Shown here piece after piece: positions 1-64,000 of a DNA stretch of 64,000 nucleotides (position 1 is the stretch's first letter; each line of letters begins with the position of its first letter). The notes under the pieces were generated by a model, which made no database searches, was not told the origin of the DNA, and was given only the letters and a program-made list of their open reading frames with translations. A program made the translations under genes and the position numbers. The DNA lies in contig JAQSWD010000037.1 of NCBI GenBank assembly GCA_029266835.1, forward strand, positions 944 to 64,943, written 5' to 3'. Origin of the DNA: Steroidobacteraceae bacterium (lineage in GTDB: Bacteria > Pseudomonadota > Gammaproteobacteria > Steroidobacterales > Steroidobacteraceae).

Positions 1-1
1 T

Positions 2-1066
2 GGCCCGGTGAAGAACCCCTGGAACCCCAAGCTCGTTCCGGGCGGCAGTTCGGGTGGTTCGGCAGCCGCGGTCGCGGCCCGGGTTGCCCCGATCGCGACG
101 GCCACGGATACCGGCGGTTCCATCCGCCAGCCGGCCTCGTTGTGCGGCGTGACGGGCATCAAGCCGACCTACGGCCGCGTGTCGCGCTTCGGCATGATCG
201 CCTTCGCCTCCAGCCTCGATCAGGGCGGGCTCATCTCCATCACGGCGGAGGATGCCGCCATGGTGCTCGGCGCCATGGCCGGGTTCGACACGCGTGATTC
301 CACCAGCGTCGATACGCCGGTGCCTAACTATGTGGCAGAGCTCGACAAGCCGCTGACCGGCCTGAAGATCGGCCTCATCAAGGAGTTCTTCGACACGGGG
401 CTCGATGCCGACGTGGAGAAATGCATCCGCGAGGCGCTCGGGGTCTACGAGAAACTGGGCGCCACGCTCGTCGAGGTGAAACTCCCCGCGCTGCCGTTGT
501 CCGTGCCCACTTACTACGTGGTGGCGCCGGCCGAATGTTCGTCGAATCTCGCGCGTTTCGACGGCGTGCGGTATGGCTACCGCTGCCAGGATCCGAAGGA
601 CCTCATGGATCTCTACAAGCGCTCGCGTGGCGAGGGCTTCGGCGCCGAGGTCAAGCGCCGAATCATGACGGGCACCTATGTCCTGTCCGCCGGCTACTAC
701 GACGCGTACTACCTCAAGGCGCAGCGCGTGCGTCAGCTGATCAACCAGGACTTCAAGCGCGCCTTCGGTGAAGTGGATGTGCTCATGGGGCCCACGGCGC
801 CCGACGTGGCGTTCGAGATCGGCGCGAAGTCGTCCGATCCCATCCAGATGTATCTCAACGACATCTACACGATTGGTGCAAATCTGGCGGGAGTTCCCGC
901 CATGTCGATTCCCTGCGGTTTCGTGCGCGATCTGCCCGTGGGCCTGCAGATCTGCGGCCCGCATTTCGCGGAAGCGAAACTGTTCAACGTCGCGCATGCC
1001 TTCCAGAAGGAAACGGACTGGCATCGCAGGCTGCCGGCTGATTTCGCGAAGGAGGTGCTGTCGTGA
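2..1066 (+). CDS. gatA: Glu-tRNA(Gln)/Asp-tRNA(Asn) amidotransferase subunit A, 5' end cut by the window edge
   Basis: Amidase signature '[12 protein letters not shown]' and '[11 protein letters not shown]'. The reading frame is open from the first bases of the window. Its stop overlaps the gatB start by 4 nt. Confidence 0.9.
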
Positions 1067-2535
1067 GCACATCCAACAACGGCTGGGAGACCGTCATCGG
1101 TCTCGAAATCCACGCTCAGTTGTCCACGAACTCCAAGATCTTCTCGGGTTCGGCCACGGCGTACGGCGCCGCGCCGAATTCGCAGGCGAATCTCGTCGAC
1201 CTCGCGTACCCCGGCGTGCTGCCGGTGCTCAACGGCGAGGCGGTGCGCATGGCGGTGAAGTTCGGTCTTGCCATCGGTGCGGAGATCGCGCCGCGCTCAG
1301 TGTTCGCGCGCAAGAATTATTTCTACCCCGATCTTCCCAAGGGCTACCAGATCAGCCAGTACGAGCTGCCCATCGTCGCCAAGGGCCGGATGGAGATCGT
1401 GCTCGACGACGGTTCGCGCAAGACCATCGGCATCACGCGCGCGCATCTCGAGGAGGACGCGGGCAAGTCGCTGCACGAGGGCCTGCCCCGGCAGTCGGGC
1501 ATCGATCTCAACCGTGCCGGCACTCCGCTCATCGAAATCGTTTCCGAGCCCGACATGCGTTCGGCCAAGGAGGCCGTGGCCTATCTCAAGAAGATCCACA
1601 CGCTGGTGCGGTACCTGGAGATCTGCGACGGCAACATGCAGGAAGGGTCATTCCGCTGCGATGCGAACGTTTCCGTACGCAAGTTCGGCGCGGAAAAGTT
1701 CGGCACTCGCGCCGAGATCAAGAACATCAATTCATTCCGCTTCGTCGAGAAGGCCATCAACTACGAAGTCGAGCGCCAGATCGACGTGATCGAAGGCGGC
1801 GGCAAGGTGGTGCAGGAAACGCGGCTCTACGATCCCGACAAGGGCGAGACCCGCTCCATGCGTTCCAAGGAAGAAGCCAACGACTACCGCTACTTCCCGG
1901 ACCCCGACCTGTTGCCCGTCGAGATCGACCCGGCGTACATCGGCGAGATCAAGGCCACGCTGCCCGAGCTGCCGGACGAGAAGGCCGCGCGCTTCGTGCT
2001 GGCCTACGACCTCTCGCAGTACGACGCGACGGTGCTCACCTCCAGCAAGGAGCTGGGCGCGTATTACGACGACGTCGTGAAGGCGCTGGCGGGCGAAAAG
2101 TTGCCGTCGAAAGAGCAGGCCAAGCTCGCCGCCAACTGGGTGGCGGGTTCGCTCGCGGCCGCGCTCAATGAACACAATCTCGAGATCACCGGTTCGCGCA
2201 TCGACGCGAAACGCCTCGCGGGCCTGCTGGGCCGCATCGTCGACAACACCATCTCGGGCAAGATCGCCAAGGATGTGTTCGAAGCCATGTGGGCCGAGGA
2301 CAAATCTTGCGACGAGATCATCGAAGCCAGGGGCCTGCGGCAGATCACCGACACCGGCGCCATCGAGAAGGCCATCGACGAAGTCATGGCGAAGAACCCC
2401 GGCCAGCTCGCCGACTATCGGTCGGGCAAGGACAAGCTGTTCGGCTTCTTCGTAGGACAAGTCATGAAAGCCACCGGCGGCAAGGCGAATCCCGCGCAGC
2501 TCAATGAGCTGCTGAAGAAAAAGCTCGCCGGCTGA
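1063..2535 (+). CDS. gatB: Asp/Glu-tRNA amidotransferase subunit B
   Basis: 490 aa. N-terminus '[13 protein letters not shown]' and 'EEDAGK' are typical of GatB. The C-terminal '[13 protein letters not shown]' tail is the GatB/YqeY domain. The gene is coupled to gatA. Confidence 0.95.
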
Positions 2536-2547
2536 TACAGTCCGTCG

Positions 2548-3465
2548 ATGAGCTTGGGTGTCAGCGATTCAGACCGGGTCCGGCGCTTCGTACTCGAGAA
2601 GCATCCCATTCGCGGCCATGCCGTGCGACTCGCACGCTCGTGGCTCGAACTGCGCGAGCACCAGGACTATCCACCGGCGGTGCAGAAGCTGGTCGGTGAA
2701 GCCGTTGGCGCCGTGGTGCTGCTGGCCGCCACGCTGAAGTTCGACGGCACACTCACGCTGCAGCTTCAGGGCAAGGGCCTCGTGAACCTGCTGGTGGCCC
2801 AGTGCACGCATGATTTCAAGGTGCGCGCCATGGCGCGACACGAAGCCATTACCCCGACCGACGCGGAAGGCGAGCCAGGATTCCGCGCACTGGCCGGCGA
2901 AGGCCAGATCGTCGTCACCGTCGAAGCCACCGATCGCGCCTCCAGCTACCAGGGCGTGGTGCCCATCACCGGCCACTCGCTGGCCGAATGCCTCGAAGCC
3001 TACTTCGTGCAATCAGAGCAATTGCCCACGCGGGTGGTGCTCGCGGCCACGTCGGGCCTGGTGAGCGGCATGCTGGTGCAGCGCATGCCGGGCGAGGGCG
3101 GCAAGCAGGACGTGGACCCGGCAGAGCTGGAGTCCGCCTGGATGAAAGCCGACCACGCCATGGCCGGCCTGCACGCCATCGAACTGCTGGACGACGATAT
3201 CGAACAGCGCCTGGTGCGCATGTTCGGCGCCGACGAAGTGCGGGTGTTCGGCGGCAAGGAGACGAAATACGAATGCCGCTGCACGCGCGACCGCGTGGCC
3301 AATGTGCTGCGGTCGCTGGGCGTGGAAGAAGTGCGTTCGGTCATCGCCGAACAGGGCGCGGTCACCGTCACCTGCGAGTTCTGCCAGAAGCCCTACCGAT
3401 TCGATCCCATCGACACCGAGCAGCTGTTCACTGGTTCGCCGCTGGGCAGTAGTTCGATCAACTGA
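2548..3465 (+). CDS. hslO: Hsp33 redox-regulated chaperone
   Basis: 305 aa. The C-terminal zinc/redox switch is CxC ('YECRC') plus CxxC ('CEFC'). The N-terminus 'VRRFVLEKHPIRGH' is Hsp33-like. Confidence 0.9.
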   Translation: MSLGVSDSDRVRRFVLEKHPIRGHAVRLARSWLELREHQDYPPAVQKLVGEAVGAVVLLAATLKFDGTLTLQLQGKGLVNLLVAQCTHDFKVRAMARHEAITPTDAEGEPGFRALAGEGQIVVTVEATDRASSYQGVVPITGHSLAECLEAYFVQSEQLPTRVVLAATSGLVSGMLVQRMPGEGGKQDVDPAELESAWMKADHAMAGLHAIELLDDDIEQRLVRMFGADEVRVFGGKETKYECRCTRDRVANVLRSLGVEEVRSVIAEQGAVTVTCEFCQKPYRFDPIDTEQLFTGSPLGSSSIN

Positions 3466-3468
3466 TCG

Positions 3469-4479
3469 TCAGTTCTCCGGCGTGCAACGCGCGCGCTCGT
3501 CCGTGGCCGGATGCGAGGAGAAGTAGTCCACCGCTTCCTTTTCCTTGGGGCCGTGCGTACCCGTCATGCGGCACAGGATGGCGTCGAAGCTGGATTCGGC
3601 GATCCGGTTTTCGCGCAGCCATTGCTTGGCGAAGCTGTCGGCCTCGCGCTCGAAGTCGCGCGAGTGTTTGGCCGTGAGCAACGCGGGCGCGGCGCTCAGG
3701 ATGCCCGACAGGGAACTCAGATCGCCCAGCAACGCGACGGCCAGCGCCGAGACGCCAGCGGCCTGCAGGATCTGCCGCAGCGCATGCCGGCCACGCACGT
3801 GGCCGATCTCGTGCGCGAGCACGGCCACGATCTCGTCATCGGACTTCGCAATGTCGACCAGCTCGTCGGTCACCACCACGATGCCCGAGGGCAGTGCGAA
3901 AGCATTGGCGCCGATCGCATCCGCCTTGCGGAATTCCAGCCGGTATACGTGGCCATCGTCGAGCGCGCCGGTCATGTCGGTGAAGCGGCGGGTCAGCGCC
4001 GATCGCCGCTCCGCGGGCAACTTGCTCGGGTCGAACATCATGCGGTCGAAGGTCTCGAGCGTGCCGATGCCGATGGCGCGGTCCGCTTCGGCCGGCAGCA
4101 CGCGCGCCACCTGTTTGGCCATGGCCGGGATGCCCCAGTGCACGAAGACCACGGATATCACCGCCACTGCGACCAGCGCCGAGAACACCATGCGCCAACG
4201 GCTCTCGAGCCGGTGTACCCAGCCCGCGGCGGGCCGCATTTCCATGGATTCCAGCGCCTCGTCGATGGCGTCGTTCTCGCGCGTTTCGAAGACGCCACCG
4301 CCCGGAAACCTGATCCGCCTGGCGATGTTGCCAACCCGCTCGGAGATCTCCAGTTCCGACACCGGCGCTTCGACGCGCTGATGCAAACCCAGGACGCGCG
4401 CGATCCCGTCGGCGCCGAGCGCGAGGGACGCCGTGGCGCCCGTCGAGCTCGTGCCATCGAAATATTTGCCGGGGATCAA
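3469..4479 (-). CDS. M48-family zinc metallopeptidase, membrane-anchored
   Basis: 336 aa with an HExxH motif ('LAHEIGHVRGRH'), one TM helix and an N-terminal 'YFDG' domain. Apparent TTG start overlaps the stop of the upstream DUF898 gene (TTGA). Confidence 0.8.
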   Translation of the reverse strand: MIPGKYFDGTSSTGATASLALGADGIARVLGLHQRVEAPVSELEISERVGNIARRIRFPGGGVFETRENDAIDEALESMEMRPAAGWVHRLESRWRMVFSALVAVAVISVVFVHWGIPAMAKQVARVLPAEADRAIGIGTLETFDRMMFDPSKLPAERRSALTRRFTDMTGALDDGHVYRLEFRKADAIGANAFALPSGIVVVTDELVDIAKSDDEIVAVLAHEIGHVRGRHALRQILQAAGVSALAVALLGDLSSLSGILSAAPALLTAKHSRDFEREADSFAKQWLRENRIAESSFDAILCRMTGTHGPKEKEAVDYFSSHPATDERARCTPEN

Positions 4480-5585
4480 ATTCCGAAGTCCACGTCGAAG
4501 AACTCGCCCAGTTCCTCGCCCAGCGCTTCACCGGCTTCTCCGGACGCCGCCTGGAATTCGGCCAGTCCGCCGACGGTCTCCAGCGACGTGTTCTCGAGCT
4601 GGTATCGGACCTTTCGAACCTTGGCCCAGGGGTAGAACAAGCCCAGCGTGAACACCATGCCCAACAGGTTGGTGATTTCGATCCACGCCAGCGGCCAGGC
4701 CTTGACGTTCGAGATCACGCGCGCATTGCCGATCTCGATGCCGCCGAACGAGGCATTGGCGAATCGCGCCTGGTAGAAACCCCAGATGCCCATGCCGGCT
4801 GCGGCGATCAGCAGAATGCCTAGCAGGCCGCCGATGCCCAGCTGATTCAGCAGATGCCACGGCGTGGCGCCGGGATCCGCCGAAGCCTGCAGGAAGCCCG
4901 TGCGTATGATGACGAAAAAGAACGCGGCGTATGCGAGCACGCTCAGGAGCGCGGTGGCGTAACAGAACGCGAAGAATGAACCGCTCGGCGTCACGAACCG
5001 GAACTCGGACTTGCCGTAAGCCGCGTTGTTGAGCGTGTACGACACGCGCTTGTACAGCCACAGCGGAAACAGGATGCCGAAGGTGATCGCCGCGACCAGG
5101 TACCAGCCTATGAACGCCGACAACGCGCCGCGATAATCGCCGTGAAAGTTGAATCGCAGATTGCGGTACGAGGTCACGCGCATCTGGAAGGTGCGCGCCT
5201 TCTGGATGACCCATGGGATGCCGAAAATGATGAGCGGGATGAACAGCAGGCCCACCAGCGGCAGCATCTGCAGGATCAGCAGGAAGACCACGTAGGCACC
5301 GAAGATGATGAGACGGCCCTTGAGTATCTGCACTGGCTTGGCGTGGTACTCGAACCCGTGCCCATCGAGGATGGAGTTGCCGTAGAAATAGCGCATGCGA
5401 CGTACTTTCGCCCACGCGGAGTAGATGCCCAGCGTGACGATGGTGAGCAGCAGGTTCACCATCCAGATGCGGAAATATTCGGCGCCGCTGCCGCGGAACT
5501 CGAAAGGAAGGTTCACACGCGGCGCGAAGTCGGTCGACGCCGCAAAGCCCGGACTGCCGGGATTGCCGGCTGGGGACGCGTTCAT
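4476..5585 (-). CDS. DUF898/YjgN-like polytopic membrane protein
   Basis: Start is placed at the ATG at 5585 ('MNASPAG'), preceded by GGAG, rather than at the ORF-track start 5684. It has two repeated multi-TM halves with 'YFRIW..N..LTI.TLGIYS.WAKVR' and 'LG.FYPWAKVR' motifs, typical of DUF898. Confidence 0.7.
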   Translation of the reverse strand: MNASPAGNPGSPGFAASTDFAPRVNLPFEFRGSGAEYFRIWMVNLLLTIVTLGIYSAWAKVRRMRYFYGNSILDGHGFEYHAKPVQILKGRLIIFGAYVVFLLILQMLPLVGLLFIPLIIFGIPWVIQKARTFQMRVTSYRNLRFNFHGDYRGALSAFIGWYLVAAITFGILFPLWLYKRVSYTLNNAAYGKSEFRFVTPSGSFFAFCYATALLSVLAYAAFFFVIIRTGFLQASADPGATPWHLLNQLGIGGLLGILLIAAAGMGIWGFYQARFANASFGGIEIGNARVISNVKAWPLAWIEITNLLGMVFTLGLFYPWAKVRKVRYQLENTSLETVGGLAEFQAASGEAGEALGEELGEFFDVDFGI

Positions 5586-5745
5586 TTTTCTTGTTCTCCG
5601 TGGTTCCCTGGACCACCGGCGGTGGTCGGTCGGCAGGGTAACTGCTCCGGCCGGCGGATTGCCAACCCGGCAGAGGCGTGTCACGGAACCGGGGCTGGTG
5701 ACAGAGATTGCCCCGGCCTGGCGGCTGGGGCCTGTGCCTGAGCGT

Positions 5746-5893
5746 GCCTTCGGCGGGCTATCTTTTACTTCCCGAACCCGCCTTCGGCGGTCTATCTTTT
5801 ATCTCCCGAACCCGCCTTCGGCGGTCTATCTTTTACTTCCCGAACCCGCCTTCGGCGGTCTATCTTTTACTTCCCGAACCCGCCTTCGGCGGT
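5746..5893. repeat. 34-bp tandem repeat, about 4.3 copies, each with a CCGCC-TTC-GGCGG mini-hairpin
   Basis: Units start at 5746, 5780, 5814, 5848 and 5882 (partial). Consensus is GCCTTCGGCGGTCTATCTTTTACTTCCCGAACCC, with 1-2 substitutions in units 1 and 2. Confidence 0.9.
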
Positions 5894-6627
5894 TCGGTCG
5901 GCTTCTCCAGCTCGCGCAGGTAGCTAGGCCCGCCGAGGCCGCGCATCTGCGCCAGGATCCAGTCGCGGCGCTTGAATACATAAGCGGACGGGGCCTGCAC
6001 CTTGAAGGTGATGGGGTTGGGCAGCACGGCGGCCAGCACGGCCGCTTCCTCGCGATTCAGACGCGCGGCCGGCTTGCGGTAGAACCGCTGCGCGGCGGCT
6101 TCCACGCCGTAGATGCCGTCGCCGAACTGCGCGATGTTGAGATACACCTCGAGAATGCGCTCCTTGGGCCAGCTGATTTCGATCAGCAGCGTGAAATAGG
6201 CTTCGAGGCCTTTGCGCACATAGCCGCGTCCCGACCACAGGAACAGGTTCTTGGCCACCTGCTGCGTGATGGTGCTGGCGCCGCGGATGCGCGGCCGCCG
6301 CCGGCTGGCCTGCTTCTCGTTGTGACGGATGGCTTCGCGGATCGATTTGAAATCGAAGCCGGTGTGAAAAGGGAAGAATTGATCCTCGGCGGCGATCACC
6401 GCCACGGCGGCGTGTGGCGAGATCCGCTCGAGGTCCACCCAGCGATAGTCGGTCTGGTATTTCTTCTTGCCGTCGCGCGAGGCGTCCAGCGACGCATCGA
6501 GCATGAATGCGCTGTACCACGGATCGACCCAGCGCATCGCCACCACGGGCAGCGCCGTGATGAGAAACGCGGCGACCAGGCCGATGACAGTCCATCGGAC
6601 CAGCCGCCGCGGCCATGTCTTCTTCAC
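5860..6627 (-). CDS. mtgA: Monofunctional peptidoglycan glycosyltransferase
   Basis: 255 aa with one N-terminal TM helix. GT51 motifs 'AAEDQ.F..H.G.D' and 'RGASTITQQVAKNLFL'. GTG start. The last roughly 12 codons and the stop lie inside the 34-bp repeat array. Confidence 0.9.
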   Translation of the reverse strand: MKKTWPRRLVRWTVIGLVAAFLITALPVVAMRWVDPWYSAFMLDASLDASRDGKKKYQTDYRWVDLERISPHAAVAVIAAEDQFFPFHTGFDFKSIREAIRHNEKQASRRRPRIRGASTITQQVAKNLFLWSGRGYVRKGLEAYFTLLIEISWPKERILEVYLNIAQFGDGIYGVEAAAQRFYRKPAARLNREEAAVLAAVLPNPITFKVQAPSAYVFKRRDWILAQMRGLGGPSYLRELEKPTEPPKAGSGSKR

Positions 6628-6628
6628 A

Positions 6629-7117
6629 CTACTTGCGGGCGGCCTTGGTGATCACCACGTCCGCGGCCGGTACGTTCTGGTGGCCGGAGCGGTTGGTCGT
6701 GGCGACCTTGGCGATCTTGTCGATGACGTCCATGCCCGAGGTGACCTTGCCGAACACGGCATAGCCGTAGTTCGACGCGCCCGTGTGGTTGAGGAAATCG
6801 TTGTCGACCAGGTTGACGAAGAACTGCGCCGTCGCGCTGTTGATGTCATTGGTGCGCGCCATGGCCAGCGTGCCACGTTCGTTCTTGAGGCCATTGGTGG
6901 CCTCGTTCTTGATGGGGGCCTTGACCTTCTTCTGCTTCATGCCCGGCTCGAAGCCGCCGCCCTGGATCATGAACCCGGGGATGACACGATGAAAAATGAC
7001 GCCGTCGAAGAATCCGTCATCGACATACGACAGAAAATTCTCGGAGGAGATGGGAGCTTCTTTCTCGAACAACTCCACTTCGAAGTTGCCCAGCGAGGTT
7101 TCGAACACTAGTGACAC
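6629..7117 (-). CDS. ppiB: Cyclophilin-type peptidyl-prolyl cis-trans isomerase
   Basis: 162 aa with '[14 protein letters not shown]' and 'GTLAMAR' motifs and no signal peptide. GTG start. Confidence 0.9.
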
Positions 7118-7126
7118 GGGGAATTC

Positions 7127-7957
7127 CTATACGGCCAGCTTGCCTTCGGTGACGCGCTCGTGGCCGGCGAGATCGCGGTGCGATGTTACGGAAATGAAGC
7201 CATGCGCGACAAGCAGCGCGCGCAGGGTTTCGCCTTGCGTCGCGCCATGTTCGAGGATCAGCCAGCCGCCGGGCTTCAGGTGCCGATGCGCGCCATTTAT
7301 AAGAGTCTGGAAAGCGCCGAATCCGTCGCCTCCCGGTGTCAGTGCAAGCCTGGGTTCATGACGCAGGCCGTCGCCCTTGAGCACCGGATCGTTGTCGGCG
7401 ATGTAGGGTGGGTTGCTGAGCAAGGCGTCGAACCGCCGCCGCGCCAGGGCGGAATACCAGTCGCCCTGGATCCAGCGCACGCGGTCGCCCACCAGCGCCG
7501 CGCCATTGCGGCGCGCCACTTCGAGTGCATTGGTCGAGACGTCGGTGCCGGTGATCAACCACTCGGGCCGCTCATGCGAAAGCGCGACGGCAATGGCGCC
7601 CGAACCCGTGCCGAGATCGGCGACCTCGGCCACCGGTACGCGCACCAGCGCCAGCGCCCGTTGCACCACCAGTTCGGTTTCGGGCCGAGGCACCAGCACG
7701 GCCGGAGACACCTCGAAGGTGAGCGACCAGAACTCACGGCGGCGCAGAAGATAGGCCACCGAGACGCCTTCCGATCGTTTCGTCACGGCCTTGCCGAAGC
7801 AGTCGGCCACGTCGGTTGGCACGGATTCGCCGCTACGCGCGAACAACTGGCTGCGTGTGAGACCCCAGCAATTGGCGAGCAGGATTTCGGCGTCGCGCCG
7901 GTCGATCCAGCGGGCGGCGCCAATCAGCAGCGAATCTCCGGTAGTGGGCAGGGACAT
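7127..7957 (-). CDS. prmC: Release-factor glutamine N5-methyltransferase
   Basis: SAM motif 'VADLGTGSGAIA' and catalytic 'NPPY'. Start is placed at 'MSLPTTG' (7957); the ORF-track start 7978 is an alternative. Confidence 0.9.
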   Translation of the reverse strand: MSLPTTGDSLLIGAARWIDRRDAEILLANCWGLTRSQLFARSGESVPTDVADCFGKAVTKRSEGVSVAYLLRRREFWSLTFEVSPAVLVPRPETELVVQRALALVRVPVAEVADLGTGSGAIAVALSHERPEWLITGTDVSTNALEVARRNGAALVGDRVRWIQGDWYSALARRRFDALLSNPPYIADNDPVLKGDGLRHEPRLALTPGGDGFGAFQTLINGAHRHLKPGGWLILEHGATQGETLRALLVAHGFISVTSHRDLAGHERVTEGKLAV

Positions 7958-7969
7958 GGGGGCCGTATC

Positions 7970-8797
7970 ATGCCGCAAATGAATGCTTCGGTCGGATTGT
8001 TGCCGTTGCCGCGGCCGCTGATGACGGGCGAGGTGCTGGACGCCGGTTTCCGGCTGTTCCGCGCCAGCATTCTACGGACGCTGCCGTATTCGGGACTGGT
8101 GGTGCTCATCCTCGAGCTGCCGACGCTGTACGCCATCCTGTTCTCGCGCGCGTCCCTGGGCTCGTCGTTCATCGCGGCGTACTACCTGCCCGTCGCGCAT
8201 GCCACCGCGTTCCTTTTCACGGTGCCGGTGCTGGGCGTGATCATGCTGCGCATGTTCGCGGTCGCCAACGGGCAGCGGCCACGGTTCCGCGTGGAAATTC
8301 GCGTGGCGCTCAAGCGCTGGATCACCGGCATCATCGCCACGGTGGGCGCCTTCGCCATTCCCGTGGCCCTCGCGATTCTCGGGCCCGCGTTCACCAATGG
8401 CCTGTCGTCGGGGGCGGTGTTCTTCCTGGCTATCGTGCTGTTCTGGCCCACGGCCCTGTTCGTGGTGGCGCTGCCCGCGTTCTGGTGTGGTGGTCTCGGG
8501 CCGTTCGCCGCCATTGCGCAATCACTGCGTATTTCGCTGCGGCGATCGTGGCGAATGGTGGGGGCAATCCTCGCGTCGCTATGCATGGTCAGCGTGTTCG
8601 TGCTGCTGGTGTCCATCATCGTCGGGCTGATGTCACCGATATTCGGGCGCGCCGACCTGTTCCTCAGCGCCACCGTACAGTCGCTGCTGTACCTGGTGGT
8701 GGGTGCCTTCGGGGTGCCTTACGTGCTCGCCGTGCTCATCGTCGCGCATCGCGACCTCGAACTGCGCCATCGCGTACGACGCGAGGTGCGGACATGA
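7970..8797 (+). CDS. Polytopic inner-membrane protein of unknown function, first gene of the MoxR module
   Basis: This is only the last roughly 275 codons of track ORF 7160..8797; the upstream part is antisense to prmC. It has about 6 hydrophobic helices, and its stop overlaps the next start (ATGA). Family assignment is uncertain. Confidence 0.6.
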   Translation: MPQMNASVGLLPLPRPLMTGEVLDAGFRLFRASILRTLPYSGLVVLILELPTLYAILFSRASLGSSFIAAYYLPVAHATAFLFTVPVLGVIMLRMFAVANGQRPRFRVEIRVALKRWITGIIATVGAFAIPVALAILGPAFTNGLSSGAVFFLAIVLFWPTALFVVALPAFWCGGLGPFAAIAQSLRISLRRSWRMVGAILASLCMVSVFVLLVSIIVGLMSPIFGRADLFLSATVQSLLYLVVGAFGVPYVLAVLIVAHRDLELRHRVRREVRT

Positions 8798-9765
8798 GGC
8801 GGTTGCTGGTTTGCCTGGCGTTGCTGGCGGCGCCGAACTTCTCCGGCGCAGCAGCCACGGACGACCCGGCGCTGGCGGCGCTCGAGGCCTGCGGCGCGCG
8901 GCTGGATGCCCGCACCGACGTGGGCCTGGAGCGCATCGCAAAGCGCTGCCCGCAATTGCTGCCGGCATTGCGAAGCGCGCCCTGGGCGGACCTGTTGCCG
9001 CTGTATCTGAGAACTGGCGACAAGCACGACCGGCGCGACGAAATTTCCGCGCGCAGTCTGCGCGAGCTGGCCGAACTGGTGCGGGACTCGAAACGCGAAA
9101 TCGCGCCGCGCAGCGCACCGGATGTCGCCGACCTCGCGCCGGTGCTCGCTGGCCTCGGCGAGAAAGGGCAGCAGGGTGTGACGCGCTGGGAGCGGTTCAA
9201 GCGCTGGATCAAGGACAAGCTCGAAAGACACGAGCGCGAAGACGACCAGGATTCCTGGCTGGGCGATTTCGGCCGGCAATTCGAAACCAGTGAAGGCGTG
9301 GCGCAGTTCATCACCATCGTCGGCTACTGCTGCATGGGTTTGCTGCTGGCGTTCGTCATCTTCTCCGAGTTGCGCGCCGCCGGGTTGTTTGGCGGCAGGC
9401 GCCGCAATGGCGCGCGCGACAAGGCGCGCGAATGGCGCCGGCGGTTGCAGCTCGCCGATGTCATGGCTGCGCCGCTGGCCGATCGTCCGGGCCTGTTGTT
9501 GCAATTGCTGGGCGAAGCGCTCACGCGGGCGAATCGGCTGCGAACCGCCGCAGGCCTGACGGCCGGCGCGCTGGTGCGGCAGGCCAGACTGGATTCCGCG
9601 GAGGAACGCGCCGAGCTGGAACAGGTGGCCTCCACGGCGGAGGCAGTTCGCTTCGCTCCGAGCCAGCCGGATGCCGGAAAACTCGAAGGCGCGGTCACCG
9701 CCGCGCGTTCGCTGCTCGACAAGCTGACGCGCGCGGACCCGGCAACCCGGCGGGCGGGCCGCTGA
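8794..9765 (+). CDS. Secreted/membrane protein, DUF4129-like
   Basis: Start is at 'MRRLLVCLALLAAPNFSGAAA' (signal peptide). There is one internal TM helix ('FITIVGYCCMGLLLAFVIF') and a C-terminal helical region like DUF4129. The position upstream of DUF4350/MoxR/DUF58 fits the conserved neighbourhood. Confidence 0.55.
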   Translation: MRRLLVCLALLAAPNFSGAAATDDPALAALEACGARLDARTDVGLERIAKRCPQLLPALRSAPWADLLPLYLRTGDKHDRRDEISARSLRELAELVRDSKREIAPRSAPDVADLAPVLAGLGEKGQQGVTRWERFKRWIKDKLERHEREDDQDSWLGDFGRQFETSEGVAQFITIVGYCCMGLLLAFVIFSELRAAGLFGGRRRNGARDKAREWRRRLQLADVMAAPLADRPGLLLQLLGEALTRANRLRTAAGLTAGALVRQARLDSAEERAELEQVASTAEAVRFAPSQPDAGKLEGAVTAARSLLDKLTRADPATRRAGR

Positions 9766-11162
9766 TGCGCGAACGCCTCATTTCGCTGGTGCTGGCCCTG
9801 GGTGCTTTCGCCGCTTTCTACGGCCTGTGGCTCCAGCCGCACGCGGCATTCGACGATGACGACATTGCGCGTCCCACGACCACCGAGAAGAAAGGCAACG
9901 GCTACTCGGCCTTGTACGACTGGCTCAATGGCTCGGGCGTGCGCACACGCTCGCTGCGCGAGCGATATTCCGCACTCAAGGACCTCGACATCGCGCCGCG
10001 CGGCAACCTGCTCATGCTCACGCTGCCCGCGGTGGATGTGTTCCGCCACGAGGAATACGCCGCGCTCGATCAATGGGTGCGCAAGGGCAACACGTTGCTG
10101 ATCGTGGCGGCGCTGCTGGATCAGCCCGGCTGGGGCGCGCGACGGGCATCGGGCGCCGTGGCGGAAATCGAATCGCTGACGGGCCTGGAATTCGAGACCG
10201 CCGAGAGCCGCGCGCAACGCCTGGACGACCGGCCGCTGGCGGACCGCGTCCGCGAAATCGACGAGCGCGAAGCGCGCCAGGAAGCGGGAGAGGAAGCCGG
10301 AGAGGCACCCGACGAAGGACCCGCGGATCGCAACATCGAAGATGAGGTGGGCGACACGCAGGACGATGCCTTTGAAGAGCCCGAAAGCATCCAGCTCACG
10401 AGCACCGGGCCGCACCCATTGCTGCGCGACGTACAGACGCTGCACCTGGACACCGACTATCGCGGCGGCGACTGGTCGTTGCGCATTCCGTACGACAGCT
10501 TCGTGCTCACGTTGGCGCGGAATGCCAGCGGCGAGGGCGCGTTATTCGAGCAACGGCTGGGCAAGGGATACATCCTGTTGTCGTCCGGCGGTTCGCTGTT
10601 CACCAATCGCGCGTTGGGTGAGTCCGACAACGGCCGGCTGTTCGCGAACATCGTCAGCGCGCGTATGGCACCCAATGGCGTGGTGATGTTCGACGACCTG
10701 CGACAGGGGCTTTCGGCGAGCTACAACCCGGCCCGCTTCTACCGCGACCCGCGGCTCTACAAGACGCTGTTCATGCTCGTGGGCCTATGGCTGATCTGGG
10801 TGGTGGGCTCGACGCGCCTGAGGGCTCCCGTGATAGTGGAGCACGACCCCTCGGAGGCAGACCTGGTGCGGCATTCGGGCGGGCTCATCGCGCGTACCGT
10901 GGCGCCTTACTACACGGCGCGCCGCCTGTTCGATGGCTTCTTCGCCAGCGTGGCACGCGCGCTACGTGGTGCCACCGGTACGGTGGACCCCGAGCGCGGC
11001 GAACTGTGGCAGTGGCTGGAGCGCCACGGCGCGATCCTGCCGCAAGAGCTCGATCAGCTGAAAACCTGGTACGCCGAGGCCCATGCGGAACGTAAAGTGC
11101 CGCTCGTGCCGCTGCAGAATCTCCTCGATACTCTTTCCCAAAGACTGAACAAGCATCCATGA
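9765..11162 (+). CDS. DUF4350-like membrane-anchored protein
   Basis: Start is at 'MRERLISLVLALGAFAAFYGLW', overlapping the preceding stop (ATGA). It has an acidic low-complexity insert and a second TM helix. The call rests mainly on position directly upstream of MoxR. Confidence 0.55.
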   Translation: MRERLISLVLALGAFAAFYGLWLQPHAAFDDDDIARPTTTEKKGNGYSALYDWLNGSGVRTRSLRERYSALKDLDIAPRGNLLMLTLPAVDVFRHEEYAALDQWVRKGNTLLIVAALLDQPGWGARRASGAVAEIESLTGLEFETAESRAQRLDDRPLADRVREIDEREARQEAGEEAGEAPDEGPADRNIEDEVGDTQDDAFEEPESIQLTSTGPHPLLRDVQTLHLDTDYRGGDWSLRIPYDSFVLTLARNASGEGALFEQRLGKGYILLSSGGSLFTNRALGESDNGRLFANIVSARMAPNGVVMFDDLRQGLSASYNPARFYRDPRLYKTLFMLVGLWLIWVVGSTRLRAPVIVEHDPSEADLVRHSGGLIARTVAPYYTARRLFDGFFASVARALRGATGTVDPERGELWQWLERHGAILPQELDQLKTWYAEAHAERKVPLVPLQNLLDTLSQRLNKHP

Positions 11163-12109
11163 ACAATTCCGTCGCCAGTTTCGAACAACACCTGCAACGC
11201 GAACTCGCGCGAGTCATCGTCGGCGCCGAAGACGTGGTGCGCGCGCTGTGCATCGCCCTGATCGCGCGCGGCCACGTACTGCTGCAAGGTCCGCCGGGCC
11301 TGGGCAAGACGTTGCTCGCGAAAACCCTGGCGCGGGTGCTGGGCGGCGAGTTCAAGCGCGTGCAGGGCACCGCGGATCTCATGCCCAGCGACATCATCGG
11401 CACCCACGTGTACGACGCCTCGAAGAACGAGTTCGTGTTCCGCCGCGGACCGCTGTTCGCGGACGTGCTGCTCATGGACGAAGTGAATCGTACGGGCCCG
11501 AAGACGCAGTCCGCATTGCTGGAGGCGATGGAAGAGCGACAGGTGTCCTCGGAGCGCGACCTCTATCCACTGCCCGAAGACTTCCTGGTGCTGGCCACGC
11601 AGAATCCGCGCGAGTTCGAGGGCACCTATCCACTGCCCGAGTCGCAGCTCGACCGGTTCATGCTGCGCATCGACATGAGTTACCCGGAGCGCGCCGCCGA
11701 GGCGGAAATCCTCAAGCGGTATGGCACCGAGCTCGAAGCGCGCGACCCGATCCCGGCCGATCTTGGCGGCATCGACCGCAATCTGCTGCACGCGGCGCGC
11801 GCCGCGGCCAGCGCCCTGCACGTGTCCGAGGCGTTGTCGAATTACGTAATCGACCTTGCGCGCGCCACGCGCGAGCACCCGCGCGTGTCGTTGGGACTGT
11901 CCACCCGTGGCGGGCTGGCGCTGCTGCGCGCGGCCCGCGTGCACGCGGGTTTGCGAGGTGCTGACTTCGTGGCGCCGGACGACGTGCAGGCCGTCGCCCG
12001 CTGGGTGCTGGCGCATCGGCTGGTACTCAAGCCCGAAGCCGCGCTGGATGGAGACACCGACCTCGGCATCGTCGGCGCCATTCTTGAAGGCACGGCGGTG
12101 CCTCGCTGA
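11159..12109 (+). CDS. MoxR-family AAA+ ATPase
   Basis: 316 aa with Walker A 'GPPGLGKT' and Walker B 'LLMDEVNR'. 'ATQNP.E.EGTYPLPE.QLDRF' is diagnostic of MoxR. Confidence 0.9.
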   Translation: MNNSVASFEQHLQRELARVIVGAEDVVRALCIALIARGHVLLQGPPGLGKTLLAKTLARVLGGEFKRVQGTADLMPSDIIGTHVYDASKNEFVFRRGPLFADVLLMDEVNRTGPKTQSALLEAMEERQVSSERDLYPLPEDFLVLATQNPREFEGTYPLPESQLDRFMLRIDMSYPERAAEAEILKRYGTELEARDPIPADLGGIDRNLLHAARAAASALHVSEALSNYVIDLARATREHPRVSLGLSTRGGLALLRAARVHAGLRGADFVAPDDVQAVARWVLAHRLVLKPEAALDGDTDLGIVGAILEGTAVPR

Positions 12110-13407
12110 TGCATCTCGCGCTGCGCGGCTACCTGCTCATCGCCCTGATCGCGTTGCTGGGCATCGCCGGCACGTGGTCGGAGGAGCCGGCTTTCGCGGG
12201 TGCGTGGCTGTGGCCCTCTTTCCTGTTGTTGTCCGGTCTCGCCGCGGAAGCCTGGTATCTGCGCGGCACGCAGGTCCGGCTGCGGATGGAGGTGACGGAG
12301 CGCCTCAAGCTGGGCTGCGCGACCGCGGGTGCGTACGCCTTCCAGCACAACCGGGGCCGGGAGCAGGTGCTTCAATATGCGCGCGTGTTGCCCGCGTCGA
12401 TGCGGCAGTTTCCCGAAGTGCGCAGTGTGACGCTGCCGCCGGAAGAAGAGACCTTCGAGCAGGCCGAACTGGTTCCACTGCGGCTGGGCGCCGGCCGTTT
12501 CGGCGATGTGCCGGCAAGGTTGTTAGGGCGCTTCCACCTGGCATGGTGGTCACGGCGGCTGCCGCAGGACGCGCCGTTCCGTGTCGCGCCCGACAGCCTG
12601 CCGCGTGGCGCGCGCCCGGTGGCGGGCGAATCGGCTGGAGAGACGCCGCGCCGGCTGCCCGGCGCGGGCATGGAGCTCCTGCAACTGCGCGAGTACGTGT
12701 CCGGCGACGCGTTGTCACGCATCGACTGGAAGGCGACGGCGCGCCGGGGATCGCTGATCTCGCGTGAGTACAGCGAAGCGCAGCACCTGGAGCTGCTGCT
12801 GGTCATCGATGCCGGGCGCGCCAGCCGCGTGCGCGCCGGTGCGCTCGATCGGCTGGGCCTGTACGCCAATGTGGCCGCGCGCCTGGCCGAACACGCGGTA
12901 TCGGTGGAAGACCGCGTCGGCCTGCTGGTGTACGCCGAACGTCCGCTGGTCGCCTGCGCGCCGGATCGCGGCCTGCGCGCCGTCACGCGGCTGCGTCATG
13001 CGCTCGAGACTCTCGAGAGCGAGCGCGGCGAATCCAATCCGGTGGCGGCGGCGCTCACGGTGCGCAAGCTGCTGCGTCATCGTGGTCTCGTGGTCTGGCT
13101 CACGGACCTCGCCGAGCCCGAGCGCAACCAACACCTGCTTCAGGCGCTGCAGGCCCTGGTCCCGCGGCACCAACCCGTCGTGGCGGCGCCACGGGCCGCC
13201 GAGATCGCGCGGTTGGCCGCGAAACCCGCCGTGGATTGGCGCGACCCGTCCATCGCGCTGGCCGCGCGCGAACACGCGCATCGCGCGCGTGCGCAGATCG
13301 CCAACCTGAATCGCCGGGGCGTGGTGGTGCTGGACGAGCCGGACGACCAGCTCGACAAGGCCGTGCTTGACGCCTATCTACTGCTGCGGCGTCGCCGCAA
13401 GGTCTAG
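12109..13407 (+). CDS. DUF58 (vWA-like) protein, MoxR partner
   Basis: 432 aa with N-terminal TM helices. The DUF58 signature is 'LREYVSGDALSRIDWKATARRGSLISREY'. The start shares one base with the moxR stop. Confidence 0.85.
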   Translation: MHLALRGYLLIALIALLGIAGTWSEEPAFAGAWLWPSFLLLSGLAAEAWYLRGTQVRLRMEVTERLKLGCATAGAYAFQHNRGREQVLQYARVLPASMRQFPEVRSVTLPPEEETFEQAELVPLRLGAGRFGDVPARLLGRFHLAWWSRRLPQDAPFRVAPDSLPRGARPVAGESAGETPRRLPGAGMELLQLREYVSGDALSRIDWKATARRGSLISREYSEAQHLELLLVIDAGRASRVRAGALDRLGLYANVAARLAEHAVSVEDRVGLLVYAERPLVACAPDRGLRAVTRLRHALETLESERGESNPVAAALTVRKLLRHRGLVVWLTDLAEPERNQHLLQALQALVPRHQPVVAAPRAAEIARLAAKPAVDWRDPSIALAAREHAHRARAQIANLNRRGVVVLDEPDDQLDKAVLDAYLLLRRRRKV

Positions 13408-13415
13408 GCCCAGGC

Positions 13416-14939
13416 CTAGGAGAGTATCGGCGGGCCGCCGCGCGAACGCCCGAACACATAGCCGCGCAGGAAGCTGATCATGAACAGCCAGAACCCCACG
13501 CCGATGGTGACGCGCGCCCATCGCGGCACCTCGGGGTCCGGCGACACATAACCTTCGATGAACCCGCAGATGAACAGCAGCAACGTGACGGCGCCCATCA
13601 CTCTCAGGCTCTCGGCGGCCGCCGCGCGGAACGCTTCCGCGCGCGTGCGCCGGCCGGGCCGCGCCAGCGCCTCGCCAATGTAAGCGCCGGCCGCGCCGGC
13701 GATGCAGATGCACGACAGTTCGACACAGCCATGCGCGATTACGAAGTCGAACAGGCCGCCCGCGAGCCCATGCTGCCCGACGAAGGCGAACAACGCGCCG
13801 AGGTTCAACCCGTTCAGTCCGATGATGTACAGCGTGCCGATGCCGAAGAACAGCCCGAGCGTGAACGCGAAGAACGACACCACGATGTTGTTGGTGAGGA
13901 TGTCCACCGAGTGCACGACCGCAGGCGCGACGTTCAACATGCCCTCGGTCCACAACTCGCCGCGTTCCACGGTGGCGATGAGAGTAGGGCCGGCGAACAG
14001 CGAGATGAGGTCGGGATAGGTGAAGATCAGCCATGCGCCGGTGATTCCCGACGCGATGAACAGCAGCGTGACGGCGAGCAGATGCAGGCGCATGGCGGAC
14101 ATGGCGGCCGGGACGCGATCGCGAAACAGCGCCAGCACTACCTGCCAGCCGCGCCGGGCAGGGCGGTGGATCGCGTCGTGCAGGTCCGCGTAGGTTGCCT
14201 CCAGGTATTCCGCCGAGGCGCGGTCATCGGGCGCGCGTGACTGGCGTGCGGCGTTGATCAGGTGCGCCGCGCGCCGGTATTCGTCCACCACCGCCAGCGC
14301 GTCGTCCACGTTGCTGTCGGCGCGCCGGCGCAAGGAGGCCGCGCGCTGACGTACTGCGTGCCAGGCCGCATGCCGCTGCGCGTCGCCGCCGTCGCGCGCC
14401 AGTTTTTCGAGGAAGGGCGCGCGATCCACGGCCAGCACGGTGCCCGCGGCGATGTCGCCCAGCCGCAGGTGGCGCTTGCTGAACAACACGAACATCAGCC
14501 CCACCACGTAGCCCACGGGCATGGAATCGATCAGGCGGAACACGTTGCGGATGACGAGCGAGCTGGTGGTGGGCACCTGGCCTTCGATCGACAGCACGCG
14601 CAGGCCCGACATGCGTTTGCCGGGCGTGCGCCCCGACATGAGCGGCTCCACCACGACGTGGTAGAGGAAGTAGATAGCCGCAGCCGGCACCACGCCGGCG
14701 AGAAACCACAACGTCGACTCATCGGGTCCGACAGCGAACGAGAAGTTGCCCAGCAGCACGCGCGAGGCCAGCAGCATGTACACCATCGACAACGCGGTGC
14801 GCAGCAGCCAGTCGATCATGAAGGCCATGGCGCGCGCGCCGGGGCCGGCGAGCACGATGGATGCGTCGACGCCCGTGGCGCTGGGCACGGCGAGCGCGGG
14901 AGGAGCGGCCAAACCACTCGTTCCCGCGAAAGTGTTCAC
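13416..14939 (-). CDS. Fusion of an RDD-family membrane domain with a SpoIIM-like (stage II sporulation protein M family) membrane domain
   Basis: 507 aa. The N-terminal third resembles RDD proteins (multi-TM, 'GKR..GLRV'). The C-terminal half resembles SpoIIM/DUF95 ('NN..V.F..F..G', 'HG..EL'). The start overlaps the prfA stop by 4 nt. Confidence 0.65.
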
Positions 14940-16039
14940 GCCGCGCCCCGCTGTTCTTCTTCCGCCAGCTGTTCGGCCTGGTGCTCGTGCTGCAGGGCGT
15001 CCATGAGCTCGTCGAGTTTGCCCTGCATGACATCGCCCAGCTTGTACAACGTGAGGTTGATGCGATGGTCGGTGACGCGGCCTTGCGGAAAGTTGTACGT
15101 GCGGATGCGCTCGGAGCGGTCGCCCGTGCCCACCTGCAGCTTGCGGTTGCGCGCCACTTCGCTCTCGCGCTTTTCCTGCTCGGCGGCCAGCAGTTTGGCC
15201 TTCATGAGCGCCATGGCGCGCGAGCGGTTCTTGTGCTGCGAACGTTCATCCTGGCACTCGACCACGAGCCCGCTGGGGATGTGCGTGATGCGGATGGCCG
15301 ACTCGGTCTTGTTGACGTGCTGGCCGCCGGCGCCGGACGCGCGATACGTGTCGATGCGCAGCTCGGCGGGGTTGAGATCCGTGGCCTCCACTTCGTCGGG
15401 TTCGGCCAGGATGGCCACCGTGCACGCGGAGGTGTGGATGCGGCCCTGCGCCTCGGTGGCGGGAACTCGCTGCACGCGGTGCACGCCCGATTCGAACTTG
15501 AATCGCGCGAAGGCGCCGTTGCCGGCGATGCGGCTGATGATCTCGCGGTACCCGCCATGCTCGCCCAGGCTCTCGGACAGGATCTCGACCGTGAAGCCCT
15601 GGGTCTCGGCGTATCGCGAATACATCCGGAACAGGTCGCCAGCGAAGATGGCCGCCTCGTCACCGCCGGTGCCGGCGCGCACTTCGAGGTAGATGTTCTT
15701 GTCGTCGCGCGGGTCGCGCGGGATCAGCATCATCTTGAGCGCGCTCTCGGCCTGTTCGACGGCCGGCGACAGGCGCGCGGCTTCCTCGGCCCCCATGTCG
15801 CGCATGCCGGGGTCGCCGTCGTTCTGCATTTCGCGCGCCGCGTCCAGCTCGCTTTCCAGCGCGCGAAAGGCGCCGAACTTCTCGGCCACGGGCGTCAGGC
15901 GGGCGTATTCCACCGACAGGTCGCGGAACTCGCGTTGTCGGCCGATGACCGCCGGGTCTGCCAGCGACCGTCCGATTTCCTCATAGCGGTCGACCATTTT
16001 CTCGAGCCGCAATCGAATGGTGTCTTTCACGCGAACCAT
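14936..16039 (-). CDS. prfA: Peptide chain release factor 1
   Basis: GGQ motif '[14 protein letters not shown]', a PxT-type 'RVPATE' region and '[16 protein letters not shown]'. Start is placed at 16039 ('MVRVKDT...', 367 aa), not at the ORF-track start 16285. Confidence 0.95.
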
Positions 16040-16073
16040 TGTAAGGGACCGAGGTCCAGCTATAGTGCCCTCC

Positions 16074-17816
16074 ATGCCACGAAATTCCCTGTTTCGAGCC
16101 TGCCTGCTCTCGTTTGCCATGCTGCCGGCGCTGGCCGGCGCCCTGTCGCAAACCAACTCCGACAGCGCCGACCTGGTGCTGGCCGACATGGCCCTGTCGC
16201 GCGGTGACTGCCGCGGCGGCACCGATCGATACATCAAGGCCGCCATGGCGTCCGACGATGCGCGGATCGCCGAGCGCGCCAACAAGGTCGCGTCGGATTG
16301 CCAGCAGGTGGCCGCCAGCGCGCGCGCCGCTCGCCGCTGGCAGAAGCTGGAGCCGCAAAGCGCTGGCGCTGCCGCCGCGGTCGCGCTCGCCGCCGTGCGT
16401 CTCTATCAACCCGAGGAGGCGGGCGCGGCCATGCTGCGCACGCATGCTCTGGGCGGCGATGACGCGCTCATCAATCTCATCGGCGACGCCAGCGATTCCG
16501 GAGGAACCGCCATCGCGCTGAATACGCTGAAGCCGATGCTCGACTCGCCCGAGGTTTCCGAGCGGTTGCTGAATGCGGGCGTCGACCTTGCGCTGGAAAC
16601 CTTCGATTTCACCACCGCACGCAAGCTCGCGGAGCGTGCGCTTGCCAACGAGCCCGCTTCAGGTGTGGCGCGTGCGCAGCTGGCGCGGGTGCTCACGGCC
16701 GAAGGCGACGCGGTGGCTGCCATCGCCATCTCGCAGGAAGCCGCGGCGCTCGAACCCGAGTCCGAACGTTTCGCCTACGCCGACACGCTGCTGCGTCTCG
16801 ACCGCATGGACGAAGCTCGCCAGGAACTCGAGAGCCTGCGCGCCGATGCCTCGGTGCGTGAAGAGGCAGAACTGCGGCTGGGCAAGCTCGCCTACCAGAT
16901 GGGCGACATGACCGAGGCCGGCCGGCGTTTCGGTAGTTTGATCGGCTCCGAGGAAGTCGCGGCCGAGGCGTTCTTCTATTTATCGTCGATCGCCGAGCGC
17001 GAAGGGCGCACCGACCTGGCGCTGGAGGGTTACACGCGGCTGGTGGAAGCCGGCGCGGGCCTGGTCGCGCGCGGTCGCGCCGCACGACTGTTGCTGCTGA
17101 AGAACGACCGCGACGCGGCGTTCCGCATCCTCGATGAACACGCCGCCAAGGATCGCGCCGAGTCACTCGACGTGGAGTTCACCAAGGCTGCGCTGCTCGA
17201 CGATACCGGCAAGTCGAAGGAAGCCATCGCGCTGTTGCAGCTCGCGCTGGAGCGTTACCCGGATCATCCGGGTGTGCGGTACCAGATCGCGCTCATCCAG
17301 GACAAGACGGGCCTGACGCGCGAATCCATCCGCAGCTTCGAAGATCTGCTCAAGGATCGTCCCGACGACGCCAGCCTGCTCAATGCGCTGGGATATTCGC
17401 TGGCCGATCGCAACCAGAAACTGCCGCGCGCCGAGGCGCTGATCCGCAAGGCGCTGCTGTCGTCGCCCGACAATCCCGCGTTCCTCGACAGCCTGGGTTG
17501 GGTGCGCTTCCGCCGCGGTGACCTGGCCGGCGCATTGCCGCATCTCGAGCGCGCCTATCGCATCTATCCCGACCCCGAGATCGCCTCGCACTGGGGCGAG
17601 CTGTTGTGGGTCAGCGGCAAGCAGGCCGAAGCGCGTGCCCTGTGGGCGCGGTCGCTGGCGCGGTCTCCCGATTCCAAGCCGCTGCGGGCCACCATCGAGC
17701 GGCTCACCGGCACGAAGATGGATCCTCCGGAGAAGAAGTCGGCACCCGATTCCGATGATGCGGATGACGGACAACCGCTCGCGCCCGAACTCGCGCCGCA
17801 ATCCACGAGCCTCTAA
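16074..17816 (+). CDS. TPR-repeat periplasmic or lipoprotein-like protein
   Basis: Start is at '[23 protein letters not shown]' (signal peptide). There are multiple TPR-like helical repeats. Its position upstream of lolB-ispE is conserved in many Gammaproteobacteria. Confidence 0.75.
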
Positions 17817-17820
17817 CTAT

Positions 17821-18462
17821 ATGAAGGTCACGCGTCTCGCGGCGTGTGCACTGCTGCTGGCGAGCCTTGCCGGGGTTCTCACCGGCTGCCGCACCGCCCC
17901 GCCCCGGCCGGTCATCGGGCCCGGCGCCGATGCGCCGTGGCCCGAGCAACTGGCGGCGCTCGAGCAGCTCGATCGTTATGCGCTCAATGGCCGCGTGGCA
18001 GTGGCGGCGAACGGCCAGGGTTTTTCCGCCAGCCTGCGATACGCGCAGCAACCGCGCCGCACCGAGTTCTCGCTGGATGGACCGCTGGGCATCGGCGGCC
18101 TGCGTGTGGAAGTGGAGGGCGAGCGAGTCGCCATCGTCACCAGCCGCGGCGAGAAGCTGGACGGTCCCGAGGCGCGTGCGGAACTCGAACGTCGCCTGGG
18201 CTTTGCGCTGCCGCTGGAAGATCTGCGCTGGTGGCTGCTGGGCATACCCGCGCCAGGCGAAGCCTCCGTGAATGCCGAGCAGAGCGGCGAGATCCGCGAA
18301 TTCACGCAGCGTGACTGGCGCGTGAGCGTCAACTCGCGCATCGCCGGCCTGGGTTTCTCGCTGCCGCAACGCCTGACCGCGCAGAGAATCGGTGGCGAGG
18401 GCGAGGGACAAAGCGAGGGCGAGGGCGCTCGACTGAAACTCCTGGTGGAGCGGTGGGAGTGA
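17821..18462 (+). CDS. lolB: Outer-membrane lipoprotein LolB
   Basis: Lipobox 'LTGC' after a signal peptide. 'LNGRVAV....GFSA.L.W' is LolB-like. It lies directly upstream of, and overlaps, ispE. Confidence 0.7.
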   Translation: MKVTRLAACALLLASLAGVLTGCRTAPPRPVIGPGADAPWPEQLAALEQLDRYALNGRVAVAANGQGFSASLRYAQQPRRTEFSLDGPLGIGGLRVEVEGERVAIVTSRGEKLDGPEARAELERRLGFALPLEDLRWWLLGIPAPGEASVNAEQSGEIREFTQRDWRVSVNSRIAGLGFSLPQRLTAQRIGGEGEGQSEGEGARLKLLVERWE

Positions 18463-19286
18463 TTTTCTCCGCCCCCGCCAAGCTCAACCTGATGCTCCAC
18501 ATCGTCGGCCGTCGCGCCGACGGGTACCACGAACTCCAGACTGTCTTTCAACTGGTGGATCTGTGTGACCGGCTTGAAATCACTTCTCGCCCGGATGGGC
18601 TGATACGGCGCGTTGCGGGCCCATCCTCGGTTGCGGAAGCCGACGATTTGACTGTGCGGGCCGCCAGGGCGCTTCAAGCGGCTACCCGCAGCTCCCTGGG
18701 GGCCGAAATTTCGGTCTGGAAGCACATTCCGATGGGCGGCGGACTGGGTGGTGGCAGTTCGGATGCCGCCACTACGCTGCTGGCCTTGAACAAGATATGG
18801 CGTACACAGCTCACTTCGGAGCAAATCGCCGCCATTGGCGCCCGATTGGGCGCTGATGTACCGGTTTTCGTTCACGGGAGGTCGGCCTGGGCCGAAGGGA
18901 CAGGCGAAAAGCTCACCCCGGTGGATCTGCAGCCGGCTTCCTGGTTCGTCATCGTGTTCCCCGGGGTCGGGGTGCCAACCGCGGCGGTATTCCAGGCTCC
19001 TGAATTGACACGCAATTCACCCCCCACCACAATGCGCGGCTTTTTGGAAACGGGCGGGCGGAACGATTGCGAAGCCGTCGTTCGCGCGCGGTTTCCGGCG
19101 GTGGCTGAGGCGTTGGATTGGCTGGGCAGGCATGGGCCTGCCAGGCTCACGGGTACGGGTTCCTGCGTGTTCGCAAAATTCGCGCGCGTCGAAGACGCGG
19201 AGCGTGTCGCGGCGCGCGTCCCGGATACCTGGCGCGCATTCGTGGCGCGCGGTCTGGATGCATCACCTCTGCTTGCCGAGCTGTGA
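18453..19286 (+). CDS. ispE: 4-diphosphocytidyl-2-C-methyl-D-erythritol kinase
   Basis: 277 aa GHMP kinase with 'PAKLNL.L.I.GRR.DGYH' and 'IPMGGGLGGGSSDAA'. GTG start. Confidence 0.9.
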   Translation: MGVIFSAPAKLNLMLHIVGRRADGYHELQTVFQLVDLCDRLEITSRPDGLIRRVAGPSSVAEADDLTVRAARALQAATRSSLGAEISVWKHIPMGGGLGGGSSDAATTLLALNKIWRTQLTSEQIAAIGARLGADVPVFVHGRSAWAEGTGEKLTPVDLQPASWFVIVFPGVGVPTAAVFQAPELTRNSPPTTMRGFLETGGRNDCEAVVRARFPAVAEALDWLGRHGPARLTGTGSCVFAKFARVEDAERVAARVPDTWRAFVARGLDASPLLAEL

Positions 19287-19291
19287 GTAGT

Positions 19292-19366
19292 TGGGGTGTC
19301 GCCAAGTGGTAAGGCAGCGGGTTTTGATCCCGCCATTCGGAGGTTCGAATCCTTCCACCCCAGCCA
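19292..19366 (+). tRNA. tRNA-Gln (anticodon UUG)
   Basis: Cloverleaf folded by hand. Acceptor TGGGGTG/CACCCCA, anticodon loop TTTTGAT, T-loop GGTTCGAATCC, encoded CCA. It closely resembles E. coli tRNA-Gln. Confidence 0.9.
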
Positions 19367-19381
19367 ATACCGGGAGGTTGA

Positions 19382-20284
19382 GTGGTCGATTCAGAAACGC
19401 TGGCGCTGTTCGCGGGTAACGCCAATCCGGCGCTGGCTCACGACATCGCGAGGCATCTGACCAGTCCGCTGGGACGCGCCTACGTCGGACGGTTCTCCGA
19501 CGGCGAAGTGAACATCGAGTTGATGGAGAACGTGCGCGGGCGCGATGTGTTCATCGTGCAGCCCACCTGCCCACCGACCAACGACAACCTCATGGAGTTG
19601 TTGGTGCTGGTCGATGCCTGCCGGCGAGCGTCGGCGGCGAAGATCACGGCGGTGGTGCCGTACTTCGGTTACTCGCGCCAGGATCGCCGGCCGCGCGCCA
19701 CGCGCGCCGCGATCACCGCGAAGCTGGTGGCGAACATGATCCAGAGTGCGGGTGTCGATCGGCTGCTGACCATCGACCTGCACTCGGACCAGATACAGGG
19801 CTTTTTCGACATACCGGTGGACAACGTGTACGCGTCGCCGGTGTTGTTGGGTGATGCGTACCGGCAGCGCTACGAGAACCTGATCGTGGTGTCGCCGGAC
19901 GTGGGTGGTGTGGTGAGAGCCCGGGCGCTGGCGAAGCGGCTGGACGACGCGGATCTGGCGATCATCGACAAGCGCCGGCCGCGGCCGAACGAGTCGAAGG
20001 TGATGAACATCATCGGTGAGGTCGAGGGCAAGACCTGCGTCCTCGTCGATGACATGGTGGATACCGCGGGCACGCTGTGTGCGGGCGCGCAGGCGTTGAA
20101 GGACGAGGGTGCGGTGAAGGTGGTGGCGTACATCACGCACGCCATCCTCACCGACACCATCCCGCTGTCGCCGGCGGCGAAGCAATGTGGACGCATCCGG
20201 CAGTTGTCGGTTGCGGGGCTTCTGGCCGAAACCATCCGTCGCATCCGCGACGAGGATTCGGTGAGCAGCCTGTACCTGGATTGA
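19382..20284 (+). CDS. prs: Ribose-phosphate pyrophosphokinase; lacks about 18 residues near the C-terminus relative to canonical Prs
   Basis: GTG start after GGGAGG. Contains 'GRFSDGE', '[11 protein letters not shown]' and '[12 protein letters not shown]'. The sequence reads 'THAIL|TDTIPL', whereas E. coli and Pseudomonas have about 18 more residues at that point (see findings). Confidence 0.9.
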
Positions 20285-20288
20285 GGTT

Positions 20289-20345
20289 GGTGCCGGGTGA
20301 GGAAAGTGGGGAAAAGGATTTTCCCCACTTTCCTCACCCGGCACC
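20289..20345 (+). terminator. Perfect 27-bp stem / 3-nt loop hairpin downstream of prs
   Basis: GGTGCCGGGTGAGGAAAGTGGGGAAAA-GGA-TTTTCCCCACTTTCCTCACCCGGCACC was paired base by base by hand with no mismatches. No U-tract follows, so terminator function is an inference. Confidence 0.6.
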
Positions 20346-20405
20346 GATCAGGTGGCGGCACTGGTCGCGGTGTCCGCCGTAGTTAGATGTAACTGGAGTA
20401 ATGCA

Positions 20406-21131
20406 ATGAAAGTCTCATTCGAACTCGCCGCCGAGTTCCGCGATGGTCAGGGCAAGGGTGCGAGCCGCCGCCTGCGCCACGCGGGCAAGGTTCCGGCAAT
20501 CCTGTACGGGGGTCACGTCGAGCCCCGTGCCGTCGCTCTCGACCACCAGAAGCTGATGACGCTGGTGGACAACGAGAAATTCTATTCGTCGATCATCAAC
20601 CTGGTCGTTGGCGACAAGAAACAGGCCGCCATCGTCAAGGACCTGCAGATGCACCCGGCGCGCAACGCCATCGTGCACGTCGACCTGCAGCGCGTCAGCG
20701 AGAACGAGAAGATCCGCATCCACCTGCCGATTCACTTCAAGGGCGAAGCCGCTTCGCCTGGCGTGAAGACCCAGGGTGGCGTGGTGTCGCACCGTATCGC
20801 CGACGTCGAAGTCAGCTGCTTGCCGAAGGACCTGCCCGAGTTCATCGAGCTGGACCTCTCGCAGATGAGCCTGAACGAGTCGAAGCACTTGTCCGATCTG
20901 CCGCTGCCCGCGGGCGTCACGATTCCGGCCATCTCGAAGAGCGATGCCGTCGTCGTGTCCATCCATGCGCCCCGCGCGGAAGAGCCGGAAGCGGTGGCAG
21001 CCGTTGCGGCGGCCCCGGCCGACGCAGCTGCTGCTCCGGCCGCGGATGCCGCGAAGGCTGGCGACGCGAAGGCTGGCGATGCCAAGGCTGCGGCCGCGGC
21101 TCCCGCCAAGAAGGAAGGCGGCAAGAAGTAA
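20406..21131 (+). CDS. rplY: Ribosomal protein L25, Ctc form
   Basis: Start is at 'MKVSFEL' (20406). 'R...GKGASRRLR..GKVPAILYG' is the L25 signature. It has a long C-terminal domain plus an Ala/Lys-rich tail. Confidence 0.9.
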   Translation: MKVSFELAAEFRDGQGKGASRRLRHAGKVPAILYGGHVEPRAVALDHQKLMTLVDNEKFYSSIINLVVGDKKQAAIVKDLQMHPARNAIVHVDLQRVSENEKIRIHLPIHFKGEAASPGVKTQGGVVSHRIADVEVSCLPKDLPEFIELDLSQMSLNESKHLSDLPLPAGVTIPAISKSDAVVVSIHAPRAEEPEAVAAVAAAPADAAAAPAADAAKAGDAKAGDAKAAAAAPAKKEGGKK

Positions 21132-21139
21132 CCGTAGCC

Positions 21140-21168
21140 GGGTGCGGGCGGCGAGTCCGCCCGCACCC
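21140..21168 (+). terminator. GC-rich hairpin downstream of rplY
   Basis: GGGTGCGGGCGG-CGAGT-CCGCCCGCACCC, a 12-bp perfect stem starting 9 nt after the rplY stop. There is no clear U-tract. Confidence 0.5.
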
Positions 21169-21260
21169 TATCTACTGTTGCGGCAAATGGGGGACATTCC
21201 CCATTTCGATGTGACAATCGGCAGATTGTTACAACGAAATGCGGGATGTCCCCGCTTCAC

Positions 21261-21854
21261 ATGGCAGGCACACCACTCAAGCTCATCGTGGGCCTCGGCA
21301 ATCCCGGCGCCGAGTACGCGCGTACGCGCCACAATGCCGGCTTCTGGCTGGTGGACGAACTCGCGCGCCGGCATGGCGGCACTTTCCGCCACGAGGGCAA
21401 GCACCAGGGCGAACTCGCCCGCGTGTCGCTGGGTGGCGAGGACGTCTGGCTGCTCAAGCCCATGACGTTCATGAATCGCAGCGGCGGCCCGGTGTCCAGC
21501 GTGCTGGGCTTCTACAAGATTGCGCCGGCACAGATGCTGGTGGCGCATGACGAGATCGACCTGCCCAGCGGCACGGTGCGTCTCAAGGAAGCCGGTGGCC
21601 ACGGCGGACACAATGGCCTGCGAGACATCATCGCCGCGCAGGGCGATGGATTCTGGCGCCTGCGCATCGGCGTGGGCCACCCCGGCAGCAGCAAGGAAGT
21701 CGTGGACTTCGTGCTGACGCATGCCGGCAAGGACGAACAGCGCCTGATCGACGAGACCATTCTCGCCGGCGCGGACGCGATCGAAGAGGCGCTGCGCTCG
21801 GGCGCGCAGATCGCGATGAACAAACTACACGCGCGGCCCAAGCCGGCCCCGTGA
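21261..21854 (+). CDS. pth: Peptidyl-tRNA hydrolase
   Basis: 'LIVGLGNPG..Y..TRHN.GF' and 'GGHGGHNGL'. Start is taken at 'MAGTPLKLIVGLGNPG'; the upstream ATG at 21246 is an alternative. Confidence 0.9.
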   Translation: MAGTPLKLIVGLGNPGAEYARTRHNAGFWLVDELARRHGGTFRHEGKHQGELARVSLGGEDVWLLKPMTFMNRSGGPVSSVLGFYKIAPAQMLVAHDEIDLPSGTVRLKEAGGHGGHNGLRDIIAAQGDGFWRLRIGVGHPGSSKEVVDFVLTHAGKDEQRLIDETILAGADAIEEALRSGAQIAMNKLHARPKPAP

Positions 21855-21877
21855 TCGAACAAGCGAAGGATCAATAG

Positions 21878-22969
21878 ATGGGTATCAAATGCGGAATCGT
21901 GGGTCTTCCGAACGTCGGCAAGTCCACGCTGTTCAACGCGCTGACGCGCGCCGGCATCGCAGCGGAAAACTATCCGTTCTGCACCATCGACCCGAACGTG
22001 GGCATCGTGCCCGTGCCGGATCCGCGCCTCGATGCGCTGGCCACCATCGTCAAACCGGAGAAACTGGTGCCCACCACGGTCGAGTTCGTCGACATCGCGG
22101 GTCTCGTGGCCGGGGCCTCGCAAGGCGAAGGCCTGGGCAACAAGTTCCTGTCGCACATTCGCGAGACCGACGCGATCTCGCATGTAGTGCGCTGCTTCGA
22201 GGACACCGACGTCATCCACGTGTCGGGCAAGGTGAACCCGATCTCGGACATCGAAGTCATCGACACCGAGCTCTGCCTCGCCGACCTGCAGTCGGTGGAG
22301 AAGGCCGCGGATCGCTACGCCAAGCAGGCCAAGGGCGGCGACAAGGATGCCGCGCGCAAGAAGGATCTGTTCGAGCGCATGCGAAAGCATCTGAACGAAG
22401 GCAAGCCGGTTCGTTCCATGGGACTGTCCAAGGAAGAGCGGGCCGACGCCTATGAACTGCACCTGCTCACGCTCAAGCCCGTGATGTACGTGGCCAACGT
22501 GAAGGAAGACGGCTTCACCAACAACCCGCACCTCGACGCCGTGATGGCGCGCGCCAAGGCGGAGCAGGCCGTGGTGGTGCCGGTATGCGCCGCCATCGAA
22601 GCGGAGATCAGCCAGCTCGAGGAAGCCGACCGCATCGAATTCCTCAAGGACCTGGGACTCACGGAACCCGGCCTCAATCGCGTGATCCGCGCGGGCTATG
22701 AGTTGCTGGGCCTGCAGACCTATTTCACCGCCGGCGTGAAGGAAGTGCGCGCCTGGACCGTGAAAGCCGGTGCCACCGCGCCGCAGGCGGCCGGCGTGAT
22801 CCACACCGACTTCGAGCGCGGATTCATCCGCGCCGAAGTGATCGCCTACGACGACTTCATCCGCCTGAAGGGCGAGGCCGGCGCGAAGGATGCCGGCAAA
22901 CTGCGTCTCGAGGGCAAGGAATACATCGTCAAGGAAGGCGACGTCATGCACTTCCGCTTCAACGTCTGA
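21878..22969 (+). CDS. ychF: Ribosome-binding ATPase YchF
   Basis: 363 aa with G1 'GLPNVGKST', 'NYPFCTI.PN' and the C-terminal TGS-like '[14 protein letters not shown]'. Confidence 0.95.
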
Positions 22970-23056
22970 TTTGGATTTGGGGTCACTCCCCATCTGCCAG
23001 CAAAAGGGGTCAGGCCTGATCAGCGGCGGGAGCAGCCCACTCGGCAGCGCCGTGAC

Positions 23057-23842
23057 CTAACCGAACACCACGTCCAGGTACATCATCGCGACGAAGCCGC
23101 CCAGCAACGAAAACGTCGCGACGGTCTCGTACCCGCGTCGATGCGTCTCGGGAATGATCTCGTCGCTGATCACGAACAGCATCGCACCGGCGGCCACGCC
23201 CAGGATCGCCGGCATCAGCGGTTCGGCCAGCGTCACGGCCGCAGCGCCAATAGCGCCCCCCACGGGTTCGACCAGCCCGGTAAGCATTGCCACCCAGAAG
23301 GCCGTCGAACGCGCATAGCCGATGCTCAGCAGTGAGATGGCCACTGCAAATCCCTCGGGCACGTTCTGCAGCCCGATGCCGATCGCGAGCGTGGTGCCAT
23401 TGGCGGTGTCGCCGCCCGCGAACCCCACGCCCACCGCCATGCCTTCCGGGAAGTTGTGCAGCGTGATGGCGATGACGAATAGCCAGATGCGTTCCATGCG
23501 CCTGCTTTCGGGGCCTTCCTTTCCCAGCAGGAAATGTTCGTGCGGCACGAAGCGATGCACCATGAACAGCCCCGCGGCGCCGAGCAACAGTCCCGCGCCC
23601 ACGATACTCACGCCGGCGACATCGTTGGTGGTCAGCAGCTCGGCGCGATCCAGCGCCGGCAGCAGCAGCGAGAAGAAGGTGGCTGCCAGCATCACGCCGG
23701 CCGCCGCGCTCAGCATGGCGTCCTCGGCGCGTGCGCTGGGTCGCTTGAGCAGATAGATGCCCAGCGCTCCCAGACCGGTGCCAAGACCGGCGAGGAGGCT
23801 GCCCACCGTGCCGAGAACGAAGGTGTCAAAGGCCGAAAGCAT
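23057..23842 (-). CDS. ZIP-family divalent metal transporter (ZupT-like)
   Basis: 261 aa with about 8 TM helices and the 'HNFPEGMAVG' motif characteristic of ZIP/ZupT. Confidence 0.8.
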   Translation of the reverse strand: MLSAFDTFVLGTVGSLLAGLGTGLGALGIYLLKRPSARAEDAMLSAAAGVMLAATFFSLLLPALDRAELLTTNDVAGVSIVGAGLLLGAAGLFMVHRFVPHEHFLLGKEGPESRRMERIWLFVIAITLHNFPEGMAVGVGFAGGDTANGTTLAIGIGLQNVPEGFAVAISLLSIGYARSTAFWVAMLTGLVEPVGGAIGAAAVTLAEPLMPAILGVAAGAMLFVISDEIIPETHRRGYETVATFSLLGGFVAMMYLDVVFG

Positions 23843-23885
23843 GGCGGCGATGTTAGCGCCATCGCGGCCCGGTCAGGCTGAGAAG

Positions 23886-26068
23886 CTACTTCTTCGCCAC
23901 CTTGAGCAGCAGGTCGGCCTCGTAGTCGGCCAGCGGCACGTCGAGCGCGCCTTTGCGCGCCGGCACCTCGATCAGCGGCGCCGAGTCCTTCTCGCCGATG
24001 CGCAGAAGCCGGGTCATCTCCGGCGCTTCCACCGGACGCGCGATGTAGAAGCCCTGCGCCAGCGTGCATCCATGCGTCGCCAGGAACTGCAGCTGCTCCG
24101 CGCTCTCCACGCCCTCGGCCACGATCTTGAGGCCGAGCTGCCGGCCCATGGCGATGATGGCGGCGCAGATCGCCGCGTCGTTCGAATCACGGCCCAGATC
24201 GGCCACGAACGATCGGTCGATCTTCAGCGCCTCGATGGGGAAGTGCTTCAGATAGGCCAGCGACGAGTAGCCCGTGCCGAAGTCGTCGATGGCCACGTGA
24301 ACGCCGAGCTCGCGCACCGCGCGCACGGCCAGCGCCGCGGCGGCTTCGTCCACCATCAACAGGCTTTCGGTGATCTCCAGTTCCAGGCAGGCGCCGGGCA
24401 GGCCGGCTTCATCCAGGTGCGCGAACACCCAGTCCGGGAAGCCCGGCGCTTCGAACTGCGCGCCGGAGACGTTGACGGCCACGCGCAGGTCGCGGCAGCC
24501 CGCCTTCCACCATTCGGAGATCTGCTTCAGCGCCTGGCGCATGACCAGGTCGGAGAGCTGCACGATCAGCCCGGATTCCTCGGCGATCGGGATGAATTCA
24601 TCCGGCGGCACGATGCCACGCGTGGGATGGCGCCAGCGCACCAGCGCTTCGACGCTGGCGATACGGCCCGAGGCCACCTCGATCTGCGGTTGATAGGCGA
24701 GGAACAGCTCGTTCTGTTCCAGCGCGCGGCGCAGCTCGGTTTCGAGTTCGAGGCGCGCCACCGAGCGCGCGCGCATGTGTTCGCTGTACACCACGCCGCG
24801 ATTGCTGCCGCCGGCGCGCGCCTCCTGCAGGGCCAGGCCGGCGGTGCGCAGCAATTCGTCGGCGAAACCGCCGTGATCGGGGAAGATGGCGATGCCCAGC
24901 GTGCAGCTCACGAAGAAATCGCGGTGCCGGATCATGTAGGGCGACGCGAATGCCGCCACGACATTGGTGACCACGTTCTGCACGTCGGCATCGCTCTGCA
25001 GGTGGCGGATGGCCACGGCGAATTCATCGTTGGTCAGCCGCGCCAGTGGCATGGTCACCGCGCCGTCGCGCTCGAGCTTGAGGAAGGTGCCGAGGCGCAA
25101 CGCTACAGCCTGTAACAGCGCGTCGCCCGCGCCGTGGCCGATGCTGTCGTTGATGCGCTTGAAGTTGTCCAGGTTGATGCGCACTACCGCGAAACGCTCA
25201 CCCGTCGCCGCGGCCTCGCGGCGCGCTTCCTCGAGCAGCTGCAGCAGGTACTGGCGATTGGGCAGCTGGGTCAGCGGATCGAAGAACGCCAGCTCGCGGA
25301 TGCGGTTGTTGGCGCGATGACGTTCGGTGACGTCGCGCAACACCACCAGAAGGCGCCCCTTGTCGTAGGGCACGATGCGCGTTTCGAAGCGCCGTTCCAC
25401 GCCATCGCGGAAGGCTTCGAATTCCAGCTCGGTGCGCTCGTTGCGCACGCGGCAGTCATCCAGCGCGTGCGTGATGGCGCGCGCGGCATCACCGCTCACC
25501 AGCTCGGAGATCTTCTGCTCGTGTTTGACGCCGCCCTGCAGGAAGGGGTGATTCTCGGTCGCTCCCAGGCGATCGACGATGCGGTCGTACATGTCGACCA
25601 CGAGCAGCAGGTCGGGCAGGGCGTCGAGCATGGCGCGCTGGCGGGCCTCGCTTTCCTCGACCTCCTGCACCAGGCGGCCGCCGCGCACCAGGTACTGCAC
25701 GCGGTGGCCTAACAAGTTCCAGTTGATCGGCTTCGCGAGGAAGTCCGTCGCGCCGGCCTGGTAGGACTGGTTGATGGACGCCACGTCGTCGCGGCCGGTC
25801 ACCATCATGATGGGCAGGTGATTGCCGCCCGGGCGCGAGCGGATGGCCCTGCAGGCCTCGTAGCCGTTCATCGTGGGCATCTCCACGTCCATGAGCACGG
25901 CATGGCATTCGCCCGCTTCGACGGCCGCCACCGCGGCATTGCCGTCCGCGGCTTCGGAGATCACGAAGCCCGAGCGCTCGAGCGCGCGGCGCATGAGCAG
26001 CCGCGAGCCCGTGTCGTCATCGACGATGAGCACGTGGATGGGCTGCCCGCCGGTGAGACGATGCGGCA

Positions 26069-26069
<1 letters not shown>
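23886..26069 (-). CDS. Response regulator: REC-PAS-GGDEF(degenerate)-EAL, probably a c-di-GMP phosphodiesterase
   Basis: REC ('VLIVDDD', 'MDVEMP', 'KP'). The GGDEF position reads 'TNDEF'. The EAL domain is intact ('EALVRW', 'DDFGTGYSS', 'AQGFY'). The ATG at 26069 shares one base with the upstream kinase stop; TTG at 26072 is an alternative start. Confidence 0.85.
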
Positions 26070-28888
<2,819 letters not shown>

Positions 28889-29086
28889 GGGCGATACATG
28901 TCCTGGCGCCCGACCGAGAGCGCCCTGAGTAGTCGTATCGGCTTGATTCCGCTCACTCTTGACCCGGCGGACCCGAATTGAGAGGTGCTTCGCAGGGATA
29001 CACATTGGCGCAGTCAGTGATTGACAGGCTGCCGGGGCGGCGACGGGGCGCCAACGAGCTAAGCCATTGTTTTCGCGAGGATTGCC

Positions 29087-29115
29087 TTGACAGGGCGGGG
29101 CGCGGCCTAGAGAAT
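29087..29115 (+). promoter_or_regulatory. Candidate sigma70 promoter for tRNA-Met
   Basis: TTGACA-N17-GAGAAT followed by a GC-rich discriminator (CGCGGCCCC), about 65 nt upstream of the mature tRNA 5' end. Pattern match only. Confidence 0.3.
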
Positions 29116-29180
29116 CGCGGCCCCTTCGATTCGGGCATCCGCCTGGTCGGAATCGGGTCGGATCCAGGACGGATCGGCGT

Positions 29181-29257
29181 GGAAAGGTAGCTCAGCTGGT
29201 TAGAGCACGGCACTCATAATGCCGGGGTCGAGGGTTCGATTCCCTCCCTTTCCACCA
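29181..29257 (+). tRNA. tRNA-Met (anticodon CAU), elongator type; apparent integration target
   Basis: Hand-folded. Acceptor GGAAAGG/CCTTTCC, D-arm GCTCAGCTGGTTAGAGC, anticodon stem CGGCA/TGCCG with loop CTCATAA, T-arm GAGGG-TTCGATT-CCCTC, then ACCA. The D-arm resembles E. coli metT. A lysidine-modified tRNA-Ile2 cannot be fully excluded. Confidence 0.9.
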
Positions 29258-29306
29258 ACTTCTTCAGGTCCGTTCCGGACACATCGGTAACGTTTAATAC
29301 CGATGA

Positions 29307-29549
29307 CATGGCTGATTGGCGATCAATCCAGTGACGCGCCCCAAACAGCCGGTCGCGGATCGCACGATGCGAGGACCGGCGCGACAAGCGAGAACCACGA
29401 CCATTGCAGCAGACGGTCCACGCGCCGTACCCGACCAGCATCAATTCCGGCAGGTCGGACGACAATCCGGCCTTGAACGGTGCGATAAAGTAGATAGGCA
29501 CCTTCGGGTTGAGCGAGTCGCAGAGGAAGCCGCCCGTAATCACTGCAGC
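29307..29549 (-). pseudogene. Possible remnant of a LysE/RhtB-family exporter gene
   Basis: The segment 'LNPKVPIYFIAPF...LMLVGYGAW' of track ORF 29214..29714 looks like the LysE family, but the flanking translation is Arg-rich nonsense and no full-length frame exists. Weak call. Confidence 0.25.
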
Positions 29550-29748
29550 GTGGAGGCGAGTCCGGCGGACGCCAGGCGTTCTTCCGCCAAGGATCGCGCC
29601 GCTCCGCAAGCCCTGCACGCCGCGCCATGGCAGATGCGCCCCCCGAGGGCACCGAGACTCGCGCACAGTTCCGCTCGCCGGCACATGCCAGTGCGCATCG
29701 GACTGGCGGGCCACCCTGAACTTGGCTAGCCTGTTCTAACAAACTCTC

Positions 29749-31551
29749 ATGACGACTCAATCACAAGCGCTCGAAAACCGGATCGGCGCCGAGCAGGTGC
29801 GCTCGGCCTACCGCAATAGTGCTCCCGGCATGGTCGCGACCCTCGCCGGCGCCTGCCTGGTCTCTGCGCTCGTGGCGGGCGCGGGTGCCGTCTCGTGGAC
29901 CGTGGCGATCGTGTTCATGTCGGCGATGATCGTGCAGGTCGTGACGCGGCTCGCGCTGATCTTCACCTACCTGCGGCGCAAACCGCCGGATCTGCAATGG
30001 CGGCGATGGGGCCGGTGGTTCACGGCGGGCGCGCTCGTGGGCGGTCTCACGCTCGGAATCGGCTCCGTGTGGCTCATGCCGCGCGAGCACTTCGAGATGC
30101 AGATGCTCACGCTCCTCTACATCTGCGCGGTCGCGAGCGGCGCCATCACCGCCTTCGGCGTACTGCGCGCCGCGATTTATTCCGTGATCATTCCGCTCGT
30201 CGCGATACCAATCGTGTGGCTCGCACTGCAGGGCGAGCGCACGTCCGTGCTGCTCGCGCTCATCACGCTCGGCTGGTTTCTCGCCGTTTTGGACCAGGCG
30301 CGGCGCTACGGGGCGCAGTTTCGCGAGTCCGTTCGCCTGCGCTTCGAGAATGAGGACCTCATCGCGAACCTCACGCAGGAGAAGATCAAGGCGGAGGAGG
30401 CCAGCGTTGCGAAGTCACGTTTCCTCGCGGCCGCGAGCCACGACCTTCGGCAGCCCGTCCATGCACTGTCGCTGTTCGTCGCCGCGCTGCGGCCGCGCAT
30501 CCCTGAACCTGAAGCCGGCCGCCTGCTCGACCACATCGACAGCTCCGTTCAGGCGATGGGAGGGCTCTTCAACGGCCTGCTCGACATTTCGCGCCTCGAC
30601 GCGGGGGTCGTGGAAGTGAACGCGCGCACATTCGCCCTGCAACCAATGCTCGAACGCATCTGCCGCGACTACGCGTCGACTGCCGAAACCAAGCACATCG
30701 CGTTGCGCTGCCGGCCGACCGCCGCGGCCGTCTTTACCGATCCGCTGCTGCTCGAACGCGTCGTGCGCAACATCGTTGCGAATGCGATCAACTATACCGA
30801 CGGGGGCCGCGTGCTCGTCGGTTGCCGGCGCCGCGGTCGCACGCTGCGCGTCGGCATCTGGGACACGGGTCGCGGCATTCCGGCCGCCGAGCACGAACAG
30901 ATCTTCAAGGAGTTCTACCAGGTCGACAATCCCGAGCGGGATCGCACCAAGGGCGTGGGCCTGGGCCTCGCGATCGTGAAGCGACTGACCGTATTGTTAG
31001 GCCACCCGCTGTCGTTCCGCTCGCAACCCACGCGCGGTTCCGCGTTCTTCGTGGACTTGCCACTGTCGGATGCCGAGATCGTACCGACGGGCGACGCGCT
31101 CGATGCGGCCACGGAGGGCGCGGTTCCGGGATCCGGCCTGGTCCTCGTCGTCGACGACGAAGCGACGATCCAGTCCGCGATGAAGAGCCTGCTCGAAAGC
31201 TGGGGTTACGATGCGATCGTCGCCGGATCCTGCGACGAGATGATCGAGCGTCTCGCGAACTGTCCACACCGCCCGTCTCTCATCGTCTCCGACTATCGAC
31301 TGCGCACCGAAGACGGCATCCGCGTCATCGAACGCCTGCGCTCGGAATACAACGACGACGAAATCCCGGGCATGCTGATCACGGGTGACACTGCGCCTGA
31401 CCGGATCCGCGAAGCGGAGGCGAGCGGGCTACTGCTTTTGCACAAGCCCGTGTCGAATCACCGGTTGCGCGCCGCGATTCTCGAGCTCACGGGCCTTTTC
31501 GCGATGCGATCGGGAAGTCGTGCAGGCACTTTGCCGCCTGGGTGCGGTTGA
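29749..31551 (+). CDS. Hybrid sensor histidine kinase (multi-TM N-terminus-HisKA-HATPase-REC)
   Basis: 600 aa with about 6 N-terminal TM helices. H-box 'ASHDLRQPVHAL', 'GGRVLVG..R......I.DTGRGI', 'GVGLGLAIV', and a C-terminal receiver ('VLVVDDE', 'DYRL', 'LHKP'). Confidence 0.85.
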   Translation: MTTQSQALENRIGAEQVRSAYRNSAPGMVATLAGACLVSALVAGAGAVSWTVAIVFMSAMIVQVVTRLALIFTYLRRKPPDLQWRRWGRWFTAGALVGGLTLGIGSVWLMPREHFEMQMLTLLYICAVASGAITAFGVLRAAIYSVIIPLVAIPIVWLALQGERTSVLLALITLGWFLAVLDQARRYGAQFRESVRLRFENEDLIANLTQEKIKAEEASVAKSRFLAAASHDLRQPVHALSLFVAALRPRIPEPEAGRLLDHIDSSVQAMGGLFNGLLDISRLDAGVVEVNARTFALQPMLERICRDYASTAETKHIALRCRPTAAAVFTDPLLLERVVRNIVANAINYTDGGRVLVGCRRRGRTLRVGIWDTGRGIPAAEHEQIFKEFYQVDNPERDRTKGVGLGLAIVKRLTVLLGHPLSFRSQPTRGSAFFVDLPLSDAEIVPTGDALDAATEGAVPGSGLVLVVDDEATIQSAMKSLLESWGYDAIVAGSCDEMIERLANCPHRPSLIVSDYRLRTEDGIRVIERLRSEYNDDEIPGMLITGDTAPDRIREAEASGLLLLHKPVSNHRLRAAILELTGLFAMRSGSRAGTLPPGCG

Positions 31552-32134
31552 CGACGTTCAGCGTCTTGAAGATCGCAGCGATGTGCACCTTCACCGTTTT
31601 CTCCGCGATGCCGAGGTGCGCGCTGATTTCCTTGTTCGTGAGACCGTCCTTCAGATGGCGCAGCACGTCGATCTGTCGATCCGTGAGCTGGGCGACAGAA
31701 CGGGGACCGTCGGGCGCATGTTGCTCGCTCGCGCGCGCGGCCGCGCCGAGCAGGAGCGGAGGCACATATATGTTCCCGGACAGCACGAGCTTCAACGCGG
31801 ACACGACGGTCTGCGCCGTCGCCGATTTCGGGATGTAACCCGACGCGCCGGCGTTCAATACGCGCCGCACGTCGGAGGCGTTCTCGGAGCTCGACAGCAC
31901 GATGATCGGGAGATCGGGATGGCGACGCGTGAACTCGCGTACCGCCGGCTCGCCACACATTCCCGGCATCATGAGATCCATGAACACCGCGTCGAAGATC
32001 TGCTCGTCGGCGAGATCGAGCGCGTCCTCGATGGAGGTCGCTGGTGTGACGAGGTTGTCAGGCGATGCCTGGCCGAGAAGCGCCGCGAGGCCGTCGCGAA
32101 ACAGCGGATGGTCGTCGATGATGAGGAGCTTCAC
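31487..32134 (-). CDS. NarL/FixJ (LuxR-HTH) family response regulator
   Basis: 215 aa. REC ('KLLIIDDHPLFRDG', 'MDLMMPGM') plus a LuxR HTH ('LTDRQIDVLRHLKDGLTNKEISAHLGIAEKTVKVH'). GTG start. The 3' end overlaps the convergent kinase gene by 65 nt. Confidence 0.9.
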   Translation of the reverse strand: MKLLIIDDHPLFRDGLAALLGQASPDNLVTPATSIEDALDLADEQIFDAVFMDLMMPGMCGEPAVREFTRRHPDLPIIVLSSSENASDVRRVLNAGASGYIPKSATAQTVVSALKLVLSGNIYVPPLLLGAAARASEQHAPDGPRSVAQLTDRQIDVLRHLKDGLTNKEISAHLGIAEKTVKVHIAAIFKTLNVVNRTQAAKCLHDFPIASRKGP

Positions 32135-32188
32135 ACGCTCATCTTAAAGAAACCCTCGCGTTGCAAGCCACAGTTCACATTCCGGTTT

Positions 32189-32210
32189 TTGCATAGTGCG
32201 AGTTGCATAG
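32189..32210. promoter_or_regulatory. Direct repeat TTGCATAG-N6-TTGCATAG in the divergent response regulator/autotransporter intergenic region
   Basis: Two exact 8-mers with 14-bp centre spacing lie in the 288-bp AT-richer spacer between 32134 and 32423. It is a candidate regulator binding site, identified by pattern only. Confidence 0.25.
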
Positions 32211-32422
32211 GCCGAAGGACTTAGGCCTTGGGGCTAGGTCCTCTGGTCGATTGCCGGGAACCCCCTACGCCTATGGAATGTGCGCCCTGGGAGGAATCAC
32301 ATGGACCGTTTGCTCACCGGCTGGGCCGCGAAGGGGCTTTGCACCAGCCTGCGCCCGCAATCCGTATCCGCCGTAGAGCGCATCCCCGATGCCCGCGGCT
32401 TTTCGCTATCTGGAGTCCGCCC

Positions 32423-35400
32423 GTGAACAAGCCGTCATCGAAGAAGCTGCCGTCGTCGCAGCCGACCTTCCTCAAGTCCGCCGTCGCGCTCGCAGTCGCG
32501 GCCGGGCTTTACGGCGCACCGGCCCGGGCGCAGATTCCGTCGCCATTTCCATCACCCCCGGCCATCGGCAGCTCGATCCTGAATCCCGTGACTGGCCTGA
32601 TGGAGGTGGTTCGCAGCCATCCCGACCTGCCGTTCGGCACTGTGCGCACCTGGGAAGGGAGCTACATCTGGTACGGCCCGACGACGGAAGACGAAATCTT
32701 CGTCATCCCGGCGCAAGCCGCCATTCCGGCGACGGCTGACTACCCGGGACAGCCCGCGCTGTCGGAGCGGGTCGTACGCATCGATGACGTCACCCGACTC
32801 GACGACAACGACCCCAGTACGCCAGTCGAAGACCATCTAGTCATCGGCATCTCGATCGTGACGTTGAGCGGGGATCCTTCGCCGACTTCTTCGATCGATG
32901 TCGTGAGCCCGATCGTGCAGTCGCCGCCACCGCCTGGACGTGTGCTCGTCCCGACGCCGGGTCCGGGTGAAGGCGGCGCTGGATATACGATTCCCGCGGT
33001 GCCGGCGGACAGTGTGAACGCGATCTACGATCCGCAGCACGGCCGCTATGGCGACAACGGCTCCGATGGCTGGGGCTTCGAGGTCTGCTTCTTCGGATGC
33101 TGGACCGTCGGCGACGATGCGGATCCCGGCGAGGCGGGCAGCGCCCCCTCCGCCTTCACGCAGACTTATGACGCGGATGACCTCGTCGTCGCGAACGGCG
33201 GACAGATTTTCGCCACCGGCTTCGAGCAGGCGGGCATCGCGGTGCTGCGCCGGGGTGGCGACGGCGGCCAGGGCGGCGACGCGTGGGGTGCGCTCAGCGC
33301 CGGAAACGGCGGCGCGGCGGGCCAGGGCGGCCAGATCGACATCACGTCGAACGTCGACATCACTACGACGGGCGAACGTGGCTTCGGCATCTGGGCCCAG
33401 AGCCGCGCGGGCTACGGCGGCGACGGCGGCAGCGGCTACATCTTCAGCGGATCGGGCAGCGGCGGACCTGCGGCGCTCGCGGGCAATGCGAGTGCAACCA
33501 ACAACGGCGACATCATCACCCGCGGTGAAGGCGCCATAGGACTTTACGTCCAGAGCATCGGCGGCGGCGGCGGCAACGGTGGCGATTCCTACGGCATCGT
33601 GGGTGATGGCGGCTGGGCGAGCGAGGGCGGCGACGGACGCACCGCGACGGCGATCAACAACGGCACGATTCAAACCGGCCGCATCGATTTCAACTCGCAG
33701 GGCGTGCTCGACAACATGGGACAGGCAGCGCACGGCGTGTTCGCGCAAAGCGTCGGCGGCAGCGGCGGCAATGCCGGCGACGGCGGCGGCATCACGGGCC
33801 TCGGTGGGACCGGCGCAACCGGTGGCGATGGAGCGCTCGCGCACGCGATCAACGGGGCCAACGCCGGTATCACCACGATCGGTCACGCATCGCATGGCCT
33901 GTACGCGCAGTCGGTCGGAGGGGGCGGCGGCGACGGCGGTTCGGGCGCGGGTATCGTGGGAGTCGGCGGCGGAGGTGCGGGTGGCGGTGATGGTGGTGAA
34001 GCGCGCGCTGAAAATCGGGCGGGCGCGACCATCCTGACGGCTGGCGACGGCGCGTTCGGCATCCTCGCGCAATCGGTCGGCGGTGGCGGCGGCAACGGCG
34101 GCAACTCGGGCGGCATCGTCGGCATCGGCGGCGGCGGCACGAGCGGAGGCCAGGGCGGAGCCGCGAACGTTGACAATAGCGGTTCGGTGACGACGCTCGG
34201 CGACTACTCGCACGGCGTCGTCGCGCAGTCGATCGGCGGTGGAGGCGGCACCGGCGGCAACGGCGACGGCCTCGTGGGGCTCGGCGGCGGCAGCAACTCG
34301 CTCACGCCAAATCACGGCGGCCTGGTGCGCATCGAGAATTTTCTGGGTAGTTCGATCCGTACCGAAGGCCAGAGCTCGTACGGCGTGCTCGCGCAGAGCA
34401 TCGGCGGCGGCGGTGGGTCGGGCGCGGGGTCGGGCGGCTTGGTGACCGTCGGCGGATCCGGCGGCGCAGGCGGCAACGGCAACGACGTGACGGTGGTCAG
34501 TCGCGCGGCGATCGAGACTCTCGGCGCGGACGGCAAGGGCATCGTCGCGCAGTCCATCGGCGGCGGTGGCGGTTCGGCGAGCGCGTCGACGGGCGCGGTC
34601 GAGCTCGGCGGTGAGGGCGCGGGCGGTGGCAATGGCCGGCTCGTCATTGTCGAGAATCACGGTAGCATCTCGACGATCGGCCGCGGTGCGGACGGGATCT
34701 TCGCGCAGAGCATCGGTGGTGGCGGCGGCAACGGCGCGAGCTCGAGCGGCGTGGTCGCGCTCGGTGGCTCGGGCGCGGGCGGCGGTAACGGCGGCGCCGT
34801 GAACGTCTCTAACTACAGCACGATCTACACGCAGGGCGCGCGTGCCCGCGGCATCATGGCCGAGAGCGTCGGCGGTGGCGGCGGCAGCGGGGGCGAGGGC
34901 GACGGGCTCGTCGCGATCGGCGGCTCCGGCGGCGCGGGCGGCGGCGCCGGTGTCGGCACGCCCAACATCGCGGGCGACCTGACGGTCGTCAACGCGGGCG
35001 AGATCCTCACGGCCGGCGCGGTCTCGGCGGCGATCGAAGCGCGCAGCGTCGGCGGCGGCGGTGGCAGCGGCGGCAGCGCCGGTTCCACCGTGCCCGGCGG
35101 CATCGTGATCGGCGGCACCGGCGGCGACGGTGGGCGCGCCGGCTTCGTCGACGTGACCAACAATCGCGACCTCGAAACATTCGGCGATGATTCGCACGGG
35201 ATCTTCGCGCAGGCCGTGGGCGGCGGGGGCGGCAACGGTGGCAACACCACCTCGATTTCCCTGTTCAGCGGCGCGTCGCTCGGTGCGTCCGGCGGTGACG
35301 GCGGCGATGGCAACCGCGTCTGGATTCGAGGCAACTCGCTCGCGGGCGTGACGCCGACGATCGAAACCCACGGCGACCGCGCAAAGGGAATCTTCGCGCA

Positions 35401-38400
35401 GTCGGTCGGTGGCGGCGGCGGCAACGGCGGCTTCGCGATCCAGGGCACGATCGGCCTGGGTCTTGGCGCCAGCGTCTCGACGGCGGTCGGCGGCGCGGGC
35501 GGCGGCGGCGGCGCGGGTGCGCGCGTCGACGTCCTCGCCAGCCAGGCCCTGCGCACGGCGGGTGAGGACGCCGACGGCATCCTCGCACAGTCGATCGGTG
35601 GCGGCGGCGGCAACGGCGGCTTCGCGATGTCGTACTCCGCGGGCTCGGGTCCCGTCGCATCGGGCGCCGTCGCGGCGTCCATCGGCGGGCGCGGCGGCGC
35701 CGGCGGCAACGGCGGCTTCGTCCGCGTCGACGCGGGCGGTTCGATCCTGACGACGGGCGCCCTGTCCGATGGTCTCATCGCGCAATCGATCGGCGGCGGT
35801 GGCGGCTCCGGCGGCTACTCCATCGCGTTCGCGGCGTCGGGCGCGGGCGCCGCCGCGGGCTCGGTGTCGGTGGCGATCGGCGGCACGGGCGGCGACGGCG
35901 GTGCGGCGGGCGAAGTCGACGTCGACTACGCCGGCGACATCACGACCGCCGACAACGATTCCGTCGGCGTGATCGCGCAGGCGGTCGGCGGTGGCGGCGG
36001 TACCGGCGGTTACACCATTTCCGGTTCGCTCGCGGGCGCGGGCGGCGCCGCGGGCGCGGTCGCGGTCGGCGTGGGCGGTGCGGGTGGCGGCGGAGGCGGC
36101 GGCGGAGTCGTGAGCTCCTCGCTCACCGGCAACCTGACTACCCTCGGCGATCGTTCGACCGGAATGATCGTGCAATCCGTGGGTGGGCGCGGCGGCAGCG
36201 GCGGCTTCAACATATCCGGCGCGATCTCGGGCGCGGGTGGCGGGGCGGCGGCGGTCTCCGTCGGCGTCGGCGGTTCGGGCGGCGGTGGCGGCAATGGCAA
36301 CAGCGCGACGGGCACGTTGCTCGGCAACGCGATGACGCTGGGCGCCGATGCGGATGCCGTGCTCGTGCAGAGCGTCGGCGGTGGCGGCGGCAACGGCGGC
36401 TTCAATGTGAGCGGCTCGATCGGTGGCGCGGGCGGTGGCGCCGCGGGCCTGGCGGTCGGCGTGGGTGGCGCGGGTGGCGGCGCTGGCGACGGCCTCGCGG
36501 CGACGGGATCCGTCACCGGCAATCTATCTACCGCGGGCGACGGCTCGAATGCGTTCGTGACGCAGAGCATCGGCGGCGGCGGCGGCAACGGTGGCTTCAA
36601 CGCTGGCGGCGGAATCTCGGGCGGGGGCGGCGGCGCGGGCGCCGTGTCGGTGGGCGTCGGTGGCGCGGGGGGCGGTGGTGGCGCGGGCGGCATCGTATCC
36701 GCGACGCTCGTGGGTTCCGCGCAAACGCGCGGCGACAACGCGACCGCGATCGTCGCGCAGAGCATCGGCGGTGGCGGCGGCAACGGCGGCTTCAACGCGA
36801 CCGGCTCGATTGCCGGCGCGGGTGGCGGCGCGGGCGCCGTGTCGGTCGGCGTCGGCGGATCGGGCGGCGCCGGTGGCGGCGCGCTCCAAACTACTTTGAC
36901 GGTCACCGGCGACGACGGTTCCGGCGGCATTCTCGCGCAAAGCGTCGGCGGCGGTGGCGGCAATGGCGGGTTCAATGCAACCGCAGCGATCTCGGCGGCC
37001 GGCGCGGGCGCGGGCTCCGTCGCGGTCGGTGTCGGCGGCGCGGGCGGCACGGGCGCGCACGTCGGCGGCGTCGTGACGGCAACGGTCACCGGCAATATCG
37101 TCACGCGCGGCGTGAATGCGACGGGCATGACGGCGCAGAGCATCGGCGGCGGTGGCGGCAACGGCGGCTTCAATGCGTCGGCGGCGATCTCGGGCGCGGG
37201 CACCGGCGCCGGTGCCGTTGCGGTCGGCGTCGGCGGTTCCGCCGGCGGCGCCGGCAGCGGCGGCGACGTCGTCGGCACGCTGACCGGCGACCTCGAAACC
37301 ACCGGAGACGGTTCCGACGGCATCGTCGTGCAGAGCATCGGCGGCGGCGGCGGCAATGGCGGCTTCACGGCCGACGGCGCGATTTCCGCGGCTGGCGCCG
37401 GCGCGGGCTCCGTGTCGGTGGGCGTCGGCGGTTCCGGCGCGGGCGCCGGCAACGGCGGCATCGTGACGGCGAACGTGACCGGCAACGTGGTCACCACGGG
37501 CGAGAACGCGAGCAGCATCGTCGCGCAGTCGATCGGCGGCGGCGGCGGCAACGGCGGCTTCGCCGCGGGCGGCGGCATCTCGGGTGCGGGCACCGGCGCG
37601 GGCTCCGTGGCCGTGGGCGTCGGCGGCTCCGGCGGCGCCGGCGGCACGGGCAACGAAGTGCGCGCGGTCGTCAGCGGCAATGCGACCACGCTCGGCGAAA
37701 ACTCGACGGCCGTGGTCGTGCAGAGTCTCGGCGGCGGCGGCGGCACCGGCGGCATGAGCGTCGTCGGCACGCTCTCGGGCGGCGGCACCGGCGCGGGCTC
37801 AGTGTCGGTGGGCCTGGGCGGTGCGGGCGGTGGCGGCGGATTCGCGGGACTAACTACCCTCGATCTCACCGGCGACGTCGGGACGGCGGGCGACGGCGCG
37901 GGCGGCGTGCTCGTGCAGAGCGTCGGCGGCGGTGGCGGCTCGGGCGCGATGAGCGTCGTGGGCGCGCTCGCGGGCGGCGGCCAGGGCGCGGGCGCGGTGG
38001 CCGTGGGCGTTGGCGGTTCGGGCGGGCTCGGCGGCGATGGCGCCGTGGTCGAAGCGGCCGTGACCGGCAACGTGAGCACGCGGGGCGATCGCGCGACCGC
38101 GTTCATCGCGCAGAGTCTGGGCGGCGGCGGTGGCAACGGCGGGATGAACGTGACCGGCGCGATGGCAGCCGCGGGACGCGGCGCGGGCTCGGTGGCGGTT
38201 GGCGTCGGCGGCGTCGGCGGCGGTGGCGGCGACGGATTCGGCGTCACTGCGAGGCACACGGGCATCCTCATCACTCTCGGCGCGGATTCGCATGGCGCGC
38301 TGTTCCAGAGCATCGGCGGCGGCGGCGGCAATGGCGGCATGAACGTCACCGCGGGTCTCACGGCGGCCGGTGACGGCGCGGGCACGCTCGCGGTCGGTGT

Positions 38401-41400
38401 GGGTGGTGCGGGCGGCGACGGCGGCGACGCGGGGTTCGTGACCGGCACGGTGACCGGCAATGCGTCCACGCTCGGCGACGGCAGCTTCGGCGTGCTCATG
38501 CAGAGCGTGGGCGGAGGGGGCGGCAACGGCGCCATGAACATCACGGGTGCGGTCTCGTTGAGCAAAGGTCCCAACGGCTCGATGGGTGTCGGCGTCGGCG
38601 GATTCGGCGGCGCGGGCGGCGATGCGGGCGCGGTCGAGGGAACGGTCGACGGCGAGGTCGCCACGCACGGCCGCGGCGCGATTGGCGTGCTCGCGCAGTC
38701 GGTCGGCGGCGGCGGCGGCAACGGCGGCATGAACATCACCGGTGCGATGTCGATCGCGAAGGAAACGAATGCCGCGGCGGCGCTCGGCGTTGGCGGTTTC
38801 GGCGGCGGCGGTGGCGACTCGGCTCTCGTGACGCTGACGCGCATCGGCACGACGCAGACGATCGGTGCGAATTCGGACGGCGTCGTCGCGCAATCGATCG
38901 GCGGTGGCGGCGGCAATGGTGGCATCAACATCTCGTCGAGCCTCTCGGGTTCGACCCAGGGCTCGGCGTTTTCACTGGCGGGCGGAGTCGGCGGCTTCGG
39001 CGGCGACGGCGGCGAGGGCCGCAACGTGACAGCCACCGTGACGGGCGACGTGCTTGCGACGGGCTTCGGCGCGCTCGCCTACGAACACGAAGACGGCGTC
39101 CATCGCCGGCGTATCGCCGACGGCTCGAATGGCGTGCTCGCGCAGAGCATCGGCGGGTCGGGCGGCAACGGCGGCATGAACATCTCGGGCGGTATCGCGC
39201 TCGACGGCTCGAACGGCAGCTCGCATTCGTTGTCGCTCGGCGTCGGCGGATTTGCAGGCGGCGGCGGCGACGCGGGCGAGGTGCGCCTCACGGTCGACGC
39301 GTCGCGAGTGTTCGCGGTCGGCGATCACCGGTTCGGCATCGGTGCGCAATCGGTCGGTGGCGGCGGCGGCAGCGGCGGAATGAACATCGCGGGCGGCATC
39401 GCGATGGATGGCGTTCTGTCGGCCGGTGTCGGTGGGTTCGGCGGTGACGGGGGCGTCGCGCGCGCCGTGACCGCGACAGCGAACACGGGCATCGATGTCA
39501 TCGGCGCGCACAGCATCGGCTTCATGGCGCAATCCATCGGCGGCGGCGGCGGTACCGGCGGCGTGAACATCAGCGGCGCGATCCAGGCCAACAGCCAGAG
39601 CGACCGGCCCACGGTCACGTTCGGCCTCGGCGGCGCAGGCGGCGCGGGCAATGTGAGCGGCACGGTGAACGCCACCCAGCACGGCGACATTCTCGTGATG
39701 GGCAACCAGTCGATCGGCGTGCTCGCGCAGAGCGTGGCGGGCGGCGGCGGCGCGGGGGCGATGAACATCACCGGCAATATCGCGCGGGGTACCGGGTACA
39801 ACGCGACCGTCGCGATCGGCGGCCAGGGCGGCGCCGGCGCGGACGCGGCGCGAGTCGAGCTGCGCAGCGACGGCGACGTCACGGTCGACGGCCGCGAGGT
39901 CAATTTCTCGGGCGTCATCGCGCCCAACGGCGACACGATCGTCGCCGGGATCGGCGGCAGCGGCGGTGGCGGTGGTCATGCGGGTGCGGTGTTCGTCGAG
40001 CGCGGCGCACGAGAGGCGGGCATCATCGAAACCTTCGGCGCACGCGCGAACGGTCTCACCGCGCAGTCGATCGGTGGCGGCGGTGGCAACGGCGGCATCA
40101 ACTTCACGCAGAGTCTCGCGGACGATGACGGCGACACGCTGAATTTTGGCGTCGGCGGCGATGGCGCCGCCCCGGGTCACGGCCAGCAGGTCGACGTGCG
40201 CCACACTGGCGACATCCTCACCCATGGCAATCGCAGCGCGGGTCTGCTCGCGCAATCCGTGGGCGGCGGCGGCGGCAACGCGGACCTCAACATCGCGACC
40301 GCGCACGGCGGCGACACCGGCGTCAACATCGGCATCGGCGGCAACACGGGTCCCGGCGGCGACGGCGGCGATGTCGACGTGCGCCATACCGGCGACATCT
40401 CGACGAGCGGTCACTTCTCACATGCGCTCATGGCGCAGAGCGTCGGCGGCGGCGGCGGCAGTGCCGGCACCGACTTCGTGTCCGGCGACGCGTCGGATCT
40501 CGCGTTCCAGCTCGGCCGCCGTGGCGGCACGGGTGGCGACGGCGGCGACGTCCACGTCGAGTCCGCGGGCACGCTAACTACCGTGGGCGACCGATCCGTC
40601 GGCATCCGGGCGCAGAGCGTGGGTCTCGGCGGCGGCGAGAGCAGCTCGACGTCGGGCGAGATCTCGGGCGGCGACGAGGACGACGATTCCGATTGGGCGG
40701 TGTCGCTCGAACTCGGCATCTCGGGCTCGACCGGCGGCGTCGCAGGCGACGTCGATGTGCGTGCCGGCGGCTCGATCTCGACACAGGGCCTCGAGTCGCA
40801 CGGCATCCACGCGCAATCGCAGGGCGGCGGCGGCGGTGACGGCGGCGCGATCGAGCGACAGCCCGCCGCGACGGCCTCGCACCAGGTCCAGGTCGCGATT
40901 GGCGGCGGCGGCGGTTCGGGTGGCATCGCAGGCGCGGTGCTCGTGGACAGCGATGCGGACATCGAGACGGACGGCGACAGGTCGCACGGCATCTTCGCGC
41001 AGAGCGTCGGCGGTGGCGGCGGCAATGGCGGCTACACGGCGGCCGTGGATCTCGAGGATGGCGATGACGACAGCGGTGGCAACACGATCGCGGTGAGTCT
41101 CGGCGGCGACGGCGGTACGGGTTCGATCGCGAGTACCGTGGACGTCACCAACCGCGGCGACATCCTCACGCGCGGCCGTGAATCACACGGCATCAATGCG
41201 GAGTCAACGGGCGGTGGCGGCGGCGCGGGCGGCGCGGTGCTCAGCATCGGCAACAGCAGCGGCGCTACGACGCGTGCGCTCACCGTGAACATCGGCGGCA
41301 GCGGCGGAGAGGGCGGCGTGTCCGACGACGTCACTGTCATCAACGAAGGGGTGATCGCGACGCTCGGCGACAACGCGTCCGGCATCCGCGCCAAAAGCAT

Positions 41401-44400
41401 CGGGGGCAAAGGTGGCGATGCCGGCCTCATGCTCAGCCTCGGCGTGCAGAACGTCGGTCCGAACCAGAGCGCGACCCGCCTCACGGTCAACGTGGGCGGC
41501 GATGGCGGCACGGGTGGCGTCGCGGGGGACGTCGCGGTCGTCAACCGCGCGCGGACGGGAGTCGCCGACAGCGGCGTCATCGCGACCGCGGGTCGCGAGT
41601 CGCACGGCATATTCGCGCAGTCGCTCGGCGGCGGCGGTGGCAACGGCAGCTCGATCATCACCTCGAACCTCGGCGCGTCGAATGGCGGTCAGCTCACGCT
41701 CATCGATCTCGCGTTCGGCGGACGCGGCGGCAACGGCTCGCAGTCGGGCACCGTCACCGTCACCAACGATTCGCTGATCGACACGTCCGGCGAAAAAGCG
41801 CACGGCATCTTCGCGCAGTCGATCGGCGGGGGCGGCGGCAACGGCGGTCTCGTGCTCGCAGCGAACGCGGTGCTCGCCTCGGGCGACGTGCCGAACGAGG
41901 CGATGGTCACCATCGGCGGCGAAGGCGGCACCGGCGATGACGCCGGCGACGTCACGATCAACAACAGCGGCCGCATCGTCACGCGCGGCGATCGCGCGCA
42001 CGGAATCTTCGCGCAATCAATCGGCGGCGGCGGCGGCAACGCGGGCCTCGGCTTCGGTCTGTCGACCAACCCGGGCAGCATGGTCATCGCCGGCGCGTTG
42101 TCCGCGGCGTTCGGCGGACGCGGCGGCGAGGGCGGTCTCGGCGGCCACGTCACCGTAACTCACACGGGCGACATCACGGTGCTCGGCCGTGGCTCGCAGG
42201 CGGTGGTTGCGGAAAGCATCAATGGCGGTGGCGGTCACGTGACGTTCGATCTGAACGGCGTCGCGACGCTGCCCGGCGTGCCCGACAATGTCTACAACGT
42301 GATTCCGCTGCCATCCGGCATCGACGCGGCGGATCCGCGGCTCGTATTTTCCGGCGGCGGCGCGTCGCAGCAGAACTCGAACGCCGGCAACGTCACGCTC
42401 AACTACACCGGAACCTTCGGCGTCGCAGGCGACAACGGCGCAGCGAACGCCGTGCAGGCGATCGGTGGCGGCGGCGGCACGTTCGATCTGTCGATTGACC
42501 TGCTCGACGTCGAGGGCGCGGTCGACGACGTGGATGTCGACGGCCGCCTGGGTGGCATCGATGGCCGGAACAATCGCGGCGGCGATGTGAGCTCGGCTCA
42601 CGACGGCGATCTCGTGACCGAAGGTGACAACACTCAGGGCGCGCTCGTCCAGTCCATCGGCGGCGGCGGCGGCCGCGCAAACCTGGATCTGACGTCGAAC
42701 CACGATTCGATTGGCGCGGCCGCGATTTCGCTCGGTGGCCGGAATGGCACGAACGAAGAGGGCGGCAACATCCAGCACACGCAGAACGGTTCCGTCGCGA
42801 CGTTGGGAGAGAGCGCGCACGGCGGCGTCTTCCAGAGCATCGGCGGCGGCGGAGGTAGTTTGAGCCTCATGGCGGGCGGTGCGGATTCTCCGGCGCCGGA
42901 TGCGGCGTCCGTTTCCAAGCTGGAAGACGGCACCGGCCACGGCAACCCGACGCGTCAGGCGCTGAACATGATCGTGCCGCAGCTCACCTTCGGCGCGGAC
43001 GGCGGCACGCGGCTCGAGGGCGGTGATGTTGGCGTCATGCTCGACGGCGACGTACATACGCAGGGCAACAACGCGGTCGGCATGATCTTTCAGAGCGTCG
43101 GCGCCGGCGGCGGCATCGCGAGCGTGCTCGGCGTCGATGGGCTCGGCGTCGCCCTCGGCGGCAGCAACGGCGCCACCGGCGACGGCGGGTCGCTCGGTGT
43201 GACGAACACGGGTGATGTGTCGACGCAGGGACGGCGCGCGCATGGCGTGTTCCTGCAATCGATCGGCGGCGGCGGAAGCGCAGTGTTCACCGACTCGCCC
43301 GAAGCGACGGTGACACTCGCGGCCGGCAACACCGGTAGCGGCGGCGCGATTTCATTCGCACAGAACGGCACGATCGCCACGAGCGGCGAGCGCGCATACG
43401 GAGTGTTTGCACAGAGCGTCGGCGGCGGAGGCGGCTATGTCGATGATGTCTTCGCGGGCAGCGCCGGTGGCGCCGGCTCCGCGGGCAACATCGACCTCAC
43501 GCTCAACGGCGACATCGTCGCGCTCGGCGACTTCTCGACGGCGGTGTTCGCGCAGAGCAGCGGCTCCGGCGGGCTCGGCGGCAACATTACGGCGACGCTC
43601 GCGGCGGGCAACGGCCTCCTCGGCGGCGCGAACGGCAACGCGGTGCATTTCGATGGCGGCGCGCTGAATCGCTTCACGAACCGCGGCAATGTGGCGACGC
43701 TCTCCGGCATCGAGGGCTTCGCATTCCGCGGCGGCGCGGGCGGCGACATCATCGACAACTTCGGCGTTACGGTGGGCAACGTCGATCTCGGCGCAGGCGC
43801 GAACGCATTCGTCAACAACGCCGGCGCGACTTTCTACACGGGCACGACGTTGAACCTGGGCAGCCCTGCGAACGTGTTCCGGAACGACGGCACCATCGCG
43901 CCCGGCGATGCGGCGCTCGCCGTGGAGACGCGCCTTGGGGGCAGCTATCTACAGACCCCGACGGGTGTCGCGAACATGGAGATCGATTTCGCCCGCCGGG
44001 AAGGCGATCGCATCACCGCGACGGGCACGGCCGAAGTTTCGGGGACGGTGAACTTCTCGCTGCTCAACACGCAGTTCATCCGTCCGGGCTTGCAGTTCCA
44101 GCCGCTGTTCACTGCGAGCGACGGCGCGCGTGACCGCGGCGTGGCGTTCAATCCGCAGCGCTCGATCGTCATCGACTACCGGCTGATCAACCAGAACCCG
44201 AACGCGCTCGGCGTGCAGTACGACGTGGACTTCAACGCGGATGGCCTCACGGGCAACCGTCGCGAAGTCGGTGACTACCTGAATCGCGTGCAGTCCGCAG
44301 GCGGTCCGGGTGCGCTGGGCGACACGATCTCGACTGCCGTCCTGCACACCGACCTCGACGCGTACGCGTCCATGCTCACGCAGCTCGGCACGGAGTTCTA

Positions 44401-45337
44401 CGCGGAGCAGCAGGCACTCGCGCTCTCGGGCGCACAGCGCTTTTCGCGCAACCTGCAGAACTGCGGCACGTTCTCTCTGGCGGAGACCGCCGGGGACTCG
44501 ACGGGCTGTTGGTGGGGACGCTACGACGACAACCCGTCCTCGCGCGAAGCCGCTGCGGGCTTCCCCTCCGCCCGGCACGACAGCTACAGCATCTCGCAGG
44601 GCATGCAGAAGCCGCGCGACGACGGCTGGGTTATGGGCGTCGGCGTGGACCTGGAGCAGCACCGCTCACAGGGCTTCGACGGGATGTGGACCTCCGAAAG
44701 CAGCTTCGTGCAATTCGGCAGCAGCCTGCGTCGCGATTTCGGTTCGCATGGCGTGGGCGCGACGGTCGCGCTTGGTCACAACGCGCAGGAGGTCACTCGT
44801 CAGCTCGGGGTCACGCAGGTCGCGGAGGCGCAGGGTAATCGCAGCGTGTTCTTCATGAGCAGCATGCTCGACTACACGCGCATCCTCGAGGTGGCGGGCG
44901 TGCGCATCGAACCGGGCATCAACATCGGCTCGTCGCTGCTGCGCTACGGAAAGATGACGGAGCGGGGCGCGGATTCGCAGAACGCCGTGATCCATCACGG
45001 GTCGGAGATCCATCTGTGGGCGGAGCCCGCGGTCGGTGCGCGGTACGACGTGAAGTTCGTGAGCGGTGCATCGCTGCGGCTGTTCGCGCGCGCGGGAGTG
45101 TTGCACTACCTGTCGGGCACGAGCTCGAAGTTGCGGGCGGGACTCGAGGGCGCGCCGGCCGGCGCAACGCCGATGCGCATCGGGTCGAACCTGGATCGTA
45201 CGCATTTCGTCGGCGAAGCGGGATTGCAGTACCGGGCGACGGGCGGGTTCACGCTATCGATGTCGTTCGCGGAACAGCAATCCGAGATTCGCGAGGGTGG
45301 GGCCAGCAGCGTGAGGTTCGTATTGCCATTGCAGTGA
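32423..45337 (+). CDS. Giant type Va autotransporter (about 4304 aa) with a glycine-rich repeat passenger and a C-terminal beta-barrel
   Basis: GTG at 32423 follows GGAG and gives the signal peptide 'VNKPSSKKLPSSQPTFLKSAVALAVAAGLYGAPARAQ'. About 54 'G(I/V)xAQS(I/V)GGGGGNGG' modules follow. The last roughly 300 aa have alternating-hydrophobic beta strands and linker features of an autotransporter barrel. The single frame stays open for 13 kb. Confidence 0.85.
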   Translation: MNKPSSKKLPSSQPTFLKSAVALAVAAGLYGAPARAQIPSPFPSPPAIGSSILNPVTGLMEVVRSHPDLPFGTVRTWEGSYIWYGPTTEDEIFVIPAQAAIPATADYPGQPALSERVVRIDDVTRLDDNDPSTPVEDHLVIGISIVTLSGDPSPTSSIDVVSPIVQSPPPPGRVLVPTPGPGEGGAGYTIPAVPADSVNAIYDPQHGRYGDNGSDGWGFEVCFFGCWTVGDDADPGEAGSAPSAFTQTYDADDLVVANGGQIFATGFEQAGIAVLRRGGDGGQGGDAWGALSAGNGGAAGQGGQIDITSNVDITTTGERGFGIWAQSRAGYGGDGGSGYIFSGSGSGGPAALAGNASATNNGDIITRGEGAIGLYVQSIGGGGGNGGDSYGIVGDGGWASEGGDGRTATAINNGTIQTGRIDFNSQGVLDNMGQAAHGVFAQSVGGSGGNAGDGGGITGLGGTGATGGDGALAHAINGANAGITTIGHASHGLYAQSVGGGGGDGGSGAGIVGVGGGGAGGGDGGEARAENRAGATILTAGDGAFGILAQSVGGGGGNGGNSGGIVGIGGGGTSGGQGGAANVDNSGSVTTLGDYSHGVVAQSIGGGGGTGGNGDGLVGLGGGSNSLTPNHGGLVRIENFLGSSIRTEGQSSYGVLAQSIGGGGGSGAGSGGLVTVGGSGGAGGNGNDVTVVSRAAIETLGADGKGIVAQSIGGGGGSASASTGAVELGGEGAGGGNGRLVIVENHGSISTIGRGADGIFAQSIGGGGGNGASSSGVVALGGSGAGGGNGGAVNVSNYSTIYTQGARARGIMAESVGGGGGSGGEGDGLVAIGGSGGAGGGAGVGTPNIAGDLTVVNAGEILTAGAVSAAIEARSVGGGGGSGGSAGSTVPGGIVIGGTGGDGGRAGFVDVTNNRDLETFGDDSHGIFAQAVGGGGGNGGNTTSISLFSGASLGASGGDGGDGNRVWIRGNSLAGVTPTIETHGDRAKGIFAQSVGGGGGNGGFAIQGTIGLGLGASVSTAVGGAGGGGGAGARVDVLASQALRTAGEDADGILAQSIGGGGGNGGFAMSYSAGSGPVASGAVAASIGGRGGAGGNGGFVRVDAGGSILTTGALSDGLIAQSIGGGGGSGGYSIAFAASGAGAAAGSVSVAIGGTGGDGGAAGEVDVDYAGDITTADNDSVGVIAQAVGGGGGTGGYTISGSLAGAGGAAGAVAVGVGGAGGGGGGGGVVSSSLTGNLTTLGDRSTGMIVQSVGGRGGSGGFNISGAISGAGGGAAAVSVGVGGSGGGGGNGNSATGTLLGNAMTLGADADAVLVQSVGGGGGNGGFNVSGSIGGAGGGAAGLAVGVGGAGGGAGDGLAATGSVTGNLSTAGDGSNAFVTQSIGGGGGNGGFNAGGGISGGGGGAGAVSVGVGGAGGGGGAGGIVSATLVGSAQTRGDNATAIVAQSIGGGGGNGGFNATGSIAGAGGGAGAVSVGVGGSGGAGGGALQTTLTVTGDDGSGGILAQSVGGGGGNGGFNATAAISAAGAGAGSVAVGVGGAGGTGAHVGGVVTATVTGNIVTRGVNATGMTAQSIGGGGGNGGFNASAAISGAGTGAGAVAVGVGGSAGGAGSGGDVVGTLTGDLETTGDGSDGIVVQSIGGGGGNGGFTADGAISAAGAGAGSVSVGVGGSGAGAGNGGIVTANVTGNVVTTGENASSIVAQSIGGGGGNGGFAAGGGISGAGTGAGSVAVGVGGSGGAGGTGNEVRAVVSGNATTLGENSTAVVVQSLGGGGGTGGMSVVGTLSGGGTGAGSVSVGLGGAGGGGGFAGLTTLDLTGDVGTAGDGAGGVLVQSVGGGGGSGAMSVVGALAGGGQGAGAVAVGVGGSGGLGGDGAVVEAAVTGNVSTRGDRATAFIAQSLGGGGGNGGMNVTGAMAAAGRGAGSVAVGVGGVGGGGGDGFGVTARHTGILITLGADSHGALFQSIGGGGGNGGMNVTAGLTAAGDGAGTLAVGVGGAGGDGGDAGFVTGTVTGNASTLGDGSFGVLMQSVGGGGGNGAMNITGAVSLSKGPNGSMGVGVGGFGGAGGDAGAVEGTVDGEVATHGRGAIGVLAQSVGGGGGNGGMNITGAMSIAKETNAAAALGVGGFGGGGGDSALVTLTRIGTTQTIGANSDGVVAQSIGGGGGNGGINISSSLSGSTQGSAFSLAGGVGGFGGDGGEGRNVTATVTGDVLATGFGALAYEHEDGVHRRRIADGSNGVLAQSIGGSGGNGGMNISGGIALDGSNGSSHSLSLGVGGFAGGGGDAGEVRLTVDASRVFAVGDHRFGIGAQSVGGGGGSGGMNIAGGIAMDGVLSAGVGGFGGDGGVARAVTATANTGIDVIGAHSIGFMAQSIGGGGGTGGVNISGAIQANSQSDRPTVTFGLGGAGGAGNVSGTVNATQHGDILVMGNQSIGVLAQSVAGGGGAGAMNITGNIARGTGYNATVAIGGQGGAGADAARVELRSDGDVTVDGREVNFSGVIAPNGDTIVAGIGGSGGGGGHAGAVFVERGAREAGIIETFGARANGLTAQSIGGGGGNGGINFTQSLADDDGDTLNFGVGGDGAAPGHGQQVDVRHTGDILTHGNRSAGLLAQSVGGGGGNADLNIATAHGGDTGVNIGIGGNTGPGGDGGDVDVRHTGDISTSGHFSHALMAQSVGGGGGSAGTDFVSGDASDLAFQLGRRGGTGGDGGDVHVESAGTLTTVGDRSVGIRAQSVGLGGGESSSTSGEISGGDEDDDSDWAVSLELGISGSTGGVAGDVDVRAGGSISTQGLESHGIHAQSQGGGGGDGGAIERQPAATASHQVQVAIGGGGGSGGIAGAVLVDSDADIETDGDRSHGIFAQSVGGGGGNGGYTAAVDLEDGDDDSGGNTIAVSLGGDGGTGSIASTVDVTNRGDILTRGRESHGINAESTGGGGGAGGAVLSIGNSSGATTRALTVNIGGSGGEGGVSDDVTVINEGVIATLGDNASGIRAKSIGGKGGDAGLMLSLGVQNVGPNQSATRLTVNVGGDGGTGGVAGDVAVVNRARTGVADSGVIATAGRESHGIFAQSLGGGGGNGSSIITSNLGASNGGQLTLIDLAFGGRGGNGSQSGTVTVTNDSLIDTSGEKAHGIFAQSIGGGGGNGGLVLAANAVLASGDVPNEAMVTIGGEGGTGDDAGDVTINNSGRIVTRGDRAHGIFAQSIGGGGGNAGLGFGLSTNPGSMVIAGALSAAFGGRGGEGGLGGHVTVTHTGDITVLGRGSQAVVAESINGGGGHVTFDLNGVATLPGVPDNVYNVIPLPSGIDAADPRLVFSGGGASQQNSNAGNVTLNYTGTFGVAGDNGAANAVQAIGGGGGTFDLSIDLLDVEGAVDDVDVDGRLGGIDGRNNRGGDVSSAHDGDLVTEGDNTQGALVQSIGGGGGRANLDLTSNHDSIGAAAISLGGRNGTNEEGGNIQHTQNGSVATLGESAHGGVFQSIGGGGGSLSLMAGGADSPAPDAASVSKLEDGTGHGNPTRQALNMIVPQLTFGADGGTRLEGGDVGVMLDGDVHTQGNNAVGMIFQSVGAGGGIASVLGVDGLGVALGGSNGATGDGGSLGVTNTGDVSTQGRRAHGVFLQSIGGGGSAVFTDSPEATVTLAAGNTGSGGAISFAQNGTIATSGERAYGVFAQSVGGGGGYVDDVFAGSAGGAGSAGNIDLTLNGDIVALGDFSTAVFAQSSGSGGLGGNITATLAAGNGLLGGANGNAVHFDGGALNRFTNRGNVATLSGIEGFAFRGGAGGDIIDNFGVTVGNVDLGAGANAFVNNAGATFYTGTTLNLGSPANVFRNDGTIAPGDAALAVETRLGGSYLQTPTGVANMEIDFARREGDRITATGTAEVSGTVNFSLLNTQFIRPGLQFQPLFTASDGARDRGVAFNPQRSIVIDYRLINQNPNALGVQYDVDFNADGLTGNRREVGDYLNRVQSAGGPGALGDTISTAVLHTDLDAYASMLTQLGTEFYAEQQALALSGAQRFSRNLQNCGTFSLAETAGDSTGCWWGRYDDNPSSREAAAGFPSARHDSYSISQGMQKPRDDGWVMGVGVDLEQHRSQGFDGMWTSESSFVQFGSSLRRDFGSHGVGATVALGHNAQEVTRQLGVTQVAEAQGNRSVFFMSSMLDYTRILEVAGVRIEPGINIGSSLLRYGKMTERGADSQNAVIHHGSEIHLWAEPAVGARYDVKFVSGASLRLFARAGVLHYLSGTSSKLRAGLEGAPAGATPMRIGSNLDRTHFVGEAGLQYRATGGFTLSMSFAEQQSEIREGGASSVRFVLPLQ
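33390..43580 (+). repeat. Intragenic array of about 54 Gly-rich modules (55-70 aa each) within the autotransporter
   Basis: The DNA core GCGCAGAGCATCGGCGGCGGCGGCGGCAACGGCGGC recurs with variation. The most regular part is about 35.9-38.7 kb, with a period of roughly 66-70 aa ('..VTGN..T.G......AQSIGGGGGNGGFN..G.ISGAG.GAG.V.VGVGG.G..'). Confidence 0.85.
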
Positions 45338-45531
45338 GGCGTTCCGCCACATGGGTTGCGGCCCTATTTTCTGGGCACCGAGCTATCGGCAAAGCCTTCA
45401 AAGAAGCGCTGCTGATCATGACCCAGCCACTCGCCGAGCAGTGGTTCGGCGAGAGCACGGTGACAGTGAGGATTCTCGGCAACGGGCGCCCGCGGCAAAT
45501 GATTGATTACCAAGGGTCGTTACATCGTTCG

Positions 45532-45582
45532 ACGGCACTCATAAGTCCGGGGTCGAGGGTTCGATCCCCTCCCTTTCCACCA
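45532..45582 (+). repeat. Degenerate copy of the 3' 51 nt of tRNA-Met (att-like junction between E1 and E2)
   Basis: ACGGCACTCATAAGTCCGGGGTCGAGGGTTCGATCCCCTCCCTTTCCACCA has 3 mismatches to 29207-29257. The following roughly 35 nt also match the sequence after the intact tRNA. Confidence 0.8.
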
Positions 45583-45706
45583 ATTTCTTCAGGGTCCGTT
45601 CCGGACACATCTGTAACAACCGCCGGACCTTTCATGAGCCGCTTCGCTGCCAGTGCTCTCGGAGAGAGTTGTTAGGTGCGAGCCGGCGTGAGCATGGGGC
45701 GCTACG

Positions 45707-48703
45707 GTGAATGCGCCCCCGGACTGGCGGCCGCTAATCCTTATTAATAGTCTGGAGCCAGATCGACCCTCCGCAGTAGAGTGCCATCTTCCGCAATCAA
45801 CACCAGTTGCACCACAGTCGTGCACGGGTTTTCTGCATCCACATCCAGGAACCGTCTTGCCCAAACCGGTGCAGATCAGCGAGCAGCCACTGGCCTTCGG
45901 CGGTTTCCAGCTTTTCCGCGAGCGCAAAATCCTGCTCGAAGACCTGCGTCCCGTGCGCATCGGCAGCCGCGCGCTCGAGCTGCTCATCGCGCTGGTGGAA
46001 CGCGCCGGCGAAATCGTGGGTAAGAACGAGCTGATGGCGTACGTCTGGCCCGACACGGTGGTCGAAGAGAACAACCTGCGCGTGCACATCGCGGCCCTGC
46101 GCAAGCTGCTGGGCGACGGACAGGGGGGCGCGCGGTTCATCCTCAATGTGGCCGGCCGCGGTTACTCGTTCGTCGCGCCCGTCACGCGGCTCAGTGATTC
46201 GCGTGCGGTGCGTCCGCCCATGCAACCCTCCGGCGCATTGCCCGTGGCACTCACGCGCGTGGTGGGCCGCGAACCGGTCATCCGGTCGGTGCTCTCGCTT
46301 GTGCAGAAGCGTCGGCTCATCAGCATCATCGGCCCGGCGGGTATCGGCAAGACCACCGTGGCCCTCGCGGTGGCGGATCGCGTCACCGGCGACGGGCAGC
46401 TGCGCGTCTGCTTCGCGGACCTCGCGACGATCAGCGATCCGCTGCTCGTGGTGTCGGTCATCGCAGATGCGACGGGCGTCGCGGCCGCCACGGAAGATCC
46501 GCTCGGCATGCTCGCGGGCTCGCTGCGCGATGCCCATCTCCTGCTGCTGCTCGACAACTGCGAGCACGTCATCGAAACGGTGGCCAAGGTCGTGGAGAGG
46601 CTGCTGCGTGCCGCGCCCGGAATCACGATCGTCGCCACGAGCCGCGAGCGCCTCATGGCCGACGGTGAACACGTGCTGTCGCTGGGCCCGCTGGAGTTCC
46701 CGCCGGCGTCGCGCAACATCACGGCGGAGCAGGCGCTGCAGTTCCCGGCCGTGCAACTCTTCGTCGAGCGGGCGGTAAACGCGCTCGATACGTTCCGCAT
46801 CGACGACTCCAACGCCACCCTGATCGCCGGCATCTGCCAGCGTCTCGACGGTATCCCGCTGGCCGTGGAGCTCGTGGCCGCGCGCGTCGGCACGCTCGGA
46901 CTCGAAGTGCTCGGAGAATCCCTCGATCAGAGCCTGCTGGTGCTCTCGAAAGGTCGACGCACCGCCAATGGGCGTCATCAATCGTTGAGCGCGACGCTGC
47001 AGTGGAGCTACCGGTTGCTGTCGCCCGCGGAGCAGATGGTATTGCGCCGGCTGGCTACCTTCAGCGGATCCTTCACGAGCGAAGCGGCGCTGGCCGTCGC
47101 CGCGGATGTCGACGTCACCGCGGATGAGGTACACGGCGCGCTCATGGTGCTCGCGCAACGCTCACTGTTGATCACGGAAGTCGGCGGCGCCGAGGTGCGC
47201 TACCGGCTGCTGTACGTGACGCGCATGTTCGCGGTCGCGCAACTCGAGTCCTGTGACGAGGCCGCGAGCACCCGGCGGCGTCACGCCGCCTATCACCTGA
47301 CGATAATGGAAGCGGCCGCGGAGAGCTGGGAAAAGCTCGATCGTACCGGCTGGCTGCAGCGCCACGGTGCCGAGCTGGAAGACCTGCGTGCGGCGTTGCA
47401 TTGGTGCTTCGGTGCGGGCGGCGACATCCACATCGGAGCGCCATTGTTCGTGGCGTCGTTGCCGTTCGGCGTGCAACTTTCGCTGCACGACTTCGAGCGT
47501 CGCGCCCATCTGACTCTCGAGGTCCTGCGCAAGCAGGGCCCGCAGCTCCTCGCAGAGCTCCAGGTGCACACGGCGCTGGCCAGCCTCATGCTGCAACTGG
47601 GCGGTCGTGAAGAGTCGCTGCACCTGCACGTGGGACGCATGCAGGCGCTGGCCGATCGCACCGGTCTCATCAAACTGATGGTCGAGCCCATGGCGGCGCG
47701 CGCGGTGGTGGCATTGGAGCGCGTCGATTTTGCCGAGGCGATCCGCCAGGTGGACATCCTGCAGGAAATCTCGCGCGGGGCCGACGACGCGTTCGCGGTG
47801 CTCGTCGCCGATCGCGTGAGCGCACAGGTCTTCCACTGGGCGGGGGACCACGCGCGCGCACGGCCGCGCGCCGAGCGCGTGCTGCGTCATCCGGCCAGGT
47901 CGATTCCGCTCGCCTACGGCGCGACCGCCGTGGATCGGCGCGTTTCGATGCGCGTGGTGCTCGCGCGCATCGCCTGGCTGGAAGGCCGCGGTGAAGAGGC
48001 GCAGCAGATCTGCGACGAAGCGCTGGAGTACGCGCAAGCCGACGCGCCCGGATCCGTCTGCCAGACGCTGGCATTTGCCAGCTGCCCTGTGGCCCTGTGG
48101 CGCGGCGATCGCGCGCGCGCGCGCGCGGCTATCGATGCACTACTCGAGTGCGCGCAACGCTACCAGTTCATGCGCTGGTATCGCATGGCGCTGTGCTTCC
48201 AGCAGGCGCTCGAGCCGTCCATGCCTCGCGGCGAGGCCCGTGATCCCGGCTCCGCATCGACCGTCGACGGAAAGCCGCTCAGTCTGTTGTGCCAGGACCT
48301 GCTCGCCACCATCGGCGCGCGCTGGTTCCACATCGACATGACGGCGCGCGCGACCTCGGGCCGCGCCGGCTGGTGCACCGCCGAGCTGCTGCGCCTGACG
48401 GGTGATCGATTGCTCGACGTGGCGCAGGCGGAGGAGCGCGAGGCGGCCGCGCGCGGAGCCGAGTTGCGTTATCTCGAGGCGTTGCAATGCGCGCGCGCCC
48501 AGCAGGCACTGGCCTGGGAACTGCGTGCCGCCACCAGCCTCGCGCGGGTGCGCCTGCACACGGGCGAGCCAGAAACCGCGCTCGAGGCGCTAGAATCCCT
48601 GTGCGAAAGATTCCTCGCCACGGACCAATCCGCCGACGTGCTCGCCGCACGGCAGCTGCTGGCCGGACAGGGACTGCCGCGGCGTATCCACTCCATCGGG
48701 TAA
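45707..48703 (+). CDS. STAND-type regulator: OmpR/CadC-like winged-HTH + NB-ARC-like P-loop NTPase + TPR-like helical C-terminus (paralog 1)
   Basis: wHTH ('RIGSRALELL.ALVERAGE.V.K.EL...VWPD..VEENNLRVHI..LRK'). Walker A 'GPAGIGKTT', Walker B 'LLLLDNCEH', 'VATSRE' and 'GIPLAVEL' (GxP) match NB-ARC order. The true start is probably later (TTG 45857 or GTG 45869), judged by alignment with paralog 2. Confidence 0.8.
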   Translation: MNAPPDWRPLILINSLEPDRPSAVECHLPQSTPVAPQSCTGFLHPHPGTVLPKPVQISEQPLAFGGFQLFRERKILLEDLRPVRIGSRALELLIALVERAGEIVGKNELMAYVWPDTVVEENNLRVHIAALRKLLGDGQGGARFILNVAGRGYSFVAPVTRLSDSRAVRPPMQPSGALPVALTRVVGREPVIRSVLSLVQKRRLISIIGPAGIGKTTVALAVADRVTGDGQLRVCFADLATISDPLLVVSVIADATGVAAATEDPLGMLAGSLRDAHLLLLLDNCEHVIETVAKVVERLLRAAPGITIVATSRERLMADGEHVLSLGPLEFPPASRNITAEQALQFPAVQLFVERAVNALDTFRIDDSNATLIAGICQRLDGIPLAVELVAARVGTLGLEVLGESLDQSLLVLSKGRRTANGRHQSLSATLQWSYRLLSPAEQMVLRRLATFSGSFTSEAALAVAADVDVTADEVHGALMVLAQRSLLITEVGGAEVRYRLLYVTRMFAVAQLESCDEAASTRRRHAAYHLTIMEAAAESWEKLDRTGWLQRHGAELEDLRAALHWCFGAGGDIHIGAPLFVASLPFGVQLSLHDFERRAHLTLEVLRKQGPQLLAELQVHTALASLMLQLGGREESLHLHVGRMQALADRTGLIKLMVEPMAARAVVALERVDFAEAIRQVDILQEISRGADDAFAVLVADRVSAQVFHWAGDHARARPRAERVLRHPARSIPLAYGATAVDRRVSMRVVLARIAWLEGRGEEAQQICDEALEYAQADAPGSVCQTLAFASCPVALWRGDRARARAAIDALLECAQRYQFMRWYRMALCFQQALEPSMPRGEARDPGSASTVDGKPLSLLCQDLLATIGARWFHIDMTARATSGRAGWCTAELLRLTGDRLLDVAQAEEREAAARGAELRYLEALQCARAQQALAWELRAATSLARVRLHTGEPETALEALESLCERFLATDQSADVLAARQLLAGQGLPRRIHSIG

Positions 48704-48706
48704 CAC

Positions 48707-51523
48707 TTGGCAGACCGCGAACACGGCCGCGAGCAGGTGCTCTCCTTCGGGCCGTTCCAGCTGGTGCGGTCGCGCAAACTGTTGCTGCGTGACGGACGAG
48801 AGGTACGCCTCGGCAGCCGCGCCATCGAGCTGCTCACCGCGCTCGTGGAGCGCGCCGGCGAAGTCGTCGGCAAGAACGAGCTCATCGCCTACGTGTGGCC
48901 CGACACGATCGTCGAAGAGAACAACCTGCGCGTGCACATCACCGCCTTGCGCAAGTGCCTCGCCGAGGGCCAGGCGGGTGCGCGCTACATCGTCAACATG
49001 GCCGGCCGCGGTTATTCGTTCGTCGCGCCCATCTCGCGCAGCATCGACGATGCGCCACTACCCGCGCCCCCGCCGCCGCGCTACGGAAATCTGCCCGCAT
49101 CGCTGTCGCGTCCCGTGGGCCGCGGACTCGCTGTCGAAACCATCGCGCACCTGCTCGTGGGCCACCGACTGGTCACCGTGGTCGGCCCGGGCGGCATCGG
49201 CAAGAGCGCCGTGGCGCTCGACGTCGCGGAACGGATCGGTGACCGCTACGCCGACGGGCCGTATTTCGTGGATCTCGCCGCCGTCACGGATCCCGCGCTG
49301 GTCGTCGCCGCGGTGGCCAGCGCCGTGGGCGCATCGGCCGCGGGCGCCGAAGCCGTCGCGGCTCTCGCCGCGGTGCTGCGCGACATGCGTGTGCTGCTGC
49401 TCGTGGACAATTGCGAACACGTCATCGACGGCGTCGCAGACGTCATCGAGCGGCTGCTGCGCACTACCTCGCACCTCACCGTGCTCGCGACGAGCCGGGA
49501 GCCGCTGCAGGCCGACGGCGAGCAAATCTACCAGCTCTCGGCGCTGCCCGTGCCGCCGCCCGACGCGCGGCCGACGGCGTCCGAAGCGCTGCGCTATCCC
49601 GGCGTGCAACTGTTCGTCGATCGCGCGACGAACGGCTTCGACAACTTCGCGCTCACGGATGCCAACGCGGCGCAGGTCTCGCGCATCTGTCAGCGACTCG
49701 ATGGCGTACCGCTGGCCATCGAGATCGTGGCGGCACGTGCGGGCCTCGTCGGCCTGGCGGCGCTCGAGCTCGGGGACGAGGGCAGCGAGTTGCTCGCGGC
49801 CACCGGCCGGCGCACGGCCTCGAACCGACATCGCTCGTTGCGCGCCACGCTCGACTGGAGCTATCGACACCTCACATCCATGGAGCGGCGCGCGCTGCGC
49901 CGGCTGTCCGTGTTCGGCGGCTGGTTCACGCTCACGGCCGCGGTCGCCGTCATCGTGGATCAGCAACGCGAAGAGGCGCAGGCGCTCGAAGCCGTCATGT
50001 CGCTCGCCACGAAGTCTCTGCTCAGCACCGACATCTCCGGGCAGGAGTGCCGCTACCGTTTGCTGCACATGACGCGCCTGTATTCCGCCGAATTGCTCGA
50101 TTCCGGGGGTGACGCGCTGCAGGCTCGACGCCTCCACGCGCGCCGGCAGCAGCGGCTGCTCGAGGATGCGATGCGTGAGCAGGTGCCGCTCGCGCGTGCG
50201 CGCTGGCTGCAGCTACATCGCGCCTCGATCGAGGACGTGCGCGCCGCGATCCAGTGGTCGCTCGGCACCAGTGGCGAAGAGCTGCTGGGCGCGCACCTCG
50301 TGCTCGCGGCTCTCGCGTTCGGATTCCAGGTGTCGCTCATGGAGGAGTTCAAGTCGTGGACGGAAGCCGCGCTCGCGGCGCTGCGCCGCGCCGGCATCGC
50401 CGCTCCCGAGCTTGAAGTCCGACTCACCGCCGCGCTCGGCATGATGCGCAACCGCACCGCCGACGCGGACGGTTCGGTGAGCGCGGACATCGACCGCATG
50501 ATCGCGTTCACGCGCGAAGGCGGCACGCCAAAGGACGTCATCTGGCCGCTGAGCCTGAGCGCGCTCGTGAAGCTGGACTTCGGGGACTACGCGGGCTCAT
50601 TGCAGGCGCTCGCGGATTTGCAGGCCGCCGCGGCTACTGAAGACGACGTCTTCGCACGTCTTTCCGCGGATCGCGTCGGCGCCATGGTGTGTCACTGGGC
50701 GGGCGATCACGGCCGCGCACGCCAGCTGGCCGAGCGCGTGCTGCGGCACCCGGCGCAGACGATCCCGCCGGCGTACGTCCCGGTGTCCGTGGACCGGCGC
50801 GTCTCGATGCGCGTGGTGCTCGCGCGCGTGCTGTGGCTGGAAGGCTACGCGGACCAGGCGCGTGACATCGCGGCCGAAGCCCTGGAGCTCGCCGCGTTGG
50901 ACAGTCCAGGCGCGGTGTGCGATGCGCTCGGACACGCTGTGTGTCCCATCGCGTTCTGGCGCGGCGATGTCGCGGAGGCGGCGCGGATGAGCGCGATGCT
51001 GCTCGAGCATGCGCGCCGATTCACGCTCACGCGCTGGTTCATCGCGGCGTCGTGCCTGCAGGCCGTGCTGCGCCTCGATCTGCAGGTGAAAGAAGCCGGA
51101 CTTGTGACTCCTGAGGCATTGTCGCAGGCGGCGCCGTTGCCGGGCTTGCAACGGGACTTCATGGCGACCATCAGCGGCCGATGGCTCGACGACGTGACGA
51201 CGATGCGCGGCGATCAGCAGCTCGGCGGTTGGTGCACGGCTGAGATCCAGCGACGCGCGGCCGAGATTCGCTTCGCAGCCGGCGCTCTGTCCGCGGCGCA
51301 GCTCGAGGTCGCGCTGAAATCCTCGCTCCAGCTGGCGCGTGCGCAGGGCGCGTTCGCGTGGCAACTGCGCACGGCCACGGCGCTCGCTCGTCACTATTTG
51401 TTCGAGGAGGAGCGCGCCACGGGCCGCGCGCTGCTCGACCCGCTCGTGGCGTGCATCACCGAGGGCCGCAATACGGCGGATGCCGTGCAGGCGCAGCGCC
51501 TGCTCGCGCAACTGCACTCCTGA
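48707..51523 (+). CDS. STAND-type regulator: winged-HTH + NB-ARC-like NTPase + TPR-like region (paralog 2)
   Basis: 938 aa. TTG start 3 nt after the paralog 1 stop. It has the same motif order ('GPGGIGKSA', 'LLLVDNCEH', 'LATSRE', 'GVPLAIEI'). The wHTH is roughly three-quarters identical to paralog 1 by eye. Confidence 0.85.
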   Translation: MADREHGREQVLSFGPFQLVRSRKLLLRDGREVRLGSRAIELLTALVERAGEVVGKNELIAYVWPDTIVEENNLRVHITALRKCLAEGQAGARYIVNMAGRGYSFVAPISRSIDDAPLPAPPPPRYGNLPASLSRPVGRGLAVETIAHLLVGHRLVTVVGPGGIGKSAVALDVAERIGDRYADGPYFVDLAAVTDPALVVAAVASAVGASAAGAEAVAALAAVLRDMRVLLLVDNCEHVIDGVADVIERLLRTTSHLTVLATSREPLQADGEQIYQLSALPVPPPDARPTASEALRYPGVQLFVDRATNGFDNFALTDANAAQVSRICQRLDGVPLAIEIVAARAGLVGLAALELGDEGSELLAATGRRTASNRHRSLRATLDWSYRHLTSMERRALRRLSVFGGWFTLTAAVAVIVDQQREEAQALEAVMSLATKSLLSTDISGQECRYRLLHMTRLYSAELLDSGGDALQARRLHARRQQRLLEDAMREQVPLARARWLQLHRASIEDVRAAIQWSLGTSGEELLGAHLVLAALAFGFQVSLMEEFKSWTEAALAALRRAGIAAPELEVRLTAALGMMRNRTADADGSVSADIDRMIAFTREGGTPKDVIWPLSLSALVKLDFGDYAGSLQALADLQAAAATEDDVFARLSADRVGAMVCHWAGDHGRARQLAERVLRHPAQTIPPAYVPVSVDRRVSMRVVLARVLWLEGYADQARDIAAEALELAALDSPGAVCDALGHAVCPIAFWRGDVAEAARMSAMLLEHARRFTLTRWFIAASCLQAVLRLDLQVKEAGLVTPEALSQAAPLPGLQRDFMATISGRWLDDVTTMRGDQQLGGWCTAEIQRRAAEIRFAAGALSAAQLEVALKSSLQLARAQGAFAWQLRTATALARHYLFEEERATGRALLDPLVACITEGRNTADAVQAQRLLAQLHS

Positions 51524-51527
51524 CGTG

Positions 51528-53774
51528 TCAGAACTTCGCGCTGAGCACGAGGCTGATGGTCCGTGGCCGCGCCGCGGTCAGCGTGCGCGCCTGGTAGCCC
51601 TCAATCATCTTCCCGGCCTGCGGCACGAATTCATCGAACAGGTTCGTGACGTGCAGGCCGATGGAACGGCCGTCACGGGTTTCGAGATCCAGGTGCAGGC
51701 TGGTCATGTCGCTGGCGGGAATGACGAAGTAGCTCGGGTTCCGTGAAGAAACGATGTTGTGCCGATCGGATGCGTACTGGTAGTCGAGCCGTGCGTGAGC
51801 GGACAGGTTCGCGGCGACTGCATGGGTCCACTGGATGGCGCCGTTCACCGTCCACCGCGGCACGCCGGCCAGGCGGTCGCCATCCTGCAATTGCAGCGCG
51901 GGATTGGTGACCACCGGCTGCGGGCCGTGCAGACGCGCATCGGCATACGCCACACCCAGGTTCACTGACGTGTTGCCGGGCAGCTGCACGCCGAACTCGG
52001 TCTCGAAGCCATCCGACCGCGCGTCGCCGCCGTTCACGATGGAGCTGAAGATCGCGACCGGCAGAAGCTGTTGCACGTTCGCCCATTCGACGCGATAGAT
52101 GGCGCCGGTCCAGTCGAAGCGTTGATCGAACAGCGCGAGTTTCCAGCCGAGCTCGTAGTTCCACGCCGAGTCTGCCTCGTAGGGCGGGGCGGTGAGCGCA
52201 AACCCGCCGGGGTAGTTAGGGCCTCCGGCGCGGAAGCCCTGCGCCGCCTCGACGTAAAAAAGACTCTGCTCGCTCGCCTCGTAGGCCAGGTGGAATTTCT
52301 TGAACAGCTGGGATTCGCTGAAATCCTGGAATGGCTGCGCGCCCACGGGCGCGTCGGGAAAGAACTGCTGGACCAGCACTTGCTGGTCCGATCGGTAGGA
52401 GTGGAACCAGCGTGCGCCCACACTGAATTTCCACTTCGGCAGGATGCGATAGCCGGCATCGAGGAAGACCGCGTACTGATCGAAGCTGTCGTCGTTGTTG
52501 CGCGCGAACAGGCGGTTGATCGCCTGTCCGTCGTCGTCGTAGTCGATGTGCCCGTACTCGTTGGTCACGGCGAGTTGGCCGCGGCGGTACGTGTCCGACT
52601 GCTGCGTGAACGCGCCAACCGTCCACTCGCTGCGCTCGCCGGAGTGCGAGACGAGCCGCATCTCCGCGGAATACGCGCGCACGCCCTGGCGCGCGCTGGA
52701 ATCCGCGGGCACGTTGTCCGGCCCCGTGCAGCCGGCGTTCCAGTCGAACTCGGTGCAACCGCTGAGACTCAGCAGAAAGCGCGTGGAGTCGACATTGACG
52801 GTGGCATCGCGCTTCTGGAAAGCACCGGTCACCACGAAATCCGCCCAGCCCAGGTCCGACGTGGAGATCAGGTTGAACATCCACGATTCATCGACCCACG
52901 GTGTGCGCACGTATGCTTGCGAAACGTATCGGTCGCGGGGGGTCGCGAAGCCCGGGAACGTCTCGAAGGAATTGCCGGTCTCGAGATTCTGGTAGTAAGC
53001 GATCGCGGTCACCGACCAGTGGTCCGTCGCCTGCAACAGCGCGGAGAGACGCGCGCCCCAGGTGTGCTCCCAGTTGATGTCCTCGCCTTCCACCTGCCGC
53101 AGGGTGGTGCCGGCGAGGTGGTGGTTGTCGAGCCAGCCGCCTTCGTCACGGTAGTAAGCCGCCAGGCGCAGCGCGAAGCGATCGTCGATCAGTGGCTGGT
53201 TGAACATGCCGTTGAGCCGCCACGAGGGCGACCCGTGCGTGGTGCTTGCCCCCGACGCCTCGACGGCCGCTTCGGTGCGGTCGAGCACGGGCCGCCGCGA
53301 GATGATGCGGATGGCGCCGCCGATCGAGCCGTTTCCATACAGCGTGCCCTGCGGCCCGCGCAGCACTTCCACGCGGTCCACGTCCCAGAGCTTGAGATCG
53401 GGCTGACTGTCGCCCGTGTCGAGCGATGGACCGGGTAGGCCGCTGATCGGGATCTCGTCGTAATAGAGCGAGACCTCGGGTTCGCCCGCAGACTGCAGAC
53501 CGCGCAATGCATAGCGTTTCTGTCCGGGCCCGAGATCCGTGGCCGTGAGACCGGGAACCAGCGTGGCGAAATCACCGAAAGAATCCACGTTCACGGCCGC
53601 AAGCGTGTTCGAGCCCAGCACCGTCATGCTCACGGGCGTCCGCATGGGGAGAGTGGGGCGACGGGTGGCCGTCACCATGACCTCTTCGAGATCCTTATCT
53701 ACATCCTGCGCCATTGCGGCCGTGCCGGCCCAGGCGATCGCCGCCAACCAGACCCGCGGAAGAACTTTTCGCAT
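51528..53774 (-). CDS. TonB-dependent outer-membrane receptor
   Basis: Start is at 'MRKVLPRVWLAAIAWAGTAAMAQ' (53774). It has a TonB-box-like 'EVMVTATR', the plug motif 'RVEVLRGPQGTLYG' and a terminal '...LSAKF'. Confidence 0.9.
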   Translation of the reverse strand: MRKVLPRVWLAAIAWAGTAAMAQDVDKDLEEVMVTATRRPTLPMRTPVSMTVLGSNTLAAVNVDSFGDFATLVPGLTATDLGPGQKRYALRGLQSAGEPEVSLYYDEIPISGLPGPSLDTGDSQPDLKLWDVDRVEVLRGPQGTLYGNGSIGGAIRIISRRPVLDRTEAAVEASGASTTHGSPSWRLNGMFNQPLIDDRFALRLAAYYRDEGGWLDNHHLAGTTLRQVEGEDINWEHTWGARLSALLQATDHWSVTAIAYYQNLETGNSFETFPGFATPRDRYVSQAYVRTPWVDESWMFNLISTSDLGWADFVVTGAFQKRDATVNVDSTRFLLSLSGCTEFDWNAGCTGPDNVPADSSARQGVRAYSAEMRLVSHSGERSEWTVGAFTQQSDTYRRGQLAVTNEYGHIDYDDDGQAINRLFARNNDDSFDQYAVFLDAGYRILPKWKFSVGARWFHSYRSDQQVLVQQFFPDAPVGAQPFQDFSESQLFKKFHLAYEASEQSLFYVEAAQGFRAGGPNYPGGFALTAPPYEADSAWNYELGWKLALFDQRFDWTGAIYRVEWANVQQLLPVAIFSSIVNGGDARSDGFETEFGVQLPGNTSVNLGVAYADARLHGPQPVVTNPALQLQDGDRLAGVPRWTVNGAIQWTHAVAANLSAHARLDYQYASDRHNIVSSRNPSYFVIPASDMTSLHLDLETRDGRSIGLHVTNLFDEFVPQAGKMIEGYQARTLTAARPRTISLVLSAKF

Positions 53775-53874
53775 GGCGGCATGATCGCGGTCCTGGCCGT
53801 CGCCACCTGCTAATAAGTGTGAATCCGCATCGAAGTGATCACCATCCCGGGCGCAAGCCTGCGACGATGGTGGC

Positions 53875-55125
53875 ATGCACGAAGTCGTCACCGTCGCTGC
53901 CGCGCCTGCGGGGCGCATTTCCCGTCTGCATGTCATCGCGGGCATCGCCTGTGGGCTGGCGCTCGCCGTCGACATGATCGAGATGGCCCTGGGCGGCGCG
54001 CTGTCGACGGTGTTCCTCGCGCCGCCCTACAACCTCGGTACCACGCAGTTATCGCTGCTGGTGGCGGCGGTGTATCTCGGCGCCGTGCTCGGTGCGCCGA
54101 TGTTTGGCTGGCTCTCGGATCGGCGCGGCGTTCGTCGCTGCCTCGTGATCGCTCTGGGCTGGCTCGCGGTAACGACGATTTTTTGCGCGGCCTCTCCCGA
54201 CATGGTGTGGCTGGGCGCGCTGCGTTTCCTGTGCGGCCTGTCGCTCGGCGCCATTCCGCCGCTGCTCATCGCCTATCTCACGCAGATCGCGCCACCCGAG
54301 CGGCGCGGTCTGCTCATCTTCTGGGTGTGCGGGCTCGCGGCACTCGCGCCGCCCCTCGGAATCATGGCGGTGCGCTGGTTGCTGACGGCGGAGCCGTGGG
54401 GCATCGCGAGCTGGCGGTGGCCGCTCGTCGCGGCGGCGGTGTTGTCCGCCGTCGCCGCGTCGTTGTTCCGCCGGCTCCCGGATGGAAATGCAGCGGAGAG
54501 CTCGCGCGGCGCCGCGGGCATTGCGGAGTCATCGGCATCGGCATCGGCATCCGCATCGGCCTCGCCGCGACGCCTCGTTTACGTCTGCGCCATCTACTTC
54601 CTGTTCCCGTGGGCCGCGGTAGGTTTTCCGTTGTTGACGGGGCCCGTGTTGTTGCTGCGCGGCTTCGACGTGAGCCGCGCGCTGCTGTTCGTCGCATTGA
54701 CCACCGTGGGCCCGACGGTCGCGTCACTCATCACTGGCGCATTCGTCGACAGGCTCGGCCGGCGGACGACGCTGTGCGCGGCGGCGGCGCTGATGCTCGT
54801 CGCGGTGCTGCTGTTCGCATTCTGTCGCGCGCCGTCGTGGGTGGGCGGGGCGCTCGTGCTGTTCGGGCTCGCCGGTGCGATCTACGTCACCGCGCTCACG
54901 CTGTATGCCGCGGAGATCTTTCCACGTGCCGTGCGCACGTTCGCCACATCCACCGCCTGGGCGTGCAACCGCGCGGCCTCGGTCGTCGTGCCGCTCGCGC
55001 TGCTCGCGGTAATCACGCCGCGCGATTCGCTGCTACCCCTGTTGCCCATAGTCATCGCCATGCTCGCATCGATGGTGTTGATAGGCATGGGTCCGCGCGG
55101 CGCGGCCGGTCGCGCGGTCGATTAA
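53875..55125 (+). CDS. MFS transporter
   Basis: 416 aa with about 12 TM helices, the motif A-like 'GWLSDRRGVRR', and a central loop containing an (Ala-Ser)n run. Confidence 0.8.
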   Translation: MHEVVTVAAAPAGRISRLHVIAGIACGLALAVDMIEMALGGALSTVFLAPPYNLGTTQLSLLVAAVYLGAVLGAPMFGWLSDRRGVRRCLVIALGWLAVTTIFCAASPDMVWLGALRFLCGLSLGAIPPLLIAYLTQIAPPERRGLLIFWVCGLAALAPPLGIMAVRWLLTAEPWGIASWRWPLVAAAVLSAVAASLFRRLPDGNAAESSRGAAGIAESSASASASASASPRRLVYVCAIYFLFPWAAVGFPLLTGPVLLLRGFDVSRALLFVALTTVGPTVASLITGAFVDRLGRRTTLCAAAALMLVAVLLFAFCRAPSWVGGALVLFGLAGAIYVTALTLYAAEIFPRAVRTFATSTAWACNRAASVVVPLALLAVITPRDSLLPLLPIVIAMLASMVLIGMGPRGAAGRAVD

Positions 55126-55217
55126 TACCCGCCACAACGTTTAGCAGCTCTTTACTCACGCAGCGTCCGCGCTGCTGAGCAGAATCCTCTCGCGCCATCG
55201 AGGCGCGAGGAGGATCC

Positions 55218-56132
55218 ATGAAGAAGCTGCTGGCAATGTTGCTCACCTGCGTGTGTGTCGGCGCGCACGCGGGACAGTTCGATTTCCCGACCGGGTTCAC
55301 GACGCGATCCGTGCACGCGAAAGACGTGGACATCCACGTGCGCGTCGGCGGAAAGGGGCCCGCCGTGCTGCTGCTGCACGGCTACGGCGAGACTGGCGAC
55401 ATGTGGGCGCCGATGGCGGCGCAGCTCGCGCGCGATCACACCGTCGTGGTTCCCGACTTGCGCGGCATGGGCCTTTCGTCGCGGCCAGCGGGTGGTTACG
55501 ACAAGAAGACGCAGGCCGGCGACGTGGCCGCCGTGCTCGATGCGTTGAAGATCGGGCGCGTCGCGGTCGTGGCGCACGACATCGGCAACATGGTCGCGTT
55601 CGCGTTCGTCGCACAGCATCGTGATCGCGCGACTTCGCTCGTGGTCATCGACGCGCCGTTGCCCGGCATCGGACCGTGGGAGGAAGTCCTCAAGAATCCC
55701 CTGCTGTGGCATTTCCGCTTCGGCGGACCCGACATGGAGCGGCTGGTCGCGGGCCGCGAGCGCATCTATCTCGATCGGTTCTGGAACGAATTCTCCGCGA
55801 CGCCGGCACGCTTCAGCGAGGAGGCGCGGCAACACTACAGTCAGCTGTATGCACAGCCGGGCGCGATGCGCGCCGGGTTCGCGCAGTTCGCTGCGTTCGA
55901 CCAGGACGCCATCGACGATCGTGCGTACATCGCGCAGGCCGGCAAGCTGCAGCTTCCGGTGTATGCGATCGGCGGGGAGAAATCGTTCGGCTCCACGATG
56001 GCGGTGGTGATGCGCGCGGCCGCAAGCAACGTCACCGAGGGCGTCGTCCCGGATTCCGGTCACTGGATCATGGAAGAAAACCCGCGTGAAACAGTGGCCA
56101 TGGTGCGCGCGTTCCTGGAGAAGAACCGATGA
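55218..56132 (+). CDS. Secreted alpha/beta hydrolase (epoxide hydrolase/dehalogenase-like, Asp nucleophile)
   Basis: Signal peptide 'MKKLLAMLLTCVCVGAHA', 'LLLHGYGETGDMW', 'VVAHDIGNMVAF', and C-terminal 'SGHWIMEE'. Confidence 0.8.
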   Translation: MKKLLAMLLTCVCVGAHAGQFDFPTGFTTRSVHAKDVDIHVRVGGKGPAVLLLHGYGETGDMWAPMAAQLARDHTVVVPDLRGMGLSSRPAGGYDKKTQAGDVAAVLDALKIGRVAVVAHDIGNMVAFAFVAQHRDRATSLVVIDAPLPGIGPWEEVLKNPLLWHFRFGGPDMERLVAGRERIYLDRFWNEFSATPARFSEEARQHYSQLYAQPGAMRAGFAQFAAFDQDAIDDRAYIAQAGKLQLPVYAIGGEKSFGSTMAVVMRAAASNVTEGVVPDSGHWIMEENPRETVAMVRAFLEKNR

Positions 56133-56632
56133 ACGGGCTTCGAAAGTCATTGGCGGCAACCGGTATGTGCCTGCTCGCGGTGGTGGTGCTTGCGGCGGCG
56201 GATGCGCGCCTGCTGCGGCTCACGCCGGCCGAGATCGCGGCGCAGGCGAAGGGTGGGGCCGGGCCGGGCACCTCCGGCGTCGCTGGCATCCTAACTACCA
56301 CGCTGTCCGGCGACCCGCGCAAGGCGGGCCCCTACACCATCGAGATCCGCGTGCCGCCGAACACGCGCATCCAGGCGCACACGCATCGCGACGAACGCAC
56401 GGCGGTGGTGGCGTCGGGCCGCTGGTTTTTCGGTTACGGCACGAAAGCCGATGAGGCGCTGGTCAAGGAATTGCCCGCGGGCAGCTTCTACACCGAACCC
56501 GCGCACGTCGCGCATTTCGCGCTGACACGCGACGAGGGCGCCGTGGTCTACATCAGCGGCTTCGGTCCCACGGACACCGTCTACAACGCGGCTGCGAACA
56601 CGCCCGCGGACCAGACCGCTCACAAGGAGTAA
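56129..56632 (+). CDS. Secreted cupin-domain protein
   Basis: 167 aa with a signal peptide. The two His-containing cupin motifs are 'IQAHTHRDER' and 'PAHVAHF'. The start overlaps the preceding stop (ATGA). Confidence 0.6.
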   Translation: MNGLRKSLAATGMCLLAVVVLAAADARLLRLTPAEIAAQAKGGAGPGTSGVAGILTTTLSGDPRKAGPYTIEIRVPPNTRIQAHTHRDERTAVVASGRWFFGYGTKADEALVKELPAGSFYTEPAHVAHFALTRDEGAVVYISGFGPTDTVYNAAANTPADQTAHKE

Positions 56633-56635
56633 GAC

Positions 56636-57400
56636 ATGAACAACAAAATACTGATGATGGCGGCCGGCCTGCTGGCGGGCGGCAGTATCGCTGGCGCCGC
56701 GCCGGCGGCCGCGGCGCCGAAGACCACGGTGGTGCTCGTGCACGGCGCGTTCGCCGATGGCTCGAGCTGGAACCGCGTGATCCCGCTGCTGCAGGCGCGC
56801 GGGCTCGAAGTGGTGGCCGTGCAGAATCCGCTGAGCTCGCTTGCCGACGACGCTTCGGCGGCGCGGCGCGCCATCGAAGCCGCGCCGGGTCCGGTGGTGC
56901 TCGTCGGCCATTCGTGGGGTGGCGCGGTGATCACCGAGGCGGGCGACGACCCGCGGGTCAAGGCCCTGGTCTACGTGGCGGCGTTCGCGCTCGAAAAAGG
57001 CGAATCGGTCAACGATCTGCTGAAGGCGGGGCCGCCGCCCGCGTGGGCGGCGCAACTCCGGCGCGACTCGGCCGGATTCCTCACGCTGCCGCCCGACGTG
57101 GTCGCGAAAGATTTCGCGCAGGACCTGCCTGAGGCGGAAACGAAGCTCATGGCCGCGACGCAGGGCCCTTGGTCCGAGCGCTGCACCGCCGACGTGCTGA
57201 GCGCGGCGGCGTGGCACGGGCGTTCGTCGTGGTACCTGGTGGCGGAAAACGATCACATGATCGATCCGAACGCGCAGGCCGCCATGGCCGCGCGCATCGG
57301 CGCGAACGTCACCCGCGTGGCCGCGAGCCACGTCCCCATGCTCTCGCAGCCGCAACAGGTCGCCTCGGTCATCGCCGCGGCCGCGGCCTACATCCACTGA
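56636..57400 (+). CDS. Secreted alpha/beta hydrolase (Ser nucleophile)
   Basis: Signal peptide, 'VVLVHGAFADGSSW', the nucleophile elbow 'GHSWGG', and an AAGGAG ribosome-binding site upstream. Confidence 0.8.
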   Translation: MNNKILMMAAGLLAGGSIAGAAPAAAAPKTTVVLVHGAFADGSSWNRVIPLLQARGLEVVAVQNPLSSLADDASAARRAIEAAPGPVVLVGHSWGGAVITEAGDDPRVKALVYVAAFALEKGESVNDLLKAGPPPAWAAQLRRDSAGFLTLPPDVVAKDFAQDLPEAETKLMAATQGPWSERCTADVLSAAAWHGRSSWYLVAENDHMIDPNAQAAMAARIGANVTRVAASHVPMLSQPQQVASVIAAAAAYIH

Positions 57401-57417
57401 ACCAACAGGAAAACACC

Positions 57418-58107
57418 ATGTCCCCGAAGAAACTCGCACAACGCAGCGAGAAGGGCCTCCTCACGCCCGACAACTGCGTGCTCGCCTTCATCGACCTGCA
57501 GCCGCAGATGCTGTTCGGTGTCGCCAACTTCGATCGCCAGACCGTCATCAACAACAACCTGTTGCTCGCGAAAGCGGCGCGGGTGTTTGGTGTGCCGGTG
57601 ATTCTCACCACGGTCGAAACCCGCGCGTTCAGCGGAAACCTTTGGCCGCAGGTGCAAGCCGTATTCCCGGAGCAGCAGCCGATCGAGCGTTCGACTATGA
57701 ACTCTTGGGACGACGCGAAGTTCGTCGCCGCCGTGCAAGACACGGGTCGCCGCAAGCTCATCATCAGCGGCTTGTGGACGGAGACCTGCGTAGCCCTGCC
57801 CACGGTCCAGGCGCTCGATGACGGCTACGAAGTGTTCGTCGCGGAGGATTGCTGCGGCGACGTCAGCGCGCTCGCACACGACAACGCGATGCGACGCATG
57901 GAGCAGGCGGGCGCGAAGCCGGTCACGGCGCTCTCCGTGTTGCTCGAGTGGCAGCGCGACTGGGCGCTGAAGGAGACCTACGACGCCGTCATGGACATCG
58001 TGAAGACGCACTGCGGCGCCTATGGCGTCGGCGTGGAGTACGCGTACACGATGGTCCACGGCGCGCCGGCGTCGCAGCTTCCCGCGTACGTGCCGGCCGG
58101 ATCATGA
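57418..58107 (+). CDS. Isochorismatase-family hydrolase (YcaC-like)
   Basis: Start is at 'MSPKKLAQ' (57418) within track ORF 57169..58107. It aligns by eye with E. coli YcaC ('ILTT.ET', 'LIISGLWTETCVA.P', 'RM.QAGA'). Confidence 0.8.
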   Translation: MSPKKLAQRSEKGLLTPDNCVLAFIDLQPQMLFGVANFDRQTVINNNLLLAKAARVFGVPVILTTVETRAFSGNLWPQVQAVFPEQQPIERSTMNSWDDAKFVAAVQDTGRRKLIISGLWTETCVALPTVQALDDGYEVFVAEDCCGDVSALAHDNAMRRMEQAGAKPVTALSVLLEWQRDWALKETYDAVMDIVKTHCGAYGVGVEYAYTMVHGAPASQLPAYVPAGS

Positions 58108-58196
58108 AGGGCAGCCTGGTGACGACGGCGGCGCGCGTGCCTGCGCATCTCCCCGGCGAAGCCGCGCGCGCCGTCGTTACCGGGAGGAGGTGACAC

Positions 58197-60038
58197 ATGG
58201 ACGCGATTGCCAGTCTCGCGATCACGAATGCCCGCGTGACGACGCTGGATCCGGCCCGGCCGCAGGCGGAGGCGGTCGCCGTGCACGGCAACCGCATCCT
58301 CGCGGTCGGTAGTGAGGCGGAGGTGCGGCGACACATCCGCGCCGCGACGCAGGTGGTGGACGGGCGCGGTCGGCGCCTGATCCCCGGGCTCATCGATTCC
58401 CACATCCATGTGATCCGCGGCGGCCTCAATTTCACACTTGAGCTGCGCTGGGACGGCATCTCCTCACTCGCCGATGCGATGCGGCTGCTGCGCGAACAGG
58501 TGGCGCGCACGCCGACGCCGCAATGGGTGCGCGTGGTGGGCGGCTTCACCGTTCACCAGTTCGCCGAACGGCGACTGCCTACGCTCGACGAGCTCAATGC
58601 GGTGGCGCCGGATACGCCGGTATTCATCCTGCACCTGTACGACCGCGCGTTGCTGAATCGTGCCGCGCTCGCCGCGGCAGGATATACGCGCGAGACGCCG
58701 AACCCGCCGGGCGGCGAGATCGTGCGCGATGCCCGGGGCGAACCCACCGGGCTGCTGCTGGCGCGCCCGAATGCATTGCTGCTGTATTCGGCGTTGGCGC
58801 GCGGTCCCAAACTTTCGCCGGAGTACCAGCTCAATTCCACGCGCCATTTCATGCGCGAGCTCAATCGCCTCGGCGTCACCTCCGTCGTCGATGCCGGCGG
58901 CGGCTTCCAGAATTATCCCGATGACTACCAGGTCATCGATGAGTTGCACCGGAACGGCCAGCTCACGCTGCGCATCGCCTACAACCTGTTCACGCAGAAG
59001 CCGAAGGAAGAGGTGGCGGACTTCCTGCGCTGGACTTCCGCGAGCCGTTACCAGCAGGGCGATGACTTTTACAAGCTCAATGGCGCGGGCGAGATGCTCG
59101 TGTTCTCGGCTGCCGACTTCGAGGACTTCCGCGAACCGCGCCCCGAATTGCCGGCAGCGATGGAAGGCGAGCTCGAAGCCGTGATCCGGGTGCTCGCGGC
59201 CAGGCGGTGGCCCTGGCGCATGCATGCCACTTACGACGAAACCATCGGCCGCGCGCTGGACGTGTTCGAGCGCGTGGATCGGGACATCCCGTTGTCGGGC
59301 ATCCACTGGTTCTTCGACCATGCCGAGACGGTGACCGATCGGAATCTCGAGCGCATCGCGCGTCTCGGTGGCGGCGTCGCCATCCAGCATCGCATGGCCT
59401 TCCAGGGAGAGGACTTCATCGCGCGCTACGGCACGCAGGCCGCGGGTCGGACTCCGCCCTTCCGCCGCATGCTCGAAATGGGGATCCAGGTGGGTGCGGG
59501 CACGGATGCCACGCGCGTCGCGAGCTATGACCCGTGGACGCTGATGCACTGGCTGACCACCGGCCACACGGTGGGCGGCACCGCGTTGTACGGCCGCGAA
59601 CAGTGCCTGTCGCGCGTCGCGGCGCTCGATCTGTGCACGCGCGCCAATACCTGGTTTTCGAATGAGCGGGGGCTCAAGGGCCAGGTGGTCGCGGGGCAAT
59701 TGGCGGACCTCGCGCTGCTGTCACGCGACTTCCTGGAAGTCGACGAGGACGACATTCGCGGCATCCGGTCGTTGCTCACCGTCTGCGACGGCAAGGTGGT
59801 CTTCGCTGCGGGCGAGTACGCGTCGTTTGATCCGCCCTTGCCGCCGGTGCTGCCGGACTGGTCGCCGGTGAAACACGCCGCCCGCATCGACCCGGTCGCC
59901 CCGCCCGCAGCGGCAAACGGCCTCACGTGTGCGCCGCATTCCTGTCAAGTGCACGGCACGAAGCCCCGGCCGAGCGCGACCTGGAATGACAGCGCAGGGT
60001 TCTGGGGTCCGCTGGGCTGCTCGTGCTGGGTGTTCTGA
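58197..60038 (+). CDS. Metal-dependent amidohydrolase (amidohydrolase-3/YtcJ-like)
   Basis: 613 aa with a strong ribosome-binding site (GGGAGGAGG). 'GLIDSHIHV', 'W.FDHAE' and the C-terminal 'V..T.CDGKVVF' are typical of this family. Confidence 0.85.
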   Translation: MDAIASLAITNARVTTLDPARPQAEAVAVHGNRILAVGSEAEVRRHIRAATQVVDGRGRRLIPGLIDSHIHVIRGGLNFTLELRWDGISSLADAMRLLREQVARTPTPQWVRVVGGFTVHQFAERRLPTLDELNAVAPDTPVFILHLYDRALLNRAALAAAGYTRETPNPPGGEIVRDARGEPTGLLLARPNALLLYSALARGPKLSPEYQLNSTRHFMRELNRLGVTSVVDAGGGFQNYPDDYQVIDELHRNGQLTLRIAYNLFTQKPKEEVADFLRWTSASRYQQGDDFYKLNGAGEMLVFSAADFEDFREPRPELPAAMEGELEAVIRVLAARRWPWRMHATYDETIGRALDVFERVDRDIPLSGIHWFFDHAETVTDRNLERIARLGGGVAIQHRMAFQGEDFIARYGTQAAGRTPPFRRMLEMGIQVGAGTDATRVASYDPWTLMHWLTTGHTVGGTALYGREQCLSRVAALDLCTRANTWFSNERGLKGQVVAGQLADLALLSRDFLEVDEDDIRGIRSLLTVCDGKVVFAAGEYASFDPPLPPVLPDWSPVKHAARIDPVAPPAAANGLTCAPHSCQVHGTKPRPSATWNDSAGFWGPLGCSCWVF

Positions 60039-60052
60039 TCATGGAGGTCACG

Positions 60053-60622
60053 ATGGACAGATCCGCAACTCTCTTCATTCAGCATCGGGTGCGAGCGAGC
60101 GAGTTGACGCGCTACGAGACGTGGCTGCGCATCATCATGGCGAAGGCCGCCGAGTATCCCGGCCATCAGGGCGTGCACGTAATCCGACCCGCACTCGGCG
60201 ACAACGAATATTCCATCGTCCTCCGTTTTGCGACGGGCGAGGATGCAGGTCGATGGGCTGCTTCGCGCGACCGTCAGCAGTTGCTGGACCAGATTGCCGA
60301 CGCCATCGAAACCGGCGATCGCGTCGAGATCCGATCGGGGATCGACTTCTGGTTCACGCCCGCCGGAACCGTCGATCGCCGCGCCCCGGCGTGGAAGCAA
60401 TGGCTGGTCACTACCGGTGTCATCTGGGTCCTCACGATGCTCGTCCCGCCGCTTCTCGATCCGCTGTTTGCCGAGTTTCCGTTGCTCGGTGCATGGGGCG
60501 TCCGGCACGGCATCCTCGCCGCGGTCATCGTTGCGCTGGTGGTGTTCCTGGTCATGCCCCGGGTGACGCACCTACTCGAGCGCTGGCTGTTCGCCGGAGG
60601 GCAATCGGAACCCACCCAATGA
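60053..60622 (+). CDS. ABM-like (antibiotic biosynthesis monooxygenase fold) domain protein with C-terminal TM helices
   Basis: Start is chosen at the ATG at 60053 because GGAGG lies 5 nt upstream. The N-terminal roughly 95 aa resemble the ABM/ferredoxin-like fold, and two hydrophobic helices follow. Family call is tentative. Confidence 0.5.
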   Translation: MDRSATLFIQHRVRASELTRYETWLRIIMAKAAEYPGHQGVHVIRPALGDNEYSIVLRFATGEDAGRWAASRDRQQLLDQIADAIETGDRVEIRSGIDFWFTPAGTVDRRAPAWKQWLVTTGVIWVLTMLVPPLLDPLFAEFPLLGAWGVRHGILAAVIVALVVFLVMPRVTHLLERWLFAGGQSEPTQ

Positions 60623-62079
60623 GAGAAGCCAGGGGCAAGCCGAGGCAAATATCCTCGGCGCCGAACCGAGAGGGCGCTGGTCGGCGCTACCCGTGCCTCG
60701 GCGTTTGGTTCGCATCCATTTGTATTGGCGCGCTGGGTAGCGTGGCCACCGCGCAGACGGGACCAGCATTCAAATCACTGCGACATGACGAGAACTATGA
60801 CTACCTGCGTGATCCAGAGCTCAGGACATCGGTCCTCGATTCGTTGAAGTTCATCCCTTTGCGAGCCGACGCATCGTCGTACTTTTCCCTGGGAGGAGAC
60901 ATTCGTGAGCGATTCGAACGGGTCGATCACCCGGGTTGGGGCCGTAGTCCGCGAGACGACGATGGCTACCTGTTGCAACGATTCATGCTCCACGCAGATT
61001 TGCATGTTGGCGAGACCATGAGGTTCTTCACGCAGGTGAAGAGCGGCCTGGAGGACGGGCGTGAAGGAGGTCCCAGACCCATGGACCGCGATGGCGCCGA
61101 CCTGCACCAGGCATTCATGGACTGGAACGCGCTGCGCTCCGGCAGATCACAGATGACCTTGCGCGTGGGCCGGCAGGAACTGGTCTATGGCTCTGCGCGA
61201 CTGATCTCGAACCGAGATGGACCGAACGTCCGGCTCTCATTCGACGGTGTGAAGTTGATGTTCGGATCGCGAGCTTGGCAAACCGATGCCTTCGTGGCTC
61301 GGCCGGTCAGCACCCGTCCAGGTGCCTGGGACGATGGGCGTGATCGGAACACGTTGCTTTGGGGTCTATACGCCAGCGCGCCATTCCATCGGCTTCAGGC
61401 GGCCAGCATCGAGCTCTACTACCTCGGCTTGCACAAGGATGAGGCGCAATTCGATCAGGGGATCGGAGAAGAACATCGCCACTCGCTGGGCGCCCGCTTT
61501 TCTGGTCGCGCTTCAGGCTGGGACTACAACATGGAGGCTATCTACCAATTCGGGACGTTCGGATCCGGGAGGATCCATGCATGGACGCTGGCGTCAGATT
61601 GGGGATTCCAGTTTCGAGGCCGCAAGTTCGAGCCGCGCCTCGGGTTGAAAGCCAATGTGACGAGCGGCGACCGGGACCCGACGTCACGCGATCTGCAGAC
61701 CTTCAACCCGTTGTTCCCGCGCGGTGGCTACTTCGGAGAGCCGGCGCTGATCGGGCCGGCCAATCACATCGACCTGCACCCGTCGTTGAGCCTGGACCTC
61801 GGTGCTGGCGTCAAGCTGGATCTGAGTTGGGACTACTTCTGGCGCGAAAGTGTGCGCGACGGAATCTACGGGCCGGCCGTGAACTTGCTCCAACCTGGCG
61901 CCGCGGGTTCCTCACGGAACGTCGGTGATCAGGTCGAAGTCAAACTTGACTGGGCAGTCAACCGCAACCTGGCCATCAGCGCTGACTATGCTCATTTCTT
62001 CACTGGAAAATTTCTGAAGCTGTCCGGGCATGACAGGGACATCGACTATCTATCTGTGTACGGAACGTTGCGATTCTAG
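60619..62079 (+). CDS. Alginate-export-family (AlgE-like) outer-membrane beta-barrel porin
   Basis: Start is at 'MREARGK' (60619), overlapping the previous stop (ATGA); the rest of track ORF 59929..62079 upstream is a shadow. 'LRHDENYDYL', 'LSLGGDIRERFE', an alternating beta-strand pattern and the terminal 'YGTLRF'. G+C is visibly lower than in the surrounding DNA. Confidence 0.7.
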   Translation: MREARGKPRQISSAPNREGAGRRYPCLGVWFASICIGALGSVATAQTGPAFKSLRHDENYDYLRDPELRTSVLDSLKFIPLRADASSYFSLGGDIRERFERVDHPGWGRSPRDDDGYLLQRFMLHADLHVGETMRFFTQVKSGLEDGREGGPRPMDRDGADLHQAFMDWNALRSGRSQMTLRVGRQELVYGSARLISNRDGPNVRLSFDGVKLMFGSRAWQTDAFVARPVSTRPGAWDDGRDRNTLLWGLYASAPFHRLQAASIELYYLGLHKDEAQFDQGIGEEHRHSLGARFSGRASGWDYNMEAIYQFGTFGSGRIHAWTLASDWGFQFRGRKFEPRLGLKANVTSGDRDPTSRDLQTFNPLFPRGGYFGEPALIGPANHIDLHPSLSLDLGAGVKLDLSWDYFWRESVRDGIYGPAVNLLQPGAAGSSRNVGDQVEVKLDWAVNRNLAISADYAHFFTGKFLKLSGHDRDIDYLSVYGTLRF

Positions 62080-62266
62080 GGATCGGCTGCTCGAAGGGCC
62101 TTTCCATGGCGACCGCATCTCCTGTTGACCAGTGAGTCTTGTCTTGGACGATCGAAGGGTGCGGGACTCTTGCGTGACCAGCTCTGCTCAGTTGTGCTCA
62201 GTGCGGATGTTCAGCAACGGACGCCCGCGGCAAGTGGTTGATTTCTAAAGTTCGATAGTCCGATCG

Positions 62267-62317
62267 ACGGCACTCATAATGCCGGGCTCGAGGGTTCGAT
62301 TCCCTCCCTTTCCACCA
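62267..62317 (+). repeat. Third copy of the 3' 51 nt of tRNA-Met (distal att-like repeat)
   Basis: ACGGCACTCATAATGCCGGGCTCGAGGGTTCGATTCCCTCCCTTTCCACCA has 1 mismatch to 29207-29257. The downstream flank is unrelated to the flanks after the other two copies. Confidence 0.85.
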
Positions 62318-62337
62318 AACTGATTCTCTCTTCCGCG

Positions 62338-62407
62338 GCGCCAAGAGGGCGGCGGACGTCTGTCGGTGCAGGGCGCCAAGAGGGCGGCGGACGTCTGTCG
62401 GTGCAGG
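62338..62407. repeat. Exact 35-bp tandem duplication
   Basis: GCGCCAAGAGGGCGGCGGACGTCTGTCGGTGCAGG occurs twice back to back (62338-62372 and 62373-62407), 20 nt beyond the distal tRNA fragment. Confidence 0.85.
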
Positions 62408-62574
62408 CGGACGCGCTGCTGAAATTCGGGAGTGCAGTCAAGCCGACTGCGCCGGCGACAGTGCCTGCCAAGATGTCACGACGTGACTCACGGTCTCCCC
62501 TTGGAACATGCGCGTGGCACTAGGTACATTCCCCATACTCGTCGCTAGACCGACATCGAGGGTACTATCTTCTC

Positions 62575-64000
62575 ATGAGTTCAGAGAGAGTCGCGGTAAC
62601 GGCGGCGAACGCCGAAGCGCCAAGCCTGCGGCTACAAATCGACGGGCTGCGCGATTTCGCCATCTTCATGCTGGATCGCGCTGGCCGGGTGTCGAGCTGG
62701 AACATCGGCGCACAGCGGTTCCAGGGCTACCGTGCGGATGAAATCGTGGGCCGGGAAATCTCCTGCTTCTTCCTGCCGGATGACATCGAAGCCGGGATCC
62801 CGCAGCAGAATCTCGAATGCGCCAGGCGCGAAGGTCACTTCGAGGGCGAGGGTTGGCGCCTTCGCAAGGATGGCAGCAAGTACTGGGCCAGCGTGATCCT
62901 GACCGCGATGCGCGGCGACGACGGGGAGATCGTCGGCTTCGGAAAAGTGGTCCGCGACATCACCGAAAGGGTCCGCTCGGTGGAACAATTCCGCCTGGCC
63001 ATCGAAGCATCTCCCACGGGCATGCTCATGATGGACGAGAGCGGGGCCATCGTGCTGGTCAACGAACAGACGGAAAAGCTGTTCGGGTATCCCCGCGCCG
63101 AATTGCTGGGCCAGAAACTGGAGATGCTGGTGCCCAGCCGTTTCCGGTCCCGGCATCCCGGATTCCGGCTCGCCTTCTTCGCTGACCCCAAGGTGAGGGC
63201 CATGGGCGCGGGACGCGATCTCTACGGCCTGCGCAAGGACGGCAGCGAGATACCGATCGAAATCGGCCTGAATCCACTGACGACTTCAGAAGGCCGCTTC
63301 GTACTGAGCTCGGTGGTGGACATCACCGAACGCAAGCGCTCCGACCGCGAGCGAGAAACGCTGCTGGGCCAACTGCAGGCCCTGAACGCGGAACTGGAAG
63401 AACGCGTCACGGCCCGGACCGCGGAATTGACCGCCACCTTGCGCGAGCGGGAAGTGCTGCTCCAGGAAATCCATCACCGGGTGAAGAACAACCTGCAGGT
63501 CATCTCCAGCCTCATCAACATGCAGTTGCGCCAGCTGGAGGACTCGGGCAGCCGCGACGCGTTGGAGGAGTGCCAGACGCGGGTGCAGGCTATCGCGCTC
63601 ATTCACGAGAAGCTGTACCAGTCGAAAGACTATTCGCGTGTGCCCTTCTCCGAATATGCGCGGGGACTCGCCGGCAACGTTTTCCGGGCTCTCGGCGTCT
63701 CGAAGGACCTCGTCAACCTGGAGCTGGCTTTCGAAGAATTGTCGCTCACGGTCGACAAGGCCATCCCCTGCGGCCTGGTGCTCAACGAACTCATCACCAA
63801 CTCCCTCAAGCACGCCTTCCCCGACGGCCGCCGTGGCACGGTCAAAGTGATCCTGCGCCGCGATGGCGCGGGGCACGCGATGCTGTGCGTGAGTGACGAC
63901 GGCGTCGGCATCCCGCCCGGCGTCGACCCGCGAAATTCAGCATCGTTGGGCATGTCACTGGTGTTCATGCTGGTCGAACAGCTGGGTGGCTCCATCGACA
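62575..64000 (+). CDS. PAS-PAS-HisKA_2-HATPase sensor histidine kinase, 3' end cut by the window edge
   Basis: I translated this by hand; it is absent from the ORF track because it has no stop in the window. It has two PAS domains ('GWRLRKDGS..W', 'GLRKDGSEIPIE'), the H-box 'EIHHRVKNNLQVISSL', the N-box 'LNELITNSLKHAF', and 'VSDDGVGIP'. Confidence 0.85.
   Translation, partial: MSSERVAVTAANAEAPSLRLQIDGLRDFAIFMLDRAGRVSSWNIGAQRFQGYRADEIVGREISCFFLPDDIEAGIPQQNLECARREGHFEGEGWRLRKDGSKYWASVILTAMRGDDGEIVGFGKVVRDITERVRSVEQFRLAIEASPTGMLMMDESGAIVLVNEQTEKLFGYPRAELLGQKLEMLVPSRFRSRHPGFRLAFFADPKVRAMGAGRDLYGLRKDGSEIPIEIGLNPLTTSEGRFVLSSVVDITERKRSDRERETLLGQLQALNAELEERVTARTAELTATLREREVLLQEIHHRVKNNLQVISSLINMQLRQLEDSGSRDALEECQTRVQAIALIHEKLYQSKDYSRVPFSEYARGLAGNVFRALGVSKDLVNLELAFEELSLTVDKAIPCGLVLNELITNSLKHAFPDGRRGTVKVILRRDGAGHAMLCVSDDGVGIPPGVDPRNSASLGMSLVFMLVEQLGGSID

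Follow-up and report, generated by a model that had tools for sequence, protein, structure and literature searches.

Organization of the tRNA-Met locus

The window, that is the whole 64-kb stretch of Steroidobacteraceae DNA analysed here, contains an intact tRNA-Met(CAT) gene on the forward strand (29181..29257), which was recognised by ARAGORN as well as by Rfam (RF00005, 73.5 bits). The last 51 nt of this gene (29207-29257, forward strand) recur on the same strand at 45532..45582 with three mismatches and at 62267..62317 with one mismatch. A search of the window with the 51-mer returned these three sites only, and no additional match appeared in any of 100 dinucleotide-preserving shuffles. 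The positions and mismatch counts given in the first-pass annotation for three copies of the tRNA 3' half were thereby reproduced, and the shuffles predict no further copy by chance. Judging by their sequence, the three repeats are tRNA-derived att cores. Two gene blocks of ∼16 kb lie in tandem behind tRNA-Met, each closed by a copy of the tRNA 3' half, and direct repeats at the 3' end of a tRNA gene are what is expected of a tRNA-associated genomic island. The junctions at copies 2 and 3 recur in three JGI assemblies made independently from the same population and are therefore not assembly artefacts, and among 17 related loci the core is located at tRNA-Met or at an island end only.

On the left the array is bordered by a conserved region (23886..29005, reverse strand) which, according to Pfam, codes for a GGDEF/EAL response regulator and a hybrid histidine kinase. 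The ORF of this kinase comprises 978 aa, the true protein being 939 aa long; it has more than 100 orthologues with 83-99% identity and served as the anchor for finding relatives. The prs-rplY-pth-ychF housekeeping synteny is likewise conserved at the left flank. On the right (62318..64000, forward strand), 222 nt of unique sequence, including a ∼36-nt tandem duplication, precede a PAS/HWE histidine kinase gene, which starts near position 62540 and runs off the window. The GC content amounts to 0.62-0.70 in blocks and flanks alike and is higher only within the Gly-rich repeat gene of block 1; an atypical base composition is thus not displayed by the blocks.

Gene content of the two blocks

The left edge of block 1 is occupied by a decayed, frameshifted LysE pseudogene (29319..29682, reverse strand; blastn, tblastn and Pfam), the 3' end of which is gone. 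Similarity to the related loci L105 and L106 (86% identity, blastn) begins at 29319, the intact LysE of L105 is matched in the window by residues 81-190 distributed over two frames (tblastn), and the LysE domain that Pfam finds intact in L105 is present in none of the window ORFs. By these alignments, the left edge of block 1 is a deletion scar in the LysE pseudogene and not the terminus of an element. The remainder of block 1 codes for a hybrid histidine kinase of 600 aa (29749..31551, forward strand; Pfam HisKA, HATPase_c and Response_reg), a LuxR/GerE-type response regulator of 215 aa (31487..32134, reverse strand; GC3 coding signature, Pfam Response_reg and GerE) and a glycine-rich repeat autotransporter of 4369 aa (32228..45337, forward strand). 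The latter contains repeats of ∼195 nt (families D1-D17) and an Autotransporter beta-domain, detected by Pfam within its C-terminal 500 aa.

Block 2 harbours two paralogous regulators that combine a winged helix with a STAND/AAA ATPase (45707-48703 and 48707-51523, forward strand; Pfam Trans_reg_C, AAA_22 and nSTAND) and contain the internal repeats D18 and D20. According to Pfam and the JGI gene calls on the sister contig L001, the region 51528..62079 includes genes for a TonB-dependent receptor (reverse strand), an MFS transporter, an alpha/beta hydrolase, a cupin, another alpha/beta hydrolase, an isochorismatase, an amidohydrolase, a Y2318_C protein and an Alginate_exp porin (forward strand). 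The cargos are unrelated, as had been noticed before: a kinase, a regulator and an autotransporter in block 1 versus STAND regulators, transport and catabolism in block 2.

No recombinase, transposase or conjugation domain was detected by Pfam in any large ORF between the repeats. The same held for the junction gaps of copies 2 and 3, translated in all six frames, and for the ORFs in the copy-1 gap, where the LysE pseudogene lies. Relaxase, coupling protein and T4SS domains were equally absent from the ORFs of 29258-62317, and tblastn of the type-A and type-B integrases of relatives against the whole window produced matches only where tRNA sequence overlaps. The initial failure to recognise an integrase, transposase or transfer gene in the blocks is thus borne out by both the profile and the tblastn searches, and neither block retains a remnant of an ICE, IME or excisionase backbone. 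Both blocks share with CIMEs the lack of integrase and excisionase as well as of conjugation and transfer genes; ICEs and IMEs, defined by their own integrase plus either a T4SS or a relaxase/oriT, they are not. Phage satellites (PICI or P4-like) are marked by an integrase together with replication/primase and capsid-redirecting or packaging genes; domains of this kind were found in neither block. Nor do the blocks form an integron, as there is no adjoining integrase and the units are multi-gene segments of ∼16 kb bounded by tRNA fragments.

Sequences adjoining the att cores

Core copies 1 and 2 are followed by a common right arm, R. The first copy of R (29258..29312, forward strand) is 55 nt long and contains two predicted hairpins (RNA fold, -17 kcal/mol); the second (45583..45617, forward strand), delimited by alignment to the first, spans 35 nt. 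They agree at 32 of 33 positions with one 1-nt indel, in keeping with the near-identity reported in the first-pass annotation, and no R-like sequence follows core copy 3. The first ∼35 nt of R copy 1 are common to copy 2, and the whole 55 nt are common to the related loci L091/L093 and L103. R lacks the GCGGGAC-type arm motif, directly follows the tRNA in the integrase-free L091/L093 (a diverged copy is present in L104) and borders the Wadjet island of L103, an insertion of the type-A family, on its target side; for these three reasons it is probably a target-side flank and not an element-encoded P' arm. The attL sides of both blocks carry R and no arm-type motif. R is nevertheless common to two, possibly three, unrelated cargos and has the same end point in copies 1 and 2, which would fit a functional arm as well as a passively carried flank.

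The left arms (L) preceding copies 2 and 3 are situated at 45464..45531 (truncated, as seen from alignment to the sister contigs) and 62150..62266 (full length), both on the forward strand. They align without gaps over ∼68 nt with ∼74% identity, so that the homology noticed at the outset stands, its length being ∼68 nt rather than 57 nt. The full-length arm bears the motif pair GCGGGACTCTTGCGTGAC at 62161-62178, which is the sole match of GCGGGAC-N3-TGCGKGAC in the window (0.10 expected by chance). In the sister assemblies the copy-2 L arm is 65 nt longer and its homology to the copy-3 arm then extends over ∼135 nt; these 65 nt, with the motif pair, are missing from the window between 45463 and 45464. 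On the attR side, a P arm with the motif pair is therefore present for block 2 in the window and for block 1 only in the sister contigs (L001-L003).

The same motif pair occurs in the L arm of L103 and in the P' arms of L008, L095 and L096, and in relatives it adjoins the gene of a 400-aa "type A" tyrosine integrase at this tRNA. The L arms are homologous P arms, and their attP family would be the one served by the type-A integrase, a tie by association that is based on the shared motif and on L103, where an L arm stands opposite a type-A-like P' arm. Of the P and P' arms postulated in the first-pass annotation, the left ones are genuine P arms, while R is probably no P' arm. A weak gapped match of the L arm upstream of the L008 integrase (E = 0.16) was set aside, preference being given to the exact test for the motif pair. 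Neither the L 20-mer nor the R 19-mer had a match among 2.9 million viral contigs, a motif scan with R matched a single metagenome contig, and no known RNA was found by Rfam in R or L.

Occupancy of the tRNA-Met site in relatives

Behind tRNA-Met, the DNA is hypervariable among strains of the same species and sister strains. The elements found at this site include at least four with an integrase, one of which also has type IV secretion genes, and several blocks that lack an integrase. Among the loci with an identical 939-aa kinase, L090/L092 hold a capsid-gene element, at least 10 kb in size, with a distal integrase of its own, L094 has a 442-aa integrase at the tRNA and L091/L093 contain integrase-less cargo. 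In L095 the 400-aa integrase is followed by TrbC/VirB3/VirB4, and this element therefore looks like an ICE; L096 has the same 400-aa integrase and cargo, and L097-L099, which share the kinase of L096, carry integrase-less cargo. Integrases are located at the tRNA in L008 and L009 as well. Among themselves, the type-A integrases show 92-98% identity. In none of the integrase-bearing relatives did the 10-kb flanks contain a further copy of the core; the type-A elements end beyond these flanks, so that their own P arms are unseen.

Locus L104 belongs to the same species (96% nucleotide identity over 13.3 kb of the left flank) and lacks block 1, and relatives with 86-92% identical kinases possess wholly different DNA behind the tRNA. 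The variable presence in close relatives that characterises tRNA-associated islands is evident from both, and the differing occupancy of one tRNA, for which the first-pass annotation had proposed to look, was found, integrase-bearing elements included. The genes of block 1 recur in L105/L106 beside GH9 and an intact LysE gene, and block 2 was found only in the same population. The array is identical in the three sister assemblies, among which there were no empty or single-occupancy variants and no excision product, empty site or circle junction for these blocks. No type-A integrase was assigned to the source MAG, as the clusters of 74-98% identity contain no MDF30... accession, the MAG being fragmentary and only some of the cluster members having accessions.

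A contig scan anchored on the kinase gave two true orthologues on short contigs, the other 78 loci being paralogues from other phyla. The best long contig (L089, 74% identity to the right-flank PAS kinase) was considered as an empty site; its kinase pair lies beside miaB-phoH-corC-lnt without tRNA-Met, and it is therefore not syntenic and uninformative in this respect. Descent of the L091/L093 block and block 1 from one ancestral block was also discarded, since the terminal 473-aa gene of L093 shows no similarity to the GH9 gene of L105. The contigs of several relatives break at tRNA-Met.

Locus L103 harbours a complete, integrase-less Wadjet island of 10 kb between two core copies, in the order core, diverged type-A P' arm, JetDCBA, L arm, core, R, and in tandem with an R-type block. 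An integrase had been assumed here from the type-A-like left arm; the adjacent gene proved to be JetD (Pfam). Compared with L091/L093, where R adjoins the tRNA core, the Wadjet island has been inserted cleanly between the two. Nucleotides +1 to +9 after the CCA in L095 and at the distal junction of L103 look like reciprocal attB x attP products, in a comparison of four sequences.

Origin of the array

The locus is best explained, with a probability of about 0.6, as an array in which two non-autonomous islands stand in tandem behind the 3' end of tRNA-Met and which arose by site-specific recombination at a strain-variable hotspot and eroded afterwards. The view of the first-pass annotation that two integrase-less islands, bounded by att cores, follow each other at tRNA-Met holds, and of the two options it offered, decayed islands are the better one. 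Each block would be a remnant of, or would have been captured by, an element of the type-A family, and an R-cargo-L-core unit would persist because the DNA between two cores travels and stays together. We infer that the blocks do not excise by themselves and that the array is fixed chromosomal DNA in the sampled population. Were a type-A ICE to land in the tRNA, it might be excised jointly with the blocks by cis-mobilisation, as in CIMEs; such co-excision is conceivable because a core with an intact P arm is present at the right end of block 2 and, for block 1, in the sister contigs. Since no ICE or IME gene survives, descent from an ICE can be read from the arms only: the P arms match those of the Wadjet island, the opposite side of which bears a diverged type-A P' arm. 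Several points count against this explanation: no ICE or IME gene survives, R with its common end point would suit a functional arm equally well, neither an excision product nor an empty site or circle junction was seen for these blocks, the GC content is ordinary, the motif is linked to the integrase by association only, and the P arms of the integrase-bearing type-A elements themselves lie beyond the 10-kb flanks.

The blocks could instead be active satellite-type islands, members of an R-cargo-L family whose attP (L-core-R) is used in trans for regular, independent excision and integration by an integrase that another part of the genome or a visiting element encodes. The occurrence of the same R arm beside at least two, possibly three, unrelated cargos, its common end nucleotide in copies 1 and 2, the resemblance of L-core-R at copy 2 to a complete attP, the tandem of an R-type block and a fourth island without an integrase (Wadjet, L103) and the occupancy that varies between same-species strains are all compatible with such elements. 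However, R is devoid of arm-type motifs, block 1 begins at a pseudogene deletion scar and not at a conserved terminus, the P arm at copy 2 of the window lacks the motif pair, no integrase at least 74% identical to type A was traced to the source MAG and the array is invariant in the three sister assemblies. Independent excision in trans is unlikely given attL sides without P'-type sites, and mobilisation by an integrase encoded elsewhere, the second option of the first-pass annotation, gains no positive support; active satellites seem unlikely. It also appears rather unlikely that the att repeats are passive relics and that the block order results from RecA-dependent recombination or gene conversion at the 51-86 nt cores and the conserved flanks after DNA uptake, without an integrase. 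Core plus R make up 86 nt of near identity, which is sufficient for homologous exchange, the R copies (32/33) are far more alike than the L arms (∼74%), as conversion predicts, and the highly conserved left flank is a possible second homology arm. Yet the boundaries follow the att-type layout exactly at both block ends (P arm with the motif pair, then core), what distinguishes the Wadjet locus from L091/L093 is DNA inserted cleanly between core and R, as predicted by site-specific integration, and the +1 to +9 nucleotides of L095 and L103 resemble reciprocal recombination products, albeit in four sequences.

That MAG contigs can be chimeric at repeats, and that the contigs of relatives break at the tRNA, would speak for a mere assembly chimera at tRNA-like repeats or for a dispersed repeat family unrelated to integration. 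This is scarcely credible and effectively refuted already by the copy-2 and copy-3 junctions recovered in three independent JGI assemblies, by the restriction of the core to three places in 64 kb and, in the 17 related loci, to tRNA-Met or an island end, and by the absence of the R and L motifs from the viral contigs, with R in one metagenome contig. At the other extreme stands a speculative and rather doubtful extension. An integron array consists of an IntI-type integrase with attI and of short cassettes, each with an attC hairpin; by analogy, R-cargo-L-core could be a family of integrase-less "mega-cassettes", stacked and exchanged in integron-like arrays at one tRNA-Met across soil Steroidobacteraceae and all served by a widespread ICE-borne 400-aa integrase, with R as a dedicated integrase-free left arm and perhaps a tRNA terminator or processing signal. 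Should this be true, such cassettes would carry cargo as diverse as Wadjet defence, giant adhesins and catabolic modules.

Comparison with known elements

The preferred reading makes the locus a decayed, CIME-like tandem island array of an uncultured soil Steroidobacteraceae MAG, which is a known kind of structure. CIMEs lack recombination and transfer genes, keep attL and attR, derive from ICEs or IMEs and are mobilised in cis after accretion (PMC5704250, PMC6323972). Their first description, together with that of tandem accretion with ICEs, is credited in PMC5704250 to work on ICESt1/ICESt3-related elements of Streptococcus thermophilus (Pavlovic et al. 2004, Bellanger et al. 2011). Like CIMEs, the blocks are devoid of integration and transfer genes, keep att-type direct repeats, follow each other at the 3' end of a single target gene with a chimeric internal att site between them and have integrase-bearing relatives, including a probable ICE, at the same site in sister strains. 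Unlike CIMEs, they were not seen to be mobilised, their attL sides bear the non-integrase arm R and no recognisable P' arm, no vestige of an ICE backbone is left and the left edge of block 1 is a deletion scar. The host, too, is different: a Gram-negative, uncultured soil gammaproteobacterium with insertion at tRNA-Met versus streptococci with fda or tRNA-Lys.

The array extends the picture of CIMEs and accretion, which comes mostly from streptococci, to environmental Gammaproteobacteria and leaves current models unchallenged. It demonstrates that one tRNA in an abundant uncultured soil lineage is a landing pad for many elements, with at least four integrase families and several integrase-less blocks among strains that share an identical neighbour gene, and that cargo such as the 4369-aa autotransporter, the uptake and catabolism module or Wadjet can outlast the mobility genes at the site. 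Because the P arm matches that of a living integrase family, there is a concrete, testable candidate for what could move the islands.

Well-known islands at tRNA hotspots are those of leuX, pheV and asnT in Escherichia coli and the ICE arrays at tRNA-Gly in Bordetella petrii. The blocks agree with classical tRNA islands in the insertion at the tRNA 3' end, the tRNA-derived repeats, the strain-variable occupancy, the loss of the integrase, which is frequent in old islands, and an accessory cargo similar in kind (an adhesin-like autotransporter, uptake and catabolism genes). They differ from them in their ordinary base composition, in the absence of any integrase remnant from both blocks and in arms for which sister strains still offer a matching, living integrase family. 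IMEs and satellites encode an integrase of their own, usually together with a relaxase/oriT or with functions for replication and packaging, whereas the blocks have none of these; what is shared is the kind of integration site, and the capsid-gene element of L090/L092 is inserted at this very tRNA.

Layout of the array

The tRNA-Met(CAT) gene, called by both ARAGORN and Rfam, is located at 29181-29257. Its last 51 nt (copy 1, 29207-29257) recur at 45532-45582 (copy 2, 3 mismatches) and at 62267-62317 (copy 3, 1 mismatch), with coordinates and mismatches as reported in the first-pass annotation, and none of 100 dinucleotide-preserving shuffles contained any match to the 51-mer. The near-identity of the sequences following copies 1 and 2 (arm R) was likewise confirmed, 32 of 33 positions being identical with one 1-nt indel, and the sequence downstream of copy 3 bears no likeness to R. 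Upstream of copies 2 and 3 the sequences (arm L) align without gaps over ~68 nt at ~74% identity, and copy 1 is preceded by the tRNA's own 5' part; the homology of this arm, originally given as 57 nt long, holds, while its length had been underestimated. The array is thus ordered as tRNA-core-R and block 1, L-core-R and block 2, L-core and unique flank.

Gene content of the blocks

A dense gene map of the blocks and their flanks was obtained with a third-codon-position GC filter and Pfam. Block 1 comprises a decayed LysE pseudogene (29319-29682, minus strand), a hybrid histidine kinase (29749-31551), a LuxR-type response regulator (31487-32134, minus strand) and a 13.1-kb gene (32228-45337) for a 4369-aa glycine-rich repeat autotransporter, in which dozens of ~195-nt (65-aa) glycine-rich repeats raise GC up to 0.78. 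The autotransporter beta-domain at its C-terminus is scored by Pfam when the C-terminal 500 aa only are scanned, the whole-protein scan yielding nothing. Sister assemblies break within this gene. Block 2 harbours two adjacent paralogous regulators (45707-48703 and 48707-51523) of ~950 aa each, with an OmpR-type winged helix and a STAND/AAA ATPase; the genes are 74-79% identical in parts at the DNA level (repeat families D18 and D20) and represent a recent tandem duplication. Block 2 also encodes a TonB-dependent receptor, an MFS transporter, two alpha/beta hydrolases, a cupin, an isochorismatase, an amidohydrolase, a Y2318_C protein and an alginate-export-type porin.

The lack of integrase, transposase and conjugation genes in the blocks, noted earlier by reading alone, was borne out by searches. 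Pfam detected no recombinase, transposase, relaxase or T4SS domain in either block, and six-frame translations of the gaps at the copy-2 and copy-3 junctions gave no match at E <= 0.1 (the LysE pseudogene explains the gap at copy 1). When integrases of relatives were compared with the entire window by tblastn, the only match was to the tail of those ORFs that overlaps the tRNA. GC content is even over blocks and flanks, the repeat gene excepted.

Occupancy of the tRNA-Met site in relatives

The left flank carries housekeeping genes (prfA, lolB-ispE, tRNA-Gln, prs, rplY, pth, ychF) followed by a ZIP transporter, a GGDEF/EAL regulator and a 939-aa hybrid kinase abutting tRNA-Met. Orthologues of this kinase, which form more than 100 clusters at 83-99% identity in soil metagenomes, were used to sample the DNA behind tRNA-Met across strains. 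Comparison of relatives, as proposed in the first-pass annotation, revealed differing states at this one tRNA-Met, and the site is hypervariable among the sampled strains. Contigs with an identical kinase (P0138) display three occupancy states: a capsid-gene element with SieB and a distal 399-aa integrase (L090/L092), a 442-aa integrase immediately at the tRNA (L094), and integrase-less cargo of an FAD/BBE oxidase, PNP_UDP, an S8 peptidase and GH43 (L091/L093). Two states accompany kinase P0159, namely a 400-aa integrase with cargo (L096) and cargo without integrase (L097-L099). The 442-aa type also occurs in L009 and L100, L101 has a further, different arm type, and the 4.65-Mb MAG L102 carries a transglycosylase and no integrase. 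In contig L104, from the window's own species (left flank 96.1% identical over 13,279 nt), block 1 is absent, and unrelated DNA lies beyond a diverged R. Beyond the diverged R, L104 (1-576) contains a scaffold gap (run of N) and a near-repeat of a segment starting GGTAACACCTTAG.

The 400-aa tyrosine integrases (type A; L008, L095, L096) share 92-98% mutual identity and ~32% with the 442-aa type. In L095 the integrase is followed by TrbC/VirB3/VirB4, making this element a probable ICE; in this region (L095 217-7495) an FlhD-like gene, TrbC, VirB3 and VirB4/TrbE lie within 6 kb after the integrase, and the contig end cuts the element off. The integrase-proximal genes are common to L095 and L096, transporters then following in L096. 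No close type-A integrase was traced from the source MAG, a weak result since this MAG is fragmentary. The element of at least 10 kb in L090/L092 (1-9640) encodes SieB, DUF2971, an HTH_8 protein, a lone Phage_capsid, HTH_17 and a distal P4-type integrase (Arm-DNA-bind_3 and Phage_integrase), a gene set closer to that of a phage satellite than to that of a prophage.

Arms of the blocks and their probable integrase family

The type-A P' arm extends from the tRNA end to the integrase stop codon and includes the tandem motif pair TTGCGGGAC-TTT-TGCGGGAC. The exact pattern GCGGGAC-N3-TGCGKGAC has one match in the 64-kb window, at 62161-62178 in the copy-3 L arm (0.10 expected by chance), and among all fetched loci the pair was found only in type-A P' arms (L008, L095, L096), the L arm of L103, the copy-3 arm of the sister contigs and the copy-2 arm of sister contigs L001-L003. 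The latter possess 65 extra nt (their positions 170-234) between window positions 45463 and 45464, the sole difference from the window across the copy-2 junction. This segment holds the block 1 P-arm motif pair, along with a TGCTCAG stretch for which the copy-3 arm has a homologue; both blocks therefore once terminated in a P arm of ~135 nt. Its loss in the window, which removes the block 1 motif pair, could be real microheterogeneity (a deletion) or an assembly variant. On these sequence grounds L appears to be a genuine P arm that can be assigned to one recognisable integrase family, type A.

The integrase types differ in the tandem direct-repeat motif that is present twice in the arm adjoining the integrase gene, within ~70 nt of the tRNA: TTGCGGGAC in L008/L095/L096, GGTAAGCGCA in L009/L094/L100, GTAAGTGCA in L090/L092 and GATAAGTGC in L101. 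They probably serve as arm-type binding sites for four different integrases using one tRNA core.

The single metagenome match to the R motif, L103 (JACZCZ010130499.1), is a 10,131-nt contig that starts inside a tRNA-Met core (1-53). Next to the core lies a P' arm of type A that has diverged (78% identical to L095 over 128 nt) and whose motif pair is degenerate. Genes for JetD, JetC, JetB and JetA come next, together with one MarR-like and one restriction-type gene but no integrase, and then an L arm (77% over 77 nt to the window copy-3 arm), a core fragment and R. L103 is a complete 10-kb integrase-less Wadjet island with type-A-family arms, bounded by two tRNA-Met cores. At 131-6747, the complete anti-plasmid Wadjet set (JetABCD) and the restriction-type gene together are defence cargo at the same hotspot.

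Compared with L091/L093, L103 is a clean insertion between tRNA core and R. In L091/L093, R directly follows the tRNA and matches window copy 1 over 55 nt before the cargos diverge. No arm-type motif is present in R; its RNA fold has two predicted hairpins (-17 kcal/mol), and no Rfam family matched it. The first ~9 nt after CCA are alike in nearly all states, yet polymorphic (ATTTCTTCA, ACTTCTTCA or TTCTCTTCA): L095 has ATTTCTTCA and then the P'A arm, the distal junction of L103 TTCTCTTCA and then R. In these four sequences L095 and the distal junction of L103 resemble the two reciprocal outcomes of recombination between an L091-type attB and an L008-type attP, which would place the crossover near +9/+10. 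Most likely, then, R was carried along as a flank on the target side of type-A-family elements and is not an integrase-side P' arm. Of the earlier proposal of two islands with related P and P' arms, the core reading and L as P arm are therefore retained, whereas R is probably not a P' arm, as it lacks an arm-type motif and directly follows the tRNA in L091/L093.

Erosion of block 1

Contigs L105 and L106 contain the block 1 kinase, regulator and giant gene at 96% nucleotide identity, with an intact LysE gene and a GH9 glycosidase upstream of the kinase. Their homology to the window extends across its 490-nt "spacer" as far as 29319, a position within LysE. In the window, LysE is frameshifted and lacks the C-terminal 18 codons, and this truncated pseudogene is joined straight onto R (29258-29312), indicating a deletion scar at the left boundary and a formerly larger block. 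Both edges of block 1 are seen, at the level of sequence, to be eroded in the window contig. Former continuity of block 1 with the L091/L093 cargo was tested, and no overlap was found.

Origin of the array

The tRNA-Met site is shown to be a multi-integrase hotspot, and the array to consist of att cores without a recombinase inside, with P arms whose motif pair is found beside one particular integrase gene in sister strains. The structure is best classed as a tandem island array of CIME-like type at a tRNA hotspot. Structures of this kind are known, and the array adds an example from an uncultured soil gammaproteobacterium. Site-specific recombination of the type-A family probably brought in the blocks, whether as elements or as DNA caught between cores; the integrase module would subsequently have been lost, or never present, the blocks persisting as non-autonomous units. 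Since their right ends keep core and P arm, a type-A ICE entering the tRNA could excise jointly with one or both blocks (cis-mobilisation). Excision of the blocks on their own, driven in trans, seems less likely, since neither attL side (tRNA-core-R or L-core-R) has P'-type sites.

Three independent JGI assemblies of the same population reproduce the junctions at copies 2 and 3, hence the array is not an assembly artefact, and an artefact or dispersed repeat is effectively excluded. The recurrence of R on unrelated cargos would suit an active satellite family mobilised in trans; however, the deletion scar of block 1, the motif pair missing from the window copy-2 arm and the invariant occupancy in the sampled population make this quite improbable. 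Passive relics shuffled by homologous recombination are conceivable but unlikely: the 86-nt identity of core plus R and the far better conservation of R than of L are compatible with such shuffling, but the exact att-type boundaries speak against it. An integron-like system in which one ICE integrase serves integrase-less mega-cassettes is put forward only tentatively, as a doubtful prospect.

Further features of the arms

A conserved L-arm block, GCAACGG(A/G)CG (45479-45498 and 62214-62233; L103 10019-10028), resembles the tRNA anticodon-stem segment GCACGGCA. In L103 it directly abuts CTCATAATG, 49 nt lying between the two in the window, so the L arm may contain an older, degenerate core remnant. 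Just 3' of copy 3, upstream of a PAS/HWE kinase gene, a perfect tandem duplication of ~36 nt (GCGCCAAGAGGGCGGCGGACGTCTGTCGGTGCAGG) is found at 62340-62412.

Follow-up and report, generated by a model that had tools for sequence, protein, structure and literature searches.

A stretch of 64,000 nucleotides from a Steroidobacteraceae bacterium, hereafter the window, contains a glycine-rich frame of 13 kb. Is such a frame a gene, and what would a protein of this size and composition do for the cell? The gene is real and intact, and not an artefact. Its product is a giant classical (type Va) autotransporter that may serve as a surface fibre; we hold the explanation as a whole with good confidence.

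On the plus strand the ORF list gives an uninterrupted frame from 32228 to 45337. Its probable start is the GTG at 32423, with the stop at 45337, and gene callers picked an identical start on three independent metagenome contigs. A GC3 of 0.856 and a G frequency of 0.554 at codon position 1 support coding. The product contains 27.6% Gly, four Cys and 0.4% Lys. An earlier note on this DNA had read a single 13-kb frame of roughly 4300 aa: the count is 4,304 aa, in an unbroken frame. Promoter and terminator scans at both gene ends gave nothing beyond shuffle expectation.

32423–45337, plus strand: autotransporter coding sequence, 4,304 aa plus stop (ORF list, translation, GC3, shared start, dN/dS)
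32412–32415, plus strand: GGAG, Shine-Dalgarno-like, 7 nt 5' of the GTG (direct sequence reading)

Very likely, the protein has a type Va architecture: a signal peptide, a passenger of ~3,900 aa, a helical linker and a ~12-strand barrel of the EstA/NalP/EspP type. The passenger comprises a lineage-specific head of ~265 aa, 54 non-identical modules and a short end of non-Gly beta-strands. It shares a single ORF with the ~275-aa C-terminal barrel, unlike in types Vb, Vc and Ve. The C-terminal unit is made up as follows.

43574–44254, plus strand: non-Gly-rich C-terminal beta-strand segment of the passenger, residues 3718-3944, in an autochaperone-like position (AlphaFold C-terminal model)
44255–44455, plus strand: helical linker, residues 3945-4011 (DSSP of the model: four helices, H246-259, H267-275, H279-289 and H292-312)
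44462–44509, plus strand: second Cys pair, C4014 and C4029, in the loop joining linker and barrel (invariant C315 and C330 in the alignment; low pLDDT)
44504–45331, plus strand: outer-membrane beta-barrel translocator, residues 4028-4303 (PF03797 at 4030-4281, nucleotides 44510-45265)

The C-terminal piece matches PF03797 with E=1.4e-15 and 58.2 bits against a cut-off of 26, over model positions 1-253 of 255. A scan of the whole protein against Pfam and NCBIfam returned no match, barrel included; because the C-terminal piece alone matches PF03797, we attribute that null to composition bias. The AlphaFold model of the C-terminus (pLDDT 90, pTM 0.83) has short periodic strands at model residues 7-236 (pLDDT mostly >90), the beta segment, for which the Pfam autochaperone and pertactin models gave no match. 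The linker carries a highly conserved 'TQLGTEFYAEQQA' (invariant alignment columns), its last helix spans 21 residues, and about 12 long antiparallel strands start at model residue 329. In Foldseek, this model matches EstA (5.5e-23), NalP (2.2e-21, TM 0.83 normalised to the target), AaaA, EspP, AIDA-I, BrkA and Hbp, the whole list lying between E 1e-23 and 1e-13. The best structure matches of the barrel are all monomeric type Va translocators, and the linker and type Va barrel proposed earlier are thereby recovered.

The protein ends in ...SVRFVLPLQ: its final residue is non-aromatic, with an aromatic F 6 residues before it stops. The C-termini of close relatives read ...RFAWPLR, ...RFVWPLK and ...RFALPLK; in the wider family a terminal F, W or Y is found in 127 of the best 150 members. 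According to Celik et al., the beta-motif is 'often, but not always' the final strand (PMC3419190). As it need not be, we read the non-aromatic C-terminus as subfamily variation.

The other end of the chain consists of two parts.

32423–32530, plus strand: Sec-type signal peptide, residues 1-36 (by-eye reading of the translation: Lys-rich n-region, SAVALAVAAGLY core, ARA/Q cleavage motif)
32531–33325, plus strand: non-repetitive head, residues 37-301, ~265 aa (Pro-rich stretches; alignment with the relatives L006, L008, L010, L016 and P0143)

In the signal peptide (MNKPSSKK...GAPARA/QI) the n-, h- and c-regions are discernible by eye, and the layout is common to the aligned N-termini of relatives. 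The head begins with an I-x-(N/D)-P-x-(T/N)-G motif and leads into the modules through an 'RGGDGGQGG' transition. Its CxxxC pair, C222/C226 (33086-33100), sits within 'GFEVCFFGCW'. Both this signal peptide and a ~270-aa non-repetitive head with the Cys pair 'EVCFFGCW' had been proposed from the DNA before, as found here. Closer relatives keep the head motifs INPxTG and GWG(F/I)E(V/I)C..GCWT(V/I)G, and an INPxTG-like motif occurs in 18 of the best 150 family members. A word-indexed search returned a single homologue of the head (P0143, 39% identity); Pfam, NCBIfam and PDB sequences returned none. The very low Cys and Lys contents and the close spacing of the Cys pairs are in line with what is known to constrain type V translocation.

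Between head and C-terminal unit lies the module array, in which three classes succeed one another.

33326–43573, plus strand: array of 54 glycine-rich modules, residues 302-3717 (core HMM)
33479–35515, plus strand: proximal modules, mostly class A, residues 353-1031 (52-56 aa, some up to 65 aa)
35516–39070, plus strand: class-B array, residues 1032-2216 (18 modules; Tandem Repeats Finder period 195; repeat families D1 and D4)
39071–43573, plus strand: distal class-C modules, less regular, residues 2217-3717 (59-68 aa, insertions up to 112 aa)

The core HMM (i-E<=0.01) finds 54 modules, the first at residues 302-337 and the last at 3687-3717; the same number had been counted by hand. There are 52 instances of the strict motif [QE][SA]xGGGGG, where 1000 shuffles lead one to expect 0.41. 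The general consensus, ..G.I.T.G..a.GI.AQS(I/V)GGGGGnGG, bears out the (A/V)QS(I/V)GGGGG(N/S/T)GG first noticed by reading. It becomes gg...v.n.g.i.T.G..ahGv.AQSvGGGGG.gg.sgG.VglGG.Ga.GG. in class A and Gg.Vt..vtGn..T.Gd.s.gvlaQSiGGGGGnGGfn..GaisgaG.gAGaVaVGVGG.GGgGGd in class B. T, N, S and G abound in the modules, which have few charged residues except Asp.

Class-B modules share a mean amino-acid identity of 51%, and 15 of the 18 measure exactly 65 aa (195 nt). The regular central array that the earlier note placed at 35.9-38.7 kb is real, but its period is 65 aa and not 66-70 aa. Nor are the DNA repeats near-identical, as had been thought: Tandem Repeats Finder reports 67-79% matches among copies, members of the repeat families are 60-81% identical to their own reference copy, and the longest exact internal repeat measures 34 nt. 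Five passenger pieces gave no match to Pfam or NCBIfam at E<=1. PATR (PF12951/TIGR02601) is absent from these pieces at that threshold and from the whole protein, in keeping with the first impression that the repeat is not PATR.

How stable is such an array? Comparison with the closest metagenome-assembled genome (MAG), L001, pairs 50 of 51 modules collinearly with one ortholog apiece; identity is 74-98% within these pairs and 13-72% to paralogs. Each of these modules is closer to its positional ortholog than to any paralog; therefore concerted evolution is absent. The DNA is collinear with L001 at 85% identity over 11.7 kb with 14 gap openings, and only three in-frame indels fall within 3,895 aligned codons. 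Over the whole comparison dN/dS comes to 0.18, and for class B and C modules to 0.13-0.15 (0.129 in the distal class C). The modules are old, positionally fixed and each under purifying selection, and the fixed one-to-one array argues against both a collapsed assembly and recombinational length switching.

Those last two readings deserve a fuller account. The frame could be an assembly artefact of collapsed or chimeric repeats, a decaying pseudogene, or an ORF produced by GC-rich composition alone. Two short-read contigs (L020, L021) do stop at window position 33580, the first GGC run; some MAG homologues (L003, L009, L014) contain frameshifts; and GC-rich DNA yields long spurious ORFs, such as antisense ones of 1,112 and 1,008 aa. 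Yet this frame stays open for 13 kb with strong codon-position bias, evolves at the low dN/dS given above and holds every functional part in the correct order, and collapse of the repeats is unlikely because the copies are too diverged. We give the artefact next to no credence. The earlier note had been wary of a missing barrel, of frameshifts and of an assembly failing across the repeats: the barrel was found, the frame is unbroken and the independent assembly runs collinearly through the repeats. The protein might also be a length- or phase-variable surface antigen, its module number altered by recombination among repeats. Relatives do differ, with 36 modules in L006, 39 in L016, 42 in L010 and up to 101 in P0149; as this variation is among distant members, the array has grown and shrunk over long evolutionary times. 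Against the recombination reading stand the divergence of the DNA copies, the one-to-one orthology of the modules, the scarcity of indels and, from three independent metagenome contigs, 5' ends that share 99.2-99.6% identity with the window. Such variability is very improbable, and the scope for recombinational length variation suggested from the repeats does not materialise in the comparison with L001. The one-to-one conservation of 50 successive modules shows that a repeat protein of great length need not be plastic in evolution but can be rigid.

The intact autotransporter gene has neighbours that could control it.

31487–32134, minus strand: NarL/FixJ-type response regulator (REC + LuxR/GerE HTH), divergent, candidate regulator (Pfam PF00072, PF00196)
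29749–31551, plus strand: hybrid histidine kinase (HisKA, HATPase_c, REC), candidate partner kinase (Pfam)

The kinase gene is convergent with the response regulator gene and overlaps it. A divergent intergenic region of 289 nt (32135-32422) separates the regulator from the autotransporter gene. In L006, the only other genome in which synteny is checkable, the regulator occupies the same position at 80% identity and the kinase C-terminus is conserved upstream. The regulator's arrangement is repeated on three metagenome contigs, and the kinase is also present on contig L019. The autotransporter gene may be controlled by this pair. A plus-strand ORF at 31385-32224, seemingly conserved in L006, was rejected as the antisense shadow of the minus-strand response regulator. 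OmpR-C/STAND regulators, a TonB receptor and an MFS gene downstream were likewise discarded as parts of the system: they are not conserved beside homologues.

The window protein does not stand alone. With the family defined by a six-module profile seeded on this protein, the search returned 3,146 protein clusters (50% identity) at E<=1e-3, of which 1,451 also pass E<=1e-30. The best 150 of the 3,146 clusters measure 1,478-7,216 aa. Module number in the family ranges from 10 to 101 and Gly content is about 25-30%. Of eight distant members tested, five have a firm PF03797 match and a sixth breaks off where the domain starts. Named RefSeq members, 'autotransporter outer membrane beta-barrel domain-containing proteins', include WP_160736742.1 (5,023 aa, Altericroceibacterium endophyticum) and WP_092349423.1 (4,248 aa, Desulfuromusa kysingii); further loci belong to Altererythrobacter sp. 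MF3-039 and Rubritalea tangerina KCTC 12907. At least five phyla are represented: Pseudomonadota, Verrucomicrobiota and Thermodesulfobacteriota, and less certainly Planctomycetota and Cyanobacteriota. The carriers are free-living soil, freshwater and marine bacteria, not pathogens. Judged by sequence, the module builds thousands of other giant proteins, most of them autotransporters (P0172 exemplifies the carriers that are not), and by the same profile the window protein is one member of a large, widespread and generically named family.

This tempers the view that its length is extreme. Among the best 150 relatives 22 are longer, one of the two RefSeq proteins above is as well, and the autotransporter BigE reaches 10,429 aa (Celik et al. 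2012, PMC3419190). The window protein nonetheless exceeds every functionally characterised autotransporter passenger, these spanning 280-3,333 aa. The literature on the motif, on giant or glycine-rich autotransporters and on the carrier genera does not describe the family, and offers no experimental evidence that any member is expressed, exposed at the surface or engaged in binding. There is no curated repeat model of the module in Pfam or NCBIfam, and no solved structure. The module is common (>3,000 clusters at 50% identity, with many proteins of 3,000-7,000 aa), yet both databases fail to see it, and short-read assemblies usually break such genes; with a repeat model built from the family, thousands of 'hypothetical' fragments would be annotated correctly. 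Some of the carriers are in culture (A. endophyticum, Altererythrobacter sp. MF3-039, R. tangerina, D. kysingii), so that function and structure are directly testable. For the window gene by itself, a clean annotation is the main gain.

AlphaFold predicts six modules (residues 1548-1937) to be all-beta and periodic, with pLDDT 93.2 and pTM 0.90. By DSSP, the same five strands recur every 65 residues, and turn lengths of 3 and 6 residues are common to both halves of a module. The strand pattern suggests that a 65-aa module comprises two coils of ~32-33 residues, with three short strands and a polyglycine arc in either coil. The solenoid guessed at earlier fits the prediction, and on that basis we lean, with some reserve, towards a solenoid rod. 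Foldseek found no significant match to the six-module model (best E=0.13 in the PDB and 2.4e-3 in BFVD, all TM<=0.2). The weak, non-significant matches are mostly right-handed beta-helices, with the Vag8 passenger on top; without a significant neighbour, therefore, 'beta-helix' itself is unconfirmed by fold comparison. Searching PDB sequences with the head and with profiles of the modules and of the C-terminus produced nothing meaningful.

The AQS(I/V)GGGGG module could conceivably be a structurally new class of beta-solenoid, a fold with no counterpart among solved structures that would form 50-100 nm rods from single chains of 4,000-7,000 aa in at least five phyla. We consider this doubtful; Foldseek copes poorly with low-complexity solenoids, and its null result is no proof of a new fold. 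If it were true, domain databases would gain a large uncurated repeat family, and type V secretion research a natural system in which to test how passengers of such length stay unfolded and get pulled out. The simplest known secretion system would be exporting such chains of 4,000-7,000 aa.

In the mechanism that we propose, Sec would export the protein and BAM would insert the barrel into the outer membrane. The passenger would then thread out C-terminus first, its modules folding one after another on the outside into a long beta-solenoid. The outcome would be a barrel-anchored rod, roughly 50-60 nm in length (54 x 2 x 0.48 nm), with the head at its tip. Its role is most likely non-enzymatic: as a fibre, adhesin or spacer at the cell surface, it would serve attachment, aggregation or biofilm. 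For an adhesin specifically, we would put the chances slightly short of even.

Other roles and other folds were weighed against this one. The module rod could be a mere stalk, with an enzymatic, toxic or ligand-binding activity residing in the ~265-aa head. Classical autotransporters frequently bear a functional N-terminal domain atop a beta-helix stalk, and the INPxTG and GWG(F/I)E(V/I)C..GCWT(V/I)G motifs are conserved in the heads of closer relatives. However, this head resembles nothing in Pfam, NCBIfam or PDB sequences; it is Pro-rich and, with one word-indexed homologue and its first motif in few family members, weakly conserved. The strongest constraint lies on the modules. We regard a head-borne activity as quite unlikely. 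Many autotransporter passengers undergo release, and this one could be cleaved off to act away from the cell, or assemble itself into a coat: S-layer-like, matrix, or ice- or mineral-binding through flat Gly/Thr/Asn/Ser-rich solenoid faces. The charge-poor composition of the modules, Asp apart, is compatible with this, as are the free-living habits of the carriers and the origin of the closest relative in a MAG labelled GFS. Against it, we identified no cleavage motif or protease domain and no ice-binding or S-layer family match in Pfam or NCBIfam, and an ice-binding protein appears in Foldseek only at rank 27 (E=1.3, non-significant); the data are equally compatible with release or coat formation and with an anchored fibre, but we hold the former to be unlikely. 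As for the fold, an RTX-like calcium-binding beta-roll, or a polyglycine/PPII bundle like PE_PGRS or the springtail antifreeze proteins, is brought to mind by GGxGGDGG and GGGGGNGG, which by eye resemble the GGxGxD turn of RTX repeats, and by the PPII-bundle antifreeze protein 7jjv at Foldseek ranks 2-3 with 23% identity. Its matches are non-significant (E=0.16-0.21, TM 0.06-0.19), PF00353 has no match at E<=1, and periods of 52-66 aa replace a nonapeptide periodicity. The protein bears a Sec signal and an autotransporter barrel, with no type I secretion signal. RTX proper (GGxGxDxUx, PF00353, type I signal) was rejected on the absent PF00353 match and the barrel at the C-terminus, and a glycine-rich PPII-helix bundle devoid of beta-sheet on the regular beta-strands that DSSP assigns in the six-module model; we find this pair of folds scarcely credible.

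The preferred reading, a type Va autotransporter with a predicted solenoid passenger, invites comparison with the beta-helical classical autotransporters pertactin, BrkA, Vag8, Hbp and EspP. They have in common a signal peptide, a helical linker, a 12-stranded barrel and, as predicted for the window protein, an elongated all-beta passenger, and the barrel model of the window protein matches NalP, EspP, BrkA and Hbp. Its passenger, in contrast, has no sequence similarity to theirs and is 4-10 times longer; unlike pertactin-type passengers, it is made of modules of 52-66 aa with two polyglycine arcs. Vag8, the top non-significant fold match of the modules, reaches a TM of about 0.13.

RTX beta-roll repeats resemble the window protein in alternating glycine-rich turns with short beta-strands, in being repetitive and in being secreted; they differ in being exported by type I secretion, in repeating every 9 residues and in binding Ca2+ through Asp, none of which was found here. 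Chlamydial Pmp proteins are comparable in another way: according to PMC11166332, short Gly-containing motifs (GGA(I/L/V), FxxN) mark successive coils of a predicted beta-helix, and the 'GGFN' that follows the Gly run in class-B modules is akin to them. The motif, spacing and taxonomic range are otherwise different, and the Pmp repeat (PF02415) gave no match at E<=1.

BigE offers a parallel in being giant; it is described as an eight-fold replication of a ~300 aa segment of a BrkA-like passenger, in Betaproteobacteria (PMC3419190). Like the window protein, it is a type Va giant that arose by internal replication of the passenger, and sizes far above 4,300 aa were thus already on record. The window protein has 54 short Gly-rich modules instead; here the two are set apart by description and not by sequence. 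With its own wider family the window protein shares the AQS(I/V)GGGGG core, the Gly content, the overall plan and, mostly, the PF03797 C-terminus, whereas module number and heads differ. Its subfamily, mostly of Steroidobacteraceae-like MAGs, is distinguished by a C-terminus of the form ...RF..PL[QKRN] and a head with the CxxxC pair.

A single open reading frame encodes the giant autotransporter. The features that the earlier note had listed are visible in its translation, and the core of that observation is borne out. The ORF listing and the gene callers gave the following reading frames:

32228-45337, forward: the single open reading frame of the giant autotransporter (ORF listing)
32301-32426, forward: an upstream ORF of 41 aa (MDRLLTGWAAKGLCTSLRPQSVSAVERIPDARGFSLSGVRP), called on all three independent metagenome contigs
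32837-36175, reverse: an antisense ORF of 1,112 aa
36010-39036, reverse: an antisense ORF of 1,008 aa

The start codon is most likely GTG 32423. A GGAG lies 7 nt 5' of it, and on three independent metagenome contigs with the same locus the gene callers picked the equivalent start. Counted from this GTG, the protein has 4,304 aa; Gly makes up 27.6% of them and Lys 0.4%, and there are four Cys. Its codon-position composition (GC3 = 0.856, G at position 1 = 0.554) matches genuine coding sequence from a GC-rich genome. We rejected the two antisense ORFs as genes: both arise as shadows of the GGC/GCC-rich frame. Such genes have also entered the databases as proteins read out of frame ('RRRR/AAAA'), examples being P0021 and the beginning of the ORF at the homologous locus L009. 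The TGA of the 41-aa ORF overlaps the autotransporter start (GTGA); this ORF may be spurious, or may encode a leader peptide whose translation is coupled to that of the autotransporter.

The C-terminus of the protein is a type Va translocator, as proposed earlier. Whole-protein Pfam and NCBIfam scans returned zero matches, an artefact of composition bias; the last 605 aa alone match PF03797 with the whole model covered (E=1.4e-15, 58 bits). The AlphaFold model of these 605 aa, built with nine homologues (pLDDT 90, pTM 0.83), contains, in its own numbering:

7-236: a beta-strand segment
246-312: four helices
329-604: about twelve long antiparallel strands

Its Foldseek neighbours are EstA (E=5.5e-23), AaaA, NalP (E=2.2e-21, target-normalised TM 0.83), EspP, AIDA-I, BrkA and Hbp. 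The Cys pair C4014/C4029, located between linker and barrel, is invariant in the homologue alignment. Outer-membrane beta-barrels usually end in an aromatic residue; the chain ends in ...SVRFVLPLQ (45311-45334) and thus lacks this defining type Va feature. An '...RF..PL[QKRN]' ending is common to its closest relatives, and a terminal F, W or Y occurs in 127 of 150 wider family members (the best 150 of 3,146 clusters).

Counting the strict core [QE][SA]xGGGGG together with its flanks gives 52 occurrences, whereas 1000 shuffles predict 0.41. With an HMM built from the module cores, 54 domains are detected from residue 302 to residue 3717, so that the hand count of about 54 in the earlier note was exact. 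The modules fall into three distinguishable classes:

Class A, proximal: 52-56 aa
Class B, residues 1032-2216 (DNA about 35516-39070): exactly 65 aa in 15 of 18 modules
Class C, distal: 59-68 aa, some with insertions

The central period is 65 aa or 195 nt, not the 66-70 aa first reported. Nor are the DNA repeats near-identical: Tandem Repeats Finder gives 67-79% matches, the repeat families show 60-81% identity to reference copies, and the longest exact repeat inside the gene is 34 nt. At the amino-acid level, class-B modules share a mean identity of 51% (range 34-72%). Neither the head nor any of four module blocks gave a Pfam or NCBIfam match at E<=1, the PATR, RTX, Pmp, pertactin and autochaperone models included; the impression that the repeat is not PATR was correct. 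PDB sequence searches with the head and the module profile gave no match.

We modelled six class-B modules (residues 1548-1937) with AlphaFold, using an alignment with 53 homologous segments. The model is very confident (pLDDT 93.2, pTM 0.90) and consists of beta and loop throughout, the same five strands returning each 65 residues. The first half of the module reads strand-3-strand-6-strand and leads into a Gly arc; identical turn lengths recur in the second half. Each module would thus comprise two solenoid coils of about 32-33 residues, as read from the DSSP string alone, and the passenger would be a long beta-solenoid rod; with two coils per module, 54 modules would span roughly 50-60 nm. 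In neither the PDB nor BFVD did Foldseek find anything significant for this model: the best PDB match was the Vag8 passenger (E=0.13, TM 0.13), and BFVD gave at best E=2.4e-3 (TM<=0.2). Right-handed beta-helices make up most of these weak matches, alongside some Gly-rich collagen-like and PPII proteins.

The closest relative, a Pseudomonadota MAG (L001), is collinear with the window over the 11.7 kb that can be seen; the DNA identity is about 85%, and the alignment has 14 gap openings. Fifty of 51 modules are closest to the L001 module at the same position (74-98%), versus 13-72% to paralogs within the same protein. The codon alignment covers 3,895 codons with only three in-frame indels (5, 38 and 2 aa), and dN/dS is 0.18 overall, 0.15 in class B, 0.13 in class C and 0.32 in the barrel. 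On this positional orthology and dN/dS, modules are individually conserved, more so than the barrel, and comparison with L001 orthologs and paralogs gives no hint of concerted evolution. These results speak against a collapsed or chimeric assembly across the repeats, which the earlier note had set against its own reading, and equally against frequent recombinational length change, for which it had seen scope. The array is old, fixed and constrained. Distant members differ in module number (36, 39, 42, up to 101), so array size has changed over long evolutionary times.

Short-read assemblies break systematically in this gene, which fragments the family in public data. Three independent short-read metagenome contigs carrying the locus (L019-L021; 99.2-99.6% identity to the window) break off some 1.0-1.16 kb past the start of the gene: L019 ends at 33423, and L020 and L021 both stop at 33580, in the first GGCGGCGGCGGCGGC (GGC) run. 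The breaks at 33580 explain why most database homologues are fragments without annotation, as well as the frameshifted look of some MAG copies. At three MAG loci (L003, L009, L014) a stop or frame change precedes the ORF, which starts mid-module, and the sequence 5' of it translates into Arg/Trp runs in the wrong frame; these loci are either genuine pseudogenes or carry frameshifts introduced into GC-rich repeats by assembly or polishing.

The head (residues 37-301) contains Pro-rich stretches and no recognisable domain by Pfam, NCBIfam or PDB sequences; a word-indexed search found only one homologue. An alignment with the visible N-termini of L006, L008, L010, L016 and P0143 reveals a common I-x-(N/D)-P-x-(T/N)-G motif close to the mature N-terminus and, where the first degenerate modules begin, a common 'RGGDGGxGG' transition; the CxxxC pair of the head is present in four of the six.

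The genes around the autotransporter are:

9432-14939: MoxR-type cluster (DUF4350, DUF58, RDD/SpoIIM-like membrane protein), without evident link to the autotransporter
23886-26072, reverse: REC-PAS-GGDEF-EAL protein (c-di-GMP turnover)
26069-29005, reverse: CHASE8-HAMP hybrid histidine kinase with Hpt domain
29181-29257: tRNA-Met, between these two genes and the kinase/regulator pair
29749-31551, forward: hybrid histidine kinase, convergent with the response regulator (65-nt overlap)
31487-32134, reverse: NarL/FixJ-type response regulator, directly upstream and divergent
45707-48703 and 48707-51523, forward: two tandem paralogous regulators directly downstream, OmpR-type winged helix then AAA/STAND NTPase
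59929-62079, near the window end: alginate-export-family outer-membrane porin adjoining an amidohydrolase, without evident link to the autotransporter

In L006, the only homologous locus with a visible upstream flank, the response regulator lies at the same place (126-782, reverse) with 80% identity, more conserved than the autotransporter itself, beside the same kinase C-terminus. Regulator and autotransporter share a 289-nt intergenic region, and the adjacent two-component pair possibly regulates the autotransporter. The GGDEF-EAL and CHASE8 kinase genes form an apparent operon 3-8 kb upstream. The downstream OmpR-C/STAND regulators are not conserved beside autotransporter homologues. The remaining window is ordinary chromosome (gatB, hsp33, ychF, tRNA-Gln, tRNA-Met and the MoxR-type cluster).

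Every type Va part is present, in order, intact and under selection. In type V secretion, Sec export precedes BAM-assisted barrel insertion and C-to-N threading of the unfolded passenger, driven by passenger folding outside the cell. The giant autotransporter would accordingly leave via Sec and insert its barrel with BAM help; its unfolded passenger would thread C-to-N, extracellular folding into the modelled rod driving secretion. Cys and Lys are nearly absent and the residues of both Cys pairs lie close together, which fits this route. By analogy with long non-enzymatic passengers, the likeliest role of the protein would be that of a surface fibre, adhesin or spacer, to which the signalling-rich neighbourhood weakly points. 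It could instead be a released coat or surface-active protein rather than an anchored fibre, and an activity of an unrecognised kind in the head is also possible.

A one-genome-per-species scan found 18 homologous loci, in Steroidobacteraceae and other gammaproteobacterial MAGs, an Alcaligenaceae MAG, Altererythrobacter sp. MF3-039, a Stakelama MAG and Rubritalea tangerina (Verrucomicrobiota); the shortest of their ORFs has 2,000 aa and the longest at least 3,964, many extending beyond the 10-kb flank. Searched against 1.84 billion representative proteins, the six-module profile matches 3,146 clusters at E<=1e-3, of which 1,451 reach E<=1e-30. Among the top 150 clusters, proteins have 10-101 modules and lengths of 1,478-7,216 aa (median 3,110), 31 exceeding 4,000 aa. 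Their database names are generic: WP_160736742.1 (5,023 aa, Altericroceibacterium endophyticum) and WP_092349423.1 (4,248 aa, Desulfuromusa kysingii) are named 'autotransporter outer membrane beta-barrel domain-containing protein'. The longest match, P0149 (7,216 aa, partial, 101 modules), is labelled 'hypothetical protein, partial' from Synechococcus sp. UW140; its attribution to a cyanobacterium is taken from this label. A PF03797 C-terminus is firm in five of the eight distant giant members that were scanned, and one more is truncated at the domain start. P0172 (3,729 aa) has the same modules but ends in a TSP3-containing repeat region; the module is therefore not strictly confined to autotransporters.

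The giant autotransporter belongs to a large, already sequenced, unstudied and uncurated family of giant Gly-rich autotransporters, and the family-level question, possibly a new solenoid module in very wide use, is more interesting than the window gene. Its length exceeds that of any studied autotransporter, functionally characterised passengers having 280-3,333 aa (PMC9289746), yet it is not extreme, as had been claimed: 22 of the best 150 family clusters are longer than 4,304 aa, and the autotransporter BigE, of 10,429 aa, is already on record (PMC3419190).
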